DNA from: a phage
Strand: one strand, 5' to 3'
DNA: 64,000 bases
Assembly (NCBI GenBank): GCA_024683775.1
Contig: GCA_024683775.1_4106.1
Shown here: positions 1 to 64,000 of the stretch, piece by piece
Layout of the letters: the number at the start of each line of letters is the position of its first letter
How positions within the stretch are numbered: position 1 is the first letter of the stretch
Translations under genes and position numbers: made by a program
Notes under the pieces: model-generated
Seen by the model: only the letters and a program-made list of their open reading frames with translations
Told to the model about the DNA's origin: nothing
Databases searched by the model: none

Positions 1-79
1 TATATTATGCCAGTACTTGATAATGCTGTCAATACTTTTTTTTTACTATTCAGTACTGAAAACTATTTTTAAAAAGTAC

Positions 80-107
80 TTGTAAACTATGTTTAAAGGC
101 GTATAAT
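80..107 (+). promoter_or_regulatory. sigma70-like promoter (TTGTAA-16-TATAAT)
   Basis: -35/-10 hexamers read directly; first of two tandem promoters upstream of CDS 258. Confidence 0.6.
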
Positions 108-197
108 GTTTTACATCAGGACGGGGAACGAAATAAGTAACTTCCCGTTAAGTAGCCCAGGAGTAAGGCACACGAAAAACTCCCCTGATAAAATAGT

Positions 198-225
198 TTG
201 ACAATAGAAAGTAAAAGCGTATAAT
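198..225 (+). promoter_or_regulatory. sigma70-like promoter (TTGACA-16-TATAAT)
   Basis: Consensus -35 and -10 hexamers; about 30 nt upstream of CDS 258. Confidence 0.65.
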
Positions 226-257
226 ACTTACATCAACTACTGAATGAGGGTTACAAA

Positions 258-869
258 ATGAAAACTATCACTACTACTACTTTTGTTATGGCTTTTTCTG
301 AACTGAACGCAGAACAAAAAACGGCGGCTATCGAACTGGTTCGGGATCGTGAGCGTTCATGTGAGGATAATTTCTTTGCTGAGGGCGTTATCGAGTACTA
401 TAAAGAAACAGTACTACCAGAATACGGCATAGATGAAGCTGAATTGCAATACAGTGGTTTTTGGTCGCAAGGTGACGGTGCATCAATCAGTACTGACCAC
501 GTTGACGCAGTGAAGTTTTTACGCAAGGTAAGAGCATTAACTAAGTATCGCTCAATCCGTCACTTGCTGAATGAAGATGATTTGGCGATGAGTGTAGAAC
601 GTTCACACTCTCGCTACGCACACGAAAACACGGTAAGCGGGTACATTGAATCGGCTTACACTGATTTAACCGCAAAACAAGAAACGTTAGTTAATGAGCT
701 TGAGGAACTACTCACTGAAACTATTCGTGAATTGTCCCGCAAGTTGTACCGTGATTTAGAGAATGCATATGAGGATCAATTCACTACTGAAAACATTACG
801 GCACTGATTGAGGGTAACGAATATCAATTCAATGTTATTGATGGCGTAGTGGAATCAATCGAATATTAA
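258..869 (+). CDS. hypothetical protein (203 aa)
   Basis: Long ORF; tandem promoters and structured leader upstream; SD-like GAGGG before ATG. Confidence 0.75.
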   Translation: MKTITTTTFVMAFSELNAEQKTAAIELVRDRERSCEDNFFAEGVIEYYKETVLPEYGIDEAELQYSGFWSQGDGASISTDHVDAVKFLRKVRALTKYRSIRHLLNEDDLAMSVERSHSRYAHENTVSGYIESAYTDLTAKQETLVNELEELLTETIRELSRKLYRDLENAYEDQFTTENITALIEGNEYQFNVIDGVVESIEY

Positions 870-881
870 TTTAAAAAGTAC

Positions 882-909
882 TTGCAAACTAAGTTTAAAA
901 GCGTATAAT
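882..909 (+). promoter_or_regulatory. sigma70-like promoter (TTGCAA-16-TATAAT)
   Basis: Hexamers read directly; followed by leader hairpin GGCGGGGAATGGTTCCCCGC and RBS. Confidence 0.6.
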
Positions 910-959
910 ACTTTATATCGAGGCGGGGAATGGTTCCCCGCTCAAACGAGGATTTAAAA

Positions 960-1199
960 ATGGCTAGTACTAAAACTTACAACGGACACAAAAACAAAAC
1001 TCATTGGAATGTAAGCCTTTGGATTAATAACGGTGAGTCATTGTATCGGCTTGCACAAAGTTGCATCGCACAAAGTAGAACTAAAGATATTGCTGCGGAA
1101 TGTATGTACCGCAGATTAAAAGCCAACGGTACTACTACAACGCCGGACGGCTTTAAGTATAGCACTACTGCGATCCGTGCTGCAATGGTTGGAATGTAA
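960..1199 (+). CDS. hypothetical protein (79 aa)
   Basis: ORF; promoter, leader hairpin and SD upstream; start trimmed from track ORF 930 to ATG after SD. Confidence 0.7.
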   Translation: MASTKTYNGHKNKTHWNVSLWINNGESLYRLAQSCIAQSRTKDIAAECMYRRLKANGTTTTPDGFKYSTTAIRAAMVGM

Positions 1200-1256
1200 T
1201 ATTCAGTACTGAGATAATGGCGGGTAATAGTTCCCGCCTTTACTGAGGGTTATCTA

Positions 1257-1517
1257 ATGAGTAAAGTAATTAGCTATACAGCACTAAGCAAGACATTATC
1301 TATTAGCCAGTGCACCGATGGTTATTGGCTATTTGATGAAACGCGTGGCATGAATTTAGCCATGCGTGCAAAAACTGCTGAGGCGGCGTATCTTGAAGCA
1401 TTGGAATACTACCAGGAACGTTTAAAGGAAGTAGAAGAAGATTATAAAAGCCTCAAAGCGAAAGTAGATCATTTCGTCGGTCAATTCATCGAGGAAGACG
1501 ACGACAAACAATATTGA
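1257..1517 (+). CDS. hypothetical protein (86 aa)
   Basis: ORF; leader hairpin GGCGGGTAATAGTTCCCGCC and SD GAGGG upstream. Confidence 0.65.
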   Translation: MSKVISYTALSKTLSISQCTDGYWLFDETRGMNLAMRAKTAEAAYLEALEYYQERLKEVEEDYKSLKAKVDHFVGQFIEEDDDKQY

Positions 1518-1525
1518 AAAAGTAC

Positions 1526-1553
1526 TTGCAATTAGTTTTCAGTACTGTATAAT
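1526..1553 (+). promoter_or_regulatory. sigma70-like promoter (TTGCAA-16-TATAAT)
   Basis: Hexamers read directly; followed by leader hairpin and RBS. Confidence 0.6.
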
Positions 1554-1603
1554 GGTTTACATCAAAGGGAGAAATGGTTCTCCCTGGTAATGAGGAAAAT
1601 AAA

Positions 1604-1825
1604 ATGGCTAATATCACTACTCTTTCCCAACTGGAAGCACTGGTTAAATCTATGCGGGAACATGCCGACAAAATCGGCGTACAAGATCCAGCCGTTTGCT
1701 TCTGCGACGAATTGAATGATGATACCCTGGTAATAGCAGAAGTCCAGGACGTTTCTAACTATTCCTCGCGTTACACTGGCGGCGTAGCAAATAAAGGCGA
1801 CTTCTGTTTATACCTTACAAAATAA
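1604..1825 (+). CDS. hypothetical protein (73 aa)
   Basis: ORF; promoter, hairpin, SD AATGAGGAAA upstream; trimmed from track ORF 1574. Confidence 0.7.
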   Translation: MANITTLSQLEALVKSMREHADKIGVQDPAVCFCDELNDDTLVIAEVQDVSNYSSRYTGGVANKGDFCLYLTK

Positions 1826-1993
1826 CAACGCGGGGAGATAATAACTCCCCGTTACTTTTTCAGTACTGAATCATTTAATAGACGGATCTCGGCACCCGGT
1901 GGGTTAGTGACTGTTTCGTCTTGATGTAGTAATTATGCCAGTACTGGATGCACTTGTCAACAACTATTTTTCAAATACTTTTTATTAAAATAC

Positions 1994-2021
1994 TTGCAAT
2001 TAGTTTTTAAACGCGTATAAT
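1994..2021 (+). promoter_or_regulatory. sigma70-like promoter (TTGCAA-16-TATAAT)
   Basis: Hexamers read directly; followed by hairpin GGGGGAGCGGTTCCCC. Confidence 0.6.
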
Positions 2022-2068
2022 GTTTTGCATAGGGGGAGCGGTTCCCCTGGTAACTAAGGAATAATAAA

Positions 2069-2305
2069 ATGCTTGAACAAATCAAATCAACGTCTGCGAA
2101 TGTAACGGGAACGGTAGTACACTTTACTAGTGATGAATCGCGGGGTGTACCCTATTGTGCTGTACATGTAAACACTGAGGGTAACTACTGGTTTACGGTT
2201 TACGGATCATATTCATTTGGACGACCAGGGCATCAAAAAATTCTGGATAAAGTACAGCCAACGGGTAAAAATATCACTGCTGAAATGTTTTATAAAAAAT
2301 CATAA
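2069..2305 (+). CDS. hypothetical protein (78 aa)
   Basis: ORF; promoter, leader hairpin and SD AAGGAA upstream. Confidence 0.7.
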   Translation: MLEQIKSTSANVTGTVVHFTSDESRGVPYCAVHVNTEGNYWFTVYGSYSFGRPGHQKILDKVQPTGKNITAEMFYKKS

Positions 2306-2389
2306 AGTACTTGATAATAGTTTTTAGTACTGTATAATATTTTACATCGCAAGGGGGAGCGGTTCCCCCTGGTAACTAAGGATAATCAA

Positions 2390-2689
2390 ATGAAAATTAC
2401 AATCATCGCCCTGGCTTTATCTGTTTCCTCTTTCGCTGTTAATGCGTCATTAGATGTAAGTAGTGAAAAATTCATTCAGTGCACTGTTGCAATGACCGAT
2501 GAAAGTACTGGCGAGATTGTATTAAAGGATCTGGAGATTCAGCCGGAAGCATTTAAAAACGGCCCGTTCCATGAAGAAGACGAAAACGGTAGCACGACAA
2601 TTTATTATGATGCCAGTACTAAACGCGGTTCGGTCACTGTAATGGATACCGAGAAAGTAACTCATACCGGCGTTATTAATTGCCGTTGA
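2390..2689 (+). CDS. small secreted or periplasmic protein (99 aa, N-terminal signal-peptide-like segment)
   Basis: ORF; N-terminus MKITIIALALSVSSFAVNA is hydrophobic with an AxA-like end; promoter, hairpin, SD upstream. Confidence 0.65.
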   Translation: MKITIIALALSVSSFAVNASLDVSSEKFIQCTVAMTDESTGEIVLKDLEIQPEAFKNGPFHEEDENGSTTIYYDASTKRGSVTVMDTEKVTHTGVINCR

Positions 2690-2710
2690 TAGATACTACG
2701 GGGTAACATC

Positions 2711-2941
2711 ATGACTAAGCGAATTGTTTTACTTAACGAAAGCAGTACTACACAACTACTTAACGCCGTGCATTATGATATTGAAACGAGCGTTAATCTT
2801 ATCAGTACTGTCGTACTGTTGGACACTGGAAAGGTCGCCAATGATAAAGCGATTGCAGGTATACTAACGGATCTTGAGCCTGGTAGCAGTGCACCAATAA
2901 CGTTAAATGGTAAAGTGTTTAATATTTTACTCACTGATTAA
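2711..2941 (+). CDS. hypothetical protein (76 aa)
   Basis: ORF; SD-like GGGG before ATG; intrinsic terminator immediately downstream. Confidence 0.6.
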   Translation: MTKRIVLLNESSTTQLLNAVHYDIETSVNLISTVVLLDTGKVANDKAIAGILTDLEPGSSAPITLNGKVFNILLTD

Positions 2942-2947
2942 GTACAT

Positions 2948-2970
2948 AGCCCACCTGGTGGGCTTTTTTG
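2948..2970 (+). terminator. rho-independent terminator
   Basis: GC-rich hairpin AGCCCACC/GGTGGGCT followed by a T-run. Confidence 0.7.
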
Positions 2971-3174
2971 TTTTTGTAGTATCGTAGTACTGAGATACTT
3001 TGAAAATAGTTTTAAGAAAGTAGTTGACATTACCGCAGAAAAGCGTAGAATGTATTACATCAAGACGGGGAGCACTAAGTAGACCGCCAGTAAGTCGAAC
3101 GAAAAACTGGACACGTCGAGAAAACTTTGATACACTAATAAACGTAAACTAAACTTTAATTGAGGATTTATAAA

Positions 3175-3657
3175 ATGGCTAATGTAAAATCATTCATCAA
3201 AGCACTGGTAGCAAATGAAACTAACGTCGCGGCTGAGATCCTGGCTGAACTGGATAACGATACCATGAAAGCGGTACGCAATAATTTTAACATCGCGTAC
3301 AGTACTGCGAAAGAACTACAAGCAAATAAAGCGGCAGAAATTGAAGCGGCAAAGGCGGCCCGTGAAGCAGAACTACAAGCAACAATCGAAAGTATTCAGG
3401 CGGCAGTAGTTGGATTGGATCTGGAAGTAGTTACAGAGATGGCACAAAAAGCCCTGGCGGTTAAGTATGGGGAAGACAAGCCAGAAGTAAAAGCCAAAAA
3501 ATGGATTCAGGAACGCGTAGCGGTAGTACTGGACAACGGGGAAGAATATCTGATTCCGGTGCGTGGTAACTGCATTGCGGTAGTACTGGATGCGATTAAC
3601 TCCAGTGGTATGACTCGCGAGGAATGGATCAAAGCTCATCGCAAAGTTGAAGCATAA
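3175..3657 (+). CDS. hypothetical protein (160 aa, Ala/Glu-rich helical N-terminal half)
   Basis: ORF; SD TGAGGA upstream of ATG; trimmed from track ORF 3160. Confidence 0.7.
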   Translation: MANVKSFIKALVANETNVAAEILAELDNDTMKAVRNNFNIAYSTAKELQANKAAEIEAAKAAREAELQATIESIQAAVVGLDLEVVTEMAQKALAVKYGEDKPEVKAKKWIQERVAVVLDNGEEYLIPVRGNCIAVVLDAINSSGMTREEWIKAHRKVEA

Positions 3658-3678
3658 CAATTAAAGTACTGAATCACT

Positions 3679-3706
3679 AGCCCACTGTATAAGTGGGCTT
3701 TTTTGT
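3679..3706 (+). terminator. rho-independent terminator
   Basis: Hairpin AGCCCACT-GTATAA-GTGGGCT followed by a T-run. Confidence 0.75.
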
Positions 3707-3785
3707 GTTTATCGTTTACCATGCCACCAGCACCGCCTAGAAACGATTCTAACGCATTAAACTGATTATCTGATGCATTGCCCTA

Positions 3786-3793
3786 GCTGGTGG
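3786..3793 (+). other. Chi octamer GCTGGTGG
   Basis: Exact match read in sequence; paired with an inverted copy at 3724-3731. Confidence 0.8.
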
Positions 3794-3941
3794 CGTTAAG
3801 GCTGTAAGAACGCGATTGAGAGCGTTTAAAGTATTTTGCAAAAAGTAATAAAAAGTACTTGCACGATTAAGAGATTAGCGTATAATGTTTTACATCGAGA
3901 GGGGGAAACGGTTCTCCTTCCAAATCAAAGGAATTAAAACA

Positions 3942-4169
3942 ATGGCTATCGTAATCACTCGCGTAACTGGTACTACTGGCAATTCTTCTACTGTTGCTGT
4001 AATTACTAATAAGAAAGGTGCGGAATTGCATTTTGCAATGGATAAATGGGCCGTTAATGAGTTCGGTCAGTGGGCAAGTGTAGCATACATTGAAACCTAT
4101 CAAGTGCCGTCGATTAGTTTAACTGATTTGGGCGTTGAGCGTATCCTTTGCCTGGATGAATTAAATTAA
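3942..4169 (+). CDS. hypothetical protein (75 aa)
   Basis: ORF; promoter, hairpin GGGGGAAACGGTTCTCC and SD upstream; track start 3885 lies in the -10 box. Confidence 0.7.
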   Translation: MAIVITRVTGTTGNSSTVAVITNKKGAELHFAMDKWAVNEFGQWASVAYIETYQVPSISLTDLGVERILCLDELN

Positions 4170-4255
4170 AAAAGTACTTGCAAAGTAAATCAGATAAAGT
4201 ATAATACATTACATCAAGGGGAGAAATGGTTCTCCCTGATAATGAGGAAACTAAT

Positions 4256-4399
4256 ATGAAAACTTGTCAATGTGGTAAAAAATCTATTACTGGTTTAAAG
4301 CGGGGCGTTGCACTTTGCCAGTACCATTATAATTTACAAGTATGGGGTAAAGAATGGGCCGACCAGGTGGAAGCAGCAAAGAAAGCAAAAAGTAAGTAA
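4256..4399 (+). CDS. hypothetical small Cys-containing protein (47 aa)
   Basis: Short ORF not in track; promoter, hairpin GGGGAGAAATGGTTCTCCCC and SD AATGAGGAAA upstream. Confidence 0.5.
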   Translation: MKTCQCGKKSITGLKRGVALCQYHYNLQVWGKEWADQVEAAKKAKSK

Positions 4400-4417
4400 A
4401 ATATTATCACAGTACTA

Positions 4418-4446
4418 TTGACATAGTTTGATAGTACTGGCATAAT
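4418..4446 (+). promoter_or_regulatory. sigma70-like promoter (TTGACA-17-CATAAT)
   Basis: Hexamers read directly; the same cassette recurs near 7260, 7520 and 15450. Confidence 0.6.
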
Positions 4447-4489
4447 AGATTTTATCAAGACGACACATATTAATTTAAGGAATACTAAA

Positions 4490-4813
4490 ATGGCTAAAAC
4501 TATCATTAACACCGTTTCCCTGGCTGCAATCCGTGCAATCAATGTTGACGGTAAACGTTGGACTGATTCATATGGCAATACTTATCATTCTTGTCATGTA
4601 AGCGTTGAACTGGATAACGGTTTGAATGATCTGGCGGTTGAATCATTTACTTATGGCTATGAAGATGCATATCAACAAACGGCGTTAGATCTCTTAAAGG
4701 AATCAGTAGACGGGCTTAATACTGATGACACCTCCCTTACTCGTTTGTGCAATGATCTTAATATCCCGTTGCATTGTACTGTACAGAATGTTAAACGCAA
4801 AAAAGATCTTTAA
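4490..4813 (+). CDS. hypothetical protein (107 aa), paralog of CDS 10978
   Basis: ORF; shares RWTDSxGNTYHSC and FTYGY motifs and C-terminal KRKKD with CDS 10978. Confidence 0.7.
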   Translation: MAKTIINTVSLAAIRAINVDGKRWTDSYGNTYHSCHVSVELDNGLNDLAVESFTYGYEDAYQQTALDLLKESVDGLNTDDTSLTRLCNDLNIPLHCTVQNVKRKKDL

Positions 4814-4893
4814 TTAGCTTTACTTTATGCAGATACTTTGATATAGTGTCTGCATAGGGGAAAGAAATTAAATTAACTTAAGAGGAACGTATA

Positions 4894-5163
4894 ATGAAAA
4901 ATATCAGTACTTTAATCGACGCAGGTACACATGTTCGGCGGTCTATGGTTGCAACCAGTACTACAAAACAAGTACCAAGCGGTTATCTTGTATTTGTGCA
5001 CGATGGTAAACTCCTGGAACGTTCAATCAATTTTGATGTTAAAAACAATTGCCGTTTTATTATCTTTAAGCGTGAGCAATATAAAATTGATTTACCAGCA
5101 AAGCCCATAAGCGGGGCGTACAACGTGCAATCATTGTTTGAACGTCAACCATACACCTATTAA
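4894..5163 (+). CDS. hypothetical protein (89 aa)
   Basis: ORF; SD AAGAGGAA upstream. Confidence 0.65.
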   Translation: MKNISTLIDAGTHVRRSMVATSTTKQVPSGYLVFVHDGKLLERSINFDVKNNCRFIIFKREQYKIDLPAKPISGAYNVQSLFERQPYTY

Positions 5164-5214
5164 TCAAAACATCGTTAGCGGTCGATTTAGGCCGCTTATA
5201 TTGGGGATTATACC

Positions 5215-5487
5215 ATGAACGTTAATCAAGTACTGAATGAGATCGAAAGCATCATTAAACCGATGAAGCGTACTGATGCTATGTTAACACCGGAAGAATG
5301 CCGCCTTTATGAGCGTTACAGCGTCGAACAAGTCCAGGCGATGGCTATGGCTACCCCAGCCGTTAAACCGCCTGAGAATGCGTTACAGGACGTTACAGGG
5401 GATTATATCATCAATCCAGTACTAGGGAAGATGGCTGCAATCACCGAAGATCAACAAGACTACTTAAGCCAGTACTTAAAAGGTTAA
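5215..5487 (+). CDS. hypothetical protein (90 aa)
   Basis: ORF; SD-like GGGG before ATG. Confidence 0.6.
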   Translation: MNVNQVLNEIESIIKPMKRTDAMLTPEECRLYERYSVEQVQAMAMATPAVKPPENALQDVTGDYIINPVLGKMAAITEDQQDYLSQYLKG

Positions 5488-5492
5488 TTAAT

Positions 5493-5702
5493 ATGCTTAC
5501 TGTACAGGATAAGATCGACATCTTAAAGGTTAATATGTATGTGATTGATGCAGTACCTGGTAAAGTATTTGCATACGATGACAGTACTGTAAGCGATTTC
5601 TACTATAGCCAGGCCGTGGGGGATCTTTCTGTACAGTCGGTTATTGAAAACGTAGTTAATGCAGCGTATGAGCATTTACTTTCAAATAGTACTTGCAATT
5701 AG
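5493..5702 (+). CDS. hypothetical protein (69 aa)
   Basis: ORF 5 nt after previous stop; likely co-translated. Confidence 0.55.
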   Translation: MLTVQDKIDILKVNMYVIDAVPGKVFAYDDSTVSDFYYSQAVGDLSVQSVIENVVNAAYEHLLSNSTCN

Positions 5703-5771
5703 TTTTTAAACGCGTATAATGTTTTACATGAAGGGGAGAAATGATTCTCCCCACTAATTAAGGAATATGAA

Positions 5772-5918
5772 ATGAAAGCATCAAAAAAGAGTACTAACAA
5801 GAAAGCACGTTCAACCTTAGATGGGGTATTCCCTTTACGTTTCGTTGATGAAGTAGTTTCCTACCCGCCGGGCCTTACTCCTGAGATGGTAGAAAGTTTG
5901 CGTAAATCTAAAAAATAG
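5772..5918 (+). CDS. hypothetical small basic protein (48 aa)
   Basis: Short ORF not in track; promoter, hairpin and SD AAGGAA upstream. Confidence 0.5.
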   Translation: MKASKKSTNKKARSTLDGVFPLRFVDEVVSYPPGLTPEMVESLRKSKK

Positions 5919-5999
5919 TACTTGCAATTAGTTTTTAGTACTGTATAATGTTTTACATGAAGGGGAGAAATGATTCTCCCCAATAACAGGAGAAACAAA

Positions 6000-6152
6000 A
6001 TGAAACAATACAACGCTCGGTTTGATGTTACTATCGGTAACGGCAAAGGTCAATTCTCTTTCAGTACTCGCAAAAGTTATACAGAAAACTTCCTGCGTAA
6101 TTGTGCACTGACCGCCGCTCAAATTAAACATTATTTTCAGGCTAAAAAATGA
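6000..6152 (+). CDS. hypothetical protein (50 aa)
   Basis: ORF; promoter, hairpin, SD AGGAGA upstream; trimmed from track ORF 5970. Confidence 0.6.
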   Translation: MKQYNARFDVTIGNGKGQFSFSTRKSYTENFLRNCALTAAQIKHYFQAKK

Positions 6153-6238
6153 GATCATTAGCTTATTACAGTTCGGCCCTGGTCGGTGCATTGATCGCGG
6201 CGTTGTTAGTAACCTATCTATTCTTTATGGTGATTTAA
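6149..6238 (+). CDS. possible hydrophobic peptide (29 aa)
   Basis: ATGA overlap with previous stop; single hydrophobic helix; very short, so speculative. Confidence 0.3.
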   Translation: MRSLAYYSSALVGALIAALLVTYLFFMVI

Positions 6239-6382
6239 ATGAATCCAACAGGTTTAAACTATAAAAGTTGTTCGGCGTTTACGAAAGCAAATAAAGCGAA
6301 TGCACGTAAAGCGAAAGTACAGGAATACATCAAGCAAGGCATGACGCGAAAGGCGGCGATTCTAAAAGCTAAAAATAAATGA
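6239..6382 (+). CDS. hypothetical small basic protein (47 aa)
   Basis: Short ORF directly after previous stop; Lys/Ala-rich; terminator downstream. Confidence 0.4.
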   Translation: MNPTGLNYKSCSAFTKANKANARKAKVQEYIKQGMTRKAAILKAKNK

Positions 6383-6384
6383 AA

Positions 6385-6478
6385 AAAGTGGTTGACTCCG
6401 GTCAGCCATTTTGCTATTATATATTCATTGAGAGATAGCTCACTAGCCCACAGGGTGCATAAGTGTATCTATTATATG
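6385..6478. repeat. composite intergenic repeat, copy 1
   Basis: Terminator hairpin (6389-6414) overlapping TTGACT-17-TATTAT, then conserved box CCCACAGGGTGCATAAGTGTATCT; similar copies at about 10025, 13310, 16082. Confidence 0.7.
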
Positions 6479-6593
6479 AGTATTGAGTACTGAAAACTAT
6501 TTGATAAAAAGTACTTGCAAACTATCTCAATAAGCGTATAATGTTTTACATCGAAAGGGGAAACGGTTTCCCCTGGTAATAAGGAAACGAATC

Positions 6594-6935
6594 ATGACTA
6601 TCTCAATTGCTCAATCTAACTTTGAAAATGAAATCATCGCCCAGGCACTGCGTTTAAATGATGGTCGGGCCGAAATTAATTACGGTTTCAATTCAGGCGG
6701 TTGCGAAAACTATCAGTACTTTGTAACGGCTGATGGCGGTGTCCTGGGTATCAATACAGTTATTGTAAACATCCAAAAAATTAATTTCAATGATCCAGAC
6801 GATAGCCAGTTTTACATCACTGGCGTAGACGTGAACTATGAGGATGACTCACTAACTGATGATTACACTGGCGAGCGGTTAGAAAGTGCATACGGTGAAG
6901 ATGATTATCAGTCCGGTCCAGAAGATTTCGAATAA
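6594..6935 (+). CDS. hypothetical acidic protein (113 aa)
   Basis: ORF; promoter, hairpin GGGGAAACGGTTTCCCC and SD upstream. Confidence 0.7.
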   Translation: MTISIAQSNFENEIIAQALRLNDGRAEINYGFNSGGCENYQYFVTADGGVLGINTVIVNIQKINFNDPDDSQFYITGVDVNYEDDSLTDDYTGERLESAYGEDDYQSGPEDFE

Positions 6936-7028
6936 TATAAAAAAATAGTTTGACAATAGATTATAGTACTGTATAATGTTTTACATGAAGGGGAGAATAG
7001 TTCTCCCCACTAACAGAGAGAAAACAAA

Positions 7029-7241
7029 ATGGCTAATATCTGCACTGTACTGAAAAATGCAAAACAAGTTTTATTTTCTGATCACGATCATTTAAACAAG
7101 GATATTACTGGCGTTCGGAATATCAAAGATGTAAAAAGTGTTATGGGTATCTATTGCAATATGAAACGTGTCGGCACGTTCGGCGATAAAGTACTATACC
7201 AGGCAGGGGATTACAATTTTACACTGACTATCATTAACTAA
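7029..7241 (+). CDS. hypothetical protein (70 aa)
   Basis: ORF; promoter TTGACA...TATAAT, hairpin and SD upstream. Confidence 0.7.
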   Translation: MANICTVLKNAKQVLFSDHDHLNKDITGVRNIKDVKSVMGIYCNMKRVGTFGDKVLYQAGDYNFTLTIIN

Positions 7242-7324
7242 AAATATTATCACAGTACTATTGACATAGTTTTATAGTACTGACATAATAACTTTTATCA
7301 ACTACACTACTAAGGAATTAAAAA

Positions 7325-7504
7325 ATGGCTATCATCGCAAAAACTGAAATCGTTGGTCTGGATTCTATCATCATGACGTTTGAAGATCAAAAAGGTATGT
7401 ATGTAGTTTCATATGGTGATTATGTTCGGGAGTATGAAACGGTAGACGAAGCCTTTGAAAGTTATATTCGCCAGGTGAATAAAGCATACGACGACTACCG
7501 CTAA
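7325..7504 (+). CDS. hypothetical protein (59 aa)
   Basis: ORF not in track; type-III promoter and SD AAGGAA upstream. Confidence 0.55.
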   Translation: MAIIAKTEIVGLDSIIMTFEDQKGMYVVSYGDYVREYETVDEAFESYIRQVNKAYDDYR

Positions 7505-7594
7505 AATATATTACCAGTACTATTGACATTGTTTGATAGTACTGTATAATAAGTTTTATAAACAGTAGTTAACTTAACCTAAGAGAGAAATAAA

Positions 7595-7738
7595 ATGATC
7601 GCACTGGATTCATTCATCGACGCAGTACTGGCAAAAACTGGCGAGGATCTGACCGCAGAACAATACGCGATGATCGAGCAATGTCAGCAAAACGGTAAAT
7701 CGGTGAAAGATACTGTTAAGATTATCCGCAAGATGTAA
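7595..7738 (+). CDS. hypothetical protein (47 aa)
   Basis: ORF not in track; promoter and SD AAGAGAGA upstream; hairpin downstream. Confidence 0.5.
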   Translation: MIALDSFIDAVLAKTGEDLTAEQYAMIEQCQQNGKSVKDTVKIIRKM

Positions 7739-7759
7739 TATTATAGCCCACTGGTTAAC

Positions 7760-7767
7760 GCTGGTGG
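7760..7767 (+). other. Chi octamer GCTGGTGG
   Basis: Exact match inside the hairpin after CDS 7595. Confidence 0.8.
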
Positions 7768-7837
7768 GCTATAATCATTTACCCTATACAATGCCAGTAC
7801 TCAACCGTTTATCTCGTTAGAATGCGTTACAGGACGT

Positions 7838-8041
7838 TTGACAATGATTAGCATGAAATCAGTACAAAAACAAATAGAAACATTATCAAAAATTAAACGT
7901 AAACAGTACTCGTTAGAATATACAATCAATGGTAACTATCATCTAATGAAAGAGAATAATTTCATTGTCATTGATGAATCATTGCAAGTTATTAGTATAG
8001 TACTGAAAGCATTAATCAATGACAGAAAAAAATTAAAATAA
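7838..8041 (+). CDS. hypothetical protein (67 aa)
   Basis: ORF only; no clear promoter cassette or SD. Confidence 0.35.
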   Translation: MTMISMKSVQKQIETLSKIKRKQYSLEYTINGNYHLMKENNFIVIDESLQVISIVLKALINDRKKLK

Positions 8042-8268
8042 TCTATTGACAATATCCTCCAGTACTGGCATAATACTTACATCAAGACGAGAACGTCACT
8101 AACCCATAGGGTGCACAAATGTAACTATATAATATCGATCAATAAATGATCAAAAAGTACTGGATCAATTTAGCATAAGGCGTATAATTCTGATCAATTC
8201 TTGATCAAAGGCAATATACGCAGTTGAATTTATATAGACAGTACAAAGGCGTTACTATCCGTGGTAAT

Positions 8269-8276
8269 GCTGGTGG
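8269..8276 (+). other. Chi octamer GCTGGTGG
   Basis: Exact match read in sequence. Confidence 0.8.
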
Positions 8277-8369
8277 ATATGTAGTATCATATGGTTTGAA
8301 TAAGATAAACACTAGTAGTATTATTGTAGCATTACAGTACTATAGTATTTTTATAATGAGGTTAAAATA

Positions 8370-8627
8370 ATGGCAGTAGGATACGCGAAAGACGGGGCCG
8401 AACAAGACGAGATTCACGCAGTGATTCAGGCAGCCGTTAACCACGCTAGAAAGCAAATTAACGCACAAAGAGAATCACTGGTACATTGCCTCGACTGCGG
8501 CGATAAAATCCCTGAGAATCGACGCCAGGCCGTTATAGGGTGCATGTATTGTATTACTTGCCAGGAGGATCATGATAGTACTTTTAAAAGAGATCCGCGT
8601 AATTGTTGGCATAGATCTATGAGATAA
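8370..8627 (+). CDS. TraR/DksA-family C4 zinc-finger protein (85 aa)
   Basis: CxxC-17-CxxC spacing (CLDCG...CMYCITC) near the C-terminus as in TraR/DksA proteins; SD TGAGG upstream. Confidence 0.7.
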   Translation: MAVGYAKDGAEQDEIHAVIQAAVNHARKQINAQRESLVHCLDCGDKIPENRRQAVIGCMYCITCQEDHDSTFKRDPRNCWHRSMR

Positions 8628-8690
8628 AAAGTATTGACAGTACTGAAAGATAGTGTATAATGTTTTATATCTTAACTGAGGATAGTAATC

Positions 8691-9047
8691 ATGGGAATAC
8701 AACATATCACGCGTACTACTGACAATGGCGAGATCACTGGTTATCAGGTACAGGGCAAAGTAGCACAATTGCAGTACTGGTTTGTTAAACGTGGAATCAT
8801 TGCACCGGATCTTGATTATGACCGTGTAGCGTTTATTGATTCTCTTTATGTTGATCCTGATAGTCGGGGCAATGGTGAAGGTAACGAATTAATGAATGCC
8901 TTTATTGATGCCGCCGATGATTCAGATTGTATCATCTTAGAATGCGATACGGGAGAAGATAACGCCTTTAATCTTAAAGAATGGTACGAAGGTTTCGGAT
9001 TCGAGGTACTGATCGATAGTGAATATCCTATCATGATTTTATCATAG
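8691..9047 (+). CDS. GNAT-family N-acetyltransferase-like protein (118 aa)
   Basis: Motif LYVDPDSRGNGEGNELMNAFI resembles the GNAT acetyl-CoA binding motif A; promoter and SD upstream. Confidence 0.6.
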   Translation: MGIQHITRTTDNGEITGYQVQGKVAQLQYWFVKRGIIAPDLDYDRVAFIDSLYVDPDSRGNGEGNELMNAFIDAADDSDCIILECDTGEDNAFNLKEWYEGFGFEVLIDSEYPIMILS

Positions 9048-9125
9048 TACTTGCATTTAGTTTTCAGTACTGTTATAGTACTTGCATCAAGGGGAAACAT
9101 CTTCCCCTACTAAGAGGAAATAAAA

Positions 9126-9314
9126 ATGGAAAACTTATCAAGTATTTTAGTACAAGATGATTTCGGTAATCCTGGAAGTGCTATCATTGTTCGGGGCAAT
9201 AAAGCAACGTTTGTTATTGCTGGTGGACCCGTACAGCGTAGCATTAAAAATAATGCTGTTACCATTAATAATGTACGCTATCGCTTAGATAAAGAATTAA
9301 TTCATAAACTGTAA
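9126..9314 (+). CDS. hypothetical protein (62 aa)
   Basis: ORF; hairpin GGGGAAACATCTTCCCC and SD AAGAGGAAA upstream; contains a Chi octamer. Confidence 0.65.
   Translation: MENLSSILVQDDFGNPGSAIIVRGNKATFVIAGGPVQRSIKNNAVTINNVRYRLDKELIHKL
9219..9226 (+). other. Chi octamer GCTGGTGG
   Basis: Exact match read in sequence. Confidence 0.8.
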
Positions 9315-9399
9315 AAAAGTACTGGACAATAGATTATAGTACTGTATAATAGTTTACATGAAGGGGAGAAATGATTCTCCCCACTAAGAGGAAAGAAAA

Positions 9400-9612
9400 A
9401 TGCAAGGTCAACTAATCGTTCGTAAATGGTCTGATACTAACGAAAAACCGTGGGATGTACAATACATCGCCCCAAATGGTGAATCCAGATATCAACCAGG
9501 TGTAACGCATAGTACTGAGCAATTCGCCGCCGCTCATCGCGAACGTCTGTTACAATCAATGCAGCACGGTTCCGGTGAAAAATTCATTCAGGATCATTGG
9601 CTGAAAGATTAA
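9400..9612 (+). CDS. hypothetical protein (70 aa)
   Basis: ORF; promoter, hairpin GGGGAGAAATGATTCTCCCC and SD upstream. Confidence 0.7.
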   Translation: MQGQLIVRKWSDTNEKPWDVQYIAPNGESRYQPGVTHSTEQFAAAHRERLLQSMQHGSGEKFIQDHWLKD

Positions 9613-9698
9613 AAAGTACTTGCACAGTACTGAATAAAGTGTATAATGTTTTATATCGGAAGGGGAATAGTTCCCCTCCTAACAAAGAGGAAAGTATA

Positions 9699-9872
9699 AT
9701 GGTCCAGGTAGAATTAACAGTACTGAAAGATCTGTTTTATCGGATTGGTACTACTGGCGAATATCCGAAGGGTGATAATGCAAAACTTTACGTATCACTC
9801 GACTTATGGCAACGCGAACAATTAGCAACGGCCTGGCGTAAAGGCAAAGCAGATAGCGAGGTGAAAGCATGA
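9699..9872 (+). CDS. hypothetical protein (57 aa)
   Basis: ORF; promoter, hairpin and SD AAGAGGAAA upstream; trimmed from track ORF 9597. Confidence 0.6.
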   Translation: MVQVELTVLKDLFYRIGTTGEYPKGDNAKLYVSLDLWQREQLATAWRKGKADSEVKA

Positions 9873-10018
9873 AAGAATTCTTATTTGAAGTAGTGTTTCA
9901 AGGTGTCGGTAATAACCAACTGATTCGATCAAGTGGTTATAATGTTAACCAGGCATGGAATAACATTAAACAAATGTACCCGAACGCTATCACATATCGC
10001 AACCCGAAAGAAGTTTAA
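9869..10018 (+). CDS. hypothetical protein (49 aa)
   Basis: ORF not in track; ATGA overlap with previous stop. Confidence 0.45.
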   Translation: MKEFLFEVVFQGVGNNQLIRSSGYNVNQAWNNIKQMYPNAITYRNPKEV

Positions 10019-10024
10019 AAATAA

Positions 10025-10112
10025 TTGAAAAAGGGATTGACTCCGGTCAGTCCCTTTGCTATTATATACGCATAGAAACAAATTAGCCCACCGGGTGCAT
10101 AAATGTATCTAT
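10025..10112. repeat. composite intergenic repeat, copy 2
   Basis: Terminator hairpin AAAGGGATTGAC-TCCG-GTCAGTCCCTTT overlapping TTGACT-17-TATTAT, then conserved box CCCACCGGGTGCATAAATGTATCT. Confidence 0.7.
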
Positions 10113-10117
10113 TGTTT

Positions 10118-10125
10118 GCTGGTGG
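10118..10125 (+). other. Chi octamer GCTGGTGG
   Basis: Exact match just downstream of repeat copy 2. Confidence 0.8.
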
Positions 10126-10166
10126 CTAGTACTATCAAGTACTGAAAACTATTTTTAAAAAAGTAC

Positions 10167-10194
10167 TTGCAAAGTATCACGATAAGCGTATAAT
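10167..10194 (+). promoter_or_regulatory. sigma70-like promoter (TTGCAA-16-TATAAT)
   Basis: Hexamers read directly; upstream promoter of a duplicated double-promoter leader. Confidence 0.6.
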
Positions 10195-10282
10195 GTTTTA
10201 CATCAGGACGGGGAACGAAATAAGTAACCCCGTTAAGTAGTCCAGGAGTAAGACATACGAAAAACTCCCCTGATAAAATAGT

Positions 10283-10310
10283 TTGACAATAGAAAGTAAA
10301 CGAGTATAAT
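10283..10310 (+). promoter_or_regulatory. sigma70-like promoter (TTGACA-16-TATAAT)
   Basis: Consensus hexamers; about 30 nt upstream of CDS 10344. Confidence 0.65.
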
Positions 10311-10343
10311 ACTTACATCAACCACTGATAAGGAAACATTAAA

Positions 10344-10619
10344 ATGCGGACTTTACTTACAGCTAACGAAATCGAGCAAGTACTGACTACTAATCTGGAA
10401 CAATGGAAACGTGAAGCAGATATCCAGGCGGTTCAATGCCTTAACGATAAGTTAACGCCAGATGACTTAAGCACGATTGTTGATCCACAATTTTATGAAG
10501 ATATTCACGACACGTCTTTAAGCGTCGAGGATGTACTTGATAAGCACTACATTGATACTGATTTACATGTTTACGGTCGTAAAAACTTTATCACTATTCA
10601 CGACATTTACAATACTTAA
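10344..10619 (+). CDS. hypothetical acidic protein (91 aa)
   Basis: ORF; double-promoter leader and SD AAGGAA upstream. Confidence 0.7.
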   Translation: MRTLLTANEIEQVLTTNLEQWKREADIQAVQCLNDKLTPDDLSTIVDPQFYEDIHDTSLSVEDVLDKHYIDTDLHVYGRKNFITIHDIYNT

Positions 10620-10707
10620 GTATTGACAAAGTATCTTAGTACTGTATAATAGTTTACATCAAGTGAGGGGAAACGGTTCCCCTCCTAACAAAGAGAGAGA
10701 AATTAAA

Positions 10708-10890
10708 ATGGCTAAGTGCACTATCTGTAAGAAAGAAATCGTATTAGTTCCAAGTGCCCGTGAACGTGCCGCTCGGTTCGGTGGCAAAGCGTCAGACTAT
10801 ACAAAAATGTTTACTGCCCATGCAGCTTGTCAAGTAGCAAAACGTTCACAAGAAAGCGTAGAATTAATGCGTAAACTTTCCAAAAAATAA
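10708..10890 (+). CDS. hypothetical protein (60 aa, CxxC plus HxxC)
   Basis: ORF; promoter, hairpin and SD upstream; trimmed from track ORF 10663. Confidence 0.65.
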   Translation: MAKCTICKKEIVLVPSARERAARFGGKASDYTKMFTAHAACQVAKRSQESVELMRKLSKK

Positions 10891-10977
10891 GTATTGACAA
10901 AGTATCTTAGTACTGTATAATAGTTTACATCAAGCGAGGGGAATGGTTCCCCTCCTAACAAAGAGAGAGAAATAAAA

Positions 10978-11301
10978 ATGGCTATGATCCTTACCCAGAA
11001 AGTAGAACTGAAAATTGTAACCTCCTTTGACATTAAAGTTAATCGGTGGACTGATAGCCACGGCAATACTTACCACTCCTGCTACGTGTCCGCATTGATT
11101 GGTGATCGCTGGGAAGACCTGGGACACGAAACCTTTACATACGGTTACGGCACACAAGGTGAGTACACGGGTTTAGAAATCATTAAGGAAACTGTAATAG
11201 GTTTCAACCCGAAAGAGAAAGTACTACACAGAATTGAGAAAGAGATCAACAAAGAAATTACAGTTCGCTACTACGATGTAAAACGTAAGAAAGACATGTA
11301 A
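10978..11301 (+). CDS. hypothetical protein (107 aa), paralog of CDS 4490
   Basis: ORF; upstream cassette almost identical to that of CDS 10708; shares motifs with CDS 4490. Confidence 0.7.
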   Translation: MAMILTQKVELKIVTSFDIKVNRWTDSHGNTYHSCYVSALIGDRWEDLGHETFTYGYGTQGEYTGLEIIKETVIGFNPKEKVLHRIEKEINKEITVRYYDVKRKKDM

Positions 11302-11400
11302 TAGAATCCATTTAAAGTACTATTTGACATTGCCCAGATAGTACTTTATAATAGACTCTAACTTGTAGTACTAATTAACTTAACTAATAGGATGTACACC

Positions 11401-11796
11401 ATGATTACTAAATTCTTCGCTACCCGTGAACAAGCTCGCATCGTTGCCCGTGAGGAAGGTGAAACATTTAAAGACATGGGTAAAGATTCTCCTACTGGTA
11501 AACGCTGGGCGGTACAGTTCAAAGAGATCTCTGATATTGTGAATTCACCTGAGCCTGTACTTACAGCAGCAGAACTAAAGCAAGCTCAAGAACTGGCTGA
11601 AGTACTGAACGCTCAAGATGACTTCTTGAAAGGTTCTGATATTGAAGTTACAGTTAACGCAAATGCATGGACTCACGCGGATCACCTGGCAAACCTTAAG
11701 CGTCCAAGTGAACTGATTCGCAACCAGAAAGAGATCCGACACGACCGTAAGGGTAATCGTGTAACAGTATACAGTAAACGCCGCCAGGTTATCTAA
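11401..11796 (+). CDS. hypothetical protein (131 aa)
   Basis: ORF; promoter TTGACA...TATAAT upstream; start chosen at second ATG after AGGA. Confidence 0.65.
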   Translation: MITKFFATREQARIVAREEGETFKDMGKDSPTGKRWAVQFKEISDIVNSPEPVLTAAELKQAQELAEVLNAQDDFLKGSDIEVTVNANAWTHADHLANLKRPSELIRNQKEIRHDRKGNRVTVYSKRRQVI

Positions 11797-11818
11797 TAAC
11801 TTGCAGTACTAACAACAC

Positions 11819-11843
11819 GGCGGGATCAGTTCCCGCCTTTTTT
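11819..11843 (+). terminator. rho-independent terminator
   Basis: Hairpin GGCGGGA-TCAG-TTCCCGCC followed by TTTTTT. Confidence 0.75.
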
Positions 11844-11857
11844 ATAGGACAAACAAA

Positions 11858-12112
11858 ATGATTAAGGTTCAACTATATAAAGATAACATCTTACGGGTAC
11901 ACTATAAAGCACCTCAGAGAATCATCACAAAGGCCGTACAGCTTGCTAATGAGTTTATTAATGGTAACCTATTACCTAGGAAGTTAAGCAACGGGAAACT
12001 GCGTGTAATCGACGTGGACACTAACAACAGGATAGTAATCGAGAACACAGGAAAGATAAACCTTTATGAGCATCAACAATACAATAAGAAAATAAAACTA
12101 ATATCACGTTGA
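11858..12112 (+). CDS. hypothetical protein (84 aa)
   Basis: ORF; SD-like sequence upstream. Confidence 0.6.
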   Translation: MIKVQLYKDNILRVHYKAPQRIITKAVQLANEFINGNLLPRKLSNGKLRVIDVDTNNRIVIENTGKINLYEHQQYNKKIKLISR

Positions 12113-12165
12113 CAGTACTCAATTGTTTTAGTACTATGTACACATACCAACACGGGAGAAACAAA

Positions 12166-12384
12166 ATGAAATTATCTAAAATCGAAAAGAAAACTATTGA
12201 TGAAGCAGTTAAGCACGGTTATACCTTTCGTAATGATTCACATTTTACCAATTTTCAACAAGGGTATCGTACTATTAAAAAACTAATTGACAAAGGTTTA
12301 TTAGTTGAAGTCAATAACGGTAACGGTATCGAGTATCAACCAACACAAGACGCATTTTATTTTAAGAAATATAATATTATCTAA
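12166..12384 (+). CDS. hypothetical protein (72 aa)
   Basis: ORF; promoter and SD GGGAGAAA upstream; trimmed from track ORF 12109. Confidence 0.65.
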   Translation: MKLSKIEKKTIDEAVKHGYTFRNDSHFTNFQQGYRTIKKLIDKGLLVEVNNGNGIEYQPTQDAFYFKKYNII

Positions 12385-12442
12385 TTGACAGTACTCAATT
12401 GTTTTAGTATTATGTACACATACCAACACGGGGGGAAACAAA

Positions 12443-12685
12443 ATGATTACTTTAGAAAAACGTATCAAAGAAACTACATCGCTGGTGGAACTGTTAACAG
12501 TACTCAAATGTAAAACAACACCATTCAGCACGCCGGACTTTATTAATATGGTTGATGTTAATGGTCGCTATCGTATCACGGTCGAACAAGGAGCGGCGAA
12601 AGTATTCAGTACTAAAAACACTAAGGAAGTGATCCACGCCGTTAATGTTAAAAAAGTAGTTGCCATTGATAGTAAAGTACTGTAA
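12443..12685 (+). CDS. hypothetical protein (80 aa)
   Basis: ORF; upstream about 60 bp is a near-identical copy of the region upstream of CDS 12166. Confidence 0.65.
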   Translation: MITLEKRIKETTSLVELLTVLKCKTTPFSTPDFINMVDVNGRYRITVEQGAAKVFSTKNTKEVIHAVNVKKVVAIDSKVL

Positions 12686-12716
12686 TATAGTTTCATTAAC
12701 TCAAGGAGAACATGCA

Positions 12717-13301
12717 ATGCGTAAATATACTAAATTCATCCGTACACTGTCAGAAATGGAAACCAACAAAGAGATCCTTTCAGCTTGTCGGTTAGCTGGC
12801 CTGGAGATCATCGGTGCTGGTTCTTCCCGTATAGTATTCGCTTTAAATGATCGGTTAGTGATTAAGGTCGCGAATTGTGATGCGGGTGTCGAACAAAATG
12901 AAACTGAATGTAAGGTATGGAATTTTTTAGACTATGACCGCCCTCAGTTGAAACAGTACTTTGCAAAGGTGCATATGCATTTATGCGATCCTGATAATAT
13001 GTTTATCGTTATGGATCGGTTGAGTACTGCAAGCAAAGGCAGTGTGAAGCACGTAAACGCGTGCAATGAATTAAAGTACAATATTAAACGTAATGCAATC
13101 GAACGCCAGCACCGCTTTGCTGATGCACTACAACACGTTGATGATACATTATCAACACTAACGATAAGAGATATCAGAAAACAGAATATCGGCCAGGATC
13201 GTAATGGACTTATTAAAGTACTTGATTACGGTTTAACCAGCAATATCTGGAATCAGTACTATAAAAAGCGTGATGTGGCAGCAAGTAAGGTAACACGATA
13301 A
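12717..13301 (+). CDS. protein-kinase-like protein (194 aa)
   Basis: Gly-rich loop IGAGSSRIVF, VIKVA lysine, catalytic-loop-like RDIRKQNIG and DFG-like VLDYG in the expected order; SD AAGGAGAA upstream; trimmed from TTG-start track ORF 12660. Confidence 0.6.
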   Translation: MRKYTKFIRTLSEMETNKEILSACRLAGLEIIGAGSSRIVFALNDRLVIKVANCDAGVEQNETECKVWNFLDYDRPQLKQYFAKVHMHLCDPDNMFIVMDRLSTASKGSVKHVNACNELKYNIKRNAIERQHRFADALQHVDDTLSTLTIRDIRKQNIGQDRNGLIKVLDYGLTSNIWNQYYKKRDVAASKVTR

Positions 13302-13309
13302 AAAAGATT

Positions 13310-13400
13310 AAAAAAGGGATTGACTCCGGTCAGTCCCTTTGCTATTATATATCCATTGAGAGATAACTCACTGACCCATAGGGTGCGGAAGTGTATCTAT
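13310..13400. repeat. composite intergenic repeat, copy 3
   Basis: Terminator hairpin overlapping TTGACT-17-TATTAT, then box CCCATAGGGTGCGGAAGTGTATCT. Confidence 0.7.
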
Positions 13401-13525
13401 TATATAAGTATTCAGTACTGAAAACTATTTGATAAAAAGTACTTGCAAACTATCTCAATGAGCGTATAATGTTTTATATCGAGAGGGGGAAATGGTTCTC
13501 CCTGGTACTAAAAGGAATCAAGACG

Positions 13526-13747
13526 ATGACTACTATGACCTGCGTTCACGCTTCAAATCTTCTGAATGATGCAGCATTTAAAGCAGGTGAAGAATATCAA
13601 TGCTATCGGGATGAAAATAAAAAAGTTTTCGTCGTTGATGCTAACGGTTTCCATATTGAATTGCAATCCGGCTTCACTGGTTTAAATGGTAAATCAGTAT
13701 GGGGCGTTAATGATGATAATGGTCTTTATCACTTTATCCGTAATTAA
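13526..13747 (+). CDS. hypothetical protein (73 aa)
   Basis: ORF; promoter, hairpin and SD AAAGGAA upstream; trimmed from track ORF 13469. Confidence 0.65.
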   Translation: MTTMTCVHASNLLNDAAFKAGEEYQCYRDENKKVFVVDANGFHIELQSGFTGLNGKSVWGVNDDNGLYHFIRN

Positions 13748-13831
13748 GTATTTGACAAAGTATATCAGTACTGTATAATAGTTTACATCAAGGGGAGAAT
13801 AGTTCTCCCCGATACTAAAAGGAATAAAATC

Positions 13832-14239
13832 ATGACTACTACCAATCAAGCTCGGAACATCACCAACGATAAAAATCATGCTGCAATGGTCGCTGGATAC
13901 ATTGAAGCTATGCAATTCAGTACTGTATACAATGAGAACGGCGATTACCTGGAAGATTATGAATTATCAGAGCAAGCCCATCAAGCGGCAGTGATTGCAT
14001 GTTCACGTTTCCTTGCTGTACATGGTGAAGATATGGAAACAGTACAAAAACACCATAATCCTGATTATACTTATAGTCATGCAGGTCATGATCTCTTTCT
14101 TACTCGCGAAGGTCACGGCACTGGTTTTTGGGATCGTGGTTTAGGTCACTATGGCGATGTATTCACGAAGTACTGCGAAGAAATCAACGTTTGCGATCCC
14201 TATGTAGGCGATGATAACTTAATCTATATGGGCGAATAA
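13832..14239 (+). CDS. hypothetical protein (135 aa)
   Basis: ORF; promoter TTGACA...TATAAT, hairpin GGGGAGAATAGTTCTCCCC, SD upstream. Confidence 0.7.
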   Translation: MTTTNQARNITNDKNHAAMVAGYIEAMQFSTVYNENGDYLEDYELSEQAHQAAVIACSRFLAVHGEDMETVQKHHNPDYTYSHAGHDLFLTREGHGTGFWDRGLGHYGDVFTKYCEEINVCDPYVGDDNLIYMGE

Positions 14240-14328
14240 AAGTATTTGACAAAGTATATCAGTACTGTATAATAGTTTACATCAAGGGGAGAATAGTTCT
14301 CCCCACACCAATAAAAGGAAACAAAATT

Positions 14329-14601
14329 ATGTCCAGCTACTCCGCTACTATGATCATTAAAGATATGAACGGTAATCCTACTTCTGCTGGTGGATCATTT
14401 GGAAATATTAACTTAGATGGGCGGTTATCCATGCAATCAGCCATCGATGCAGCGAAAGAAGTTTTTAAGAATGAATGTACTGTTAGTAAGCTGGATTATA
14501 TGGGTTTCGCTATCGAGAAAACTACTCGTTTTGTGAACTACAAAAATCCACTGATGATTGATACTAACCTGAAAGCTAACGAAGTGGGGTACTTATTATG
14601 A
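14329..14601 (+). CDS. hypothetical protein (90 aa)
   Basis: ORF; upstream cassette duplicates the one upstream of CDS 13832; contains a Chi octamer. Confidence 0.7.
   Translation: MSSYSATMIIKDMNGNPTSAGGSFGNINLDGRLSMQSAIDAAKEVFKNECTVSKLDYMGFAIEKTTRFVNYKNPLMIDTNLKANEVGYLL
14385..14392 (+). other. Chi octamer GCTGGTGG
   Basis: Exact match read in sequence. Confidence 0.8.
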
Positions 14602-14789
14602 CAGTAGAAGAAGTAAAAAAAGTACTGGCAGTACTACGATATCATAATCATTGCAAGGTGAAGAATGATCCTGATTATCTTGATTCATCCCTGGAGGAAG
14701 ACACCTTGAACGCTATAAGCCATATGCAGACATTAGCAAAGCGTATGACTGAAAAGAACATGCCGGACTATATCGGAAATAAAATTTAA
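14598..14789 (+). CDS. hypothetical protein (63 aa)
   Basis: ORF; ATGA overlap with previous stop. Confidence 0.6.
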   Translation: MTVEEVKKVLAVLRYHNHCKVKNDPDYLDSSLEEDTLNAISHMQTLAKRMTEKNMPDYIGNKI

Positions 14790-14876
14790 AAAGTACTTGC
14801 ATTGTAGTTAGATTAACGTATAATGTTTTATATCGAGAGGGGGAAATGGTTTCCCCTCAAGTCCAGGAGATACACC

Positions 14877-15140
14877 ATGAACACTATCGAAATCACTATC
14901 AATGCACACGTATACGACAACGTAGTACTGCAAACTACTATGACCGCCAATGATACCAGTACTTTGCGGAATACTGTTATTAGTGCCGTATGTGCCGCTA
15001 TCGGTGATGTCGCCCTGGAAAATGCAAAACACGTAAACGATGGTTTCACTATGTGCAAACGTGATAACGCAAAACATATCATCGTGGAAGGTTACGGCGG
15101 TGTAGAATTTAATGTTTATATGAAAAAAGTACTTGCATAA
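14877..15140 (+). CDS. hypothetical protein (87 aa)
   Basis: ORF; promoter, hairpin, SD CAGGAGA upstream; trimmed from track ORF 14823. Confidence 0.7.
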   Translation: MNTIEITINAHVYDNVVLQTTMTANDTSTLRNTVISAVCAAIGDVALENAKHVNDGFTMCKRDNAKHIIVEGYGGVEFNVYMKKVLA

Positions 15141-15207
15141 TAACTAAAACAAAGTATAATGTTTTGCATAGGGGGAGATATCCTCCCCCACTAAAAGGAG
15201 TAATAAA

Positions 15208-15432
15208 ATGGCTAACTTTGATGAACTGATGCGGGAAGTAGCTAACCTGGCAGAAGAGAAGAAATCATTCGATTCTATCTATAACACCGCTCACCGTGAT
15301 TCAGTACTGGCATGTAACCAGGATCAAAAAGATGAACTAATCGCCACCTATCATGAAGCATGGAAGTACTACCGACAATGGGAGAAAGAAGAAAGTGAGT
15401 CTACCATTGACGGCCTCAATAATCTAATCTAA
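15208..15432 (+). CDS. hypothetical protein (74 aa)
   Basis: ORF; promoter, hairpin GGGGGAGATATCCTCCCCC and SD upstream. Confidence 0.7.
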   Translation: MANFDELMREVANLAEEKKSFDSIYNTAHRDSVLACNQDQKDELIATYHEAWKYYRQWEKEESESTIDGLNNLI

Positions 15433-15508
15433 AAGTTTTATTTCAGTACTATTGACATAGCTTGATAGTACTGATGTAATAACTTTACTAACTACAAGGG
15501 GAAACATA

Positions 15509-15766
15509 ATGGATCAGTTCACACAATATCGGGTAAATCCTCAAGCTATGGCCTACGTAGAAGACCATAAAACGTTACCAGTACTGCAACCAGTTAAAGG
15601 CCATATCTATCGTGCAATGTCGTGGTGTACGGCCCAGGATGGCTATAAAACCGTAGCCGTGGGTATGTATTGCGGTGATGGTGAATGGTTTGATCCAAAT
15701 AATCCGGTATCCATTGACAGTACTGAAAAAATGAAATGGGCCGACTACATCGAAGATATTTCATAA
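15509..15766 (+). CDS. hypothetical protein (85 aa)
   Basis: ORF; type-III promoter and SD upstream. Confidence 0.65.
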   Translation: MDQFTQYRVNPQAMAYVEDHKTLPVLQPVKGHIYRAMSWCTAQDGYKTVAVGMYCGDGEWFDPNNPVSIDSTEKMKWADYIEDIS

Positions 15767-15856
15767 AAACTATTTGACAGTACTAACCAGTAATGTATAA
15801 TGTTTTACATAGAGCGGGGGAATAGTTCTCCCGCCAATAGTTTGGAGTAAAACATT

Positions 15857-16057
15857 ATGTCTATCGCTATCGCCCTGGTTGAAGTACTGAAAGAAGCTAA
15901 AGCCAACCAGATCGACGTAAAGATCCAGGAACTACAAAACGGCTTAATCGGCTGTACTTGTACCGCTGGTGGAGCGGCAGACTATCGAGAACACGAATCA
16001 CTCGAATCACTGGTTCGGTATCTTACCATGATCGTTGATGATTGGAGAATCATCTAA
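15857..16057 (+). CDS. hypothetical protein (66 aa)
   Basis: ORF; promoter, hairpin and SD upstream; contains a Chi octamer. Confidence 0.65.
   Translation: MSIAIALVEVLKEAKANQIDVKIQELQNGLIGCTCTAGGAADYREHESLESLVRYLTMIVDDWRII
15965..15972 (+). other. Chi octamer GCTGGTGG
   Basis: Exact match read in sequence. Confidence 0.8.
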
Positions 16058-16081
16058 CAAAAAAGAATAAAAAAAGGGATT

Positions 16082-16154
16082 GACTCCGGTCAGTCCTTTT
16101 GCTATTATATACGCATAGACAAAAACTAGCCCACAGGGTGCATAGGTGTATCCA
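16082..16154. repeat. composite intergenic repeat, copy 4
   Basis: Terminator hairpin overlapping TTGACT-17-TATTAT, then box CCCACAGGGTGCATAGGTGTATCC. Confidence 0.7.
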
Positions 16155-16187
16155 AAATATATAGTTAATAACGGTGAGTAACTATCT

Positions 16188-16195
16188 GCTGGTGG
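16188..16195 (+). other. Chi octamer GCTGGTGG
   Basis: Exact match just downstream of repeat copy 4. Confidence 0.8.
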
Positions 16196-16302
16196 AACTA
16201 AAACTATTAATAAAAAAGTATTGACAAAGTATATCAGTACTGCAATAATGTATCTCGTAGGGCGGCAATGGTGCGACGGCCCACAAAGTTAGGAGATTCA
16301 AA

Positions 16303-16638
16303 ATGACTACTTCAATCGCTATCGTTAAAGCTTTCATCCGTACTAATGTTTCCTCTGTATTCATCGACGGCCTCGACCGTAACGTAGAATACTCAATCAT
16401 TATCGCACAAACGGCAAACGGTTCTCGGTACATCCTGAATGATAGTGAAGCAAATCACTACTACTTCACTAAAGCCACTGGCTTTAAACGCATCGATGCT
16501 GATGTAGTATACGCTAAGATGAATAAGCTGGTAGACAAGATTAACGCGAAAGGTACTATCGATTTACAGTACTGGACCGAAACCGATCCAGAGTATGGAT
16601 CTCACCGCTACCTGAATCCAGGTATTAAAATGAAATAG
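16303..16638 (+). CDS. hypothetical protein (111 aa)
   Basis: ORF; promoter TTGACA...(C)AATAAT and SD TAGGAGA upstream. Confidence 0.7.
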   Translation: MTTSIAIVKAFIRTNVSSVFIDGLDRNVEYSIIIAQTANGSRYILNDSEANHYYFTKATGFKRIDADVVYAKMNKLVDKINAKGTIDLQYWTETDPEYGSHRYLNPGIKMK

Positions 16639-16723
16639 TACTTGCATAGTACTTAGATTCATGTATAATGTTTTACATAGAGAGGGGGAAATGGTTCTCC
16701 CTCCTAAATTAAGGAGTTTTATC

Positions 16724-17125
16724 ATGACCTTCTCAATCACTTCCTTCGCTGACGTTTTAGTACTGGCCCGGACTTTTGGTAAAGCTGGCCTTGAACACGC
16801 TGTAAGTAATGGTCATATGCACCCTGAATATTGCCGCATCATTGGAAGCTGCAAACGTTGGGCAGTGTCCCGTAATATTGAGATTGAAAACTTCAATGAC
16901 GGCAACAACGAATATACAGTTGATGCAGTATTCGAAGCCGTTGATCTCGGCGGTATCTATAACACTAACCTGAATGATGTGCGTATCGTTCGCACGGGGT
17001 TCGGTGCTTATGATGTATCTATCCGTGAAGCTATGGACAAGGGATACATTAGCAAGGACCAGTTAGCTTACATCATGCAGCAAACTAAGGAGCGTAATGA
17101 AGCACGTACTATCTTAGGGCTGTAA
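16724..17125 (+). CDS. hypothetical protein (133 aa)
   Basis: ORF; promoter, hairpin and SD TAAGGAG upstream; trimmed from track ORF 16661. Confidence 0.7.
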   Translation: MTFSITSFADVLVLARTFGKAGLEHAVSNGHMHPEYCRIIGSCKRWAVSRNIEIENFNDGNNEYTVDAVFEAVDLGGIYNTNLNDVRIVRTGFGAYDVSIREAMDKGYISKDQLAYIMQQTKERNEARTILGL

Positions 17126-17193
17126 GCAATACACATCACCAAACATCATAGGCCGCTCTCTAGCGGCCTTAACTATATCAGGAGTACATACAC

Positions 17194-17403
17194 ATGATCT
17201 ATACAGTATATAGCGTTCTAGGCACTATTGCAGGCGTACATGATAACGTCGATGGTGCTATGCGTACAGTACTGCAACAGGTTCCACTAAAGCCTAAGAC
17301 CATTAAGCAGATGACAGCACGACTAACCAGGGCGACGGCTGGCGTGGAAGTATGGCAGGACTATGGGGATACACAGATAATCGTAAGCGTAACGAAGGAT
17401 TAA
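17194..17403 (+). CDS. hypothetical protein (69 aa)
   Basis: ORF; hairpin AGGCCGCT-CTCT-AGCGGCCT then SD CAGGAG upstream. Confidence 0.65.
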   Translation: MIYTVYSVLGTIAGVHDNVDGAMRTVLQQVPLKPKTIKQMTARLTRATAGVEVWQDYGDTQIIVSVTKD

Positions 17404-17594
17404 TGCGTAAAAGGATTTAGTACTGAATCATAAAAAAGTCAAGGCATTTTTAAACTTCAGCGTTAAAAAAATGCATAGGTAATCCCTTGACTTTTATGAA
17501 TAAAAAGGGATTGGACTATGGCAAAATGCGTAGGGGGCTAAAGGGCGGGTAACCTTAGCGACTTCGATAAAGGGGTATTACTTATAAAATGTTA

Positions 17595-17622
17595 TTGACT
17601 TTTTATATGAATCGTATATTAT
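17595..17622 (+). promoter_or_regulatory. candidate promoter of the family A operon (TTGACT ... TATTAT)
   Basis: Only sigma70-like hexamer pair between the zone-1 end and the first family A gene. Confidence 0.5.
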
Positions 17623-17652
17623 TGGATTGATATTATTTTTAATGGAGTCCCT

Positions 17653-17850
17653 ATGCGTATTTTAACTCAAGAAGAGCACAACCACACACTCATATCCAAC
17701 ATGGCATATATCCTACATATGTCACATATCCGTGGTATTGCATATAAGCGTGAATTGGTTATGAAACTTTTCATAGGAACTAACTATCAAGAAAAGTATA
17801 TCGAACTATACTTACAAGAATTACGAAGGGACATAAAAGGTAGACTATGA
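17653..17850 (+). CDS. family A small protein (65 aa)
   Basis: ORF; SD AATGGAG upstream; C-terminal motif GTNYQEKYIELYL. Confidence 0.7.
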   Translation: MRILTQEEHNHTLISNMAYILHMSHIRGIAYKRELVMKLFIGTNYQEKYIELYLQELRRDIKGRL

Positions 17851-18047
17851 AAATGCGTATTTTAAATAAAGAAGATTATCAAGAACTGTTACGTAAAAAC
17901 ATGGTAAAGATTTATAACACAGACACAAACTTAGAACGAATTGAGTTATACCTTTTGATTACATTGGGAACAAGCTATCAGGGAAGATGGGTGATTCAAT
18001 ATATGGATGCATTGAAAAATGAAATATTATCCACGAGGAAACAATGA
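17847..18047 (+). CDS. family A small protein (66 aa)
   Basis: Family A motif LGTSYQ; ATGA overlap with neighbour. Confidence 0.7.
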   Translation: MKMRILNKEDYQELLRKNMVKIYNTDTNLERIELYLLITLGTSYQGRWVIQYMDALKNEILSTRKQ

Positions 18048-18253
18048 AAACTATAACACGAACCCAATCATACGGTCTTATCTTGAGATACATGGACTTA
18101 ATGTTGGATATCAGAAAAGACCTTCCTAAAACTGCAATTGAAGTTGCAAGAGCAGAGATCCGCATGTTGGCTGTACTGAACACAAACCATCAGGAAGAGT
18201 ATGTTGACGATTGGATTCGATTTTTAATAGAAGATATTAAGAGGAAACTATGA
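18044..18253 (+). CDS. family A small protein (69 aa)
   Basis: Family A motif LNTNHQEEY; ATGA overlap. Confidence 0.7.
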   Translation: MKTITRTQSYGLILRYMDLMLDIRKDLPKTAIEVARAEIRMLAVLNTNHQEEYVDDWIRFLIEDIKRKL

Positions 18254-18462
18254 TTTTTTTAACACCAGAAGAATATAAGATACGTTTTGTTTCTGTCCAG
18301 AATAAAATCTTAATTATATACAATTCAAATGCAGACCTTAACTTATCAAGGGTATTAGAAAAAGATTTACTTATGGGTGCATTTTTGGATACAGACTTTC
18401 AGGTGTATTATGTAGGGGAATACTTAATTGCACTCCAGAATTACATTAAGAGTAAACTATGA
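18250..18462 (+). CDS. family A small protein (70 aa)
   Basis: Family A motif LDTDFQ; ATGA overlap. Confidence 0.7.
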   Translation: MIFLTPEEYKIRFVSVQNKILIIYNSNADLNLSRVLEKDLLMGAFLDTDFQVYYVGEYLIALQNYIKSKL

Positions 18463-18671
18463 ATAGCATTAACTCAAATCTATATACCGAACGCGTCGCT
18501 GCAAGACAACTTGAAATTCTCATAGTATATGAAGAGACTGATGATTTGAACTTAGCATTAGTATTGGAAAATGATATACTATTGGGTGCATTCCTCGGCA
18601 CAGATTATCAGGAGCACTTCTTGAATGAGTATATAATTGCACTCCAGAAATACATTAAGAGCAAACTATGA
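18459..18671 (+). CDS. family A small protein (70 aa)
   Basis: Family A motif LGTDYQEHF; ATGA overlap; close paralog of 18250. Confidence 0.7.
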   Translation: MNSINSNLYTERVAARQLEILIVYEETDDLNLALVLENDILLGAFLGTDYQEHFLNEYIIALQKYIKSKL

Positions 18672-18886
18672 AACATTTAAGTAATTCCGAGAAGAATAAA
18701 ATTATCATTGCTGCAATAAACAAATATTTTACACTTCCTCACACAGAAGGTTTATGTGTAAGGGAACACAGGATAAACACCACCGATATACGCATGATGG
18801 CTGTACTGGGGACGAACTTTCAGGAAGAGTATGTTGTTGCACACATAGTTGCCCTCACTGATCTAATAAGGGACAAATGTAAATGA
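18668..18886 (+). CDS. family A small protein (72 aa)
   Basis: Family A motif LGTNFQEEY; ATGA overlap. Confidence 0.7.
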   Translation: MKHLSNSEKNKIIIAAINKYFTLPHTEGLCVREHRINTTDIRMMAVLGTNFQEEYVVAHIVALTDLIRDKCK

Positions 18887-19140
18887 AACACTTAACACTA
18901 GATGAATATGAAACTATAGTCCGTAAACTAACCCCTATAGCAAGGATAGTCTACGATGACCCCAGCCTTACATGGAACCAAATGCGAGCTAAAGTTAATG
19001 AGCTATGGTTGCTGTACTTTATGGGGACTCAATATCAAGATAAGTTTTGCACAGAATATGTCGAACAATTAATGAATGTTATACAGGATAAACTAGATGA
19101 TTATTGGCTCACAAAACATGAAGACTTTATCAGGAGTTGA
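18883..19140 (+). CDS. family A small protein (85 aa)
   Basis: Family A motif MGTQYQDKF; ATGA overlap; C-terminal extension overlaps next gene. Confidence 0.65.
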   Translation: MKHLTLDEYETIVRKLTPIARIVYDDPSLTWNQMRAKVNELWLLYFMGTQYQDKFCTEYVEQLMNVIQDKLDDYWLTKHEDFIRS

Positions 19141-19369
19141 GTATCAAACTGCCCTATTCTCTTTAATCCATACCCTTAGAAAAAACAATGCCTTACATGG
19201 TGCACCTGAAGTGGATGTTATCAACGGTGAACTTTATCTTATGAAATTCATTGGAACAAACTATCAAGATCTGTTCATTCAACGATACTTATCAGCATTA
19301 AGAAACCAAATCCAATATAAAACCATCAAGGCCAAAAAAGAATGGAATAAACAATGCGACACAGACTAA
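19118..19369 (+). CDS. family A small protein (83 aa)
   Basis: Family A motif IGTNYQDLF; start trimmed to MKTLSGVEY. Confidence 0.65.
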   Translation: MKTLSGVEYQTALFSLIHTLRKNNALHGAPEVDVINGELYLMKFIGTNYQDLFIQRYLSALRNQIQYKTIKAKKEWNKQCDTD

Positions 19370-19605
19370 ATCACAAAATGTATTGTAAACTATTACAGAC
19401 ACTGGCACAGAAACACTATGACACGGTATCTGGAATATTACCCTATGATATCATGCGTTTACTTCACTGTGAGGCCGAGATGCTTGTACTGATGACAGGC
19501 ACTGATAAAAAAGCAATTGTCAAATCAATAGATATGTTCATCGAAGCACAATGTCAACACATTAGAACCGAGATATGGAGGCGAGAGAATGATAACCCTA
19601 AATGA
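19354..19605 (+). CDS. family A-like small protein, divergent (83 aa)
   Basis: Same size and position in the array; motif degraded to MTGTDKK. Confidence 0.6.
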   Translation: MRHRLNHKMYCKLLQTLAQKHYDTVSGILPYDIMRLLHCEAEMLVLMTGTDKKAIVKSIDMFIEAQCQHIRTEIWRRENDNPK

Positions 19606-19804
19606 GTTTCAGTATCATTGGAGATTACAAGCTATAAGAAGGAAAGTTGTTAGTATTTCTTTAGACAAGTCTATTGCACAAGAGGACAAATGTGTTATAA
19701 TAGCTGAAATGAAGTTGGGTGCTTTCGTAGGGACAAACTATCAAAACATCTACACTGACGTATTGTTAAGTGCCTTACGTAACAAGGTGATATCAAAAGA
19801 ATGA
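19589..19804 (+). CDS. family A small protein (71 aa)
   Basis: Family A motif VGTNYQNIY; overlap with neighbours. Confidence 0.7.
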   Translation: MITLNEFQYHWRLQAIRRKVVSISLDKSIAQEDKCVIIAEMKLGAFVGTNYQNIYTDVLLSALRNKVISKE

Positions 19805-20019
19805 GAAAATTACAAGGCTTTGAATACATCAGACTCCTGAAAACATGCACCAGCAGAAGGAAAATCTTATCAAGCAACAAGAGCATCCCTGCCAACCTAA
19901 AACATGCAATGATAGCTGAACTCTATGTAGAAGCACTCATAGGGACAAACTATCAACAAATGTATATAGACATGTGGGTTGATGCATTAGTCAAGGAGAT
20001 CAAAAGTAAATGCAAATGA
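19801..20019 (+). CDS. family A small protein (72 aa)
   Basis: Family A motif IGTNYQQMY; ATGA overlap. Confidence 0.7.
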   Translation: MRKLQGFEYIRLLKTCTSRRKILSSNKSIPANLKHAMIAELYVEALIGTNYQQMYIDMWVDALVKEIKSKCK

Positions 20020-20228
20020 TTAATTTAAGTAAAGATGAATATTATGATCGTCTTGCAAAAACTTATCCAGCACGTAACGCCGTTTATAATAGTAACATTA
20101 TTGAACGCTCAAAGAAGTTGATTGTAGTAAATGAGATTAAGATGCTTTCAGTCTTAGGAACAAACTATCAAGAGAATGCTGTACTGTTGTTAATTGATGC
20201 CCTCAAGAGAGAGATACAAAGTAAATGA
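20010..20228 (+). CDS. family A small protein (72 aa)
   Basis: Family A motif LGTNYQENA; overlap. Confidence 0.7.
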   Translation: MQMINLSKDEYYDRLAKTYPARNAVYNSNIIERSKKLIVVNEIKMLSVLGTNYQENAVLLLIDALKREIQSK

Positions 20229-20461
20229 TTCATTTATCTTACCATGATTATCAAAAACGTTTAAATGCATCAAGGGATATAAGGATTCAAATCTTCAATA
20301 ACAAAAAATTGAAACCTGATAACAGAAGAATCAAAATGATAGAAGCAGAGTTATGCAACTTCCTGGGGACGAACTATCAGGCAGGTAAGGTAAAAAACTA
20401 TCTTAGAGAACTAATGAATTGTATCGAAAATAAATGCGATGCTTTGGAGAATAAAAAATGA
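20225..20461 (+). CDS. family A small protein (78 aa)
   Basis: Family A motif LGTNYQAGK; ATGA overlap. Confidence 0.7.
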   Translation: MIHLSYHDYQKRLNASRDIRIQIFNNKKLKPDNRRIKMIEAELCNFLGTNYQAGKVKNYLRELMNCIENKCDALENKK

Positions 20462-20715
20462 TCAATTTAAGTAAAGATGAATATACCGAGCGTATGACAA
20501 AAATTACACACAAACGTAATACAATCTATCACAACCAAAAAATTCAACACAGTAAGAAAATGATTATGATGCGTGAGTTAAAGATGGGTGTATTCTTGGG
20601 AACAAACTATCAAGAGCCAGAAGTAAATCGATTAATTGATGAGTTACTATTGGAAATCAAAGGTAAGCTGTACTTTTATCAAATGACCCGTCCACTAAGG
20701 TGTACTGATCGATGA
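20458..20715 (+). CDS. family A small protein (85 aa)
   Basis: Family A motif LGTNYQEPE; ATGA overlap. Confidence 0.7.
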   Translation: MINLSKDEYTERMTKITHKRNTIYHNQKIQHSKKMIMMRELKMGVFLGTNYQEPEVNRLIDELLLEIKGKLYFYQMTRPLRCTDR

Positions 20716-20954
20716 ATATTGTGAATAACATCAGATTAGCAGAAAGATTTGATAGAATTGGGGAAGCTATGAGAAGATACGATAAAGAATATGGTCATTT
20801 AAGCTTTACGATAGAAAAGAGATATGAACTTGAAGCAGAGTTTAAAATGCAGTTCCTTTTAGGTACACAGTATCAAAACCAATATGTAGAAAAATGGATT
20901 TCACTTTTAATCCAGACAATTTACGTAAGGAACATTAAATGCAAAATGAAATGA
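20712..20954 (+). CDS. family A small protein (80 aa)
   Basis: Family A motif LGTQYQNQY; ATGA overlap. Confidence 0.7.
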   Translation: MNIVNNIRLAERFDRIGEAMRRYDKEYGHLSFTIEKRYELEAEFKMQFLLGTQYQNQYVEKWISLLIQTIYVRNIKCKMK

Positions 20955-21175
20955 TATACTTAACACATGATGAGTTAACAGAAAGACTAGATAAATCCAA
21001 AAAACTTACAAAATATCTTCCACACAACCCAAACCAAACCCCAGCAGAAAGGAGTGCAGAAGTTTTATTCCAAACATTACCATACCTTCTTGGAACTGAT
21101 AGGCAAGAGTATCATATTGAACGTATAATTAAATATCTCAAAATTACTATTATGGAAAAAGTAAATGCAAAGTGA
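20939..21175 (+). CDS. family A small protein (78 aa)
   Basis: Family A motif LGTDRQEYH; subgroup with N-terminus MQNEMIYLT. Confidence 0.7.
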   Translation: MQNEMIYLTHDELTERLDKSKKLTKYLPHNPNQTPAERSAEVLFQTLPYLLGTDRQEYHIERIIKYLKITIMEKVNAK

Positions 21176-21395
21176 AATGATATACTTAACGAATGAAGAA
21201 TTTCAAGAGAAGATGTTAAAAGCCAATAACATTACTCTTAAGTTCGTTCCAAATCAATCAATATATGAAATGTCTGCGAATGTATTGTTTCAGAAGCTAC
21301 CATACGTTCTTGGAACTGATAAACAAGAATTTATGGTTCAAAATATGATTGAACATCTTGTAATGAGTATTAAGGAAAAAGTAAATGCAAAATGA
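21165..21395 (+). CDS. family A small protein (76 aa)
   Basis: Family A motif LGTDKQEFM; close paralog of 20939. Confidence 0.7.
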   Translation: MQSEMIYLTNEEFQEKMLKANNITLKFVPNQSIYEMSANVLFQKLPYVLGTDKQEFMVQNMIEHLVMSIKEKVNAK

Positions 21396-21642
21396 AATGA
21401 AATACTTAACAGACGATGAGTTAAAAGAACGATTAATTAAATCCAGAAAACTTACAAATCAACTTCCAAACGACACAAACAAGTCACCTGCCGAAAGGAG
21501 TGCAGAAGTTTTATACATTCAACTCATGTACTTTCTTGGAACTGACAGACAAGAGTATTACATTGAAAGTATGCTTCGATATCTTAAATTCTCTATAAAG
21601 GAAAAGATACATGCTCAAGAATTTAAAAATCCTAACAGTTAA
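21385..21642 (+). CDS. family A small protein (85 aa)
   Basis: Family A motif LGTDRQEYY; close paralog of 20939. Confidence 0.7.
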   Translation: MQNEMKYLTDDELKERLIKSRKLTNQLPNDTNKSPAERSAEVLYIQLMYFLGTDRQEYYIESMLRYLKFSIKEKIHAQEFKNPNS

Positions 21643-21868
21643 TGAATATCATAAGATTGTAATGAAAACTAATAGTGCAATTTCTAAAAAATCAAACCCA
21701 AAGTACATACTGGAACACACATTTGAAGAACGTCAATTAGCTTTAGTTGAAGCAAAACTTCTTGCACTCCTAGGAACAAACTATCAGGAAGAATACATCA
21801 GAAAACTAATATACCTTTTAACTAAACACATCAGGAAAAGAAAAAAGCATGAAGCACTTGACAGATGA
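21611..21868 (+). CDS. family A small protein (85 aa)
   Basis: Family A motif LGTNYQEEY. Confidence 0.7.
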   Translation: MLKNLKILTVNEYHKIVMKTNSAISKKSNPKYILEHTFEERQLALVEAKLLALLGTNYQEEYIRKLIYLLTKHIRKRKKHEALDR

Positions 21869-22079
21869 TGAACATGGGCTTATAGTAATGGATGTAATCA
21901 ACATCGAATACAAAAAGTTGATACGCTACCGTTGTTATGAAGATAAGCAACTCGTTCTAGCAGAACAGAAGTTGTTTCGACTCTTAAACACAAACTTCCA
22001 AGCACAATACGAAGAATCGTATATGTACCTTTTGGCGAGGAAAGCAAAAAGAGATTATGAAAATTTTAAGCCACAGTGA
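21849..22079 (+). CDS. family A small protein (76 aa)
   Basis: Family A motif LNTNFQAQY. Confidence 0.7.
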   Translation: MKHLTDDEHGLIVMDVINIEYKKLIRYRCYEDKQLVLAEQKLFRLLNTNFQAQYEESYMYLLARKAKRDYENFKPQ

Positions 22080-22272
22080 ACAAACAGAATTGTTAATCTT
22101 TAATACAAGTAAATTCTTAAACATAACATTGTCTGATATAGATGAGGATGAAAAAGAGTTACTTAGAGCAGATTTAAGAGTTCTTTTATATATTGGAACT
22201 AACTTCCAAGAGCAATTCGTTGAGGACTACATCGATGAACTTAAAGAATCTGTACTGAGAACATGCAAATGA
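22057..22272 (+). CDS. family A small protein (71 aa)
   Basis: Family A motif IGTNFQEQF. Confidence 0.7.
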   Translation: MKILSHSEQTELLIFNTSKFLNITLSDIDEDEKELLRADLRVLLYIGTNFQEQFVEDYIDELKESVLRTCK

Positions 22273-22505
22273 AAATCCTTTCACCAAGTGAATACCACGA
22301 ACTATTAAGTAGTTTAATTCTAAAATTGTATATAGCAAAGACCACAGATTTACCTGATGAAGAAAAAAATATTCTAATGAGTGAAATCTATGTTAATTCT
22401 ACCCTAGGGACTAACTATCAAGAATGTAATATTAATGATTACATCAAAGAACTAAAAAGGTTTATCCAATGCAAATGCGAATCATTACTGAAACAGAATA
22501 CCTAA
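22263..22505 (+). CDS. family A small protein (80 aa)
   Basis: Family A motif LGTNYQECN. Confidence 0.7.
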   Translation: MQMKILSPSEYHELLSSLILKLYIAKTTDLPDEEKNILMSEIYVNSTLGTNYQECNINDYIKELKRFIQCKCESLLKQNT

Positions 22506-22711
22506 CAATCTTAAATGGACTGTTTTTGAAGTTATTTGCCATTAACACATCAAAACTACCAGATACTGATAAAATTATTAAGTTAAATGAAATCTATGTT
22601 CAAGCTACACTGGGAACTAACTATCAAGAAGCCAATGTGTATAATTACATTAATACACTCAAAAGGGTAATAAAATTAAAATGCACAAACAGCCAATACA
22701 CAAACCCCTAG
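22469..22711 (+). CDS. family A small protein (80 aa)
   Basis: Family A motif LGTNYQEAN; close paralog of 22263. Confidence 0.7.
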   Translation: MQMRIITETEYLTILNGLFLKLFAINTSKLPDTDKIIKLNEIYVQATLGTNYQEANVYNYINTLKRVIKLKCTNSQYTNP

Positions 22712-22911
22712 GAACAGCAGAATACATTGAACTAATGGCTGCAAACTTCTCATCCTTTAAGAAACTGATGCAAGAATCAAATAATGATTTAGAATATCAC
22801 ATCAAAAGTTCAGATTTAAGATTGCTACTCACTCTAGGAACAGATTCCCAAGAGCGATTTGTCAATGAGCATATTAGAGCACTTTTAAATGGCATCAGGA
22901 ATAAACTATGA
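22681..22911 (+). CDS. family A small protein (76 aa)
   Basis: Family A motif LGTDSQERF; start overlaps previous gene by 31 nt. Confidence 0.65.
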   Translation: MHKQPIHKPLGTAEYIELMAANFSSFKKLMQESNNDLEYHIKSSDLRLLLTLGTDSQERFVNEHIRALLNGIRNKL

Positions 22912-23123
22912 AGGAAATATCAAATCAAGAGTACTTGGCACTATTCAGGAAGAATAATCACAAATATATGGCACTTGATTCAAGAACTGATATAAGTGAA
23001 CTTCAGAAAAATCTTTTGCGTTCAGAGATGATAGTACTGACACTCTTAGGAACACAGCATCAAGAGAGAACTGTTAATTCACACATAGAGATTCTTATGC
23101 AGATAGTACAGGAAAAGATATGA
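22908..23123 (+). CDS. family A small protein (71 aa)
   Basis: Family A motif LGTQHQERT; ATGA overlap. Confidence 0.7.
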   Translation: MKEISNQEYLALFRKNNHKYMALDSRTDISELQKNLLRSEMIVLTLLGTQHQERTVNSHIEILMQIVQEKI

Positions 23124-23341
23124 GAATCATAACACAACAAGATATTCTTAAGTTCACAAGGGTTCATGCATCTGAATTTGATGCTATATTATCAAAAAGT
23201 TACAACAACCCTTATACAGAAGATGTACATTACAGTGAATTATGGATGTATATACTTTTAGGTACAAATAAGCAAGAGCAAGCAGTACAGAAGTATTTGA
23301 CAGCTTTACGTGATGCTACAGCTAATGGAGTACGTGTTTAA
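23120..23341 (+). CDS. family A small protein (73 aa)
   Basis: Family A motif LGTNKQEQA; ATGA overlap. Confidence 0.7.
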   Translation: MRIITQQDILKFTRVHASEFDAILSKSYNNPYTEDVHYSELWMYILLGTNKQEQAVQKYLTALRDATANGVRV

Positions 23342-23342
23342 T

Positions 23343-23594
23343 ATGAAAGTACTGACAGAACTAGAAATGTATCATAGATTTAATAAGTACTATCATTTAC
23401 TTAAGCCTATACAGAGGATTAAATGTCCATTTGAAGAGAAACAGGTTTTAATCTATGAGCACAAGTTCTTTGTATCATTAGGTACAGATCAACAAGAGTA
23501 CTATTTGACGTTGTACTTGATTACATTAATAGATTTCATTCACTATAAAACCACACAATCTAAACAAGCTAATAAAGAGAAATATGAAAACTAA
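23343..23594 (+). CDS. family A small protein (83 aa)
   Basis: Family A motif LGTDQQEYY; start trimmed to MKVLTELEMY right after previous stop. Confidence 0.65.
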   Translation: MKVLTELEMYHRFNKYYHLLKPIQRIKCPFEEKQVLIYEHKFFVSLGTDQQEYYLTLYLITLIDFIHYKTTQSKQANKEKYEN

Positions 23595-23922
23595 TATAAA
23601 ACTCAAGGTATATAAATCATTTGCAAGTACATACATCAAATGCCATACATGTAACTCTGTAATGGACTACAAAGGTAAGCCATTTGCACTTACTTATGAT
23701 AATACAAGAGGTTTTTATATATCTTTTGCTGATTACAAATATAACATGTACGAACACATTGACATTGAAGATTTAAGTACTTTATCTGAAGAGGAATACT
23801 TTCAAGAATCATTAGTATGGGATTTGGAGTTTCCTATGCCATTAGTACATAAAATGATAGTACTAATAAAAGAAACTAAACCTGTACCTAATGGTTATGA
23901 AGAACACATTATTGAGTATTAA
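23584..23922 (+). CDS. family B protein (112 aa)
   Basis: Motif EEEYFQESLVWD; near-identical tandem duplicate of CDS 23937. Confidence 0.7.
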   Translation: MKTNIKLKVYKSFASTYIKCHTCNSVMDYKGKPFALTYDNTRGFYISFADYKYNMYEHIDIEDLSTLSEEEYFQESLVWDLEFPMPLVHKMIVLIKETKPVPNGYEEHIIEY

Positions 23923-23936
23923 TATATAAGGTAACT

Positions 23937-24278
23937 ATGAAAACTAATATACAACTCAATGTATACAGTTCAGAAGAACATACATATATCAAATGCAGTC
24001 TATGTAAAGATGTAATGGACTACAAAGGTAAGCCATTCACAATTACTTATGATTCTGATGTTAATGATTTATATATATCATTTCTTAATTACGAAAAGAA
24101 AATATACAAGCACGTTGATATTAAAGATTTAAGTACTTTATCAGCAGAGGAATACTTTCAAGAATCATTAGTATGGGATTTAGAATTTCCTATGCCATTA
24201 GTACATAAAATGGTAGTCCTAATGAAAGAAGCTAAACCGGAGTTTAATGGTTATGAAGAACACATCGTTGAGTACTGA
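23937..24278 (+). CDS. family B protein (113 aa)
   Basis: Motif AEEYFQESLVWD; SD AAGGTAA upstream. Confidence 0.7.
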   Translation: MKTNIQLNVYSSEEHTYIKCSLCKDVMDYKGKPFTITYDSDVNDLYISFLNYEKKIYKHVDIKDLSTLSAEEYFQESLVWDLEFPMPLVHKMVVLMKEAKPEFNGYEEHIVEY

Positions 24279-24281
24279 ACA

Positions 24282-24497
24282 ATGAAAATATTATCATACG
24301 AAGATTACCGCAAGCTTCGCGGTATTTTGCGACCAGAAATTCAAAGAATTAATTCTCTTCCTATATCTAATGCAGAATGTTCAGTACTGAAAGATGAGTT
24401 AATATTAAAACACACAGTAGGAACTAACTATCAAGCTGATAGTGTTCGATATCTAATTTGGGGATTAATATGCATAGTAAAGGAAAAACAAGCTTGA
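24282..24497 (+). CDS. family A small protein (71 aa)
   Basis: Family A motif VGTNYQADS. Confidence 0.7.
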   Translation: MKILSYEDYRKLRGILRPEIQRINSLPISNAECSVLKDELILKHTVGTNYQADSVRYLIWGLICIVKEKQA

Positions 24498-24522
24498 CAG
24501 TACTTTTCATTACTGATATAGT
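24494..24522 (+). promoter_or_regulatory. candidate sigma70-like promoter (TTGACA-17-TATAGT)
   Basis: Hexamers read directly upstream of CDS 24554. Confidence 0.5.
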
Positions 24523-24553
24523 ACCTGTACGTTAATCATTAGGGTAGAAAATT

Positions 24554-24799
24554 ATGTTGAATTTTTTAAATTTCCTTATCGTCTTGTGTATTGTTCTTGG
24601 GATTGCACCATTTGTATTGTATTTCATGGATTCCGATGAAATGCAAAAGATGAATTGCACAAGGACAGGACAGAGTAGAGAAGAGACGATTCTTATGCCT
24701 GTTACCGTTATTGTTAATAATATGCCCATTACAAACATGGTCCCTACCCTAACGACAACGTACCAGTACTCTTGTACAGACGGAGAGAGGTGGAGATAA
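24554..24799 (+). CDS. small membrane protein (81 aa)
   Basis: ORF; SD AGGGTAGAAA upstream; hydrophobic N-terminal helix FLNFLIVLCIVLGIAPFVLYF. Confidence 0.6.
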   Translation: MLNFLNFLIVLCIVLGIAPFVLYFMDSDEMQKMNCTRTGQSREETILMPVTVIVNNMPITNMVPTLTTTYQYSCTDGERWR

Positions 24800-25122
24800 T
24801 GCGTAAGTTCAATTGTATTGTACGTAAGAATTCATGTTACATTGTAGTAGCTGATTTTAATACAGGTTCTGGGTTGAAGATATTTGAGTACAGAAAATGC
24901 AATAATTCTTTTCATTGGAAATTGGGTGCAAGAAAAGCAAAAACAATTTCAGTACCGAATTTATGTTCTATCTCTGAAGAAGAAGAGTTTCAGTACTTGT
25001 TAGTACATGATGATTCTTTAGGATTTACATTCGAAGATATGAAGGAAGTACAAAAGCAGATGATTGCACATTGTCATCTTCCACCGAATTTTGTTCAACG
25101 CGTATGTGAATTCTACATATAA
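24799..25122 (+). CDS. family B protein (107 aa)
   Basis: Motif EEEEFQYLLVHD; SD GGAGAGAGG upstream; trimmed from track ORF 24772. Confidence 0.65.
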   Translation: MRKFNCIVRKNSCYIVVADFNTGSGLKIFEYRKCNNSFHWKLGARKAKTISVPNLCSISEEEEFQYLLVHDDSLGFTFEDMKEVQKQMIAHCHLPPNFVQRVCEFYI

Positions 25123-25131
25123 GAGAAGAAT

Positions 25132-25443
25132 ATGAAATTTAATATAGCAAAAACATCGAGTATATGTATTTTTGGTTATGCAGAAGAGTTAGGTGATATT
25201 GACATTCTTTTGTACAAAAAGGATGGTGTTATGCATTTCAAGTACCAGGATGAAGAGGCAGACAATTATCTTTTACCTAATTTAGTACAAATGCAGGAAG
25301 AGGAATTATTCCAGTACAGCTTAATATACGACATTGATATTTGCACGATGCCAGTATTAATTAGTATTCAAAAAGTGATGCTCGATATGTATGATAATTT
25401 AATACAAGGTACAGCAGGGATAACCAAACATGTCAATATATAA
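25132..25443 (+). CDS. family B protein (103 aa)
   Basis: Motif EEELFQYSLIYD. Confidence 0.7.
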   Translation: MKFNIAKTSSICIFGYAEELGDIDILLYKKDGVMHFKYQDEEADNYLLPNLVQMQEEELFQYSLIYDIDICTMPVLISIQKVMLDMYDNLIQGTAGITKHVNI

Positions 25444-25636
25444 GGATTTACCTAATGCATATATGTTGAAGTATAAAGAGTTTATTAAAGATGTATATGT
25501 AGATCCGTTCAATATAAAATTATCAGAGTTCGATGTATCATTTTATCTAGGGACAATAGTACAGGAACAATACGTTGATAAGCTCATAAGGTGCATGAAA
25601 AATGAGATTCGATGGAGATTAGATGCAAATGTATAA
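25430..25636 (+). CDS. family A-like small protein (68 aa)
   Basis: Motif LGTIVQEQYVDKLI; located inside array B. Confidence 0.65.
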   Translation: MSIYKDLPNAYMLKYKEFIKDVYVDPFNIKLSEFDVSFYLGTIVQEQYVDKLIRCMKNEIRWRLDANV

Positions 25637-25880
25637 AAAGATAGATGCTTATTTGTATGCTTCAAAGTACAGGGATTTTTGTTTACGAGGGGGAGAGGAA
25701 GATTTCGCTCTGAGATTATCTGAATTTAATATGTTATTTTATCTTGGTACAAAAGAACAAGAAGATACAGTACAGAAATTTCTCAATCATCTTGTACAAA
25801 AAATTAATATGCAAATTTTGATGCTTAAGTTACAGAATGAGATAAATGAATATGAATCCAGAAATAGTTCAGGATCTTAA
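25623..25880 (+). CDS. family A-like small protein (85 aa)
   Basis: Motif LGTKEQEDTVQKFL; located inside array B. Confidence 0.65.
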   Translation: MQMYKKIDAYLYASKYRDFCLRGGEEDFALRLSEFNMLFYLGTKEQEDTVQKFLNHLVQKINMQILMLKLQNEINEYESRNSSGS

Positions 25881-26256
25881 AAAAGTAATATTTCTTTTGA
25901 ATACAAGAAGCTCTTTATATAAGGAGTTCAAGGATATTAAAACATCGTGTAATATAGATTTTTTTGAAACCATACATGCGGAGTTTCGTGATTTAATTGC
26001 AGATGCATTGTTTGAATTTTCCGAGAAATATCAAGGTACAGTCTTCGGTGTTAAGAATGTTCTTCGTCCAAGTACAGGTACAAGGAAGATTGAGTTATCA
26101 CATTTTACAATTGGTAACAACGATTTATTCAGTTATAACCCCAGTACATCTTTATATTTTATTCCTGTTTCAGACAAAAATCATCCTATTCATTACGGAT
26201 GGATTATATCTTATACAATAAATGGAACGGAGTATCCTATCAAATGGCACGATTAG
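25846..26256 (+). CDS. hypothetical protein (136 aa)
   Basis: ORF; no family motif recognised. Confidence 0.55.
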   Translation: MNMNPEIVQDLKKVIFLLNTRSSLYKEFKDIKTSCNIDFFETIHAEFRDLIADALFEFSEKYQGTVFGVKNVLRPSTGTRKIELSHFTIGNNDLFSYNPSTSLYFIPVSDKNHPIHYGWIISYTINGTEYPIKWHD

Positions 26257-26396
26257 GGTGTGAAGATTATAATATGAATATATTATTAAGAAATATTAAT
26301 GCAGATTATTGTGTATGGGTTAAGAATAGAGATATGATGTATTATGATTTTTATTTAGATTGTGCCATTAAGCGTTATTTGAGGGAAGAATTTTAA
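26244..26396 (+). CDS. hypothetical protein (50 aa)
   Basis: ORF overlapping previous stop; start uncertain (track ORF 26199). Confidence 0.4.
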   Translation: MARLGCEDYNMNILLRNINADYCVWVKNRDMMYYDFYLDCAIKRYLREEF

Positions 26397-26578
26397 TGAA
26401 ATCATATGAAGCAAGAACATTTGATGATTTAAATAATTCATTGATTACAAGCATTAAGATGTATTACAATATACATTTAAAGGGTGGAATTAATGATTTT
26501 AGTTATTATCTTAGTGCAATATTACAAGAGCATTTAAATTATCAAGATCGTTTATTACATCCAAATCCACCAAATTAA
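26396..26578 (+). CDS. hypothetical protein (60 aa)
   Basis: ORF; start abuts previous stop. Confidence 0.5.
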   Translation: MKSYEARTFDDLNNSLITSIKMYYNIHLKGGINDFSYYLSAILQEHLNYQDRLLHPNPPN

Positions 26579-26589
26579 GGAATACCAAT

Positions 26590-27150
26590 ATGAATGATAT
26601 TGAGTTATTGGTACATAAGATTTGCACAATATCGTTAGTGCTGAACAATGCGAATACAGTACAGAGTTCCCTTTTAAGAATTAATAAAGTTGGGAGTAGT
26701 TTATATTTGGAAGTAAAAGCTGGTTTTGCAGGACAGTACAATGATAAAATCAAAGAAGAAGTTAAGGGAAATGAAGATGCTTTCATTGAGGTTTGTGCAA
26801 CAGTTGGTTCAAATCCAATTTCAGTATCACCTTTAATGCGAAATGAAAATTCAGAATTTGATTCCAGTTTTGAAGGTTATTTGTGGTACAATTATGGTGA
26901 TGATTATTTTATATATCAAAATTCCAAAACGGATTATAGTGAAGAAGGTATAAAATTCATTGATCCTTACAATGAAGCAGAAGTATTTCAGACATCCCTA
27001 ATATACAATACAAATCAAATGAAGTATCTTATGTTGTTTAGTACAATGCATTTGAATCCATTGAAAGATAATTTAAAATTTTTCATTCGTTTAGAATTAG
27101 TTGATATTGCTTATGATCTTTTAATGCAAGGATATAGTTATGAAGTATAA
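26590..27150 (+). CDS. family B protein (186 aa)
   Basis: Motif EAEVFQTSLIYN. Confidence 0.7.
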   Translation: MNDIELLVHKICTISLVLNNANTVQSSLLRINKVGSSLYLEVKAGFAGQYNDKIKEEVKGNEDAFIEVCATVGSNPISVSPLMRNENSEFDSSFEGYLWYNYGDDYFIYQNSKTDYSEEGIKFIDPYNEAEVFQTSLIYNTNQMKYLMLFSTMHLNPLKDNLKFFIRLELVDIAYDLLMQGYSYEV

Positions 27151-27451
27151 AATGCTGTATACATTAACATTAATATATGTAGAATTAGAATCCGATTCAG
27201 ATGCATGGAATTTGGTTAAAGAGGTCGATACCAATCAATGGTACATGGCAAATTTAGACGAACATGTTGTTACGGATTATTTTATAGATTTTAATACATT
27301 ATCTGAAGAAGAATTTTTCCAAATGCAATTGGTGGTTGACATGTACGGACATGACATGGTAACATTAAGAAATATACAGAAAGTCGTTAATGAATTCCAA
27401 AGCAAGAAAGATTATGAGGTAGGAGCGTATTATGACATCGACGTACAGTGA
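27140..27451 (+). CDS. family B protein (103 aa)
   Basis: Motif EEEFFQMQLVVD; tandem duplicate of next gene. Confidence 0.7.
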   Translation: MKYKMLYTLTLIYVELESDSDAWNLVKEVDTNQWYMANLDEHVVTDYFIDFNTLSEEEFFQMQLVVDMYGHDMVTLRNIQKVVNEFQSKKDYEVGAYYDIDVQ

Positions 27452-27798
27452 AAGCAATGAGTACAATAGTTATGATATATAAAATGCTTTATACAGTATC
27501 GGGGATATATGTAGAATTAGAACCCGATTATCCAGATGGATGGAATTTTATTAAACGCTCCGAAAGAAATACATGGCACATGGCACATTTGGATAATGAC
27601 GTAATATTAGACAATTTTGTGGATTTTAATACATTATCAGAAGAAGAATTCTTCCAAATGCAATGTGTGCTTGACACAAAAGGATTTGATGTGCTATTAT
27701 TAAAGAATATACAGAAAGCTGTTAACGAATTAATATCCAATGACGAGTTAGGCAAAGTGAGGCTGTTCCATGATCTCGAAGTACCGTACCAGCAATGA
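27448..27798 (+). CDS. family B protein (116 aa)
   Basis: Motif EEEFFQMQCVLD; true start may be the internal Met at 27472. Confidence 0.65.
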   Translation: MKAMSTIVMIYKMLYTVSGIYVELEPDYPDGWNFIKRSERNTWHMAHLDNDVILDNFVDFNTLSEEEFFQMQCVLDTKGFDVLLLKNIQKAVNELISNDELGKVRLFHDLEVPYQQ

Positions 27799-28339
27799 AA
27801 TTCAGTACACCTACGCTAATGCAATCCTAATGGGACAAAAGTTAGCTTGTATTGTTGCAGCCTTATATAATGTACAAAAAGCAGCACATAATAAAAAACC
27901 ATATACAAGAATCATTAACGCATTCATGGGGTTTAAACCATCTGATTTTGATTCACATATTGCGTGCACAAGTTATTTTGACAAACGATTCAATACACCT
28001 GATACCCCAAATGCCCGTAGTGTTATTAGTCTTTTACAGTTTAATCCAACACCAGTTATATCAAAGAATGATTTGGATTACACATGGTACAATTCAAATC
28101 AAGATTCATTTTATTCTAATGATCAATCGATTGAATATAATAAAATTAAATCAGAGGAAGCATTTTTTCAGGAATCATTATTTACACATGAACGTTCTTT
28201 GTTTTATAGTGTTATGTTGAGTACAGTATACAATAGTCCATTACACAAGAATAACAAAATTAATTTCAGTTTTTGTGCTTATGCGATTGATGGTGTTTAT
28301 GAGTGCTTAATGGAGGTATTGAGTTATGAAGCTGAATAA
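27770..28339 (+). CDS. family B protein (189 aa)
   Basis: Motif EEAFFQESLFTH. Confidence 0.65.
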   Translation: MISKYRTSNEIQYTYANAILMGQKLACIVAALYNVQKAAHNKKPYTRIINAFMGFKPSDFDSHIACTSYFDKRFNTPDTPNARSVISLLQFNPTPVISKNDLDYTWYNSNQDSFYSNDQSIEYNKIKSEEAFFQESLFTHERSLFYSVMLSTVYNSPLHKNNKINFSFCAYAIDGVYECLMEVLSYEAE

Positions 28340-28667
28340 TACATTTGATATTAAGAAGTTAAGAGAATGGTTTTATAGTATTGAAATTGAAGCCATTCCT
28401 TATCATAGATATGAACAAAGTGATTTACAAAGTATTGATATCAGAGAGTTGTACAAATATTATCAGAGTGCATTAGAGATGCATAAGTTATTTTTGAGTA
28501 CAAATTTCATTCTAAATTACAATTTTGAGGAATTTAATAATTATAATTTAGTACAGAAATATGTAGTAGCAAAGTACATGTACAATCAAGGTATCAAAGG
28601 TTGCCTCGAATTCAATACCGTTCTTATTTTAGTTGAGGTAATTTTATGCACCGCATGTCTGATTTAG
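28326..28667 (+). CDS. hypothetical protein (113 aa)
   Basis: ORF in array; no family motif recognised. Confidence 0.55.
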   Translation: MKLNNTFDIKKLREWFYSIEIEAIPYHRYEQSDLQSIDIRELYKYYQSALEMHKLFLSTNFILNYNFEEFNNYNLVQKYVVAKYMYNQGIKGCLEFNTVLILVEVILCTACLI

Positions 28668-29143
28668 AGTTCAGTTTAGATGCAGCCTTTAAATTTGTTC
28701 ACAAAATTGAAACAATATATCGTACATTATGTGCAATAACATCAGTATCAAAAGAGTTTGATGTTGGTGAAAGGTATCAGGTGTGGAATAATTCATTTTA
28801 TAATAAAGAACATTCTGCGACGGCATTTTATATTTTAGCATTTAATCCCAGCAATTGTTACCCAGAGAAGCATGAACGTTATCCAAATGACGACATGTGG
28901 TTTGAGTACAAAGAAGATGCTGATATGTCGTCAATTGTAGTTCCTGATGATTTTAATGCACAAGATTTAACAGAAGAGTGGTGGTTCCAGCAGAATTTAG
29001 TACATGATGATATTGATTTATTTTTCTATATTGCATTTAAAATGCTTTATCACAACAATATAGTTAAAGAAAGTTTATCGTTTTCATGTCTATATATTGA
29101 TGATTTGTACAATGAAATTCAAATAAACATGCCTGTATCGTAA
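28646..29143 (+). CDS. family B protein (165 aa)
   Basis: Motif EEWWFQQNLVHD. Confidence 0.7.
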   Translation: MHRMSDLEFSLDAAFKFVHKIETIYRTLCAITSVSKEFDVGERYQVWNNSFYNKEHSATAFYILAFNPSNCYPEKHERYPNDDMWFEYKEDADMSSIVVPDDFNAQDLTEEWWFQQNLVHDDIDLFFYIAFKMLYHNNIVKESLSFSCLYIDDLYNEIQINMPVS

Positions 29144-29161
29144 GATATGGGCTTTTTTTGT

Positions 29162-29190
29162 TTGACACGAGTACAAATGCATGGTACAAT
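29162..29190 (+). promoter_or_regulatory. sigma70-like promoter (TTGACA-17-TACAAT)
   Basis: Hexamers read directly; internal promoter within array B. Confidence 0.6.
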
Positions 29191-29215
29191 GTGTAATCAT
29201 TTTAAGGAGATACCT

Positions 29216-29791
29216 ATGGAAAATTTTAAAATACCAGATGATTTCAATTCAGTACAAGAGATTGTACACAAGGTTCATTATATTTTTAATGAATTAATTA
29301 TTGCCAATTCATCCGGTATGCAAATTGAGTTAAAGGATATTGATAGAGAAGAAGTTTTTTTGGGTTCCCCAAATTCAATCATTCCTTTTTATGGACAAGA
29401 TCGTTTATGGTTCATGAGAGATACCCCAATTGACAAATACAAAATACAAACAAAATCAGAGTTTTATTCTATTTTTGAATATCTTAATATTACATTACAA
29501 ACACAAGATATAAATGCAATAAGTGCCATGAGTGCTGAGGAATATTTTCAGTACAGTACATTGCATAGTCCAGAAGAAATCTTTGTTGTTATGCTCGTTG
29601 CAAAATTAAGTACAGTTGATTTTGGGACGTACCCAAATAAATCATTCAAGATTATTATTCCTGCATTCGTTGATCTTTATGATTTCATTGTGCACAAGAA
29701 AGAAAGTACAGTGTACGATATGTATCGTTCAAATATCAGTTTATTTGCATCAAGTGCAGTAAATGCAGTGATTACAGGGGAATTAAAATGA
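29216..29791 (+). CDS. family B protein (191 aa)
   Basis: Motif AEEYFQYSTLHS; SD TAAGGAGA upstream; trimmed from track ORF 29147. Confidence 0.7.
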   Translation: MENFKIPDDFNSVQEIVHKVHYIFNELIIANSSGMQIELKDIDREEVFLGSPNSIIPFYGQDRLWFMRDTPIDKYKIQTKSEFYSIFEYLNITLQTQDINAISAMSAEEYFQYSTLHSPEEIFVVMLVAKLSTVDFGTYPNKSFKIIIPAFVDLYDFIVHKKESTVYDMYRSNISLFASSAVNAVITGELK

Positions 29792-30396
29792 ACATAGACC
29801 AATTAATGAAGTACAGTACAAGTGCAATCACAGTGCTAAGTAAAGCATTAGATTCATTCAATGCTAAGTACCCTGAAGGTTCAGAGTTAAATATTCCTTT
29901 TACCACAGAGGGGATTGTTGATACGTACATTGTAAACATCAGTAGTACAGGTATTGTTTTGAAGCAAAAGTACGGCGAAAGTGAATATTATGGATTGAAG
30001 CTGGATAATATTTCAGGAGAGAAGACACCTTATGAGTTTTGGGTTCCGAATAACATTGAGTCATGGAAAACAAATATTAATAAGAGAGACGAAAGAAATT
30101 TACCTCTTGTACAAAATAATGAAAAAAGAATTGATGTATTTTATTATTACAGTACAGCCCAGTTTCCAGAAGAGATTTATTTAAATTCAGAGGTGCATGA
30201 AGATATTGAATCATTTTTCTTTCAGTTATCATTGGTACAGGATATCATGCCTGTGCAAATGTTCAGGGATGAAATAAATTTAGCGAAAGAGATTTCGGAT
30301 ATGTTACCTGAATTTAGTGTTCTTTATGGTAGTAGAGCTTTACCTGAAAATGTTTACAAAGAATTTATTTCCATTGTTAAAGGGTTGAATATATAA
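29788..30396 (+). CDS. family B protein (202 aa)
   Basis: Motif ESFFFQLSLVQD; ATGA overlap. Confidence 0.7.
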   Translation: MNIDQLMKYSTSAITVLSKALDSFNAKYPEGSELNIPFTTEGIVDTYIVNISSTGIVLKQKYGESEYYGLKLDNISGEKTPYEFWVPNNIESWKTNINKRDERNLPLVQNNEKRIDVFYYYSTAQFPEEIYLNSEVHEDIESFFFQLSLVQDIMPVQMFRDEINLAKEISDMLPEFSVLYGSRALPENVYKEFISIVKGLNI

Positions 30397-30397
30397 T

Positions 30398-30592
30398 ATG
30401 ACCGCCTATGATATCAAACAAAGGCATACGAAGTTTGATTTGTTCACATACCAATTCCACAATGATATAGTGAATTTTAACATCAATGCGTCATTGCATC
30501 CTACATCACAAGATGATTTTGACAACAGAGTGCTTAACATCGTGGTGCTTTTGTGTTATAATCATTTCAGTGAATATTTTAACACAAGATAA
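30398..30592 (+). CDS. hypothetical protein (64 aa)
   Basis: ORF between family B genes; no motif. Confidence 0.5.
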   Translation: MTAYDIKQRHTKFDLFTYQFHNDIVNFNINASLHPTSQDDFDNRVLNIVVLLCYNHFSEYFNTR

Positions 30593-30605
30593 GGTTGAGG
30601 CACAC

Positions 30606-31124
30606 ATGTATCAGGCCAAGTACAATACATCATATGCATTTGCACACAACATTTTGAAGATCATCAAAGCGTTAGAGGGTGGATTGCTTAGTCATAAGTA
30701 CACCAAAGTAGGTGACAATTGGTTCAGAAATGATGATGAGTTCAGAAGTCATAAGATTGTTTACAGCAATAATTACAGTGCTAATTACCTTCAGGATGTT
30801 GCTATGTGCTTCGAATACGTGTTACAGTTCAGGGGTTCCATCAGTCCTGAGCTAAGAGAACACATGTACATTCGATACCTACCAATGCTTAAGGATGAGA
30901 AAACAATATTCAATTCAGTACACCACAGAGTACGAGAGAGAACATTCAGGGATATTTTAGAAGATGAAGCTGCATATTTCCAGCAATCATTGATTGATGC
31001 TCCTGATGTGTTACAGATGCAGAATTTGTATAATGTATTAGATGCGAACATCGATACGGATATCTTTTTTTCCTTAAGTGATTATGAAACATTTTTGGAA
31101 GATTTAAAGGAAATAGGATTATGA
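30606..31124 (+). CDS. family B protein (172 aa)
   Basis: Motif EAAYFQQSLIDA; SD AAGGTTGAGG upstream; trimmed from track ORF 30486. Confidence 0.7.
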   Translation: MYQAKYNTSYAFAHNILKIIKALEGGLLSHKYTKVGDNWFRNDDEFRSHKIVYSNNYSANYLQDVAMCFEYVLQFRGSISPELREHMYIRYLPMLKDEKTIFNSVHHRVRERTFRDILEDEAAYFQQSLIDAPDVLQMQNLYNVLDANIDTDIFFSLSDYETFLEDLKEIGL

Positions 31125-31465
31125 GTAGATTTTCAGTTTATATAGTAAACGTCAGTAAAGATGGTAGTTTAATTGAATTTGATGTAGTTGATGACAATGA
31201 TAATTCATATGGTATTAAGGTACAGGACAATGATGTACAGTTCAGTACAAGGACAAATTTTGAGAATCCAGTCCAAGTTCCGAATTTCATAGAAGATGAA
31301 GCTGCACGATTCCAATACGAAACGGCCTTTGATAATTTAGCGATGCATATTATTATGCAACAAAGTTTAGTTCAATTGCTTCAGGTATTCAGACAAAATA
31401 TATATGTACATGAAGTGTCGATTAATGGCATTCAAAGTTCCGTTTTGTTCGGTACAAATATGTAA
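31121..31465 (+). CDS. family B protein (114 aa)
   Basis: Motif EAARFQYETAFD; ATGA overlap. Confidence 0.65.
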   Translation: MSRFSVYIVNVSKDGSLIEFDVVDDNDNSYGIKVQDNDVQFSTRTNFENPVQVPNFIEDEAARFQYETAFDNLAMHIIMQQSLVQLLQVFRQNIYVHEVSINGIQSSVLFGTNM

Positions 31466-31475
31466 GGAAAGTACA

Positions 31476-32030
31476 ATGAGTTCAATGAGTTTATTAGATA
31501 CATTAGAAAAAGACAGAAGTGCCATTAAGAGATTAAAAAATCTTGTCCAGAGCATTGCGAACAACGCTGAGAAGTTCAGTGACAATCTTAGTATAGGTGA
31601 TATAACCAGTACAGGAATAAAATCCCTGAAGTCAGATTTATTAATTCATAAGGAAGATAAATTATTATTTGTATTGAGTTCAGATTTAATGGTTGCAAGT
31701 AATGGTTTCAATTCGATATCAACACAAGATGGTAGCACAGGATTATATCTATCACAGGGTGTCCAGACGAACGAACAAAAGTGTTTTAGTTCAGGAGTAC
31801 AGAATCCCTTTAAGTTCAGTACAGAACAAGCCACAGAGCTTTTAGAGGCTTCAGAAGAGATGTTATTTCAGTACAAAACGGTTCATACAGATTTTGAATT
31901 ACGATGCATGTACGCTGTTAAGCATTATGTTCAGGAGTTCGAGAATTTAAGTTATCTTTTAGTTCGAACGAATACAAAGAACATTGGTGCATTAGAAGAT
32001 TACATTTCAAAAGTTGTTAAAGGGTGCTAA
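31476..32030 (+). CDS. family B protein (184 aa)
   Basis: Motif EEMLFQYKTVHT; SD TAAGGAAAG upstream; trimmed from track ORF 31404. Confidence 0.7.
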   Translation: MSSMSLLDTLEKDRSAIKRLKNLVQSIANNAEKFSDNLSIGDITSTGIKSLKSDLLIHKEDKLLFVLSSDLMVASNGFNSISTQDGSTGLYLSQGVQTNEQKCFSSGVQNPFKFSTEQATELLEASEEMLFQYKTVHTDFELRCMYAVKHYVQEFENLSYLLVRTNTKNIGALEDYISKVVKGC

Positions 32031-32193
32031 AGGGTGCTGATGAAAGAGTTATTTGAAGAACAGTTCGATACATATGTGGATAATATTCTTTATTCTAGCC
32101 GTGCTAGTCAACGAGGAAATCGTGCTTACAACATAGATTACCTATTAACGGTGCTGAGTTCACAGTACACCTACGCTGTGCAGAGGACATATT

Positions 32194-32397
32194 ATGGATA
32201 ATTTTAGAGATGTTGCAAAGGAGAAGTTCAAGTGCAGTTTAGATTACGGTTTAAATGATTTTCTTACATGCACAATGTACAGGAATGATGATTATGAGCA
32301 ATCCGTAATTTCGTTGCACAGATATTTCGAAATAATTTACGCAAGATATCTTAGAAGGTTAGATGGGATAGGGGATTGGAATTATGATTACGTTTGA
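32194..32397 (+). CDS. hypothetical protein (67 aa)
   Basis: ORF; no family motif. Confidence 0.5.
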   Translation: MDNFRDVAKEKFKCSLDYGLNDFLTCTMYRNDDYEQSVISLHRYFEIIYARYLRRLDGIGDWNYDYV

Positions 32398-32599
32398 AGA
32401 GCCGGAAGTGGTATATTGCTTTAGTGTGAAAGGTTTTGAATACATGATGGATTCGATTTTGAAGGATACATATTTGGTTCAGATTGCAGATGCAGATAAT
32501 GCAGTACAACGAGTATTGAATATATACGAGAAGACGAGTCGAAGGCTTTGTGCGATGAAAAGGATTGAAGAAATCAAGCTTTCTAGGCTGAATAAATAG
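32384..32599 (+). CDS. hypothetical protein (71 aa)
   Basis: ORF overlapping previous; no family motif. Confidence 0.5.
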   Translation: MITFEEPEVVYCFSVKGFEYMMDSILKDTYLVQIADADNAVQRVLNIYEKTSRRLCAMKRIEEIKLSRLNK

Positions 32600-32758
32600 A
32601 GACGTTTAGTTTTCACAGGCCGCAGGGGGGGTCAAAAAAATTTTCGCTGAAAAACATGTTAAGGTATATGTTTAATATAAAGTTTTAAAATGTGTTTTCA
32701 GAGTACAGTTCATGTTTCCTGAAACAAAAAATACCCCGCCGCAAACGTTCTCCTTATA

Positions 32759-33172
32759 TTGGAGTTTACCTTATTAATTACAGTAGAGATTATTATGGAA
32801 ATAAAATATAAAGAATTTTGTATAGGGACATGGATGTACACGGGTGAGTTGATTACGTGTTGTAATTTGTACAAAGGTGATTTAAACTACACAAGGGGCA
32901 AGGTTATAAAGTTCTGGAATTCACAATTTTATTTAATGGATCTTGGTACTGGATTTAGTTGTAAAGCAACCGATATGCTGGACTATACCTTAATGGATGA
33001 TGCTGCACTATTTCAGGAGTCATTAGTATTTGACAAGAAGTACATCTGTACATTAGAAGAGATTGTTGAAATCCAGCGTAGAATTAAATGCATTCACAGG
33101 GAATGTATAGATAAATGGTGTAAAACTGGTGAAACTAATTTTAGTAATCATTTCAATCTAGGGGAAGAGTGA
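32759..33172 (+). CDS. family B protein (about 137 aa)
   Basis: Motif DAALFQESLVFD; track start is TTG, first ATG at 32795; N-terminus aligns with paralog 33169 from the TTG. Confidence 0.6.
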   Translation: MEFTLLITVEIIMEIKYKEFCIGTWMYTGELITCCNLYKGDLNYTRGKVIKFWNSQFYLMDLGTGFSCKATDMLDYTLMDDAALFQESLVFDKKYICTLEEIVEIQRRIKCIHRECIDKWCKTGETNFSNHFNLGEE

Positions 33173-33525
33173 TGGAATTTGATTTTGTAATATCAGTACA
33201 TTCTTTTAAGAACAGTTTTCAGTACTTTTGTAATTTAAACAAAGGTGATTTGATGCACAGTGCAAATGAGTATATTCATTTCACTCAGGGTAAATTTACA
33301 TTCATTGATTACAATTCATTACAGTATCCGCATCAGGATATGCCGGATTATACAGTAATGGATGCCGCTGAACTATTTCAGGAGTCATTAGTATTTGATA
33401 AGAAGTACTTGTGTACATTTGAAGAAGTTATTGCAATACAAAATGAAATGAAAGAGTATGCTTCTTTGAATAAAGGCAATGTCAGTATTAATCAAGAATA
33501 CAAATTCAATATAGGAATTACATAA
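33169..33525 (+). CDS. family B protein (118 aa)
   Basis: Motif AAELFQESLVFD; ATGA overlap. Confidence 0.7.
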   Translation: MMEFDFVISVHSFKNSFQYFCNLNKGDLMHSANEYIHFTQGKFTFIDYNSLQYPHQDMPDYTVMDAAELFQESLVFDKKYLCTFEEVIAIQNEMKEYASLNKGNVSINQEYKFNIGIT

Positions 33526-33890
33526 TGACATATGATTATTCAATGTACGTTTGCAAGTCCAGAACGGGGTGGGATTTGTGCTGTAATCTTGTCAAGGGTG
33601 ATTCGGAACATGAGTTGAGTTTATATATTCAGTACTCGGATTTGTGTTTTAATTTCATTGATGTATTGCATGATGACTTCGACTATAACTCTGAAAGTAT
33701 TACAGATTATACAGTACTGGATGATGTTGAACTATTTCAAGCTTCTTTGGTGTTTGACAAGAATAAGTACTCATGTACAATAGAAGATATGATTTTTATA
33801 CAAAATGAAATGAAGAGATATGTTAAAGAAAACACCTTTGATACATCTACCACAACAACAAGTAACTATTATTTCAATGCAGGTAAGTAA
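33525..33890 (+). CDS. family B protein (121 aa)
   Basis: Motif DVELFQASLVFD. Confidence 0.7.
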   Translation: MTYDYSMYVCKSRTGWDLCCNLVKGDSEHELSLYIQYSDLCFNFIDVLHDDFDYNSESITDYTVLDDVELFQASLVFDKNKYSCTIEDMIFIQNEMKRYVKENTFDTSTTTTSNYYFNAGK

Positions 33891-33891
33891 T

Positions 33892-34236
33892 ATGGAATAT
33901 GATTTTTCTATGTTTATACCTAAGATTAGTACTTCACTGGAAGTGTATTGCAATCTTAACAAAGGTGATTATGAACACAAAATGGATCAGTACATTAAAT
34001 TTAATGGTTCTTACTTTAGCTTCATTGATTATCAGGCCAAAGGAACAGTTGTAGAAAATATGAAAGACTATACAACTGTACAGGGTGAGGCTGAAATATT
34101 TCAAGAGTCATTAATATTTGACAAGAAGTACTTGTGTACACTAGAGGAAGTCATTGAACTCCAACAGAAGATGAAAGAATATAGAAGAATCTGTATAGAG
34201 ACTGATTCCAAAGATAGGTATCGTTTTAAGATATGA
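33892..34236 (+). CDS. family B protein (114 aa)
   Basis: Motif EAEIFQESLIFD; trimmed from track ORF 33820. Confidence 0.7.
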   Translation: MEYDFSMFIPKISTSLEVYCNLNKGDYEHKMDQYIKFNGSYFSFIDYQAKGTVVENMKDYTTVQGEAEIFQESLIFDKKYLCTLEEVIELQQKMKEYRRICIETDSKDRYRFKI

Positions 34237-34418
34237 ATAAAAAAGAACAAATGGAATCATTCATGAATACAATACTTCGACGATTCGTAATTGATATTAG
34301 ACATAACAACAGCATTAGGAATGACATGTACTTCGGTACATATGATATTAGTGAATTGTATATAGCTAATATTCACATGGTTTACCGAGATTATATCAAG
34401 ACACAACACAGGAGTTGA
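34233..34418 (+). CDS. hypothetical protein (61 aa)
   Basis: ORF with ATGA overlap; possibly a divergent family A relative (MYFGTYD). Confidence 0.5.
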   Translation: MNKKEQMESFMNTILRRFVIDIRHNNSIRNDMYFGTYDISELYIANIHMVYRDYIKTQHRS

Positions 34419-34419
34419 T

Positions 34420-34890
34420 ATGAGTTTTGCAAGAGCATTAGAAATTGCTAAGTTAATTGATTTATGTAAAAAGGAAATAGTACTCAATCAACTCAATGGG
34501 TATCTATTCAAGGAAGGTAAAGCTTATTGTCGAATGATATACGATGACAGTAGTGAGTACATTCACATGTACGAAGAAAACTTAGATTCTTCTGAAACAA
34601 CACTCAATGGGTGTGATGTTAATCTGGAAGATAATTACATGTACTTCTGTCGTGATGCTGATATTTTAATACAAGATTCTGACATTATAACTGGTGCAGC
34701 AGAGCAACATCTCCCGTATTCAGTACTGGATAATGACTGGGGAAGTGAAGAGTTCTACTTCCAGCAGAATACTATCTACGAGGAATATGTGCTTGACAAG
34801 CTTGTCATTCTGTGGTACTTTAATAATACCGATTGTCCTAGCTTCTATCTGGACTTGGATCTACTACGAGTTATTAAAGAGGATATATGA
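34420..34890 (+). CDS. family B protein, MSxxSAL subgroup (156 aa)
   Basis: Motif SEEFYFQQNTIY followed by LVILWYFNN. Confidence 0.7.
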   Translation: MSFARALEIAKLIDLCKKEIVLNQLNGYLFKEGKAYCRMIYDDSSEYIHMYEENLDSSETTLNGCDVNLEDNYMYFCRDADILIQDSDIITGAAEQHLPYSVLDNDWGSEEFYFQQNTIYEEYVLDKLVILWYFNNTDCPSFYLDLDLLRVIKEDI

Positions 34891-35327
34891 GTTTAGCAAG
34901 TGCACTTAAACTGGCACACAAAATACATCACTTCCACGATAACATAAAAAGTGGTTTCTATGGTGATAAAGTAAGTGCATTTGGTAATGAGTATTATCTA
35001 TCAGGTATAAAGACATACTCTGATGATATTTTACTTATGGGCCATGATAAAGACAATACTATACAGTACTCTTCATGTAGTCAATATACTAGTTTTTTTG
35101 TATATATTCCAGGTACTAAGATTACTTTTGACACATCAAATACACCTGTTGACTTCGGGGTACTTGATGGGCCGTGGGGTACTGAAGAGTATTACTTCCA
35201 ACAGAGTCTTATTTTTAACCAAGAAATGCTTGATTCCTTGGTTGTTTTGTGGTACTTTAAGGAATTGAATTTTGAACCCTTCTTCCTTGACTGGGGAGCA
35301 TGTGAATATTTAAGTACAGGGGATTAG
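34887..35327 (+). CDS. family B protein, MSxxSAL subgroup (146 aa)
   Basis: Motif TEEYYFQQSLIF followed by LVVLWYFKE. Confidence 0.7.
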   Translation: MSLASALKLAHKIHHFHDNIKSGFYGDKVSAFGNEYYLSGIKTYSDDILLMGHDKDNTIQYSSCSQYTSFFVYIPGTKITFDTSNTPVDFGVLDGPWGTEEYYFQQSLIFNQEMLDSLVVLWYFKELNFEPFFLDWGACEYLSTGD

Positions 35328-35329
35328 TA

Positions 35330-35821
35330 ATGTCATTAGAAAGTGCATTGAAAGAAGCAAAGAAGATTCATGAGTACATGATTATGGTACAAGAAGGTTC
35401 AGTGCCTGGTGTGTATAAAACATCTGATACTGAATTTTTTGTAAAAGACCGCGACGATTATGATGAGTCAGAGATATGTGCAGAAACGTTAGTACTACAC
35501 ACTGATACGGGTGATACTGATGACTGTGAATATCATATGTACAATCAGTACATTAGTTATTGTAGAGATGAAGATATTATAATTTACAGCCCTGATTACG
35601 ATGATGATGACACAATCATTCCGTATTCAGTACTAGAAGGTCCGTGGGATAGTGAAGAATATTACTTCCAGAACAGTACTGTGTACAATGAAGAAGAATT
35701 AGATGTTATTGTAATTATGTGGTACTTTAAAAGTATTGGTTCTGATAGTTTCTATTTCGATTATGAATACGTAGAGAATACTGTAGGGGAAGATAATGTC
35801 ATTACAAAGTGCACTGGATAA
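35330..35821 (+). CDS. family B protein, MSxxSAL subgroup (163 aa)
   Basis: Motif SEEYYFQNSTVY followed by IVIMWYFKS. Confidence 0.7.
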   Translation: MSLESALKEAKKIHEYMIMVQEGSVPGVYKTSDTEFFVKDRDDYDESEICAETLVLHTDTGDTDDCEYHMYNQYISYCRDEDIIIYSPDYDDDDTIIPYSVLEGPWDSEEYYFQNSTVYNEEELDVIVIMWYFKSIGSDSFYFDYEYVENTVGEDNVITKCTG

Positions 35822-36239
35822 AGCAAAAGAACTACAGGTATATATTGAAGATATCAAGGCTGGGAAGTTCGAAGAAGTATACAAAGCCGAGAATGGTAAC
35901 TACTACAAGGATAGTGATTTTACCACAACTACAGTTATTCTTGGGCTGAATTCCAAAAGTCCCGCAGATTTTTCACAATACAATCCAGATGCAGAATTTA
36001 TCAGTTATGCTTATGGTGGTGAAATCCGTTTTTATAATCGCAGCAGACCTTTAAAATTGAACTTTGAAGTACTGAAAGGTCCGTGGGATAGTGAAGAGTA
36101 TTACTTTCAGAATAGTACTTTGTATGATGATGAAGTACTAGATACTTTAGTTATTATGTGGTACTTTAAAAGTATTGATAGTACAAGATTTTATTTGGAT
36201 TATGAATATGTACGTGAAGCATATAAGGGCAAACGATGA
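35796..36239 (+). CDS. family B protein, MSxxSAL subgroup (147 aa)
   Basis: Motif SEEYYFQNSTLY followed by LVIMWYFKS. Confidence 0.7.
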   Translation: MSLQSALDKAKELQVYIEDIKAGKFEEVYKAENGNYYKDSDFTTTTVILGLNSKSPADFSQYNPDAEFISYAYGGEIRFYNRSRPLKLNFEVLKGPWDSEEYYFQNSTLYDDEVLDTLVIMWYFKSIDSTRFYLDYEYVREAYKGKR

Positions 36240-36550
36240 AATTCTTATACAGTATTCAGTACATTCCTGGTACAATTAGTTTAATGTATTTCTTCGATCA
36301 TGATAATTTCCAGCACCTTGCCGTTAGAAGATGTAATGAATCTTTAATGATTGAATATCTTCACGATTGTGATTATATTCCTGACTTCCTTGAATGTGAT
36401 TATAGAGATGATCATGAAACATTTCTTTTTCAGGAATCACTTGTATGGGATAAGAGAATTAATTTTCATGCCTTAATTGAGATACAAAAACAAGTGAAGT
36501 ACTACTGGGATTACTTAATTACCCAAGAATATATAGAGATTGAAATATAA
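36236..36550 (+). CDS. family B protein (104 aa)
   Basis: Motif ETFLFQESLVWD; ATGA overlap. Confidence 0.7.
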   Translation: MKFLYSIQYIPGTISLMYFFDHDNFQHLAVRRCNESLMIEYLHDCDYIPDFLECDYRDDHETFLFQESLVWDKRINFHALIEIQKQVKYYWDYLITQEYIEIEI

Positions 36551-37023
36551 TGTACGAAAGTGATCTTAAGCACGCTGAAGAATTAGTTAATATAGTAAAG
36601 TTCTTTCAAAATAATGTAAAGTACTTAGACTATAAAGGGGCATATATTAGTACTATAAGTGTTGGAACAGATATACTAGGATTAGGTAATGAATATAAGT
36701 ACGAGTCCCATGATTATGATTTGGAATTCAAGTACTTCGTATGGGATTCTGGAACTTTCTATTATATAGAGGAAGGTGGAAAATATTTTGAATTCACAGA
36801 AGAAGAAGTACTATTTTTAAATTCAGAAGATGCTTACTTCCAGTACAGTACTATATACCCAAATAGTGCATTAAGAGCTTTGGTAGTTTTTAATGCATTC
36901 CTGAAAGAGAACTTTAATAATTCTATATTCATTGATTTAGATTATGTATATGAACTAAATCAGGTGATATATATGGAGTCCAGAAAAAATGAGTTACGAA
37001 AGTGCAATCAAGAAAGCAAATGA
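36550..37023 (+). CDS. family B protein (157 aa)
   Basis: Motif EDAYFQYSTIYP. Confidence 0.7.
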   Translation: MYESDLKHAEELVNIVKFFQNNVKYLDYKGAYISTISVGTDILGLGNEYKYESHDYDLEFKYFVWDSGTFYYIEEGGKYFEFTEEEVLFLNSEDAYFQYSTIYPNSALRALVVFNAFLKENFNNSIFIDLDYVYELNQVIYMESRKNELRKCNQESK

Positions 37024-37435
37024 TATTCTAAAAGTTGTTAAGTTCTTCAAAGAAAATCCTGAATACGTAGATGATGAACGCAGAGAAGTTTCTAATGGTA
37101 CGAAGATTACAATTGATTCTTTATTTGACACTAGCAACAACAACTGTAGTACTATTGAATTAGCATACGATTATATTTCATTGAACAGAAAATATGATGA
37201 AGTTACGATAGAGCGTCATGAGAATGAAGAATCTTTTAAAATTTCTGATATTTTATCTCTGAGTACAGAAGAAGGGTACTTCCAGGGAAGTACTGTTTTT
37301 AATGAAGGAACACTAGACAATCTATGTACATTTAGTGTACTATATCAGAAGTCAGTACTGGATATATTTTATCTAGACACTGAAAAACTTGATAGGTTAG
37401 TTGATTTCGTTACTATAGAAGAGGCATCCGTTTGA
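36989..37435 (+). CDS. family B protein (148 aa)
   Basis: Motif EEGYFQGSTVFN; overlaps previous gene by 35 nt. Confidence 0.65.
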   Translation: MSYESAIKKANDILKVVKFFKENPEYVDDERREVSNGTKITIDSLFDTSNNNCSTIELAYDYISLNRKYDEVTIERHENEESFKISDILSLSTEEGYFQGSTVFNEGTLDNLCTFSVLYQKSVLDIFYLDTEKLDRLVDFVTIEEASV

Positions 37436-37968
37436 GAAAAATTAACATTAATGATTACAATGCATTACAAGATTTATCAAAAAAGATTCGCACTATCGTA
37501 CCAGTACTGAAAAAATGCAGTACTGGATTAATTGATCCTAGTACTGTTGTTAATGAGAAGTACAATTTTCATTATGTATTACAGGGTACTGGGGCATTCC
37601 AGAAGTGTGAGGTGCGTGAGAAACACGTAATTGATACATCATTGTTTTCTATTGGTGCACCTATGTCGAATAATACTATTTTCCTGGATGACGCAGGAAA
37701 TATTCAACAATTAACATTTAAGAAAAGGAAAAAGAACAATAACATTGGTGTGTACGCGATGAAGTGGGGTCAACCTGATTTGAAGCGTGAAATTCACATC
37801 CCTAAGTACAATTACAATTCATTTGAAGAACAGTGCTTTCAACTATCTTGTACTGACCCTGACTATGCTATCATTCAGTTCTATATGGAATTGCAGATTG
37901 CATTTAACAGTAATTTGTATATTAACTTATTGGCGATGAACATCGATGAAGTATTCAAAAACATTTAA
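37432..37968 (+). CDS. family B protein (178 aa)
   Basis: Motif EEQCFQLSCTDP; ATGA-type overlap. Confidence 0.65.
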   Translation: MRKININDYNALQDLSKKIRTIVPVLKKCSTGLIDPSTVVNEKYNFHYVLQGTGAFQKCEVREKHVIDTSLFSIGAPMSNNTIFLDDAGNIQQLTFKKRKKNNNIGVYAMKWGQPDLKREIHIPKYNYNSFEEQCFQLSCTDPDYAIIQFYMELQIAFNSNLYINLLAMNIDEVFKNI

Positions 37969-38164
37969 TCGAATTGAATACATGAGAACTGTGAGTGCAG
38001 TGTGGGACATATGGTTCACTACTAAACCAAAAATGGATTACCATGACTTTAAGCTATTGTTCTTCGTTGGCTCTAACAAACAGGATGTTGCAATGAAGGG
38101 TTATATTCAGCACTTACAGGAACTAATCCAGAAGAGAATATATGAAAATAATAGACCAAGATGA
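37946..38164 (+). CDS. family A-like small protein (72 aa)
   Basis: Motif VGSNKQDVAMKGYI; inside array B. Confidence 0.65.
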   Translation: MKYSKTFNRIEYMRTVSAVWDIWFTTKPKMDYHDFKLLFFVGSNKQDVAMKGYIQHLQELIQKRIYENNRPR

Positions 38165-38333
38165 TATTGCTAAACTATTCAATATATATTCTTCTAAAAT
38201 GATGCAAACCGACTCATATAGTACTGAATTCAAAGAATTAAAAGTACTGATGTATTTGGGCACACAGTATCAGGAACAAGTTGTTAAAGAATATATTGAT
38301 TCTTTACAGAAGGATATCCGTTATGTACAATGA
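38142..38333 (+). CDS. family A small protein (63 aa)
   Basis: Motif LGTQYQEQVVKEYI; inside array B. Confidence 0.7.
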   Translation: MKIIDQDDIAKLFNIYSSKMMQTDSYSTEFKELKVLMYLGTQYQEQVVKEYIDSLQKDIRYVQ

Positions 38334-38877
38334 ACTTGACTTGGCATTTGAGCGTGTAAAAATCTTCATTGAAACTTATATTATGCATGAAACTATACTG
38401 AAAACAAAAGGAATATGGTTCACTGATAAATTTCTTACTATGGCTATGAGAGGTGGAATGAAACATCTGTACTGCACAGATAATTCAAGAATTTCAGTAC
38501 TGAATTATGATGAAAGTGTAGCATCCAGTACCAGTTTAATTTCTACATACAATGATAATGTTATTAGTATTATGTGCAATATGAATGTCCCATCTATTTC
38601 TGTATATAAAAACTGTGATAGTTCATTGGAGTACAAGATTGAGCAGTACTTATATCCTAACACAGAAGAAAACATCTTTCAAAATAGTCTTATGTGGGAT
38701 GATACATCTACTAAGTGCATATATCTTTATAATAAATTAAAAGAGTACATTGTTGATAGTTCAATTAGTACTGCTGTATTCAGTGTTACTGTTTTTAATG
38801 ATAATCGTGAAGATATGAGTTATTACAGAGACATTGTAAGAATACATGCAATGTATAAGGATCTACTATGTTATTAA
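38323..38877 (+). CDS. family B protein (184 aa)
   Basis: Motif EENIFQNSLMWD; trimmed from TTG-start track ORF 38281. Confidence 0.65.
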   Translation: MYNELDLAFERVKIFIETYIMHETILKTKGIWFTDKFLTMAMRGGMKHLYCTDNSRISVLNYDESVASSTSLISTYNDNVISIMCNMNVPSISVYKNCDSSLEYKIEQYLYPNTEENIFQNSLMWDDTSTKCIYLYNKLKEYIVDSSISTAVFSVTVFNDNREDMSYYRDIVRIHAMYKDLLCY

Positions 38878-39470
38878 ATGCAAATAAATGTTGTAGTACT
38901 GAGGTTCATTTGTATTTTAAGAAATTAGTAAATGATATTATCTATATGCAAGAAATCATTTATCACAAAAGAATGGACTTAGAAAAAGCATTAGTTCAGT
39001 TCTCTTTTAATCTCGATGGTGATATATCGTTAGATGGTGATGGATTGCGTATAGCATTTGACGGTAATACAAATAGGGTTTTCTTTTGGATAGATAATAA
39101 ATTATGTTCATCAATATGTCGTACTTTTTATAACCCTATTTCGGACTTATATCAATTGGTGTATTCTAAAGGTGCAGTAGAAGCATCATACGGTGATAGC
39201 TTTGCACTAGGAAAGAGTATCCCATATATGCAATCATTTGATATTGAATTAGTCAGTACTGATGAAGATGCGATGTTCACAAATGATATAACAATGCAGC
39301 GTGAATCTGCAATGAGATATATTACAAATTCTATGCATACATTCTTCGAAAGAACAGAATTTGATAATGTGTATATAGCAAATGTAAATATTTTTACTGA
39401 CCTTTGTCAGTTCTTGAGAAGTATTTTTGATTTCGATGAAAGCTATTGTAAGCTTTATACTGAGGTTTAA
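38868..39470 (+). CDS. hypothetical protein (200 aa), possibly divergent family B
   Basis: ORF in array; motif weak. Confidence 0.55.
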   Translation: MLLNANKCCSTEVHLYFKKLVNDIIYMQEIIYHKRMDLEKALVQFSFNLDGDISLDGDGLRIAFDGNTNRVFFWIDNKLCSSICRTFYNPISDLYQLVYSKGAVEASYGDSFALGKSIPYMQSFDIELVSTDEDAMFTNDITMQRESAMRYITNSMHTFFERTEFDNVYIANVNIFTDLCQFLRSIFDFDESYCKLYTEV

Positions 39471-39475
39471 ATGCC

Positions 39476-39835
39476 ATGAATACCATTAGTATTACGTACT
39501 ACACAACGAAAAAATACGTTTGTTGTTTACTTTCGTTAAAGACAAATGATGATATGTTTGAAATGGCGGCATATACATTAGAATTATCAGAAGATGGTTT
39601 TCAATGTCATGAAGCGTACTCAAATACACGTGAAGATACAATTGATACTACGCTAATGCAAGAAGATGAGTTATTTCAAGAAAGTTTAGTATGGGATAAA
39701 AAATACTATTGTGATTTTGATTTTCTTTGTTTAATCCAGAAAGAAATGAAAAGGATCTTCGACAATTATCCGGTGAAGAGATTGAGTACTAAGCCGGAGC
39801 AGTACAGGAGAATTTTATTCCGTTATGAAGACTGA
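39476..39835 (+). CDS. family B protein (119 aa)
   Basis: Motif EDELFQESLVWD. Confidence 0.7.
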   Translation: MNTISITYYTTKKYVCCLLSLKTNDDMFEMAAYTLELSEDGFQCHEAYSNTREDTIDTTLMQEDELFQESLVWDKKYYCDFDFLCLIQKEMKRIFDNYPVKRLSTKPEQYRRILFRYED

Positions 39836-40163
39836 ATTAGTAAAAATAATGTACGCAACTCACACTAAGTTATTATTGGTTAAAATGAATTATAACAGAA
39901 AACATAATGAATTCTGTACATTAATCCGAAATGAGGAATCATTTACATTGCGTACCAATGATAAGCCAATGCTAACTATAAATGATTTTTCATGTTTAGA
40001 TACAGGTGAATTGTTCCAGGAGTCATTAGTACTGGATAGTAGTATACATTTGGAAATTGAAGTACTACAACAGTACCAGATACTTTTGAATCGTATTATG
40101 GAAAATTATCCATGTGAAGTTGGTGGACCAATGCAATTCAAATCAAAGATGTATGAACTATGA
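39825..40163 (+). CDS. family B protein (112 aa)
   Basis: Motif TGELFQESLVLD. Confidence 0.7.
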   Translation: MKTELVKIMYATHTKLLLVKMNYNRKHNEFCTLIRNEESFTLRTNDKPMLTINDFSCLDTGELFQESLVLDSSIHLEIEVLQQYQILLNRIMENYPCEVGGPMQFKSKMYEL

Positions 40164-40170
40164 GGTTAGT

Positions 40171-40704
40171 ATGTTAGATAAAATAAAGAACGAGGGAACT
40201 CTATACAATCATCTTAAGTTGGATACGTTCGAGGCAGCAATCAGTACTGCACAAGATATAATTGATATTATCAAGTACATTAAAGAAAATAAGTTAAAAT
40301 GTGTGAAAACGCCAGAACGTACAATATACAAAGATGACGACCTTCACGTATCAGTTGTTAAGCCAAAAGATAAGGATGGTAATAGAGATTTCTATAATAA
40401 CAGTGGACAGTATGAATGTGAATATGATCCCGAATTTAGAGGTGGATTCATGTGCTTCAGTAAAACAGATACTTCACATGTTGAGATACGTACATTAAAA
40501 GGTCTAGGTAGATTTGAGTTCATGGATATAGAACTAAATGAAGAAAACTACTTCCAACAATCATTACTTAACACTGAATACAATTTAGGTGTACTATTCA
40601 TGTACAAGTACTTATATGAGCACTTAAATGAAGACTTCTATCTGGACTTAGAAGATTACCATTTAGTATGGAAAGAAATGGTAGAACTTCGTGAGAACTA
40701 TTGA
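40171..40704 (+). CDS. family B protein (177 aa)
   Basis: Motif EENYFQQSLLNT; trimmed from track ORF 40114. Confidence 0.65.
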   Translation: MLDKIKNEGTLYNHLKLDTFEAAISTAQDIIDIIKYIKENKLKCVKTPERTIYKDDDLHVSVVKPKDKDGNRDFYNNSGQYECEYDPEFRGGFMCFSKTDTSHVEIRTLKGLGRFEFMDIELNEENYFQQSLLNTEYNLGVLFMYKYLYEHLNEDFYLDLEDYHLVWKEMVELRENY

Positions 40705-40730
40705 CACCCTCCAAATCTTTGTGATATAAT
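40701..40730 (+). promoter_or_regulatory. sigma70-like promoter (TTGACA-18-TATAAT)
   Basis: Hexamers read directly upstream of CDS 40764. Confidence 0.55.
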
Positions 40731-40763
40731 CTCTTTATATTAATTGTAAAGGGTTATATCACT

Positions 40764-41243
40764 ATGTCCAAAGACCTATCATTTAGCAATGCACAAAAAA
40801 TCGCACAAAATATCATTAAACTTCATAAGTTCTTTGTAACAGTTAAAGAGAATATAATTCTCCCACGATGCACACTTTATGCGTACAAAAATTATTTGTC
40901 AATGAATAGCAATTTGTTGCATACTACAGATGAGAATTTCTGTGGTATTCGTGTACTTGACGATGCACCATCAGGGGATTTTATCTCATATTGTTTCCAT
41001 ACATCTGATAGTTTTAAGTACTATCATCCTAGATCTAATGATGATGATGAATATGACACATTTAATGTTAGATCAGAAGAAGAATTCTTCCAGTACAGTA
41101 CTTTGTACAATGAGAGAATCGTGTTTAGTTCTACAATTTTTACAGTACTTAAAGATGAACTCAATGACGCAAATGATAGATTCTATATGGATTTAAACTT
41201 CGTAGATGAAATCATTGAGTACATGGAGAAAAATGGTCTATGA
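40764..41243 (+). CDS. family B protein, MSxxSAL-like subgroup (159 aa)
   Basis: Motif EEEFFQYSTLYN. Confidence 0.7.
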   Translation: MSKDLSFSNAQKIAQNIIKLHKFFVTVKENIILPRCTLYAYKNYLSMNSNLLHTTDENFCGIRVLDDAPSGDFISYCFHTSDSFKYYHPRSNDDDEYDTFNVRSEEEFFQYSTLYNERIVFSSTIFTVLKDELNDANDRFYMDLNFVDEIIEYMEKNGL

Positions 41244-41722
41244 TTACAACAGAATATGATTACGATGGTGTTTTAGAATTTGCATCTAACATTCATCGCA
41301 TTGCAAAGGAGTTCAGAAGTCCCCAACCTTTCGGTGGAATGCCTTTTGGTGGAATGTTCCAATATGACCAATTCAGTTCAACCAAAGGAAGACTTGCCTT
41401 TAAAAATAATAAGGGCAATCAAGTATATGCTGAGTTCTTTGACGATAATGACTTTCACTACAGAGCTGAATATATTTCATATTGCCAAGGGTCTGATTTG
41501 AAGATTAACATTGATACATTTAGAGATTCAGTGTTTATCCCTTATAGTGAGTTAGTTTTCATGACAGAAGAAATGTACTTCCAAGGGTCTTGTATTCATG
41601 ATGCAAAAGTACTTAATGCTATATTACTTTATGGTGCACTACTTCATCATTACAAATACAAACAACGATTCTTTATAGATTTAGTTGTATACCATCAATG
41701 CGTGGATTATTTGAATGCATAA
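41240..41722 (+). CDS. family B protein (160 aa)
   Basis: Motif EEMYFQGSCIHD; ATGA overlap. Confidence 0.7.
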   Translation: MITTEYDYDGVLEFASNIHRIAKEFRSPQPFGGMPFGGMFQYDQFSSTKGRLAFKNNKGNQVYAEFFDDNDFHYRAEYISYCQGSDLKINIDTFRDSVFIPYSELVFMTEEMYFQGSCIHDAKVLNAILLYGALLHHYKYKQRFFIDLVVYHQCVDYLNA

Positions 41723-42077
41723 TACAACAACAATTCAGTACATGACGGATGGCAATGATTGCTTTGCTTCAAGATATGAATTCATCAAGAACCATTTCGT
41801 AACCTATATCCCTGAATATAATCAGTTTTATCTACAGATTTACCAAAATGATTCATATATGAATGAGATATATTCTGAAATAAAAATCCCTGATTATAGT
41901 ACTTTATCAGAAGAGGAATTGTTTCAGGAGAGCACTGTCAATACTGAAGATGTGTACGAACTAATGGAATACCAGAAGGTACTTAAATATTTCCATGAAG
42001 TTCAGGATATACAAATGGATAGTGTTAAAACGTGGAATTATAACACATACGAGGTAAATTATGTTCGAAATGATTAA
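41715..42077 (+). CDS. family B protein (120 aa)
   Basis: Motif EEELFQESTVNT. Confidence 0.7.
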   Translation: MHNTTTIQYMTDGNDCFASRYEFIKNHFVTYIPEYNQFYLQIYQNDSYMNEIYSEIKIPDYSTLSEEELFQESTVNTEDVYELMEYQKVLKYFHEVQDIQMDSVKTWNYNTYEVNYVRND

Positions 42078-42474
42078 AATTATGCAACGATGCATTGTTG
42101 ACCAACATGGAATATATGGATATAGTTTAAGTGCAGCTATTGACAAAAACAAAACAACATATGTAAGCTATAATGCAGTACTTGGATTTGATATATTCAT
42201 TAATGCCAACAATAAAATCAAACAAGCCAAGGATGTATCTATAATGACCCCTGATGAGCTATTTCAGTACAGCTTAGTTCTGCCGGGCTGTATTGATTTA
42301 CAACGTCTAGGAGCTATACAGAAGGTTTTACGCGAACATAAAGTACAACCAAATAAAATCACACACATTCCAGAAACATTCTACAAACCCATAGAAGTAG
42401 AAACACCTGATTATATGTTAAGTGATGATGAGTTCTACGAGAAACACTTCCCTGGTAAAGTTTGGAGAGACTAA
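42061..42474 (+). CDS. family B protein (137 aa)
   Basis: Motif PDELFQYSLVLP. Confidence 0.7.
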   Translation: MFEMIKIMQRCIVDQHGIYGYSLSAAIDKNKTTYVSYNAVLGFDIFINANNKIKQAKDVSIMTPDELFQYSLVLPGCIDLQRLGAIQKVLREHKVQPNKITHIPETFYKPIEVETPDYMLSDDEFYEKHFPGKVWRD

Positions 42475-42956
42475 TGAACCGAAAGTACAGAGAAACTATG
42501 AAGTTCGCTAAGGAGTGTTTAGAGACAATTGATTTCATTTTCGATAACAAAGACTCATTGGGCCGTCACTTCGTAATTACAAAGAAAGAAGATAAGAGAT
42601 ACAAGTGTCAACGATTAGGATACAGTATTGAGTTCTCCTTAATGATTGATGGCATGATAAACTCCTTATATGAATGTGGTAAGACTTATTACATTTCATT
42701 TAGATCTTGGAGTGAACGTGTCATGTTCTTGACTCCAAATGGAGTTGTATATCCTTTTCTTGATGATTTATCAGAAGAAAGTTACTTTCAAAATAGTTTA
42801 ATTTACACAGAAAAAGAACTCAAAATGCTATTCATTATGTCGTACTTTAAAAAGTACTGCAAATTTAAATCATTAGCTTTTGAGATTTCTGCAATGAAAG
42901 TATTCATTAAAAATGTAAAAGAATTAAAGAGGATTTACGATGTACATAGAAAATGA
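42462..42956 (+). CDS. family B protein (164 aa)
   Basis: Motif EESYFQNSLIYT followed by LFIMSYFKK. Confidence 0.7.
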   Translation: MERLMNRKYRETMKFAKECLETIDFIFDNKDSLGRHFVITKKEDKRYKCQRLGYSIEFSLMIDGMINSLYECGKTYYISFRSWSERVMFLTPNGVVYPFLDDLSEESYFQNSLIYTEKELKMLFIMSYFKKYCKFKSLAFEISAMKVFIKNVKELKRIYDVHRK

Positions 42957-43482
42957 TAATGTAAAATGCATTTCCGACATTTGTATAAAATTAATGAAAA
43001 TTTTCATTAACCCAAAATACAAGACTCGTTCATTACGTCATGACATTGATGAACATTGTGTAATTACTATTCTAGGTAATATGCTTGATGTAAAGTACGA
43101 TGGTAAATTGTTATTCGGTGTCCGAGAAGAGAAGATAGATGATGTCTTCTTTTCTCCTAAAGATAAGTTTGAACCTTCTGATTATAAAGTAATTATTCGT
43201 GATGATAGTATCTACATTAGCAGTGATCATTCAAATTACGTCGAACAGATATACACTGAAAATGTTGACTACAACCATGAACTACTAGATTTACCAACAT
43301 CAGACATAGATATGGAGAGAATCAAATTTTCATTATCAAATAATGAGTACTTAGGTATACAAACATATTATGCACTTCAGGGAAAGATTCCACCTGCGAT
43401 GTATATAAGAATTGAGATTGGTAATGTATTCAATGACAAGGTTATATCAATTGCTGATAAAATATTGAAGGTACAATTATGA
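42940..43482 (+). CDS. hypothetical protein (180 aa)
   Basis: ORF in array; no family motif recognised. Confidence 0.55.
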   Translation: MYIENDNVKCISDICIKLMKIFINPKYKTRSLRHDIDEHCVITILGNMLDVKYDGKLLFGVREEKIDDVFFSPKDKFEPSDYKVIIRDDSIYISSDHSNYVEQIYTENVDYNHELLDLPTSDIDMERIKFSLSNNEYLGIQTYYALQGKIPPAMYIRIEIGNVFNDKVISIADKILKVQL

Positions 43483-44036
43483 ATTTTACTAATTATAATT
43501 TACATAGACTTGAATTACGTCATTGTATTGCATTTGCAAAAACATTAATGTGCATCATTGATACACTATCATCTAAAACTTTTCGAAAGGATAATGATTT
43601 ATGCCTTAAAAAAGGTAAAGTACAAAAATACGATTATACAGATGAAACGTATTTTGATATCTTTTTGGGAACAAATGATAGTACAAGAGTAGGATGTTTG
43701 GGAACAGTTGGAACACATTGCTTTACATGGAATCCAAATTCAAGTACAGTACGAATTGACACCAACGATACATGTTATGCTGACCTTAGTACTGAATCTG
43801 ATTTAGAATCAGTTATGTTCCAACACATGTTAATTCATAAACCAAATGAAATTCTTTATCTTGTTGCTTTTAGTTATCTCTTACAAAATTATAAATCAGG
43901 TTTTACTATTGAAACTGATATCGATGAGATTATGGATGAGATTCCTAGTTTAAAAGATATTCTTGAAGAAAAAGATTTCTATCAGGACTTTAGAGATTTA
44001 TACAACATGCACAGGGAGTTATCTGATAATGAATAA
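43479..44036 (+). CDS. family B protein (185 aa)
   Basis: Motif ESVMFQHMLIHK; ATGA overlap. Confidence 0.65.
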   Translation: MNFTNYNLHRLELRHCIAFAKTLMCIIDTLSSKTFRKDNDLCLKKGKVQKYDYTDETYFDIFLGTNDSTRVGCLGTVGTHCFTWNPNSSTVRIDTNDTCYADLSTESDLESVMFQHMLIHKPNEILYLVAFSYLLQNYKSGFTIETDIDEIMDEIPSLKDILEEKDFYQDFRDLYNMHRELSDNE

Positions 44037-44547
44037 AGATGATATTCTAATCAGACTAATCAACAGTCTGTTAAAATTCGTGAATAGTGATAGCGATACA
44101 CACAATGTAGGTGACATTGAATTCAAATCATTTGGAATGTACGGTGAGGACAAAACATATTATGCATCAATGAAATTCCAAGATTATTATGAAATGTTAA
44201 TTGCGTTAACATACGAAGATGTGGACCCAAGATGGAGTTCCAGTATTTCTCTGTCGAGAATGGTAATTCGTAGTAAACATCGTTACATTTCGTCAAAGAA
44301 TACTCCTAATTTGTTTGATATTGTTTTGAATGAAAATACCAACCCCCCATCTAAACATGATATCGTACCTTTAACTGATGAAGTACAGTTTCAATTGAGT
44401 ACCATTTGTGATGAAGATGTGATATCATGTATGAAAATTTACGAGAAGATTGGTAGTGATATCCCTAAGAACTATTACATAACAATAGATGGAACGTACC
44501 TCCGAGATGAGGCTCTAGCGTACATTGACAGCGTTTTACCAAAATAA
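44029..44547 (+). CDS. family B protein (172 aa)
   Basis: Motif DEVQFQLSTICD; trimmed from track ORF 43963. Confidence 0.65.
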   Translation: MNKDDILIRLINSLLKFVNSDSDTHNVGDIEFKSFGMYGEDKTYYASMKFQDYYEMLIALTYEDVDPRWSSSISLSRMVIRSKHRYISSKNTPNLFDIVLNENTNPPSKHDIVPLTDEVQFQLSTICDEDVISCMKIYEKIGSDIPKNYYITIDGTYLRDEALAYIDSVLPK

Positions 44548-44568
44548 AGACCCTTATGGGTCTTTTTG
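44548..44568 (+). terminator. rho-independent terminator
   Basis: Hairpin AGACCC-TTAT-GGGTCT followed by TTTTT. Confidence 0.75.
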
Positions 44569-44578
44569 TGTTTAGTGC

Positions 44579-44607
44579 TTTACATGAGCATTCAGGTGTG
44601 TTATAAT
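44579..44607 (+). promoter_or_regulatory. sigma70-like promoter (TTTACA-17-TATAAT)
   Basis: Hexamers read directly; SD ACAGGAGAAG follows before CDS 44635. Confidence 0.6.
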
Positions 44608-44634
44608 CGCTTTTAACAGAGTACAGGAGAAGAT

Positions 44635-45198
44635 ATGAGTACTGAATTAATTAAAGAAATCACATTGTTGGTAAAGCATTGTTTTAAGTTCATTGATGAT
44701 AATGGTTCACGCCAGTACATTAAAGTTAATGAGAAATATAACATTAACGTCCTAAAGAATGAAACCGTTAACAGTTATGCAAACATTGAGTTAGATGTTG
44801 AGGACAAATACACAGCATTACACATCATTTCGTCCGGCGATAGAAAACAAGATTATCGTTCTACATTTTATGATGATAGTGTTACTGTTGGTTATAAATT
44901 TCATAAAAATAAAATTGCTTATAAGAATACATACACACATGAAGTAATTGAAGAGTACAATTATAAAATTAAAAAAGACGAGTACGATGTACTTTTATTC
45001 AATGCGAATCTCATACACAACGCTGGTACTGTTCGCAATCTTATGTTAGCATATGAAATTCCAAAGATTATAGAAAGAAATGAATTGATAATCTTTAAAA
45101 CTATATTAAAATTCAGTACAGAAGAATTAGAAGATCTAGTACTGGCTCTTAAGACGTTCATCAATGAACATGTACCTGTTAAATTAGAGGACTTATAA
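44635..45198 (+). CDS. hypothetical protein (187 aa)
   Basis: ORF with promoter and SD; no family motif recognised. Confidence 0.65.
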   Translation: MSTELIKEITLLVKHCFKFIDDNGSRQYIKVNEKYNINVLKNETVNSYANIELDVEDKYTALHIISSGDRKQDYRSTFYDDSVTVGYKFHKNKIAYKNTYTHEVIEEYNYKIKKDEYDVLLFNANLIHNAGTVRNLMLAYEIPKIIERNELIIFKTILKFSTEELEDLVLALKTFINEHVPVKLEDL

Positions 45199-45782
45199 TG
45201 CAAGCTGAACACATTCAAATTATGAAATTGATGCATGACATTGCAGAACTATCTGAAAAGCACAACATTACTGAACATGAGCCTATTGGAAATTATCGTC
45301 TTAAAGTTGAATGCAAATCACCATATCGTTTTGGTTCAGTAGTACTGGAGTCTTATAAAGTTTACGATTATGGAACGACAAAAAAAGGTTCATGGGATAC
45401 TATGGCAATGTATATCCGTACATCAAGGCATAGTGAGCGAATTGGTTCCATTACTCCAAACATGATATTTGTCAATGCTTTACACGAAGATATTAATCGA
45501 ATTGTTGAATCTAATTTTGATGACGTAGAGAATGATACATATTTGGAAATTCCACCAGAACTAGATCAAAGTGAAGACATTCGTGAAGCATACATTTTCC
45601 AGAGATCAGTACTTGACAACTTCAAGGAGTTTGAGTACATGATGCTTTGCTATGAAACTGCAAAAGCTATTGACACTGGTGAATTGGTAATGTATAGTAA
45701 GTTCATTAACTGTGAATCCGATACATTAAAAGAGCTACACACGGCAATCAAAAACATCAAGGATACATATGAACGCTTATAG
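45198..45782 (+). CDS. family B protein (194 aa)
   Basis: Motif EAYIFQRSVLDN. Confidence 0.65.
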   Translation: MQAEHIQIMKLMHDIAELSEKHNITEHEPIGNYRLKVECKSPYRFGSVVLESYKVYDYGTTKKGSWDTMAMYIRTSRHSERIGSITPNMIFVNALHEDINRIVESNFDDVENDTYLEIPPELDQSEDIREAYIFQRSVLDNFKEFEYMMLCYETAKAIDTGELVMYSKFINCESDTLKELHTAIKNIKDTYERL

Positions 45783-46347
45783 TTATATGACAGCCCGACA
45801 CCAACAGCTATATGATATCAGTACAAAGATGCTACACATTGTTGGTAGTGCCAAAGAAATTAACAAACATTACCTCATTCGTGATGTGTCATTTTCATCT
45901 AAATGTTTGTCCAAAGAATATTACGATCACGGTATTCTTACTATTTCTGGTGCCAGGAATATTTGTATTGTAAAAAATAATAGTAAAAGTAATGAAGAGT
46001 GCGAGATTAGATCCGATATCCAAATTAATGATGATGGAAGTTTTTCACACCATCCATTTCATATTAGTACTGTTGGTGTTTTATATAATATTAAAGTACT
46101 ATTCGGTGATAAAGAGTATGAGTTAAAAGCTATCAATCCAGAATCAAGTACAGTTGATGAAGAACTGTTTCAGATGAGCACCGTTATACCTGAAGAGGTT
46201 CTTAGTACTGTTGTTTTTTGTAGTTTAATTTATCACACATACAAAAAGAACCAGTTCGATTTCCACATTTTAGGAACGTACATCTTCAATACTTTGAATG
46301 TTGATCGTTTAAAAGCATTAAATGCAGCAATGGATAAGGTGCTATAA
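45769..46347 (+). CDS. family B protein (192 aa)
   Basis: Motif DEELFQMSTVIP. Confidence 0.7.
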   Translation: MNAYSYMTARHQQLYDISTKMLHIVGSAKEINKHYLIRDVSFSSKCLSKEYYDHGILTISGARNICIVKNNSKSNEECEIRSDIQINDDGSFSHHPFHISTVGVLYNIKVLFGDKEYELKAINPESSTVDEELFQMSTVIPEEVLSTVVFCSLIYHTYKKNQFDFHILGTYIFNTLNVDRLKALNAAMDKVL

Positions 46348-46775
46348 TGACAAGAGATGAATGCTTATACATATGGGATATAATTGAAACTACACTTTCA
46401 AATCCAGAAAATTATAAAACAAAAAAAAGACAACGACACAAAATATGGATAGATTTGTTCGTTGAGGGCATACACGCAGTGACTATTTGGGATTCACCGA
46501 GGGCATCATCATCTACTCTGTTGGACAATGAATGCATTGATTGCATTAATTCCAATTTTCATCTCCACGGTACTACATATTTCGGCACATTTCTGGATAT
46601 TGAAAGTAAAGATGATATTGATTCACTTGCTTTACAATACGGAGTACTGTATGATACTAAATTAATTTACGATTTAGTACTAGCTTCTTATGTGTATAAA
46701 TTAATGATGAAATACAATCACATTTCTGTATCAGTTTATACTAAGGATATTCTTTCATTAAGAGACAAAACATGA
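46347..46775 (+). CDS. hypothetical protein (142 aa), possibly divergent family B
   Basis: ORF; weak motif DSLALQYGVLYD. Confidence 0.55.
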   Translation: MTRDECLYIWDIIETTLSNPENYKTKKRQRHKIWIDLFVEGIHAVTIWDSPRASSSTLLDNECIDCINSNFHLHGTTYFGTFLDIESKDDIDSLALQYGVLYDTKLIYDLVLASYVYKLMMKYNHISVSVYTKDILSLRDKT

Positions 46776-47278
46776 GTTTATTAAATGCACGAGAATTAGT
46801 TGAGATGTATGAGATCTTATCTTCATATAAAAATTCCCCAAAAGATGTAATTCTAAACAAAAAGTTCCATGTCAGTGTTGAACATATAACAAATATAGAT
46901 ATGATTTCTTTGGTGGAAAGTAATAAGTCAGGTCTGGAGCGTGATATCATGCGTTTGATTTATATTCCTAAACCATCATATACTAATGATAGTACTATTA
47001 GCAATGAGACATTCATGTATAGTCCTGGTACGGATTCTACTATAGTATCGCTGTCAAATAAATCAATGGATACTTTCCAATTCATCTATACCAGTACTGA
47101 TAACATTGAAGAAAATGAATTCCAAAACAATACATTAAGTTCATGTAGTAGTGTTATAACCTTTATGTCATATCTGTGGTCAATCAAATCAAATGCAATT
47201 GTATATAGTTCTAATTACACACAAGATAGTATTGTTGAATCATTTAAAGTTCTAAAGGAATACTATGAAAATAACTAA
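46772..47278 (+). CDS. family B protein (168 aa)
   Basis: Motif EENEFQNNTLSS; ATGA overlap. Confidence 0.65.
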   Translation: MSLLNARELVEMYEILSSYKNSPKDVILNKKFHVSVEHITNIDMISLVESNKSGLERDIMRLIYIPKPSYTNDSTISNETFMYSPGTDSTIVSLSNKSMDTFQFIYTSTDNIEENEFQNNTLSSCSSVITFMSYLWSIKSNAIVYSSNYTQDSIVESFKVLKEYYENN

Positions 47279-47846
47279 TGATTTTATTAGAAGCTTAGTG
47301 CACCCTATGCTTGGTGTTATGAAAAAATTACAAACTCTACCTGAAGACAACGATTACAAGTTTAATCGTTTTGATTCAGATGTGTTTTGTATTGAAATGG
47401 AAATTAATAACAATCGTTATTTTCATTTAAAATTCAAAGAATCGTCGAGTTCGCACTACAACTTTGACATGAATTTTAAAATAAGCAATGATATTGAAGA
47501 AAACGCAATATCAAATCATATTAGCAGAAATGGTTTCATGCATAGAACTAATATGTTCAATAATAAAAACAGTATTATATCTAAATGGAATCATCAATTC
47601 ACTAAAATTTGTGATATTGATTGCAGTACATTTGGTGAAGAACAATACTTTCAGTTAAGTACAATACATGAACTTCCACCATATGATTGTGTAAAAACAT
47701 GGTTTGATATTCATAATATAATTGATGATGCAATCGTACTTCCATTTGGGTTGTCAATATCATATACTGCACCTAAAACGTTTGTTTTTACTGAAGATAT
47801 GATTATGAAAAAGATATGGGCGATGATGCCACTTATGCTTGATTAA
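47265..47846 (+). CDS. family B protein (193 aa)
   Basis: Motif EEQYFQLSTIHE; paralog of 47858. Confidence 0.7.
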   Translation: MKITNDFIRSLVHPMLGVMKKLQTLPEDNDYKFNRFDSDVFCIEMEINNNRYFHLKFKESSSSHYNFDMNFKISNDIEENAISNHISRNGFMHRTNMFNNKNSIISKWNHQFTKICDIDCSTFGEEQYFQLSTIHELPPYDCVKTWFDIHNIIDDAIVLPFGLSISYTAPKTFVFTEDMIMKKIWAMMPLMLD

Positions 47847-47857
47847 CGGAGAACTAC

Positions 47858-48409
47858 ATGAATCAAAGTCATGATCTTTTTAAATTATGTGCATCCAAAG
47901 ATGTGGAAGGATGGGCAGATAAAATCAATACAATTATTAACCGTTATCTTGGCTTCTGTGCACGTTCACGAAGTGAAGGTTCAATGCGTTTCCAAATAAC
48001 CATGACAATCGATGGTGTTACGATTTATGTCAACGAAGAGCGTCTTGGTATTATTCTCTATGATAGTTGTGTCTTTGCTATTCACCAGAAAATGGGGGCA
48101 GGTTGGGGTTGTAATAATATGAACACCAATGCTTTTTTCTGGGTAGGTCATAGCAACACAGTACTTGATCCTTCAAAGAAATCAAACCTTTTAGATGATA
48201 ATTTGGTATATGATTTAGCTTACTCTGAAGAACAACATTTCCAGTTAAGTACAATACATAGCTTAGTTCAATATGAAGATTGTATCAAAGCATTAGAATT
48301 ATGTCATTCACTTGAACTTAAAGAAAAATTGATACAAATTTACCCGTTGTTCTTCCATGAAGAAGTACAATGCACACTAGATCATATTTTATATGGGTAC
48401 GACAAATGA
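47858..48409 (+). CDS. family B protein (183 aa)
   Basis: Motif EEQHFQLSTIHS. Confidence 0.7.
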   Translation: MNQSHDLFKLCASKDVEGWADKINTIINRYLGFCARSRSEGSMRFQITMTIDGVTIYVNEERLGIILYDSCVFAIHQKMGAGWGCNNMNTNAFFWVGHSNTVLDPSKKSNLLDDNLVYDLAYSEEQHFQLSTIHSLVQYEDCIKALELCHSLELKEKLIQIYPLFFHEEVQCTLDHILYGYDK

Positions 48410-49008
48410 GAAAAAGTTATCAAGAAGCTATTGACCTAGTTCGAGAAGTTATTAAGGTGGCTCCAGGTGCGATAGCATTCAAGAAGTCCCTATATAAAAA
48501 GTATGGTCCCATGTCAAGTATGTGCTGTCAAAAGAAACGTAGTAAATTCACTACGCAGTACTGGCATGATTCTATTATCCTGAGTAATGAACATCAGCGT
48601 ATTTTAACAATCGAATCAGTAGATAATCAATATGGTGAAGGAATGATTTGTGTTCCTGACTATGATGAAATTAATTTCAATTGTGGAGATTATGAGACTA
48701 CATTATTATTACACGAGGGTTACCCTGAAGGTGATGTAATGGCAGAGTATAACCCAAAAACCAAAATACTGAAACGTGGTATGCAGTTCAAAATCAATAA
48801 CAAAGATGATGTGGAAGCAGCACTAATGCAACTTAGTACTAGTGAACCTATCACTATTGATGTAGAAGAGTTATGGGGAATCATTTCAGTACTTAATGAG
48901 TGTTATAAAATTAAATCATTACACAAGTACGCTATCATTTTACATACTAATTGTGCAATGATAAAATGCAAGAACATACAAGAGATGGCGGTTCCAGATG
49001 AACTTTAA
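48406..49008 (+). CDS. hypothetical protein (200 aa), possibly divergent family B
   Basis: ATGA overlap; weak motif VEAALMQLSTSE; trimmed from track ORF 48370. Confidence 0.55.
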   Translation: MRKSYQEAIDLVREVIKVAPGAIAFKKSLYKKYGPMSSMCCQKKRSKFTTQYWHDSIILSNEHQRILTIESVDNQYGEGMICVPDYDEINFNCGDYETTLLLHEGYPEGDVMAEYNPKTKILKRGMQFKINNKDDVEAALMQLSTSEPITIDVEELWGIISVLNECYKIKSLHKYAIILHTNCAMIKCKNIQEMAVPDEL

Positions 49009-49582
49009 AGAAATAGAAAGTAAAATTAAGTACTTTAAAGATATTAAAAAACTTTGGGAAAAGTATAAAATTGATTATCAATTCCAAGATGATGATACTG
49101 TTCAAAACATTGATATTAATATTCGTGTAAAGTTCAAGAATGGCAATTATGGCGAAGTTAAATTGAATGCTATTGGTATATTCCTTAAGGATTATGATGG
49201 TTCTTCACTCGCTCAATTCGATTTCACACCTGATCCTGATGATATGTTATTGAGTGAAGTCAATGCATATGACCTTGAGATGTTTAATGGTAAACCTTTA
49301 CTATTCCGCTTATCAGATGAATGGGATGAGATTTACTACACATACAAAGATGGTGTGATTCGAGACGCAAATGATGAAGTAGTAAATGATATGGAAGAAC
49401 GTCTATTTCAAGAATCATGTGTGTCATCGGAGTCATATACATATCAATATCTACTTGACATGTTCGATTTGTATAGTAAAATAGATTCAGAAATGAGTAC
49501 ATTGGGTATTCATTATCTTACAATCAACGACTTTGCACAACTTGAAACAGCGGTTAAAGCCCTTGTCAAAGTACTGAAATAG
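48998..49582 (+). CDS. family B protein (194 aa)
   Basis: Motif EERLFQESCVSS. Confidence 0.65.
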   Translation: MNFKEIESKIKYFKDIKKLWEKYKIDYQFQDDDTVQNIDINIRVKFKNGNYGEVKLNAIGIFLKDYDGSSLAQFDFTPDPDDMLLSEVNAYDLEMFNGKPLLFRLSDEWDEIYYTYKDGVIRDANDEVVNDMEERLFQESCVSSESYTYQYLLDMFDLYSKIDSEMSTLGIHYLTINDFAQLETAVKALVKVLK

Positions 49583-49591
49583 GAATGAATA

Positions 49592-50005
49592 ATGAAACTG
49601 TATCATGCGAGTACTGTAAAAATTGATAACTTTTATATCCCGTATGGTGGCCTTCATATGGGTGGCAAACACAGTGCTTTAGAAGCTGCATTACGCAAGC
49701 TGAGAAGCCCACTGAACGTTGTTGACGCTGATACAGTATACTTACATACCTTAGAAGTTGATGTTGATAACGTGCTTCTGTGGACGGATATGGGCAGTGA
49801 CGACGAATGGCGTGGAGTGATTGAGTACTGCGAAATTAACGGCTATGATGCAGTTCAGTACAAAAACGATTACGAACCAGATACAGTTCCTAGCTATATG
49901 ATTTGGGATACGTCTAAGGTTCGCATTGTTGAAGTTGATGCTATGCACATGGATGACGCAGAAATGATCATCGAAGATTTCCTTGATGAATATGAAGGTG
50001 TATAA
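49592..50005 (+). CDS. hypothetical acidic protein (137 aa), compositionally distinct
   Basis: ORF; SD TAGGAATGAATA upstream; visibly higher GC than neighbours; no family motif. Confidence 0.65.
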   Translation: MKLYHASTVKIDNFYIPYGGLHMGGKHSALEAALRKLRSPLNVVDADTVYLHTLEVDVDNVLLWTDMGSDDEWRGVIEYCEINGYDAVQYKNDYEPDTVPSYMIWDTSKVRIVEVDAMHMDDAEMIIEDFLDEYEGV

Positions 50006-50523
50006 TGATTGAACCTATGACAGTACTAGCACGTACTAAATTATTATTGAAGATTGCTGAAATATTCACTGTTCTTATGTACAATAATAAAGACATAAAT
50101 GACTTAGATATTAAGCAACCGTGGCAAATTACAAAGTTCACGGCGTTCCACCGATTGTCATATAATGGTGAAACTGTTCTTGATTTTAATCCAAAAGCCA
50201 AGTTCGTGAATTACGCTGCATTATATGGATGTAATGGTGGATTAACAAATGACTTCACTAAAATAAAAGTACAATCAGAATCATTAGAATTTAATGACTT
50301 ACTATATCCAGAATTTAAGTTAACTGAAGAATCACTATTTCAGTACTCACTAATTATAAAAGATGTATATGATCTTGAGTACTACAAAGAGTTAGTAGAT
50401 ATTTTTAAGAATACTCGACTTTCAAAAGATATTGTGATATTCTGGTATGTTGAGTATGTTACAGAGGAATTGCTTGAAGAATTTCTTCTAAATATGACAG
50501 CAATCAAGGAGAAGTTATGTTAG
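50005..50523 (+). CDS. family B protein (172 aa)
   Basis: Motif EESLFQYSLIIK. Confidence 0.7.
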   Translation: MIEPMTVLARTKLLLKIAEIFTVLMYNNKDINDLDIKQPWQITKFTAFHRLSYNGETVLDFNPKAKFVNYAALYGCNGGLTNDFTKIKVQSESLEFNDLLYPEFKLTEESLFQYSLIIKDVYDLEYYKELVDIFKNTRLSKDIVIFWYVEYVTEELLEEFLLNMTAIKEKLC

Positions 50524-50990
50524 ACATTTTAGGAAACATCGATACAGCAAATTATTTTATTCAAGATGCACTGTTCAATACAGTACAGAAAGGGTTGGAT
50601 GTACGATGTAATATCCATCAGGGAGATGGGTATTTTGTTGATATCACTGAAACACGCAAGAACGTGTTCAATTTAAACATTACCACATTAGCACGTCAGA
50701 ACATTGCACGCATTCTGGTCAATAAAGATGAAATAGTTCTTCGTTATAATTCCAAATTCTTGTTCACATACAAGAAGAAGACTGACATGTTCAGTACTAA
50801 TTTGTTTGATGAACCCTTCAATCTGGAAGACTTAGAAGCAACTTTCTTTACACAGAACACTATGCTGAAATTCAATGATGTTGAATTTTCATCAGAAGTA
50901 ATGTCTGAAACACTACAAATGGTTAAGGTAGTATTCTATGCTTTTCAACAGTTTAACGAAGAACGAAACAAGGTTAACAACAACAGATGA
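50517..50990 (+). CDS. hypothetical protein (157 aa), possibly divergent family B
   Basis: Weak motif LEATFFTQNTML. Confidence 0.55.
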   Translation: MLDILGNIDTANYFIQDALFNTVQKGLDVRCNIHQGDGYFVDITETRKNVFNLNITTLARQNIARILVNKDEIVLRYNSKFLFTYKKKTDMFSTNLFDEPFNLEDLEATFFTQNTMLKFNDVEFSSEVMSETLQMVKVVFYAFQQFNEERNKVNNNR

Positions 50991-51351
50991 ACTAATCGCG
51001 GCGATGGGAGCCAATGAGAAATACTTCAATGGGATTCATTTTTTTAAAACAGATCTTAGTGAAAGTAAAGTACTATATGTGTATGGTTCCCAGTACTGCA
51101 TTGTTACAAAGCACCCCGATGCGATTTCACTAAAATTTAATACTTATTCAAAAAACTTCTTGACGATTAATAAAAGCAATGTTACTATGTCTGGTATAGG
51201 GAATCAGGTTGTTGAGATTCCTTTGGACTCAATTGATTCTATTGAGTTCTTTCAATACGAGTGCTTAGGTGTTGATTTTGGTACTGTCAGTACTGAATCT
51301 ATGCGAACATTAATTAATTTACTTAAAGGTAAAGTTCATGCTTTTAACTAA
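50938..51351 (+). CDS. family B protein (137 aa)
   Basis: Motif SIEFFQYECLGV; start overlaps previous gene by 53 nt, alternative ATG at 51004. Confidence 0.55.
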   Translation: MLFNSLTKNETRLTTTDELIAAMGANEKYFNGIHFFKTDLSESKVLYVYGSQYCIVTKHPDAISLKFNTYSKNFLTINKSNVTMSGIGNQVVEIPLDSIDSIEFFQYECLGVDFGTVSTESMRTLINLLKGKVHAFN

Positions 51352-51838
51352 TTCGATGAAGTATTCATTTAAAATTATCAAAGAAATACTAAATGGATCT
51401 AAAAATCATAGTGGGTCTTCCTTTACTAGTGACCAGATCCAACACAGTACAAAGGATTGTACTGTAATCTTTGGGTTACATAGTCTGCGTTTGACAATAG
51501 TAAATAATATTGATAACACAGCAATTGTAATCACCCCATGTCATATTCAGAATGATACTGGTGTATACTTACACCACATGGGGACTGTATTCTACATCTT
51601 CAATACTGAAGAAAACATTGTTAAAGAATACAACACACTCAATGTTGATGCAGGTGAGTTATTCCAATTGAGTACTGTCAATGATTGTAACTTCAGTGAC
51701 AATGCAGAAGTACTTCCATTGTTTCTAAGTCTTCTCAATAACATGGAAAAACTAACCACTGCATACAACAAAAGTGACGTACCGCAAGCAGTATTGAATA
51801 TCACCGAAGCAATGGAGAAATACAAAGCTGTGACCTAA
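51338..51838 (+). CDS. family B protein (166 aa)
   Basis: Motif AGELFQLSTVND. Confidence 0.7.
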   Translation: MLLTNSMKYSFKIIKEILNGSKNHSGSSFTSDQIQHSTKDCTVIFGLHSLRLTIVNNIDNTAIVITPCHIQNDTGVYLHHMGTVFYIFNTEENIVKEYNTLNVDAGELFQLSTVNDCNFSDNAEVLPLFLSLLNNMEKLTTAYNKSDVPQAVLNITEAMEKYKAVT

Positions 51839-51880
51839 TATATGTGCACATGGAGTGCCTTTGAAGATCAAGGATAGATC

Positions 51881-52354
51881 ATGGAGATTAAAACTGTTGA
51901 GAATGGAAAGATAGATGACATTTTAGAGTTGGACGCATTCAAAGTTCATGATATAATGTTCAATGTAAAGGACATAATTCAGTGCTTGTTTTTATGCAGT
52001 AAAACTATGCACGACTTCTTTCACAATCCAAATACTAATGTTTTCATACTAACAATCAGTACTAGTAATTCGTTTATCATGGGTATGCCTATGAGTACAA
52101 ATGACGAGTACATTGATTGTGTTATTCGTAACAATGATAATATTACCCCACAATCTGAAGTACGTAAGAAAAAGAATACATACACCATCAAAGATGATAA
52201 AATCATGATGTGTTGTAGTAAAGGGTTTATTTTGGATAATTTTAAAGTGAAAGATAGTTATCATGATTTTAAAGTATCAGAGACACAAACTAATGTAGTT
52301 CTTTACGCAAGTGATATTGAAAGCCTAACAGTTAAAGATCCCGATTTGGAGTAA
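51881..52354 (+). CDS. hypothetical protein (157 aa)
   Basis: ORF; no family motif. Confidence 0.55.
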   Translation: MEIKTVENGKIDDILELDAFKVHDIMFNVKDIIQCLFLCSKTMHDFFHNPNTNVFILTISTSNSFIMGMPMSTNDEYIDCVIRNNDNITPQSEVRKKKNTYTIKDDKIMMCCSKGFILDNFKVKDSYHDFKVSETQTNVVLYASDIESLTVKDPDLE

Positions 52355-52356
52355 GT

Positions 52357-52488
52357 ATGGCTAAAAATGTAAACAACTTTGTACAAAAGCATATGAATGA
52401 GTTTAATAAACCTCAAACACATGTGGACCGTAAAAAAGCAATGAAGAATGGTAAAGTAAAACACAAGTCGAGATTTATTCTCGACTAA
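52357..52488 (+). CDS. hypothetical Lys-rich small protein (43 aa)
   Basis: ORF not in track; starts 3 nt after previous stop. Confidence 0.4.
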   Translation: MAKNVNNFVQKHMNEFNKPQTHVDRKKAMKNGKVKHKSRFILD

Positions 52489-52521
52489 TTTTTTGTCCGA
52501 AATTTAGGAGATTGTATTACG

Positions 52522-53370
52522 ATGGATATCGCAGATTTTCGTAATTTCAAAAAGTATTCAGTACTTGAGCATATAAATGAATTTCTGAATTCCCCAACAC
52601 CGTTTGGTATCAGTTCATCAGATGCATACGATGGGTATACAATCTTCCCATGCAATGACTTTCAAATTTCTGTCAAAAAAGGTACTTCAAAAGAAGTTGC
52701 AATTCGTGATGTTGTACTGTATAGCGATTCTTCTATTTCTTACTGTCATGATGTGAACAATTTTGAATCTCTTTCAACACCTAATTGTTCATACTACAAA
52801 TCCAATGACACAATGATGTACAAAGAAGAACACGTCAATGGGGTTTCGTTTTATAAAACCGCCAGTGATAAATCTTATACATCTAGAGATGATTTTGGAA
52901 AATATACATGCACTATGTATACGGATGATGAAACATCAAATCGTATTCATTCATTCGAATCCAAATTCAAAGAGAGTGAAGTTTCAAATATCACTATACA
53001 AGAAAAGGTTACCGAAGATGGTGTTGTGTATCGTAGTACTGCATTCTTCCGAATGAAAGATATTGCATCTGGTCGCCCAATGATGTATAATATTGACATA
53101 TCCATGAAAGGTGAATCATCGGAAGTAGTGATTAGTACTGGTTATCGTGCCAACTACACATTTACAATGGAATCACCTGATGCATCGTTGGTACATCTAT
53201 TCAACAATTTATATACTTTCCAATTCGAACTTGGTTTCGAAACAAATGAATATCAAATATTTGAGATATTAAAAAGTAATATTATTAATAAATTGGAATA
53301 TTACTTCAAGTTAGGCGGGAAGATGAACATAGTTAATACTATGTTACGCAACATAAAAGAAACAATGTAA
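52522..53370 (+). CDS. hypothetical protein (282 aa)
   Basis: Long ORF; SD TAGGAGA upstream. Confidence 0.7.
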   Translation: MDIADFRNFKKYSVLEHINEFLNSPTPFGISSSDAYDGYTIFPCNDFQISVKKGTSKEVAIRDVVLYSDSSISYCHDVNNFESLSTPNCSYYKSNDTMMYKEEHVNGVSFYKTASDKSYTSRDDFGKYTCTMYTDDETSNRIHSFESKFKESEVSNITIQEKVTEDGVVYRSTAFFRMKDIASGRPMMYNIDISMKGESSEVVISTGYRANYTFTMESPDASLVHLFNNLYTFQFELGFETNEYQIFEILKSNIINKLEYYFKLGGKMNIVNTMLRNIKETM

Positions 53371-53386
53371 TTATGGAGGATTTGGT

Positions 53387-53680
53387 ATGGATACTAAATT
53401 CAAACTTATTTTCAAAACAGAGCCGTATATCCCTTATACTGGTGAACGTTTTATTCCACCTGGTGCAGTGGAGATTGAGCATCCTGATGGAACAAAATTG
53501 TATCTCAGCCCATGTTCGTATGAACGTGCAGTTGAAATGCTAATTATGAATAGCAAACACTGTAGTAATAAGTACATTAGCTACTTATACAATGAACATA
53601 TTCTAGAATTTAATGATGAGAATATGTTTATGCTGGCTATTAACGATTTCAATAACTGGCACGAAAGTTTGACTATTTGA
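53387..53680 (+). CDS. hypothetical protein (97 aa)
   Basis: ORF; SD TGGAGGA upstream. Confidence 0.65.
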   Translation: MDTKFKLIFKTEPYIPYTGERFIPPGAVEIEHPDGTKLYLSPCSYERAVEMLIMNSKHCSNKYISYLYNEHILEFNDENMFMLAINDFNNWHESLTI

Positions 53681-53751
53681 TAAAATATTGTGGACATGAC
53701 AATTCCTTGTGATATAATGTTCACATCTTTTTTTGATAAATGGAGATATAG

Positions 53752-54138
53752 ATGAATACAAGTTCTGTTCTAAAAGCTATTGGTGGTGTACTTCTGATTG
53801 AAGTCCAGGGTGAACCTAAGCTATGTTGCTTAGAAGACATGAAGAATACTAAACACTTCAGTACTGGACAGATTTTCAATGCTATTCGTGTTCTTAACGA
53901 CAAATCAGTACAAGACTATGGAAAGGTATGGCCTTCGTATGTAAATCCTGAAGGTGAAATTAGTGCTGATTGGAAAACAATTGAAGCAGTACGTGTGAGT
54001 TGTGAGAGCGATTGGGATTTCATCGTTGAAGTATGTGACCAACTGCAAGAAGATGTGCCAGAGATTGTCGAACGTAAAGAAGTTCTTGCACAACTTGATA
54101 AATTCCGTCACGGTACTCTACCGTATGACGTAATCTAA
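53752..54138 (+). CDS. hypothetical protein (128 aa)
   Basis: ORF; extended -10 promoter (TGATATAAT) and SD AAATGGAGA upstream. Confidence 0.65.
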   Translation: MNTSSVLKAIGGVLLIEVQGEPKLCCLEDMKNTKHFSTGQIFNAIRVLNDKSVQDYGKVWPSYVNPEGEISADWKTIEAVRVSCESDWDFIVEVCDQLQEDVPEIVERKEVLAQLDKFRHGTLPYDVI

Positions 54139-54189
54139 TCTGATTTATTAAAAACTATCTAACTAACATTATATAAAAAGGAATTTAAA

Positions 54190-54495
54190 ATGGAAGACAA
54201 CGGAATGAAATTTGATATGTTTGAAGGTGTACCAGAGTTCGATTTCAATAAACTTGAAAATGGTGAAGAATCAGAACTAGTAAGTGTTACACTAAAATCA
54301 GATACCAAAAAGAAATATTCCCCATCAGTTCGTTCACGTTCTCAAGAAGAATATGAAACCTTCATTGAGAGTATTCATTACGAAACGTTCCATCATGCAG
54401 ATGGTACTCCGTATGAAGTTCGTGTTACAGTACTGAAGCCTGAAGTAAACCCAATGGAAAATCTACGTCCTGTTTACTGCTGGGCAAGCCACTAA
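54190..54495 (+). CDS. hypothetical protein (101 aa)
   Basis: ORF; SD AAAGGAA upstream; terminator downstream. Confidence 0.65.
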   Translation: MEDNGMKFDMFEGVPEFDFNKLENGEESELVSVTLKSDTKKKYSPSVRSRSQEEYETFIESIHYETFHHADGTPYEVRVTVLKPEVNPMENLRPVYCWASH

Positions 54496-54504
54496 TAAAC
54501 CAAA

Positions 54505-54535
54505 GGACGGGATATAATATCTCGTCCTTTTTTTG
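54505..54535 (+). terminator. rho-independent terminator
   Basis: Hairpin GGACGGG...CTCGTCC followed by TTTTTTT. Confidence 0.7.
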
Positions 54536-54546
54536 TCTGGAGATAT

Positions 54547-55395
54547 ATGAAACTTTATCTAATCGTTGACTACAGTAAGGGTTATTATGACTACGCAGAA
54601 GAATCTGAAGGGTATTGCTCGTCTACTAATGTCAATGTACGCACCAGTAGTACACATGAGCATGAATCTATTACAAACCTAAAAGATTTCATCGCATATC
54701 GAGCATTTGAAAAGAATTTCTGTCGTAGTAGATATTCGAAGTTTGAGTACCCGTTAATTGATGTTCCTGATGAATTGATGTTCCAGTTAATGCTAACTGG
54801 AGTTCAAGATTATGATTACATCGCGTACAATCACATTACTAAGAAAATTTATATCGGTACGTCAACACATGACATTTCTATGTATGCATCATGCCCGGAT
54901 GATCGAATGAATGATAGAAAATCATACTATAGTGGATCAGTTGGTTCAAATGATTCATTAAATGAAAATTTATTCTTTGAGTACGAGTTTGATAATCATC
55001 GAGGGAAAAAAGACCGAGAAGATTATTGTACTGAAATTGATAGTACCAATGGATATGAAGAAGTGAAAGAAGCGATAATGCCATATATCCTTGACAAGTA
55101 CTACAAAGATTTTCAGTACTGTAGTAATTTTCTAATCCGAAATTCTATCATAATCGGTCGTCAAAGTACTGCATTCTCTAAGTACTACAATGATTCCCCT
55201 GTTGCTGAAAATGAAAACTGTAATATTCTCTCAATCCCACGTGAAGATATGGTATTCATGTTCACATCTTTCATTGAAGATGATGAGTTGTATGTAAAAA
55301 ACAAGCACAGGTTCATGCCAAGTAAGATTGAGGTTATGAGAAGCTTAAGTGCAGATATCTTAACGAATTTCACTGAAAAAACAGAATACAACTGA
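54547..55395 (+). CDS. hypothetical protein (282 aa)
   Basis: Long ORF; SD CTGGAGATA upstream; contains a family B-like motif DELMFQLMLTGV. Confidence 0.65.
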   Translation: MKLYLIVDYSKGYYDYAEESEGYCSSTNVNVRTSSTHEHESITNLKDFIAYRAFEKNFCRSRYSKFEYPLIDVPDELMFQLMLTGVQDYDYIAYNHITKKIYIGTSTHDISMYASCPDDRMNDRKSYYSGSVGSNDSLNENLFFEYEFDNHRGKKDREDYCTEIDSTNGYEEVKEAIMPYILDKYYKDFQYCSNFLIRNSIIIGRQSTAFSKYYNDSPVAENENCNILSIPREDMVFMFTSFIEDDELYVKNKHRFMPSKIEVMRSLSADILTNFTEKTEYN

Positions 55396-55425
55396 GACAT
55401 ACCATAAGTTTATGATATAATGTAA

Positions 55426-55456
55426 GGTGACAGCAGAATATGTTGTCACCTTTTTT
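55426..55456 (+). terminator. rho-independent terminator
   Basis: Hairpin GGTGACA...TGTCACC followed by TTTTTT. Confidence 0.7.
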
Positions 55457-55986
55457 AATCCTGAAAGGTTCCATATGGAAATGATTAAAGCCTAATCCAC
55501 TCGAAAAGTAGAGGGTAGATGAGTAGTCCTTTCAGTACGAACAGCAAATGAAACCCGTTAGATGATGGCATAGTTTGAACCACTCACGGCAATGCGGCTG
55601 TATAAAGAACTCCAATAGGATAAAGAGAGTTCCTCGATAGACATATAAGGATCGCACCTTACCAATTATCTAAGGGAGATTTCATGAGAAATTTGCGGTC
55701 GTAATTTATACAATATAGTTGCGTCCAAAATTCGTGAAATCAAATACAAGTACTGGTCATATGGTATTTGTATTATGTGTCGGGATGTTTAAGACCGACG
55801 ACCGTTGCTACAAGAACCGCGATAGAGAGAAACAGAGCAACCCGCTTTCGCCTCGTAAGAGAATTCGTGATATGAACTATGTGAAGGCCACCAGCGTCAA
55901 ACTTTTTGTTCTTTCCCCTGCGGGGGGATGAAATATGCTCAAGCAAACCCCGTCAATATTAATTAAAACAAATCATAGTACTTTCG

Positions 55987-56015
55987 TTGAATTAGACATG
56001 CGAAGCGTGTATAAT
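55987..56015 (+). promoter_or_regulatory. sigma70-like promoter (TTGAAT-17-TATAAT)
   Basis: Hexamers read directly upstream of CDS 56074. Confidence 0.55.
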
Positions 56016-56073
56016 TCGACTGGTGTTGATGAAGTCAACGCCATGTACAGTCATTGATGTTTCCATAGGAATA

Positions 56074-56619
56074 ATGATGTCATTTATTAAAAAATCTAAA
56101 AGCGTCACTTATAAAACACTAGAATTTGTTGATTCAGACAATCAGAACCAAGACCAAGAGAATTTTACTGGTTTTGTTGTGATTAAAGAAAAGGGATGTA
56201 TTTCGTACATCAAAGAGTTGCAGTGCGGTTTTGAATTAACTTCCATTAAGTTATTTCCAACCAAGAAGCCTACAATTCTTAAAGCTCGTTATGGGAACTA
56301 CTACGAAGAGCGTTATAGTAATAATCTAATCAGTGCGAAAGCACATATCGTCAATGGAGAACTAGAAGGAGAATATAGAAAATTCAACCCACAAGGAAAA
56401 TGTGTTTGGGTTAAATACTTCAATTCAGGAAATGATGTAACATCAGAAATTATTGAGTTTTTAGGTTTAACATGTACCCTTGAAACTCTTCATGATTACA
56501 AATTTAATACTGAAGAAGAGTTTAATCTGATGATGCGTTATGGATCACATTTTAAATTTTTATATGAATACAACATTGACAGTAGTACTTTTGATGACAT
56601 AGTACTTAACTGTCTATAA
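56074..56619 (+). CDS. hypothetical protein (181 aa)
   Basis: ORF; SD ATAGGAATA upstream; trimmed from track ORF 56023. Confidence 0.6.
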   Translation: MMSFIKKSKSVTYKTLEFVDSDNQNQDQENFTGFVVIKEKGCISYIKELQCGFELTSIKLFPTKKPTILKARYGNYYEERYSNNLISAKAHIVNGELEGEYRKFNPQGKCVWVKYFNSGNDVTSEIIEFLGLTCTLETLHDYKFNTEEEFNLMMRYGSHFKFLYEYNIDSSTFDDIVLNCL

Positions 56620-56635
56620 TCAAAGGAAATTATGT

Positions 56636-57160
56636 ATGTCGAAGAAGGATGCTTCGAAGAAAAAACAATCAGTACATTTCAGTACTGGAAAAGATAACTG
56701 GACTACTCCAAAGGATTTCTTTGAAGATTTGGATGAACTCTGGGAATTTACACTAGATGCAGCGTGTGTCAAAGAAACTGCATTGTGTGATAAGTTCTTT
56801 ACACCAGAAGACAATTCACTTGAACAGGACTGGGGAAACAATATCGTGTGGCTCAACCCACCGTACAGTGATTTGAAAACGTGGTTATCTAAGGCAGTTG
56901 ATGCATATAACAAAGGTGCTACAGTACTGATTCTCGTACCATCAAGAACTGATACTATAGCCTTTCAGGATTATGCTGCGAAAGTTTGTGATTGTATTTG
57001 TTTTATAAAAGGTCGCTTAAAGTTCGGTATCCCTGAAGAACCAGATAAAAAGACGGACAGTGCACCATTCCCTAGTTGTTTAATAGTACTGGATAAGTAT
57101 TTGACTCCAGCTAAAATCAACTATCTTAAATCTATTGGTCAGGTGATGAAGAACATATGA
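56636..57160 (+). CDS. DNA N6-adenine methyltransferase, phage Dam family (174 aa)
   Basis: Motifs WTTPKDFF, FTLDAAC and NPPY in the arrangement typical of the small phage Dam family; SD AAAGGAAA upstream. Confidence 0.75.
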   Translation: MSKKDASKKKQSVHFSTGKDNWTTPKDFFEDLDELWEFTLDAACVKETALCDKFFTPEDNSLEQDWGNNIVWLNPPYSDLKTWLSKAVDAYNKGATVLILVPSRTDTIAFQDYAAKVCDCICFIKGRLKFGIPEEPDKKTDSAPFPSCLIVLDKYLTPAKINYLKSIGQVMKNI

Positions 57161-57690
57161 AAGAAACATGTATACTATCATTCATGAGATGTAACCCAAT
57201 ACATCACGGACATGGCTTAGTGTTTGAAAAAGCTCAAGCACTACAAGAACAGTACAATGCTGATTTGAAAATATTCCTTAGTACCAGTACTGATGCCGTA
57301 AAAAATCCATTACCTCCTGAACTGAAAATGTACTATACAGAAGGATTTTACCCATCTGTACAAGAAAATATCTATACAGAAGATAATCTGTTTGATATAA
57401 TGAGAGAACTGGATGGAAAGTACTTAGATGTTCTTTTCATATGTGGTTCAGACAGACTTGAACCATTCCAAAAAACGCTTGACACGTACAATGGGAAGTT
57501 ATATAATTTTTGTTCAATCAAGGCAGTTCAAGCTGGAATTGACCGAAATGTAAGTCGCTACAGTTCCACACAGATGCGTGAGTTTGCCAAGAATGAAGAT
57601 TTTAATAGCTTCAGTACTTTTCTACCTGGTAATGATGATGCACTGAAAACTAAACTATTTGAAGATGTAATAAAATACATGAGGAAATAA
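57157..57690 (+). CDS. HxGH-motif nucleotidyltransferase, NMN/NaMN adenylyltransferase-like (177 aa)
   Basis: N-terminal CNPIHHGH (nucleotidyltransferase HxGH) and C-terminal SSTQMR (ISSTxxR-like); ATGA overlap with the methyltransferase gene. Confidence 0.55.
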   Translation: MKETCILSFMRCNPIHHGHGLVFEKAQALQEQYNADLKIFLSTSTDAVKNPLPPELKMYYTEGFYPSVQENIYTEDNLFDIMRELDGKYLDVLFICGSDRLEPFQKTLDTYNGKLYNFCSIKAVQAGIDRNVSRYSSTQMREFAKNEDFNSFSTFLPGNDDALKTKLFEDVIKYMRK

Positions 57691-57692
57691 CT

Positions 57693-57986
57693 ATGTCAGT
57701 ACTGTTTAAAACTAACCCAGTACTTTGGGATCAGAATGAGGATTCGGGTTTCCGTTCAATCCATGTTGAATTCAAAGGTAATACGGTGGTTGCAATCATT
57801 GCAAACAAAACTTTAGGAAACTGGACTGCACAAGTTGTTCCTATGGGATATTCTTATACATCTGATGAAGTTGCGTTTCTGGCTGAATTATATAGTCAAA
57901 CACCATTCATCATCAATGTTCTAGAGCGTAGTGATAAGTTAACACATGACGAAGTAATTGACTTCCTGGCGAACTTACATGTCTGA
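57693..57986 (+). CDS. hypothetical protein (97 aa)
   Basis: ORF 3 nt after previous stop. Confidence 0.6.
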   Translation: MSVLFKTNPVLWDQNEDSGFRSIHVEFKGNTVVAIIANKTLGNWTAQVVPMGYSYTSDEVAFLAELYSQTPFIINVLERSDKLTHDEVIDFLANLHV

Positions 57987-58266
57987 TGATTCGAATCTAA
58001 CAGGTTATTTTTTGCAAGAATCAATGATCAAATTCAGTGAACATTTTCCAGTACTAGATGGTGTGGAGATGTGGCATGTAAAACCACTCTTCCACACTTT
58101 CAGTAAAGAGCACAAAATGTTATTGACTGAGGCTTGTAAATCGAATAAAATATGCCAAATCAAGATTGGTGTAAATGTCTACAAAGGATTAGTCATCTTT
58201 TTTGACAACAACAGCAACTACTTTTATATTGTTAAGGAGCATTACGTTGACAAATACAAATACTAA
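57979..58266 (+). CDS. hypothetical protein (95 aa)
   Basis: ORF overlapping previous stop; trimmed from TTG-start track ORF 57958. Confidence 0.55.
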   Translation: MSDDSNLTGYFLQESMIKFSEHFPVLDGVEMWHVKPLFHTFSKEHKMLLTEACKSNKICQIKIGVNVYKGLVIFFDNNSNYFYIVKEHYVDKYKY

Positions 58267-58861
58267 TACATACTTTCGTTATCTTCGCCTAGGGCTTTCC
58301 CTACGCCCAATCCGTGGTAAGTGTGATTCACTTGCTGATTTGGATTATGCATATGCATTACATTGTGATGGTGTTCAATATGTATTAGGTGACTATGGCA
58401 CATTCGAAGAATCCAATGACAGTTCAGAAATTATTGCTGGTGTTGCTAACCTTAACAACATTGCCAATAGTTCTCGTCATGAAATCGTTCTTGAAATTCA
58501 GAACTTCATTGAGAAAAATACTGGCAAGCGTACATGGTCATATGTCGGTACTGATGCACAAATGTCAATCGCATTTGGTAACGAAGATGGTTATGTAGCA
58601 CAACTTATTATGGATTTTGAATCAGAAGAGAAGTTCCAAGAATACAAAGAAAAAATCATCCAATCCTTATTGCAAATGGGTATTCCTGAAGATCGTATGC
58701 CTGAAATTCAAAGCATTGATGAGTTTGTTCTTATCCCATCTGATGAAAAATATGATGCGATGTTCACAGCACTGAACATTCCTGGTGTAGTGGTTGAGTA
58801 CTTCGATGATGGTGATAGTGACATTTACCTAGATCTCGACGACGATGATGACGATGAATAA
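58202..58861 (+). CDS. hypothetical acidic protein (up to 219 aa; start uncertain)
   Basis: Long ORF with poly-Asp C-terminus; track start is TTG 65 nt inside previous gene; no in-frame ATG until far downstream. Confidence 0.5.
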   Translation: MTTTATTFILLRSITLTNTNTNTYFRYLRLGLSLRPIRGKCDSLADLDYAYALHCDGVQYVLGDYGTFEESNDSSEIIAGVANLNNIANSSRHEIVLEIQNFIEKNTGKRTWSYVGTDAQMSIAFGNEDGYVAQLIMDFESEEKFQEYKEKIIQSLLQMGIPEDRMPEIQSIDEFVLIPSDEKYDAMFTALNIPGVVVEYFDDGDSDIYLDLDDDDDDE

Positions 58862-58867
58862 TACATA

Positions 58868-58896
58868 TAGCCCGACATAAGTTCGGGCTATTTTTG
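58868..58896 (+). terminator. rho-independent terminator
   Basis: Hairpin TAGCCCGAC-ATAAG-TTCGGGCTA followed by TTTTT. Confidence 0.75.
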
Positions 58897-58907
58897 TAAG
58901 GGGAAAT

Positions 58908-59177
58908 ATGAATTACAAACATATACAATTCACTTATATGGAATTATTTAAATTACACCACAATCACCGAAGTACTAACACAATTAATAAAAATGCGTTT
59001 ACCCATAAAATATGGTCAAATTATCTAGAAGAATTACGTGAGTATTTTGTTAATACTGAAATTGTCATTAATGGAAAAAAACGAAAGATACTTAGAGTAG
59101 ATAGTTTCGGTGGTAGATTAGTACTTTCATATAAATTTGATAACGACCTATTCTCTGTGGATTTGGTGAATATATGA
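58908..59177 (+). CDS. family C protein (89 aa)
   Basis: N-terminal motif HIQFTYMELF; SD AAGGGGAAAT upstream. Confidence 0.65.
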   Translation: MNYKHIQFTYMELFKLHHNHRSTNTINKNAFTHKIWSNYLEELREYFVNTEIVINGKKRKILRVDSFGGRLVLSYKFDNDLFSVDLVNI

Positions 59178-59434
59178 ATTATAAAGATTTCCAATTAACA
59201 TTCAAGTGCATTCGTGACCTAGCAAATAAAAATAATAGTATATTTTTAGAAGATACATGTAATGAAATGATTAATACTGTGCGTGAGAGGATTAAAGAAA
59301 AATTCAGTACTGTAATTATTAATAACGATCATGCAGAATTTTCAGATATAATCATTAAGCTCGATGGTAAAGTAGAGGTACAGTTCTACACTGATTTTGG
59401 ATTTACGAGTGTTCCTCTGGAGATATTCCCTTGA
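59174..59434 (+). CDS. family C protein (86 aa)
   Basis: N-terminal motif DFQLTFK; ATGA overlap. Confidence 0.65.
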   Translation: MNYKDFQLTFKCIRDLANKNNSIFLEDTCNEMINTVRERIKEKFSTVIINNDHAEFSDIIIKLDGKVEVQFYTDFGFTSVPLEIFP

Positions 59435-59742
59435 AATTAAATTTGAATGATGTTCAATTCACATATAAAAATATATACGGTTTGTATGACATGTATCTTT
59501 TTAGTGGGAAGATTGGTGAACATGTAGAATCAAAAGAATCACCATTTATTCATAATTACTATGATTACTTAGATTCTATTGCTGAATATATAAAAAAGAA
59601 TTACAGTACTTACACTGATGGCGATGATATATTCGAATATTCAGGTGTCAAATCTTATCAAGGTATTATCCATGTAGAATTTCTTGAAAAAACTGATAGG
59701 GAATTTATGGAGATCAAAGTTTTGAAGTTGACAGACCTATAA
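59431..59742 (+). CDS. family C protein (103 aa)
   Basis: N-terminal motif DVQFTYKNIY; overlap. Confidence 0.65.
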   Translation: MKLNLNDVQFTYKNIYGLYDMYLFSGKIGEHVESKESPFIHNYYDYLDSIAEYIKKNYSTYTDGDDIFEYSGVKSYQGIIHVEFLEKTDREFMEIKVLKLTDL

Positions 59743-59752
59743 GGATTGACAT

Positions 59753-60064
59753 ATGAATCTTAATGATATACAATTCACATACAAATTTTTGTATATCCAA
59801 TACGCTACGGTTGATGCTGGAGAATATCTCTACGGTGAAATCTATCGTTCGGTATGGATAAAGTTTTTGGATGAATTACATGAATATTACCATGATTTGT
59901 GTATAGTTCGTGATAATAAAATATACAAATTCCGCGATATTGTTAGTCATAGCGGTAAGCTACGATTGGAATTAAGTACTGATAGTGATGTTGATTGGAT
60001 TGGTGTAAATTTACTGGAGTTGGAGAATGAAAAACAACTTAAAGGAAATACAAGTATTTTATAA
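59753..60064 (+). CDS. family C protein (103 aa)
   Basis: N-terminal motif DIQFTYKFLY; SD AAGGATTGA upstream. Confidence 0.65.
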   Translation: MNLNDIQFTYKFLYIQYATVDAGEYLYGEIYRSVWIKFLDELHEYYHDLCIVRDNKIYKFRDIVSHSGKLRLELSTDSDVDWIGVNLLELENEKQLKGNTSIL

Positions 60065-60311
60065 ATTCTTATACTTGTCATATGTAAAAGATGAGTACTA
60101 TGAAAGTGTGTATTATTTTTTATGGCAACATTACCGTACTATAGTAAGAGATTTATATATAGGAAAATCTATCATATCCAATGGTGAAAAATGTATATGT
60201 ACTGATGTTGTTAGTTTTAATGGTTCTTTAACACTGTGTTTCAGATGCGATAATAATAGTGGGTCATTTTCATTAAACGTATATCAGTTAGAAGGAATAA
60301 ATTTTGAATAA
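60027..60311 (+). CDS. family C protein (94 aa)
   Basis: N-terminal motif EIQVFYKFLY; SD GGAGTTGGAGA upstream; overlaps previous gene. Confidence 0.6.
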   Translation: MKNNLKEIQVFYKFLYLSYVKDEYYESVYYFLWQHYRTIVRDLYIGKSIISNGEKCICTDVVSFNGSLTLCFRCDNNSGSFSLNVYQLEGINFE

Positions 60312-60504
60312 ATGTCCATATTGCAACAGTACTCAATTAGCTCGTTTCCGTTTAGATTCAGACTGGGCCACTGGTGCTGGTGATTTCTTTCCCATCAATG
60401 ATGATTCGGAATACACTGAAGAACAGCACAAAGATTTCGATAAATCATGGCGACCTGACATTGAGTGCATTTATTGCCTTAATTGTGAGCGTATCCATGA
60501 CTAA
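60304..60504 (+). CDS. zinc-ribbon protein (66 aa)
   Basis: Two CxxC pairs (CPYC ... CLNC) about 45 residues apart. Confidence 0.6.
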   Translation: MNKCPYCNSTQLARFRLDSDWATGAGDFFPINDDSEYTEEQHKDFDKSWRPDIECIYCLNCERIHD

Positions 60505-60760
60505 AGCTGAACTGATCGTGCAAACACTGCGTTTATTGAGGGATTTAGATATCCCACGCATGGATGTGAAACTTGAAGATATCTACATTGAATCTCTTAG
60601 TGAAGATTACACCGATACCGTAATGATGCTGAATGACGTGCTTTATCGTATAGATAGCATCAGTCGTCTTGGAAGTACTTTAAAAGTGAATATGGAAAGA
60701 GTTGATAAACTTTACGTACATATATATAGTCTACCCATTTCAATATTAAACTATAGATGA
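60497..60760 (+). CDS. hypothetical protein (87 aa)
   Basis: ORF overlapping previous stop; trimmed from track ORF 60374. Confidence 0.5.
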   Translation: MTKAELIVQTLRLLRDLDIPRMDVKLEDIYIESLSEDYTDTVMMLNDVLYRIDSISRLGSTLKVNMERVDKLYVHIYSLPISILNYR

Positions 60761-61047
60761 ATATTATATTGATACAAAAAACATATGCTATACTGATGAA
60801 AGAATATGATAAAATTTATGATGAAAAGTGTAGTGCAAGTCATAATATGTATAAATTCATTACTCAAGAGTACAGGGATTATATATATGCTGTGTTAGTG
60901 GGTAGATATTTCAGTACTAGAAAATACCCAAAACTTCAAATAGTTGATGTTTCTTTTTATTTCAATGGTCATATTACTATTCATAGTTTAGACCAAGATT
61001 CAACAACGTACTTAAACTTTTCATTTGATGAGGTAACATTTTTATGA
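60757..61047 (+). CDS. hypothetical protein (96 aa)
   Basis: ORF; ATGA overlap. Confidence 0.6.
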   Translation: MNIILIQKTYAILMKEYDKIYDEKCSASHNMYKFITQEYRDYIYAVLVGRYFSTRKYPKLQIVDVSFYFNGHITIHSLDQDSTTYLNFSFDEVTFL

Positions 61048-61217
61048 GAACAGTATTTTTTATCTGGAGTCTTTTTTCATTGGCAGTACTGACAGCTTCA
61101 GGTGCTTATTCCTTTTTAACAATGAACACATGGTATGTTAATTTACTATTCCCAATTGTTGGTGTTGGTTTAGGATTTACTTTACATAGTGTTTGTAAGG
61201 ATTTTAATGGCAAATAA
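61044..61217 (+). CDS. small membrane protein (57 aa, two hydrophobic segments)
   Basis: ORF not in track; ATGA overlap with previous stop. Confidence 0.45.
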   Translation: MRTVFFIWSLFSLAVLTASGAYSFLTMNTWYVNLLFPIVGVGLGFTLHSVCKDFNGK

Positions 61218-61491
61218 ATCGAATGAAGTACTTGTTGCTGAAACAATGAAGATGGTTTATGCCATAACAACTAGTAATGATTTGTCTTACCCAATTAAGT
61301 CCAAGTTGAGGGATATAACTCTTCAGGTTATACAGCAGTACTACAAATCTAAACACAAAAGTATTATTAGTGTTTATCGTGATTATGAAAGGATTCGTAT
61401 TCTGTTCTGGAACAAGAACCGAGTTCGTGAGGAATGTGATATAGAGAACTTTAAATTTGAGAATCTTTATTGTTACAAAGCGGGACAATAG
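61207..61491 (+). CDS. hypothetical protein (94 aa)
   Basis: ORF; SD TAAGGA upstream; trimmed from track ORF 61189. Confidence 0.55.
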   Translation: MANKSNEVLVAETMKMVYAITTSNDLSYPIKSKLRDITLQVIQQYYKSKHKSIISVYRDYERIRILFWNKNRVREECDIENFKFENLYCYKAGQ

Positions 61492-61549
61492 CTCAAGTAG
61501 TGATATAATATTGGATGAGGAACAATAACTAACACAAGGAGTGTGTAAA

Positions 61550-62278
61550 GTGCTTGACCGTATCCGTTTCGCTACAGAGATGGCGAATGAATTAAACATG
61601 GCAAATTTTCAAATGTTAACATCAGTGATGGCTGAACATGCATGTGCTTATTCTGTAAGTGGTGTGCAGTGCGGTCAGGAGAATATGTTAGCAGATGTAT
61701 ATAGCGAAGTTCAAAGTAAACAATACAGTGTAAAGACGTACAAGGATAAGTTCGTTAGTCTTTATATGAATGAAGACATTGCAGAAGACCGCAAATATAC
61801 TGATTTTATTATTGAACGAAGAGTATCAGGTGTATCCAACCCAAATGCTGACAGTACTACAGTATTTGAAGAAGTACTTCAAGATATATATGAAAATGAA
61901 TTGAAAAGTAAGAATCATTACAATGTACGTGAAACTAACACAGTGCTCTTGGGATATGATGAAGACGATCAATATTATTATTTCCGTATGACTGAAGTTC
62001 CTTTTGAATATAAATCACCAAGTACTACTGCTGTAAAAGAATTTACCGAGAAAAGCAAGAACTACAAGAAACATGAAGGCAACCGTTGTAGTATAAATGG
62101 TTATAATGAAGATGGTGTTCATATATATGAATGGGTTCATCCTAATTGCCAGACATATACCCGTTGCTTGAAGAAACGTTATAATTTAGAAGACAATGAA
62201 TCCTTCTACTTTAAAGTTAAGAAACAAGGCTATACTCGCCCTGAAGATTCAGAATTGATGGGTATGGTATATTTCTAA
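61550..62278 (+). CDS. hypothetical protein (242 aa; probable GTG start)
   Basis: Long ORF; SD AAGGAG 8 nt before GTG at 61550; first in-frame ATG only at 61583. Confidence 0.6.
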   Translation: MLDRIRFATEMANELNMANFQMLTSVMAEHACAYSVSGVQCGQENMLADVYSEVQSKQYSVKTYKDKFVSLYMNEDIAEDRKYTDFIIERRVSGVSNPNADSTTVFEEVLQDIYENELKSKNHYNVRETNTVLLGYDEDDQYYYFRMTEVPFEYKSPSTTAVKEFTEKSKNYKKHEGNRCSINGYNEDGVHIYEWVHPNCQTYTRCLKKRYNLEDNESFYFKVKKQGYTRPEDSELMGMVYF

Positions 62279-62287
62279 GGAACTGTT

Positions 62288-62569
62288 ATGGATTTTTACC
62301 TACACACATGGTCATACGAACAATACATTACATTATATCTTGAGATTATTAATACTGATCCCAGATATGGTTGTGATTTTGCTGATATTATAAAAGAGTA
62401 TGCAGATGAGTTTGAGTTTGTATATCTTGGCTCTGACCTATTCGTGAAGAGTGTAGGTAAAACCGGACGCATCACTGAGATTGATTATGATACTGTTAGT
62501 GTGAATTTCTATGTTGATTTTCCTTGTGATGGCGTTGATGGTGTATATTGTCTATATGAAATAATTTAA
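62288..62569 (+). CDS. hypothetical protein (93 aa)
   Basis: ORF; SD TAAGGAA upstream; terminator downstream. Confidence 0.65.
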   Translation: MDFYLHTWSYEQYITLYLEIINTDPRYGCDFADIIKEYADEFEFVYLGSDLFVKSVGKTGRITEIDYDTVSVNFYVDFPCDGVDGVYCLYEII

Positions 62570-62576
62570 ATTTTGA

Positions 62577-62600
62577 GGCCAGCGTTTGCTGGTCTTTTTT
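62577..62600 (+). terminator. rho-independent terminator
   Basis: Hairpin GGCCAGC-GTTT-GCTGGTC followed by TTTTTT. Confidence 0.7.
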
Positions 62601-62613
62601 CGCAGGTACAAAG

Positions 62614-62916
62614 ATGATTAGTATAGATTTAATTAACAGTACTATAAAGTTGTTGGCTGATGTAGTGAGAGAATCCAATGGAACTGTATACACATCAATG
62701 TATAAAATCTTTGAACGATACATCAAGGATTGTAATATATCCTTATATGGACTGGCTGTTGATATAGACGACCACTATGAAATTAATACTTCATATAAAA
62801 CTGGAATGTTAATTGGTATTAATATAAAGATGGGATATTTTCCTTATTACTGTATAGGATTACCAGATAGTACTATGGTAGATTACCCAGCCAGTACTAT
62901 TAAACTAAGAGGATAG
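62614..62916 (+). CDS. hypothetical protein (100 aa)
   Basis: ORF after terminator; SD-like CAGG upstream. Confidence 0.55.
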   Translation: MISIDLINSTIKLLADVVRESNGTVYTSMYKIFERYIKDCNISLYGLAVDIDDHYEINTSYKTGMLIGINIKMGYFPYYCIGLPDSTMVDYPASTIKLRG

Positions 62917-62920
62917 AATT

Positions 62921-63610
62921 TTGATTAAAGATTTAGATAGAATTTTATATGTACTGAGGGGTGTAATTACATTACAACCACAGGTTAATCGTATGGAGAG
63001 AGCCTTTGAATTAAAATCAAGAGAAACTCCATATTCACATATATCAAATGTAGTTGGATCATTCAGTGCTGAAGACTCGCCTTATGATATTTGTGTATGT
63101 GAAGTACAGCCAAGTTCGGATCTTGGATTTGCTATTTTTGATAAAAATCAAAATCTAATTAGTATGTTTCAGTGCAATAATCCTTTTTGGAAAACATGCC
63201 TGTATCCAGAGTGGGCTATGCTTGATCCAACCAAGAGTTCCATTAAAGTATATGACTCTAAAAATGATGAAGTCGTTATTGATTTGGATGAGTCAATGTC
63301 AGAGGAAGAACACTTTCAGCTAATGATGATGCGTGCTATGCCTGAATACAATGCAATGATTAACACTGTGCAATACATTAAGGATACCATGCCATCGTTG
63401 CGTACACATGAGTTTTGTCATCCGGTATTGTATGAACATTTGGATTTAGATTTCAGTACTATTAAATTTAAAGATAATGTTATTAATTACATTCAAGAGA
63501 ATGTTAAATTTGATTTTATTAGTACAATGACAAATAATCCAAATACTAATTTCAGGCATCAGTACAATGAATCTTTGTCTGGTGGTCGTGATACAACTTG
63601 GTGGAAATAA
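62921..63610 (+). CDS. hypothetical protein (229 aa) with family B-like motif
   Basis: Long ORF; motif EEEHFQLMMMRA resembles the family B core. Confidence 0.6.
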   Translation: MIKDLDRILYVLRGVITLQPQVNRMERAFELKSRETPYSHISNVVGSFSAEDSPYDICVCEVQPSSDLGFAIFDKNQNLISMFQCNNPFWKTCLYPEWAMLDPTKSSIKVYDSKNDEVVIDLDESMSEEEHFQLMMMRAMPEYNAMINTVQYIKDTMPSLRTHEFCHPVLYEHLDLDFSTIKFKDNVINYIQENVKFDFISTMTNNPNTNFRHQYNESLSGGRDTTWWK

Positions 63611-63611
63611 T

Positions 63612-63875
63612 ATGAATATCCAAGATAGATTGCAATTGTTGCACACACTTGAAGAAGCTGCTTTTGAACTTGTTAATAAAATTGCACAAGAACTCCCAAA
63701 AGGAACCAAAGTTCGTGTTCGTGAAATGGATTATTTAACGGGAAAAATTGATGAAAAAGTTCTAACAGTGATCAAAGTAACATACTATGAATCAGAGTTA
63801 TCAATTCAATGTAATTCAGATAATGGTTACGTTTCCTACTATGGCACAGATGTAGATATAGAGGTAATAAAATGA
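63612..63875 (+). CDS. hypothetical protein (87 aa)
   Basis: ORF 1 nt after previous stop; SD TGGTGGAAATA upstream; trimmed from track ORF 63567. Confidence 0.6.
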   Translation: MNIQDRLQLLHTLEEAAFELVNKIAQELPKGTKVRVREMDYLTGKIDEKVLTVIKVTYYESELSIQCNSDNGYVSYYGTDVDIEVIK

Positions 63876-64000
63876 CCCTTTTACAAATATATGAAGATTT
63901 AATGCACTTATGTAATACTCGTGAGGCTTTCTTTTATGTGGATCATAAAAGTCCTGCTGGTGGAACATATCGTGTATTCAGTTATCGTCTAGCATCATAT
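63872..64000 (+). CDS. rnlA: RNA ligase 1, T4 RnlA-like, N-terminal fragment (continues past window end)
   Basis: Translation MTLLQIYEDLMHLCNTREAFFYVDHKSPAGGTYRVFSYRLASY matches the T4 RnlA N-terminus as recalled (..NLMELC...FFYSDD...GRTYRIFSYNYASY); ATGA overlap. Confidence 0.8.
   Translation, partial: MTLLQIYEDLMHLCNTREAFFYVDHKSPAGGTYRVFSYRLASY
63956..63963 (+). other. Chi octamer GCTGGTGG
   Basis: Exact match inside the RNA ligase gene. Confidence 0.8.

Follow-up and report, generated by a model that had tools for sequence, protein, structure and literature searches.

A hyper-abundant AGTACT palindrome and its one-sided variants in an Asteriusvirus jumbo coliphage

What keeps hundreds of copies of one palindromic hexamer, AGTACT, in a phage genome, and why are two blocks of that genome free of it? 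We addressed this question in a 64,000-nt stretch of DNA (the window), which belongs to an Asteriusvirus (121Q/PBECO4-type) jumbo coliphage. Counts were compared with 100 dinucleotide-preserving shuffles and with a first-order Markov model. We also scanned the 357-kb complete genome of vB_Ec-M-J, which is 95% identical to the window and has 21-kb terminal repeats (annotated at 1-21525, with the right edge mapping at ~17555 in the window), and the loci around the capsid gene assigned to 121Q, GAP32, CBB, BF, fHe-Yen9-04 and RaK2. Host density was taken from one 50-kb sample of E. coli K-12. The features of the window are collected in Table 1.

Table 1. Sequence features of the window, with positions counted from its first letter
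Feature	Position	Strand	Description
AGTACT, 249 copies	1..64000	.	extended form hAGTACTd
Part of left direct terminal repeat	1..17424	+	small early genes, each with sigma70-like promoter
Example early promoter, paired sites	2306..2339	+	AGTACT-TGATAA-N8-AGTACT-GTATAAT
Desert A, from terminal-repeat boundary	17425..22929	+	24 tandem ~70-aa paralogues (array A)
Island	22930..24997	+	13 AGTACT in 2.07 kb (6.3 per kb), nearly all coding
Desert B	24998..33220	+	AGTACT 0, TGTACT 0
AGTACT zone resumes	33221..64000	+	120 AGTACT, 3.9 per kb
Phage-type N6-adenine DNA methyltransferase gene (PF05869)	56636..57157	+	Dam-family

Abundance and conservation of AGTACT

AGTACT is the most frequent of all hexamers in the window, with 249 copies against 16.7 ± 3.7 in the shuffled sequences (maximum 26) and 17.3 under the Markov model, a 14.4-fold excess. 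The over-representation proposed in an earlier note on this DNA is thus stronger than was stated there, and the six or so copies that it placed in the first 600 bp lie at positions 12, 52, 75, 394, 410 and 489. The commonest octamer form is CAGTACTG (49 copies). The base before the word (C106/A65/T60/G17) mirrors the base after it (G110/T64/A61/C13), and these symmetric flanks suggest recognition at the DNA level. Beyond these positions the flanks of the 249 window sites hold no information; a longer repeat, copied many times, is therefore not the source of the sites.

The vB_Ec-M-J genome contains 1125 copies vs 117 expected (983 vs 111 when non-redundant). Their density is 2-3 per kb throughout and rises to a maximum toward both genome ends, reaching ~7 per kb in the terminal repeats, and only two large gaps are free of the word. 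The spacing is near-Poisson and slightly regular, genes on the + and - strands are alike, and there is neither a preference relative to gene starts nor, outside the terminal repeat, any positional peak. By comparison, the E. coli K-12 sample has 0.22 copies per kb vs 2.6-7 in the phage, so that host DNA is ~12-30 times poorer in the word. From the same phage genome almost every other palindrome with G/C in it has been purged, and 23 6-bp palindromes and GCGC are absent.

The enrichment, which the earlier note had rightly seen in the window, has a genome-wide and clade-wide extent that had gone unseen. It is common to the RaK2, GAP32, CBB, Serratia phage BF and Yersinia phage fHe-Yen9-04 genera, reaches 5.5-8 fold in the capsid-gene loci, and is missing in relatives with 64-69% capsid-protein identity. 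Within a genus, 65-83% of sites are conserved, where the flanks predict 43-51% (p about 1e-12). Between genera, 60-70% of positions are unshared and the density is retained. Since positions turn over while density is kept, selection is ongoing.

Selection on coding sequence and the promoters of the terminal repeat

About 75% of the window sites are intragenic. The 187 ORF-internal copies occupy all three frames, as the earlier note had described (75 as AGT-ACT, 43 as xAG-TAC-Txx and 69 as xxA-GTA-CTx), and the remainder comprises 59 intergenic copies and 3 across an ORF edge. All gene classes and both gene orientations carry the word, at 2-7 per kb. Coding copies number 188, vs 53 ± 6 after synonymous-codon shuffling, about 29 when codons are redrawn from desert codon usage and about 23 after whole-codon shuffling. 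AGT-ACT occurs 75 times, vs 17.8 expected from Ser-Thr dipeptides and codon usage. The dipeptides themselves are in excess: Ser-Thr (121 vs 62 expected, with 52 of the Thr-Ser control), Val-Leu (139 vs 77) and Gln-Tyr (60 vs 31). AGTACT thus overrides codon choice and even dipeptide content. Together with site conservation above the flanks and the density kept across genera, this distortion bears out the proposal of selection on nucleotides and not on protein. The earlier note would have given up its claim on a count within 2-fold of the null, or on an excess confined to promoters with no codon bias; the count excess and the codon bias dispose of both. A word that shapes hundreds of protein sequences must matter to the phage.

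The promoter contexts quoted earlier do exist in the first 17.4 kb, at the -35 (AGTAC-TTGCAA or AGTACT-A-TTGACA) and at the -10 (AGTAC-TG-TATAAT). This part of the terminal repeat carries 116 copies (6.7 per kb), 57 of them non-coding, with 13.5 per kb of non-coding DNA vs 4.5 per kb of coding DNA. Paired promoter sites like the example in Table 1 recur at 4411/4433, 7254/7276, 7516/7538 and 9318/9338, and pair spacings cluster at 20-24 bp and also at 16 bp. The word is optional even here, as otherwise identical promoters without any copy exist. With 187/249 copies intragenic, it does not hold the fixed position upstream of genes of a sigma70 element.

Such pairs, 20-24 bp apart and bracketing -35/-10 at this non-coding density, would suit a symmetric dimeric phage protein that binds the duplex as a global regulator or architectural factor, coating the DNA and the early promoters, with the deserts as operons escaping binding. 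The palindromic core, the symmetric flanks and the ability of a dimeric TetR-family protein of E. coli, SlmA, to read the AGTACT core agree with this. Nevertheless, we consider it unlikely, as most sites are intragenic and, beyond the terminal repeat, unrelated to gene starts; promoters outside the repeat lack AGTACT; and the 49 ORFs called in the terminal-repeat part of the window include no helix-turn-helix protein. Such a binder also leaves unexplained a half-broken word, AGTACA, that is 11-fold enriched, maintained with turnover and confined to one orientation per block, as described below. As a separate observation, the -35/-10 placement in these promoters fits a duplex-binding regulator better than the Chi-like reading considered in the last section.

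Two deserts with opposed one-sided variants

The absence of AGTACT from array A (desert A), with TGTACT present, was noticed in the earlier note; the second and larger gap, desert B, and its filling by AGTACA were missed. Desert A contains 9 TGTACT (1.2 expected) and a single AGTAC, as AGTACA. Its preferred form, CTGTACTG, corresponds to the word of desert B as its reverse complement. Roughly half the TGTACT copies fall at a homologous Ala-Val-Leu position of the paralogues. The polarity of desert A is read from 6-9 sites per genome only, partly homologous paralogue positions. Desert B contains 44 AGTACA, all on the + strand (3.9 expected, an 11-fold enrichment), distributed over the three frames as 15/14/14 with 1 intergenic. 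GTACA accounts for 74/85 of its GTAC words and GTACT occurs once, and none of its 49 AGTACN has T at the last position. The 43 coding AGTACA compare with 16.7 ± 3.4 when synonymous codons are shuffled and with 5.8 in codon-shuffled sequence; Val-Gln occurs 24 times vs 5.9 expected, and GTA-CAx is used 21 times vs 0 for GTA-CTx. The one-sided variant in the gaps is actively maintained and itself distorts protein sequence.

The result is a one-sided layout, with TGTACT to the left and AGTACA to the right of a ~2-kb palindrome-rich island. The island holds more members of the array-A and phrog_13866 families, as well as a single sigma70-like promoter (~24490-24530); the GC skew of four-fold degenerate sites adds no independent evidence that an origin lies there. 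Where the AGTACT zone resumes, + strand AGTACA is still raised (52 vs 16 TGTACT) and falls off with distance. Over the whole genome, the enrichment of AGTACA on the sense strand exceeds that on the antisense strand ~1.5-2 times.

The opposed layout around the island recurs in three diverged lineages, the window, 121Q and Turkey5, with strict orientation in each. AGTACA/TGTACT counts are 41/0 in desert B and 0/6 in desert A of 121Q, and 27/1 and 0/8, respectively, in Turkey5. The desert block is 70-89% identical in 121Q (blastn pieces), and that of Turkey5 gives no blastn alignment to the window. AGTACA sites also turn over: 15/29 aligned sites are conserved, and 121Q, with its total of 41, keeps the density. 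The first 50 kb of CBB show no polar blocks; these are restricted to an Asteriusvirus-specific insert and limited to ~14 kb. A different evolutionary origin of array A, which the earlier note had listed as a possibility, is not supported: the paralogue families span the motif territories, with each member carrying the local flavour of the word, and the gaps, with their maintained one-sided variant (Val-Gln, above), persist in 121Q and Turkey5.

The sense-strand AGTACA of desert B and the following 20 kb, and the genome-wide sense enrichment, might point to a signal in mRNA, with AGUACU/AGUACA as a nuclease, stability or binding site. We regard this as highly improbable: symmetric flanks have no RNA rationale, sites upstream of a -35 fall outside that promoter's transcript, and the word of desert A lies on the antisense strand.

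The closest known phenomenon, as outlined in the abstracts on cyanobacterial HIP1 (PMC4390886; PMC5861425), invites the view that a word-recognizing methyltransferase and biased repair make the sites as a by-product and not as a signal. One-base deviants of AGTACT are indeed skewed toward outer positions, as in HIP1, and the phage encodes both an m5C methyltransferase and the Dam-family PF05869 enzyme, whose gene adjoins a cytidylyltransferase gene conservatively in Asteriusvirus, CBB and GAP32. The PF05869 enzyme is a candidate modifier of AGTACT. Biased repair would deplete one-step precursor words, but the deamination neighbours are not depleted (AGTATT 1.49 and AATACT 1.16 times expectation); the single depleted neighbour is AGGACT/AGTCCT (0.52). 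A search for a Vsr homologue found none. Furthermore, a homologue of the m5C enzyme occurs in the unrelated coliphage muut, which has 0 AGTACT vs 12 expected in 41 kb, and the cytosine methylation reported for RaK2 is at CpG (PMC3622015). Finally, repair that acts on the whole genome cannot have spared 14 kb throughout the divergence of the lineages, with turnover elsewhere, nor have built a different word there. Hence we find such a process very unlikely.

A proposed strand-oriented word and its known counterparts

We propose that positive selection keeps AGTACT as a DNA signal throughout the genomes of RaK2-like jumbo phages, and that this signal is built from an oriented unit and acts in a Chi-like control; jointly, these claims have a probability of roughly 0.35. 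We infer that the functional unit is a strand-oriented word, roughly CAGTAC(W)G, and not the duplex palindrome. The palindrome would supply this unit on both strands simultaneously and thus work in both directions. The blocks beside the left terminal repeat would tolerate one orientation each, CTGTACTG left of the island and CAGTACAG right of it, which suggests a reader that tracks DNA directionally or reads one strand. The direction of the arrow is ambiguous, as the intact unit may be CAGTAC or GTACTG, and origin-like and terminus-like readings are thus both possible.

A preferred start site of the phage primase-helicase would also be strand-oriented, the palindrome serving forks both ways and the one-sided words marking a fixed fork direction. 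As a primase word it would be exceptionally long and would therefore need seeding along the genome. The primases of T7, T4 and E. coli (DnaG) read short lagging-strand-template words (GTC, GTT, CTG), and CAGTA and ACTG contain GTA and CTG. The opposed polarity of the blocks fits this idea, and so does the T4-like replisome of the phage, for which annotation and the CBB paper give a primase of the DnaG type and a DnaB-like helicase. Yet the idea explains neither why the other strand excludes the word nor why terminal repeats and promoters are densest in it, the skew does not support an origin, and we know of no primase that requires a 6-8 nt word; we judge it decidedly unlikely.

As to the role of the word, for which the earlier note listed a protein-binding site and a modification or nicking target as candidates, our first guess is that it controls the replisome or acts in the manner of Chi. 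It can be speculated that a phage-encoded helicase-nuclease, or a recombination-replication machine working from DNA ends, takes it as a control or 'self' mark; by annotation, a relative encodes SbcCD-like nuclease subunits, several exonucleases, helicases and UvsX/UvsY. The word would spare phage DNA and render it recombinogenic, the top density would lie in the terminal repeats, which must recombine, and word-poor host DNA would be left unprotected. The island might be a fixed entry point, such as an origin or terminus, or the place of a programmed break. The fuller proposal, that RaK2-like jumbo phages discriminate self from host DNA through an oriented word, a helicase-nuclease or replisome reader and a programmed entry point, is more doubtful; in it, the two-way palindrome would saturate the genome, and one-way words would flank the entry point beside the terminal repeat. 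If the reader does control a nuclease or replisome, this would account for the distinction between an unmodified 350-kb genome and the DNA of the host. We found no description of the AGTACT signal in the searchable literature on RaK2-like phages and, as far as that literature shows, it would be without precedent among viruses as a hyper-abundant palindrome under selection. It could serve as a diagnostic signature of, and an engineering constraint for, therapeutic jumbo phages.

Among known systems, the SlmA-binding sequence of E. coli, GTGAGTACTCAC, shares the central AGTACT core and is read by a dimeric TetR-family protein (Tonthat et al. 2011, PMC3020112). SlmA requires G1, T2 and a purine as the third base, whereas position -1 in the phage is C, then A/T, with G strongly disfavoured. 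No match to GT[GA]AG[TC][AG]CT[TC]AC was found in the window or in the 357 kb of vB_Ec-M-J, and we rejected the word as an SlmA-binding sequence. The target of ScaI/Eco255I-type restriction (AGT^ACT) is the same hexamer. Restriction pressure would leave it under-represented, as in muut, which avoids it completely; a 9-14 fold excess is the opposite outcome, in a genome that otherwise deletes palindromes.

We regard AGTACT as a phage counterpart of a highly iterated palindrome, exemplified by HIP1 (GCGATCGC) of cyanobacteria (Elhai 2015, PMC4390886; Xu, Lawrence and Durand 2018, PMC5861425). As their abstracts present it, HIP1 is likewise a short palindrome, hyper-abundant genome-wide, with its abundance kept across related genomes, although the reported over-representation is 15-300 fold vs 9-14 fold here. 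The many-fold genome-wide excess of AGTACT, its coding selection and its site conservation above background are those of this class. In the abstract of Elhai (PMC4390886), a cognate methyltransferase for the word or its core is associated with HIP; m5C and Dam-family enzymes are present here, and a cognate pairing is a candidate only. HIP1 belongs to a cyanobacterial lineage and AGTACT, an A+T-rich hexamer or octamer, to a phage clade. Unlike HIP1, AGTACT shows no repair-type depletion of neighbouring words, sits in a palindrome-purging genome and has strictly one-sided, oppositely oriented territories, which the HIP1 abstracts do not describe. These territories are an experimental handle that HIP1 does not obviously offer, predicting direction-dependent behaviour over about 8 kb.

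Chi (E. coli GCTGGTGG, B. subtilis AGCGG) and KOPS are over-represented oriented words that mark 'self' for a translocating enzyme. AGTACT shares the excess over host or foreign DNA, and its opposed one-sided blocks, over ~14 kb, may behave like polar words of this type. It differs from the host's Chi word, its main form is palindromic and hence directionless, whereas known Chi sites are non-palindromic, and the wrong orientation is absolutely excluded here, compared with a skew in Chi and KOPS. If the reading of self DNA is true, these phages would have reinvented the Chi logic with a word that other coliphages avoid as a restriction site.

AGTACT excess and its target

The closest group to the window in megablast searches is the E. 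coli jumbo phages of Asteriusvirus (121Q, PBECO4, slurp01 and phAPEC6), and the records that match best are vB_Ec-M-J (95.6% identical over the first 8 kb), fEgEco12 and WPEC5. Whole-genome counts were made on the complete vB_Ec-M-J record (378,573 bp). Its annotated direct terminal repeat of 21,525 bp ends at about window position 17,555, and window position 1 lies at about position 2,125 of that genome, inside the repeat. Our own ORF call retained 171 ORFs in the window, all on the + strand and covering 89% of it; neither an Rfam family nor a tRNA was found there by scanning. The words under study are the palindrome AGTACT, the one-sided AGTACA and TGTACT, GAGTACTC, and the octamers CAGTACTG, CAGTACAG and CTGTACTG.

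AGTACT is the top-ranking hexamer of the window, with 249 copies against 16.7 +/- 3.7 (maximum 26) in dinucleotide-preserving shuffles, or 14.4 times the first-order Markov expectation. Flank information is restricted to positions -1 (C106/A65/T60/G17) and +1 (G110/T64/A61/C13) and is symmetric, which defines hAGTACTd as the extended word, preferentially CAGTACTG; the copies do not belong to a longer repeat. The intragenic sites (187 of 249) occupy all three frames (75 AGT-ACT, 43 xAG-TAC-Txx and 69 xxA-GTA-CTx), and 59 sites are intergenic. The coding count of 188 falls to 53 +/- 6 after within-gene synonymous-codon shuffling, to ~29 when codons are redrawn from the usage of the AGTACT-free deserts, and to ~23 after whole-codon shuffling. 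Given the Ser-Thr dipeptides and codon usage, 17.8 AGT-ACT pairs are expected against the 75 found, and the reverse pair ACT-AGT is at expectation (7 vs 7.7). The dipeptides themselves are enriched in the window ORFs in one order: Ser-Thr (121 vs 62 expected; Thr-Ser control 52), Val-Leu (139 vs 77; Leu-Val control 68) and Gln-Tyr (60 vs 31; Tyr-Gln control 27).

The target of this selection is the DNA and not the protein, as the earlier note had proposed from an excess of the word in promoters and in all three frames: the count is far from the null, and the enrichment is neither confined to promoters nor free of codon bias. AGTACT is thus a real, strongly non-random and biologically maintained feature. 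Its treatment as a property of the window was too narrow, as the excess is genome-wide and clade-wide and includes one-sided territories.

Every small gene in the terminal-repeat part (1-17.4 kb) is served by a sigma70-like promoter, and in many of these promoters AGTACT abuts the -35 box (AGTACT-A-TTGACA or AGTAC-TTGCAA), the extended -10 box (AGTAC-TG-TATAAT), or both; some similar promoters there carry no AGTACT. The density in this part is 13.5 per kb in non-coding and 4.5 per kb in coding DNA. A role as a general promoter element was ruled out by the mostly intragenic location, the lack of an upstream peak outside the repeat, and promoters outside the repeat (TTGACA...TGTGATATAAT) that lack the word. 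Paired promoter sites are spaced by 20-24 or 16 bp. LexA-type boxes and SlmA sites were both rejected. LexA-type boxes share the half-sites TACTG/CAGTA with the word, but by inspection CTGT-N8-ACAG requires an 18-bp spacing, which differs from both spacings found; SlmA sites share the core, but the GT-purine flank is missing and no site matched. When the 49 terminal-repeat ORFs were searched with Pfam for candidate DNA-binding proteins, no helix-turn-helix protein was found; the matches were a DksA-type zinc finger, a GNAT acetyltransferase, a ParE-like domain and DUFs.

In the related phage PA5oct, a 39-kb terminal repeat is packed with early-transcribed genes and host RNA polymerase is used (PMC7318152). 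RpoD-like, divergent and T4-late-like promoters were reported for CBB, with the AGTACT word not described (PMC5259590). Many early genes of the terminal repeat also carry a hairpin in the 5' leader, preceded directly by a conserved TACAT that lies 3' of the -10 box. Two near-identical intergenic modules each hold two sigma70-like promoters with a GGACGGGGAAC...CCCGTT hairpin between them, and may thus encode a small RNA.

Coordinates of features in the window and in compared phage genomes
Feature	Sequence	Coordinates	Strand	Remarks
Desert A	window	17,425-22,929		no AGTACT; holds array A
Island	window	22,930-24,997		between the deserts
Desert B	window	24,998-33,220		no AGTACT
Array-A family (phrog_4148, LGTNYQE motif, ~70 aa)	window	17653-23341	+	tandem run of 26; overlapping start/stop codons
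Two further phrog_4148 paralogues	window	23310-23594; 24282-24497	+	near tandem run; family total at least 28
Leader hairpin GGGGAG(N4-8)CTCCCC	window	2350-2385; 6560-6590; 7000-7025		examples within 1-17400; no Rfam match
Intergenic modules, ~170 nt	window	88-257; 10174-10343		two copies
Second promoter class, outside terminal repeat	window	40710-40745; 53700-53735; 61505-61520		extended -10 is TGTGATATAAT; clear TTGACA in 1/3, AGTACT in 0/3
Third-largest AGTACT gap (2.25 kb)	vB_Ec-M-J	65363-67613		'endonuclease' gene EcMJ_170 and neighbour
RCC1-like array	vB_Ec-M-J	333206-351685	-	14 paralogues and one adjoining virion structural gene
m5C methyltransferase gene	UE-S1 (ON568341.1)	50779-52605		appears split over 1.8 kb, possibly by an inserted element
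m5C methyltransferase match	JNE01 (OR670491.1)	236826-237452		limited to residues 61-269
AGTACT-avoiding region	muut (NC_052657.1)	27776-68708		146-kb coliphage, unrelated

Distribution in the genome and the clade

The vB_Ec-M-J genome contains 1,125 AGTACT sites against 117 expected. They are spread through the genome at 2-3 per kb; either copy of the repeat reaches ~7 per kb, and the density is also raised in the adjoining unique DNA. Genes on the + strand hold 2.64 sites per kb and those on the - strand 2.21. In E. coli K-12, 50 kb taken as a sample gave 11 sites (0.22 per kb). Outside the repeat and the gaps, spacing is near-Poisson and slightly more even (CV 0.92 vs 1.00 +/- 0.034 for random placement), and the sites show no pattern around gene starts apart from a dip at the ribosome-binding site. 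Only two large gaps occur in the whole genome, the deserts A and B of the window, with chance probabilities of 7e-7 and 7e-10 at 2.57 sites per kb. The third-largest gap may represent DNA that is mobile or was acquired recently.

To survey the clade, we used IMG/VR loci around major capsid protein homologues, retaining the 43 of 80 that are ~10 kb or longer. AGTACT is enriched 5.5-8 fold in contigs assigned to 121Q, GAP32, CBB, BF (Serratia), fHe-Yen9-04 (Yersinia) and RaK2, with capsid identities of 80-99%. Enrichment is ~3-fold in a few intermediate relatives and absent in those with 64-69% capsid identity. The first 50 kb of CBB hold 266 sites. Within the genus, 65-83% of aligned sites are conserved, compared with 43-51% predicted from their flanks (pooled p ~1e-12); between genera conservation is ~1.5-2.5 times expectation. 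Positions of 60-70% of sites are not shared between genera and ~2 sites per kb are kept in every genome, indicating turnover with maintained density. This is the pattern expected if the number of sites outweighs each position.

AGTACT is the single upward outlier among palindromes of vB_Ec-M-J, most of the others having been purged from this genome. In 357 kb of that genome GCGC is missing (0 vs 216 expected), as are 23 of the 64 six-base palindromes (e.g., CCATGG, 0 vs 51, and TGGCCA, 0 vs 46), and CTGCAG and CAGCTG occur once each against 43 expected. The window itself lacks 27 palindromic hexamers altogether. The unrelated coliphage muut lacks AGTACT (0 vs 12 expected in 41 kb), and thus the word is a restriction-avoided site elsewhere among coliphages; CTGCAG, CAGCTG and GGATCC are also absent from this region.

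The Asteriusvirus m5C methyltransferase was rejected as the driver: a 50% identical homologue is encoded by AGTACT-avoiding muut, UE-S1 and JNE01 have split or truncated forms of the gene, and RaK2 methylates CpG (PMC3622015). The DNA of vB_Ec-M-J was cut as expected by all ten enzymes used, including EcoRI, NsiI, SpeI, ClaI, NruI and HindIII (PMC13070987), and is thus not globally hypermodified.

One-sided words in the two deserts

The main new result is that one-sided words fill the AGTACT gaps. Desert B contains no AGTACT or TGTACT and 44 copies of AGTACA against 3.9 expected (frames 15/14/14 and one intergenic), with the same flank preference as the palindrome, giving CAGTACAG. Its 49 AGTACN words end in A (44), C (3) or G (2), and none ends in T (p ~3e-8); GTACA accounts for 74 of 85 GTAC. 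Synonymous shuffling lowers the 43 coding copies to 16.7 +/- 3.4, and codon shuffling lowers them to 5.8. The dipeptides Val-Gln (24 vs 5.9 expected; Gln-Val control 1) and Val-His (10 vs 3.3) are over-represented. AGT-ACA is the codon pair of 15 of the 17 Ser-Thr dipeptides, and GTA-CAx occurs 21 times with no GTA-CTx. The shuffling, dipeptide and codon biases together show that AGTACA is itself under DNA-level selection. Beyond the right edge of desert B, the excess of AGTACA on the + strand fades over ~20 kb.

Desert A, which starts at the repeat boundary, lacks AGTACT, as the earlier note had observed for array A, and contains 9 TGTACT against 1.2 expected, mostly as CTGTACTG, which is the desert-B octamer on the opposite strand; AGTAC occurs once. 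Since the array-A paralogues carry about half of these copies at one homologous position, Ala-Val-Leu, desert A is weaker evidence. Between the deserts, 13 AGTACT sites are present in the 2.07-kb island, where a search for an iteron-like array found only paralogue-derived repeats.

The three-part layout recurs in two diverged relatives. Of 29 desert AGTACA sites aligned between the window and 121Q, 15 are conserved and none has turned into AGTACT, so the one-sided word shows turnover as well.

One-sided words and AGTACT in the three-part layout
Genome	Left block, TGTACT/AGTACA	Island, AGTACT	Right block, AGTACA/TGTACT	Alignment
Window	9/1	13	44/0	
121Q	6/0	16	41/0	70-89% similar in blastn pieces
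Turkey5	8/0 over 2.9 kb	19	27/1 and one AGTACT	block unalignable by blastn

Members of phrog_4148 are located in desert A and the island, and those of phrog_13866/15629 in the island, desert B and beyond, each with the local form of the word; at one aligned position the island copy has AGTACT and the desert-B copy AGTACA. The motif type therefore tracks genome position and not gene ancestry. Territory boundaries are located within ORFs. A foreign origin of the deserts is contradicted by paralogues across territories, the persistence of the gaps in diverged lineages and the active maintenance of AGTACA; on the same grounds, a separate evolutionary origin of array A, offered by the earlier note, is not supported.

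Compared with CBB, Asteriusvirus has ~27 kb extra between the terminal repeat and a conserved Dam-like methyltransferase/cytidylyltransferase pair (CBB 22.5-33.5 kb vs vB_Ec-M-J 21.5-60.6 kb). Array A, the island, desert B and more paralogue arrays all lie in this block; array A was found in Asteriusvirus records only (tblastn, 36 records). CBB lacks the block and has no one-sided territory in its first 50 kb. In the RCC1-like array of vB_Ec-M-J, + strand TGTACT (sense-strand AGTACA) occurs 25 times against 10 expected at normal AGTACT density, either as a sense-strand codon effect or as part of a genome-scale polarity.

Possible function and likeness to known words

Restriction enzymes, type II methyltransferases, symmetric dimers and other readers of the six-base duplex would see AGTACA as a non-site, leaving its 11-fold oriented enrichment unexplained; this bears on the rival reading of AGTACT as the site of a dimeric regulator. 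Exclusion of the palindrome alone predicts both one-sided forms in both blocks, contrary to observation. The simplest reading is that the functional unit would be a strand-oriented word, about CAGTAC(W)G. The palindrome would then be an economical placement of this unit on both strands, and near the repeat boundary a single direction would be permitted on either side of the island. Such a unit implies a reader that tracks DNA directionally or reads one strand; priming sites and an RNA signal are rival readings. CAGTAC and GTACTG are equally possible as the intact unit, and so the arrows either diverge from or converge on the island. Four-fold degenerate-site GC skew does not settle their direction, and its use as support for an origin in the island was rejected, the genome-wide skew being too noisy and Turkey5 inconsistent.

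We tentatively propose, with low confidence (roughly 0.3), that AGTACT may act as a Chi-like control sequence, or as a mark of self DNA, for a helicase-nuclease or a recombination-replication machine of the phage. The suggestion comes from a density that is highest near the genome ends and in the repeats, which have to recombine, from the 12-30 fold contrast with host DNA, and from the polar variants. The opposed one-sided territories constrain the mechanism and make it testable.

In the open literature on phages, jumbo phages and this clade, we found no relevant mention of AGTACT; among the clade papers found, its sole occurrence is a primer in an unrelated RaK2 depolymerase paper. With respect to restriction avoidance, AGTACT in this phage is the opposite case, being enriched. 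A further rival is a methylation-repair process like that of HIP1, the highly iterated palindrome of cyanobacteria. VSP-like biased repair was rejected, as neither of the neighbour words AGTATT and AATACT is depleted and a tblastn search with Vsr of E. coli gave no match; the test for a repair signature thus failed. HIP1 (PMC4390886; PMC5861425) is the nearest phenomenon, and the two words have in common hyper-abundance, selection and an unknown function.

Follow-up and report, generated by a model that had tools for sequence, protein, structure and literature searches.

A probable array of portable promoter-hairpin cassettes in the direct terminal repeat of an Asteriusvirus-like jumbo coliphage

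The promoter-early stem-loop (PeSL) cassettes of the T4-type phages RB49/phi1, PST and nt-1 combine a strong sigma-70-type promoter, A/T-rich in its upstream part, with a stem-loop made of a G-run and a C-run, a Shine-Dalgarno sequence (SD) and an ATG (PMC2839356, PMC4122927). They precede small genes without known function, and the region is plastic: close relatives differ by gene-sized indels or replacements bounded by cassettes, and chimeric cassettes exist at the junction. These features are shared by the phage DNA analysed here, a stretch of 64,000 nt (the window).

Judged from its sequence, the window belongs to Asteriusvirus (121Q/PBECO4-like, Rak2-like jumbo coliphage; host E. coli), and it is 95% identical to vB_Ec-M-J. 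Direct terminal repeats are annotated at bases 1-21525 of vB_Ec-M-J, and in fEgEco12 PhageTerm and digests gave experimental confirmation of a repeat of ~21 kb (20,993 bp; PMC13070987). Position 1 of the window corresponds to a point about 2.4 kb into the terminal repeat when vB_Ec-M-J is the reference, and 3.3 kb when fEgEco12 is. Positions 1 to ~17,550 are assigned to a direct terminal repeat of ~21 kb. Zone 1 (the first 17 kb) contains about 35 small early genes, each with its own host-type promoter. In PA5oct, a distant relative, the highly transcribed early genes are the terminal-repeat genes, and phage production needs host RNA polymerase (PMC7318152).

The + strand of positions 1-17,500 contains 34 promoter-like sites scoring at least 10/12, while 5.1 ± 2.3 are expected from first-order Markov simulations and the - strand has 4. 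The promoter/hairpin/ribosome-binding-site cassettes proposed by an earlier sequence-only reading are confirmed, far above chance. That reading had counted about 25 of them; the count is 22 hairpin cassettes of ~90 bases, all on the + strand of zone 1, and one degenerate copy (Table 1). No hairpin cassette was found in the other 46 kb of the window. Each runs from a near-consensus sigma-70 promoter through a GC-rich hairpin and an SD to the ATG. The promoter has an A-rich/AGTAC upstream region, TTGCAA or TTGACA, a 16-17 nt spacer and TATAAT, and the hairpin (stem 7-9 bp) begins 9-15 nt, mostly 12-13 nt, past the -10 hexamer in all 22. Perfect GC-rich hairpins number 29 in the whole window, and the first 16 kb contains the starts of 23 of them. 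With a covariance model trained on 10 cassettes, all 21 named TATAAT-type cassettes are found (E <= 0.026). The 22nd cassette (-10 TATAGT at 9074) is absent from its list, with weak matches at the orthologous positions in two relatives (E 0.5). Matches with E below ~0.3 are all on the + strand, and only a few weak ones (E ~0.3-1) are not; none lies in 17,200-64,000 of the window. About 12 further zone promoters have no hairpin, including the class TTGACA-17-(TG)CATAAT at 4418, 7261, 7523, 8046 and ~15452. The promoter/leader/promoter unit at the left end of the zone has a second copy at 10167-10343.

Table 1. Coordinates of cassettes and related elements in the window
Feature	Coordinates	Strand	Details
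Cassette c904	872..962	+	A-rich/AGTAC, TTGCAA-16-TATAAT, hairpin 923-941, SD, ATG 960
Cassette c1548	1516..1606	+	hairpin 1566-1585; ATG 1604
Cassette c2016	1984..2071	+	hairpin 2031-2048, one G.T; ATG 2069; after terminator 1831-1851
Cassette c2333	2301..2392	+	hairpin 2352-2370; ATG 2390
Cassette c3881	3849..3944	+	hairpin 3899-3920, two G.T; ATG 3942; after terminator 3679-3699
Cassette c4200	4168..4258	+	hairpin 4219-4236; ATG 4256
Cassette c5715	5683..5774	+	hairpin 5733-5752; ATG 5772
Cassette c5944	5912..6002	+	hairpin 5962-5981; ATG 6000
Cassette c6537	6505..6596	+	hairpin 6556-6574; ATG 6594
Cassette c6972	6940..7031	+	hairpin 6990-7008; ATG 7029
Cassette c9074	9042..9128	+	-10 TATAGT; loop ACATC type; hairpin 9090-9108; ATG 9126
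Cassette c9345	9313..9402	+	hairpin 9363-9382; ATG 9400
Cassette c9642	9610..9701	+	hairpin 9661-9677; ATG 9699
Cassette c10645	10613..10710	+	hairpin 10665-10684; ATG 10708
Cassette c10916	10884..10980	+	hairpin 10936-10954; ATG 10978; 92.3% identical to c10645
Cassette c13465	13433..13528	+	hairpin 13484-13503, one G.T; ATG 13526
Cassette c13774	13742..13834	+	hairpin 13792-13810; ATG 13832
Cassette c14268	14236..14331	+	hairpin 14286-14304; ATG 14329; 88.9% identical to c13774
Cassette c14819	14787..14879	+	hairpin 14837-14858; ATG 14877
Cassette c15155	15123..15210	+	hairpin 15171-15189, loop ATATC; ATG 15208
Cassette c15796	15764..15859	+	hairpin 15814-15834, one G.T; ATG 15857
Cassette c16664	16632..16726	+	hairpin 16682-16703, one G.T; ATG 16724; last before repeat end
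Degenerate cassette	16212..16305	+	TTGACA-17-AATAAT; weak hairpin GGGCGGCAATGGTGC... (z 0.09); ATG 16303
Class-B cassette without hairpin	4400..4492	+	TTGACA-17-CATAAT with TG; sisters 7242-7327, 7505-7597, ~15440-15511
Class-C cassette without hairpin	12109..12168	+	94.8% identical copy at 12385-12445
Intrinsic-terminator-type hairpins with T-runs (contrast)	1831..1851, 2948-2964, 3679-3699, 11819-11837	+	6-7 T in the 8 nt past the stem
Promoter 80-107, structured non-coding leader 108-195 (~85 nt), second promoter 198-225	80..257	+	drives gene 258-869
Direct terminal repeat, window part (assigned)	1..17550	+	end maps ~17,550 by comparison with vB_Ec-M-J and fEgEco12

The cassettes act as portable homology, because more than 20 directly oriented copies, 75-95% identical, follow each other at distances of a few hundred bases. 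Three pairs had been described as identical copies in front of unrelated genes. The genes are indeed unrelated, but the identities are 92.3%, 88.9% and 94.8% rather than 100%, and the pair 12109-12165/12385-12442 has the promoter and the SD without a hairpin. The only paralogous gene pair in the zone is g4490/g10978 (39%).

Folding of the leaders, a check proposed with the earlier reading, gave minimum free energies (MFEs) of -10.6 to -16.0 kcal/mol for the 22 cassettes (z -0.7 to -3.7 versus dinucleotide shuffles), with the SD unpaired in nearly all MFE structures. Among 83 distinct hairpin sequences, pairing is kept in 98.1% of 646 cells. Five of the eight stem pairs show two-sided, compensatory changes (82 cells). 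Covariation scores 0.406, whereas shuffles score 0.188, none of 500 being as high, and slid partners give at most 0.136.

We consider it likely that zone 1 is a terminal-repeat array of mostly monocistronic early genes behind portable cassettes of ~90 bp, built on the PeSL principle with a generic leader hairpin. Host sigma-70 RNA polymerase would start at the near-consensus cassette promoter, and by the 7 ± 1 nt rule the transcript would begin about 2-8 nt (mostly 4-7 nt) before the G-run/C-run hairpin, which would thus lie at the mRNA 5' end. The covariation shows that the hairpin is kept as a base-paired single strand. Because all cassettes are paralogues, common descent, and not selection, could account for its constant geometry and its G-then-C orientation. 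Stable 5'-terminal stem-loops of the ompA type stabilise E. coli mRNAs, and hairpins impede RNase E scanning. Our best guess is that the hairpin is a 5'-end stabiliser. Its most likely job would be generic, to protect the 5' part of the mRNA against decay by RNase E, whether 5'-end-dependent or by scanning; it may also keep the following A-rich ribosome-binding site unstructured whatever gene is attached.

A possible but rather unlikely alternative is that the hairpins act on transcripts of the upstream gene, as terminators, attenuators or 3'-end protection, insulating the cassettes, and that the leader position is incidental. An RB49 PeSL stem-loop lowered the expression of a downstream lacZ gene to a degree similar to that of rrnB T1 (PMC2839356), and where promoters recur every 200-400 bp a measure of insulation would be of use. 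The stem-loop position also varies among phages, which fits a function independent of the start site: in RB49 and in several promoters of Klebsiella phage fENko-Kae01 it is placed within the spacer or overlaps the -10, and is therefore absent from the promoter's own transcript. If the stem-loops of all these phages share one function, it would have to be exerted on read-through RNA or on DNA. Likewise, the window hairpin 1219-1238 begins directly past a weak -10 and therefore could form only in read-through RNA. Against this, the 8 nt past the stem contain 1-3 T in the 22 cassette hairpins versus 6-7 in the separate canonical terminators of the zone, and no cassette hairpin was called by a consensus terminator scan or in the ARNold annotation of phage G17. 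Hairpins are also retained in c2016, c3881, c6537 and c13465, where no read-through is expected because each directly follows a terminator. By sequence, the cassette hairpins are not terminators, since no T-run follows any of the 22.

The earlier reading had suggested a shared regulator reading a conserved loop. The loop is semi-conserved only: a single genome holds nine or more variants, in three lengths from 3 to 5 nt (ATGG, ATGA, TAG, ACGG, TGG, CGG, GCGG(T), ACATC and ATATC). Among orthologues it is the fastest-evolving cassette part, diverging by 9.8% per site, which is twice the stem rate (arms 4.1-4.8%) and about that of codon position 3 (10.9%). It is therefore improbable that the hairpin binds a sequence-specific RNA-binding regulator or nuclease through its loop, even though A-(A)T(G/A)G-T loops recur in Asteriusvirus, rV5-like and phi92-like phages and the 5' arm holds a GGAG-like sequence. 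The hairpin has no match in Rfam, and the 3' arm pairs weakly with the SD (mean -4.3 kcal/mol versus -2.2 for shuffled sequence).

We regard as very improbable a double-stranded DNA operator, in which a dimeric regulator, encoded by the phage or the host, would bind the inverted repeat and so turn the early promoters off or on. The palindrome at about +3 to +25 is in a common operator position, its core GGGRAA...TTYCCC is well conserved, and coordinated shut-off of ~20 strong promoters would be useful. However, the outer pairs change on both sides and stay complementary (G-C, A-T, C-G and T-A all occur), which a protein with two half-sites would not favour. The non-Watson-Crick cells are strand-asymmetric, with 33 G.T, 9 A.C and no T.G or C.A; the arm spacing varies from 3 to 5 nt, and about one third of the zone promoters have no repeat. 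Tolerance of G.T is equally compatible with + strand single-stranded DNA and with RNA. Because pairing is kept with compensatory changes, G.T far exceeds A.C, and the loop diverges at nearly the rate of third codon positions, the data point to a selected single-strand structure, most likely RNA, and not to an operator or a loop-specific protein site.

Comparison with six relatives revealed about 20 differences, which cluster at cassette edges. 121Q lacks genes 5772-5918 (c5715; 72-nt junction overlap), 10708-10890 (c10645; 103 nt) and 14877-15140 (c14819; 56 nt), gene 13832-14239 (c13774) is missing from BF17, E9.1, 121Q and SP27 (89-100 nt), and BF17 is without c15796 and its gene. Four relatives have an extra gene of 349-372 nt at 9314 (c9345), fEgEco12 has a 242-nt insertion within c3881, a replacement in E9.1 begins at ATG+2 of c4200, and in 121Q an insertion of 248 nt separates duplicated copies of the degenerate cassette 16212-16305 (68-nt overlap). 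The hairpin-less classes B and C undergo the same kind of indel: vB_Ec-M-J and BF17 have an extra gene between two copies of the class-B cassette 4400-4492 (94-126 nt overlap), and gene 12166-12384, between the class-C copies, is missing from E9.1 and SP27 (85 nt). Synteny breaks at cassette boundaries, which the earlier reading had proposed to look for, were thus found, with 11 of 44 break ends more than 12 nt inside a gene versus 63.5% expected (binomial P = 2e-7). Surviving indels are expected to respect gene boundaries anyway, and the junction overlaps are stronger evidence than the break-end statistic. By sequence comparison, junction homology of 55-126 nt in ten events (about eight independent) is the signature of recombination between two cassettes, with one gene and one cassette per event. 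As the comparison with relatives shows, recombination of this kind deletes, duplicates, inserts or replaces single genes and leaves the expression signals intact.

Cassette types and cargo genes also occur in unrelated large virulent coliphages, as sequence matches show. In rV5-like and phi92-like phages the cassette types reappear together with 7-8 of their cargo genes, in a changed order; the phi92-like phage alia has 7 homologues in a different order behind the same hairpin type, and the terminal repeat of fENko-Kae01 has 17 in scrambled order. Phage A7_1, of an unrelated family, carries a chimera of two window cassettes, whose promoter half matches c1548. It also has a homologue of gene 960-1199 (89% nucleotide identity, the match stopping precisely at both ends of the CDS) behind a cassette of another class. 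The junction homology, the chimeric cassette and this change of cassette type support the proposal that PeSL-like cassettes are tied to gene shuffling. It is hardly credible that a dedicated recombinase reads the hairpin in single-stranded DNA and moves cassettes site-specifically, as in integrons: the PeSL authors raised the idea that a recombination protein could target the GGGG...CCCC motif (PMC2839356), and the strand-asymmetric G.T tolerance and the spread across phage families would be compatible with it, but the long homology and varied crossover places (the -10 in A7_1, -35 regions in the 8644/9065 deletion, the ATG in replacements) fit general homologous recombination rather than a fixed crossover point, classes B and C take part without a hairpin, and no integrase-like gene was noticed among the 16 of 48 zone proteins scanned.

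The preferred reading, portable cassettes with a generic leader hairpin, can be set against several known systems. Integron cassettes with attC hairpins also exchange single genes at a repeated hairpin-forming boundary, an analogy drawn by the PeSL authors as well; in contrast, the boundary element of the window carries its own promoter, and its junctions look like homologous recombination, with no integrase noticed in the proteins scanned. The terminal repeat of phage T5, with its pre-early genes, and the 39 kb terminal repeat of jumbo phage PA5oct (PMC7318152) resemble that of the window: each is a long direct repeat full of small early genes with strong promoters for host RNA polymerase. 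In the literature examined on their repeats, however, no repeated promoter-hairpin cassette was found described. Of these phages, only T5 is known for the stepwise entry of its DNA. Like the window leaders, ompA-type leaders have a stable hairpin near the mRNA 5' end, upstream of an unpaired ribosome-binding site. Classical 5' stem-loop protection reportedly needs a tail of 0-4 nt, whereas the predicted single-stranded 5' tail in the window, ~2-8 nt, is often longer. The closest likeness is to PeSLs, and the RB49 cassette leader motif ATCAAGACGAGA is also found in window leaders at 4447 and 8075. PeSLs occupy internal hyperplastic regions of T4-type phages, whereas the window array fills the direct terminal repeat of a Rak2-like jumbo phage. 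In the RB49 PeSLs examined the stem-loop is inside the promoter spacer or overlaps the -10, whereas in the window it is always 9-15 nt past the -10, in the predicted transcript. Terminator activity and mini-circles were shown for RB49, while the window hairpins are not terminator-like by sequence. On this comparison, the window cassettes are best described as PeSL-like, but from outside the T4 group and with a stem-loop shifted to the predicted leader.

The Asteriusvirus terminal repeat is an array of mobile regulatory cassettes. Phage vB_Ec-M-J, a member of the genus Asteriusvirus in the 121Q/PBECO4 group of Rak2-like jumbo myoviruses, matches window 1-17,200 over its full length with 95% identity (megablast), and dozens of other Asteriusvirus genomes give patchy matches. 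Direct terminal repeats are annotated at 1-21,525 of the vB_Ec-M-J record, and window 1-17,200 corresponds to its 2,444-21,170. The terminal repeat of phage fEgEco12 is 20,993 bp long, as confirmed by PhageTerm and restriction digests (PMC13070987). When the repeat ends of both phages were mapped onto the window, the end of the repeat fell near 17,550, so the zone 1 delimited by the sequence-only reading is the terminal repeat. Past this end the gene layout switches to tightly overlapping ORFs without individual promoters. From 17653 onwards there are tandem ORFs of ~65-90 aa with overlapping stop and start codons, no promoters of their own and no AGTACT. Phage BF17 carries a 500-nt insertion exactly at the repeat boundary (window about 17400-17650).

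The repeat zone matches 222 phage records, unrelated families included, whereas an equal-length control (30,000-47,200) matches only 36 records, all of them jumbo relatives. The number of alignment pieces in the control was not clearly lower than in the repeat when distant relatives were compared, and we therefore do not claim that the repeat is more prone to indels. In the aligned blocks, BF17 and SP27 are ~91-96% identical to the window in the repeat zone and 84-88% in the adjacent non-repeat region; the repeat may be exchanged or homogenised more often. The distant relative PA5oct has a 39 kb terminal repeat whose genes are its highly transcribed early genes, and rifampicin blocks production of this phage (PMC7318152). 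By analogy, the repeat genes of the window would be early genes that use the host RNA polymerase.

Sequence reading and folding of each leader gave 22 cassettes built on one plan. Each begins with an A-rich stretch ending in AGTAC (ttaaaaAGTAC, ttgaaaaAGTAC and similar, 5' of the -35 box in nearly all cassettes), followed by a TTGCAA or TTGACA (or similar) -35 box, a spacer of 16-17 nt that often contains AGTACTG, and TATAAT. The -10 hexamer agrees with the consensus at 6/6 or 5/6 positions in all 22. Between the -10 and the hairpin are 9-15 nt of the type GTTTTACATCAA. The hairpin has 7-9 bp, for example GGGGAGAA-ATGG-TTCTCCCC (stem GGGG(A)GAA...TTC(T)CCCC), and always lies after the -10; an A-rich stretch with stop codons, the SD and the ATG of the downstream gene follow. 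The minimum free energies of the leaders range from -10.6 to -16.0 kcal/mol, and almost every predicted structure leaves the SD unpaired.

In a promoter consensus scan of 1-18,000, ~40 sites reached a score of 10 of 12 or more, and almost all of them were on the + strand. In 1-17,500 there were 34 such sites on the + strand and 4 on the - strand, and first-order Markov simulations gave 5.1 ± 2.3 as the expectation against the 34. The promoter/hairpin/SD module proposed from the sequence alone is real. Perfect hairpins with 6 or more bp, of which 4 or more are G-C, number 29 in the whole window, and 23 of them begin within its first 16 kb. Ten cassettes were used to build a covariance model, which recovered all 21 named TATAAT-type cassettes of the window (E <= 0.026); its matches with E below about 0.3 were all on the + strand, and it had no match in 17,200-64,000. 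The 22nd cassette (-10 at 9074, TATAGT) was not among the model matches, and its orthologous positions in two relatives were weakly matched (E 0.5). The earlier estimate of about 25 cassettes was right that repeated cassettes exist, but the count is 22 plus one degenerate copy. The three cassette pairs taken as identical are 92.3, 88.9 and 94.8% identical; their cargo genes are truly unrelated, and the sole paralogous gene pair in the zone is 39% identical. The third pair (12109-12168 and 12385-12445) had been named as hairpin cassettes and has no hairpin. About a dozen promoters of the zone are without a hairpin, including a class with TTGACA-17-CATAAT and an extended -10 (class B).

Judged by sequence, the cassette hairpins are not terminator-like. 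An intrinsic (Rho-independent) terminator combines a GC-rich hairpin with a direct U-run, and the 22 stems do not fit this sequence definition: a T-run follows none of them, the next 8 nt contain 1-3 T, and the flank is A-rich (ACTAA..., GGTAA...). Canonical terminators, with 6-7 T and stems of another sequence, occur separately in the zone (see table). The consensus scan called no cassette hairpin as a terminator, and none of the four terminators annotated by ARNold in the homologous 8 kb of phage G17 is a cassette hairpin. Four cassettes, named by their -10 positions (c2016, c3881, c6537 and c13465), directly follow terminators and still have the hairpin. Little read-through is expected there, which points to a function within the transcript that the cassette itself would start. 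Transcription would start about 7 nt after the -10 (7 ± 1 nt rule), which would place the hairpin 2-8 nt from the predicted 5' end. There it would shield the 5' region of the mRNA and keep the ribosome-binding site independent of context, and the cassettes would be compact, apparently strong, context-independent expression modules for E. coli.

The main weakness of this leader role is that in the T4-type phage RB49 and the Klebsiella phage fENko-Kae01 the corresponding stem-loop is positioned so that it is of no use to the local transcript. If one function is to hold for all of these phages, the hairpin would have to act on read-through RNA; we consider this unlikely, given that the cassette hairpins have no terminator-like tail and are retained in cassettes directly after terminators.

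An alignment of 150 model matches from the window and eight related loci (83 distinct sequences) was used to analyze the stem. It was based on the covariance model in place of a MAFFT alignment, which misregistered hairpins with 3-nt loops against those with 4-nt loops. Standard pairs occupied 98.1% of 646 cells, and two-sided changes were present in five of the eight stem pairs (82 cells); these sequences are related by descent, so the cell counts are non-independent events, though the direction of the evidence is consistent. The covariation score was 0.406, compared with 0.188 ± 0.011 for shuffled partners (0 of 500 reached 0.406) and at most 0.136 for slid partners. The outer pairs vary among G-C, A-U, C-G and U-A, and the inner GGG/CCC core is nearly constant.

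A double-stranded DNA operator is an unlikely explanation of the stem. A dimeric protein reading a duplex palindrome would be expected to tolerate G·T no better than A·C, but the non-canonical cells comprised 33 G·T, 9 A·C and no T·G or C·A. Nor would such a protein need complementarity to persist as a half-site drifts, and the outer positions do covary. The arms are separated by a variable 3 to 5 nt, and a palindromic operator with fixed half-sites was rejected on these grounds. Since complementarity is kept while the half-sites drift, the mismatches are strand-asymmetric and the arm spacing is variable, the arms are best read as pairing with each other in a single strand, either RNA or + strand single-stranded DNA, and this pairing is kept by selection.

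The constraint lies on the stem, not on the loop. Compared with six Asteriusvirus relatives, orthologous sites diverged by 2.4% in the -10 hexamer, 4.5% in the -35 hexamer and 4.1-4.8% in the stem arms. Divergence was 9.8% for the loop, 8.8% from the hairpin to the ATG and 10.9% at codon position 3. A shared regulator that reads a conserved loop, as had been suggested, is therefore weakened to an unlikely alternative, with the loop diverging nearly as much as codon position 3.

Several other identities were tried for the hairpin. No Rfam family was found on any cassette in a scan of 1-20,000 (E <= 1; three sub-threshold chance matches lay elsewhere), and a tRNA search found no tRNA genes. A lambdoid nut/boxB antitermination site was rejected because the loop is not conserved, Rfam gave no match and no boxA-like element was seen by eye in the leaders. 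Sequestration of the SD by the C/U-rich 3' arm was dropped as a general feature (mean duplex energy -4.3 versus -2.2 kcal/mol for shuffled sequences); the duplex is notable only in cassette c5944 (-8.3 kcal/mol). In some cassettes (930, 1574, 4226, 5970) the loop ATG shares the frame of the gene, and in others its reading frame stops after 6 codons (5742). Such early stops and a GGAG-to-ATG spacing that is too short argue against a leader-peptide start, and the loop ATG is treated as a by-product of the fixed cassette spacing.

BLAST alignments of window 1-18,000 with vB_Ec-M-J, fEgEco12, BF17, E9.1, 121Q and SP27 were chained, and about 20 distinct differences were found between the window and these six relatives. 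Only 11 of the 44 break ends were more than 12 nt inside a gene, although such positions make up 63.5% of the zone (binomial P = 2e-7); surviving indels are expected to respect gene boundaries anyway, and the junction overlaps weigh more. In ten events (about eight independent after merging near-duplicates), the flanking alignments overlap by 55-126 nt, and the difference is exactly one gene plus one cassette between two cassette copies. Replacements start two bases into the start codon (962, 4258; ATG+2), and one deletion spans from the -35 region of one promoter to that of the next (8644 to 9065). Indels and replacements thus occur at cassettes with junction homology, and the synteny breaks that the sequence-only reading had expected at cassette boundaries are present in the relatives. 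Hairpin-less cassettes take part likewise, indicating that homology of the whole cassette matters for recombination and not the hairpin as such; an integron-like recombinase acting on the hairpin is unlikely for the same reason. One length difference has no connection with a cassette: vB_Ec-M-J has an in-frame tandem duplication of 63 nt (3854-3983 versus window 241-307) at the start of the homologue of gene 258-869, which is 675 nt long instead of 612 nt.

The zone contains 48 genes of 29-203 aa, and the gene content differs between close relatives. Among the 16 proteins scanned, matches that passed the Pfam cut-offs were limited to a GNAT acetyltransferase and a DksA/TraR zinc finger; a kinase match was weak, and the PHROG matches were all of 'unknown function'. 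A TraR/DksA-like early protein could bias the host RNA polymerase to promoters with A/T-rich discriminators such as these. The cassette-flanked genes marked in the table are candidates for accessory functions.

Positions of the features in and around the repeat (window coordinates unless stated otherwise)
Feature	Position	Strand	Remark
Terminator AGCCCAC...GTGGGCT	2948; 3679		
Terminator GGCGGGA...TCCCGCC	11819		
Terminator	1831-1851		
Gene	13832-14239		absent from four relatives, overlap 89-100 nt; accessory candidate
Gene	12166-12384		absent from two relatives, overlap 85 nt; accessory candidate
Gene	5772-5918		absent from 121Q, overlap 72 nt; accessory candidate
Gene	10708-10890		absent from 121Q, overlap 103 nt; accessory candidate
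Gene	14877-15140		absent from 121Q, overlap 56 nt; accessory candidate
Gene	15857-16057		accessory candidate
Gene, GNAT acetyltransferase	8691-9047		E 4e-9; absent from BF17; accessory candidate
Gene, DksA/TraR-type zinc finger	8370-8627		E 3.7e-9
Gene, weak protein-kinase-like match	12717-13301		E 0.004, below Pfam cut-off
Cassette duplicated around an extra gene	4371-4464		in vB_Ec-M-J and BF17
Cassettes duplicated around extra genes	10271-10325; 16207-16274		in 121Q
Repeated non-coding unit	6385-6470; 10030-10115; 13313-13400; 16073-16150	+	
Non-coding unit, variant	8046-8115	+	
Non-coding unit, variant	1960-1885	-	
Non-coding unit, variant	32-1	-	cut by window start
Structured non-coding segment, ~85 nt	108-195; 10195-10280		between two promoters
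Unit related to the ~85-nt segment	3052-3135		
Inverted repeat spanning the -10	6291-6312; 8602-8623; 11712-11733; 16842-16865; 17899-17920		fENko-Kae01 coordinates

Other repeated elements were also observed in the repeat. There are 116 copies of the palindrome AGTACT in the first 17.5 kb, where 5.6 are expected from base composition, and another 133 scattered in patches over the rest; the motif is dense in 1-17420 and absent from 17420-22929 and 24993-33220. It sits just 5' of the -35 box and in cassette spacers, with many copies inside coding sequence, and also marks the terminal-repeat promoters of fENko-Kae01. A literature search on AGTACT over-representation found nothing relevant. The repeated non-coding unit consists of a terminator-like hairpin that encloses a -35 box (AAAGGGATTGAC-TCCG-GTCAGTCCCTTT), then TATTAT, and a nearly invariant CTA(A/G)CCCA(C/T)NGGGTGC about 25 nt downstream. 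The same 13-mer of this unit is found five times in fENko-Kae01 and also in an IMG/VR contig, and its hairpins are annotated as ARNold terminators in phage G17. These units may encode small RNAs and, in addition, partition the repeat into blocks of transcription. The structured ~85-nt segment is more conserved with the Vequintavirinae phage A7_1 (positions 2228-2314) than most neighbouring genes are, with 92% identity for the copy at 10193-10278 and 89% for that at 106-193. Its predicted fold is a three-helix junction, for which the copies are too similar to show covariation, and it is a candidate small RNA or leader element.

The cassettes are confined to the repeat, and cassette types and cargo genes are common to unrelated phages. 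With a single 89-nt cassette as a distribution probe, copies were found in about 50 Asteriusvirus-like genomes. Asteriusvirus genomes had 8-26 copies each, jumbo phages of a second group (Salmonella, Klebsiella) had 5-14, and phages of about 140-150 kb from other families had one or two. A pattern scan of IMG/VR added little (five stretches on four contigs, three of about 350-366 kb, one of these being 121Q, and one of 109 kb). Phage A7_1 has eight homologues of window genes (42-91% amino-acid identity) in a different order and with the same cassette types, and one chimeric cassette has a promoter half like that of window c1548 and a leader half like that of c3881. The A7_1 homologue of gene 960-1199 has 89% nucleotide identity, and the match ends exactly at the start and stop codons; the gene follows a hairpin cassette in the window but a hairpin-less class-B promoter in A7_1. 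The phi92-like Justusliebigvirus 'alia' has seven homologues in another order and at least 12 leader hairpins of the same style, GGCGGGAAA-TGG-TTTCCCGCC and GGGCGGCA-ATAG-TGCCGCTC. The 19.7 kb terminal repeat of fENko-Kae01 contains 17 homologues of window genes in largely scrambled order; its promoters are of the same style, and some leaders carry hairpins. At several of these promoters a GC-rich inverted repeat lies across the -10 instead, for example GGGAGTATT-ATAT-AATACTCCC. Many RB49 cassettes have this layout; the position of the stem-loop relative to the promoter therefore differs between lineages with common cargo.

A more tentative reading, which we find somewhat less probable than its opposite, is that the cassettes are a common currency for a pool of small early genes exchanged by homologous recombination across unrelated large virulent coliphages. 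Such a pool may include Asteriusvirus, rV5-like Vequintavirinae and Phapecoctavirus, and phi92-like Justusliebigvirus, and perhaps the T4-type Krischvirus (RB49), for which a shared leader motif and one cargo homologue at 34% are the only support. Because the promoter/hairpin/SD modules are near-identical, swaps across families by ordinary homologous recombination are possible. Early genes are the usual place of host-takeover and anti-defence functions. If the pool exists, co-infecting phages of different families could swap single, ready-to-express genes of these kinds, and the jumbo phages, with their ~21 kb terminal repeat, would offer the largest platform of this kind. The cassettes themselves provide a concrete and testable way for small early genes to pass singly between phages, related or unrelated.

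The closest known system is the promoter-early stem-loop (PeSL) of T4-type phages. A PeSL combines a strong sigma-70-like promoter, AT-rich on its upstream side, with a poly-G/poly-C stem-loop that can occupy any of five positions, and it ends with the SD and ATG of a downstream ORFan; recombination at PeSLs yields indels and mini-circles, and the stem-loop was reported to be a terminator (PMC2839356). About 20 RB49 cassettes were read directly and have the same parts as those of the window. The window likewise shows a strong promoter, an A-rich upstream stretch, a G-tract/C-tract stem-loop and SD plus ATG, in a plastic region of mostly small genes of unknown function with cassette-bounded indels and junction homology. 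The proposed link of PeSL-like cassettes to gene shuffling is thus borne out in the features that sequence can test and in the breaks that fall at cassettes. The two systems differ in that the terminator property finds no sequence support in the window hairpins, and in stem-loop position. In these RB49 cassettes the stem-loop is located in the spacer (TTGACAGGGGGTCACCGATCCCCTATAAT) or across the -10 (GGGAGTAGTAAGATACTCCC) and is consequently absent from the promoter's own transcript, whereas in the window it is in the leader, at a predicted distance of about 2-8 nt from the 5' end. In a stabilising 5' stem-loop of the ompA type, a few unpaired nucleotides precede the hairpin. The RB49 leader motif ATCAAGACGAGA is also found in class-B leaders of the window, and the one cargo homologue shared with RB49 (34%) lies behind a PeSL.

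No prior description of the cassettes was found in the literature on Asteriusvirus, Rak2-like, rV5-like and phi92-like phages, and a search for start-site maps of such phages returned nothing relevant. We file the window system as a probable PeSL-type system that occupies a new host group and has its stem-loop in the leader. Mobile regulatory cassettes, documented until now for T4-type phages alone, would thereby be extended to jumbo phages and at least two other coliphage families, and the comparison of leader-placed with promoter-placed stem-loops bears on the actual function of the PeSL stem-loop.
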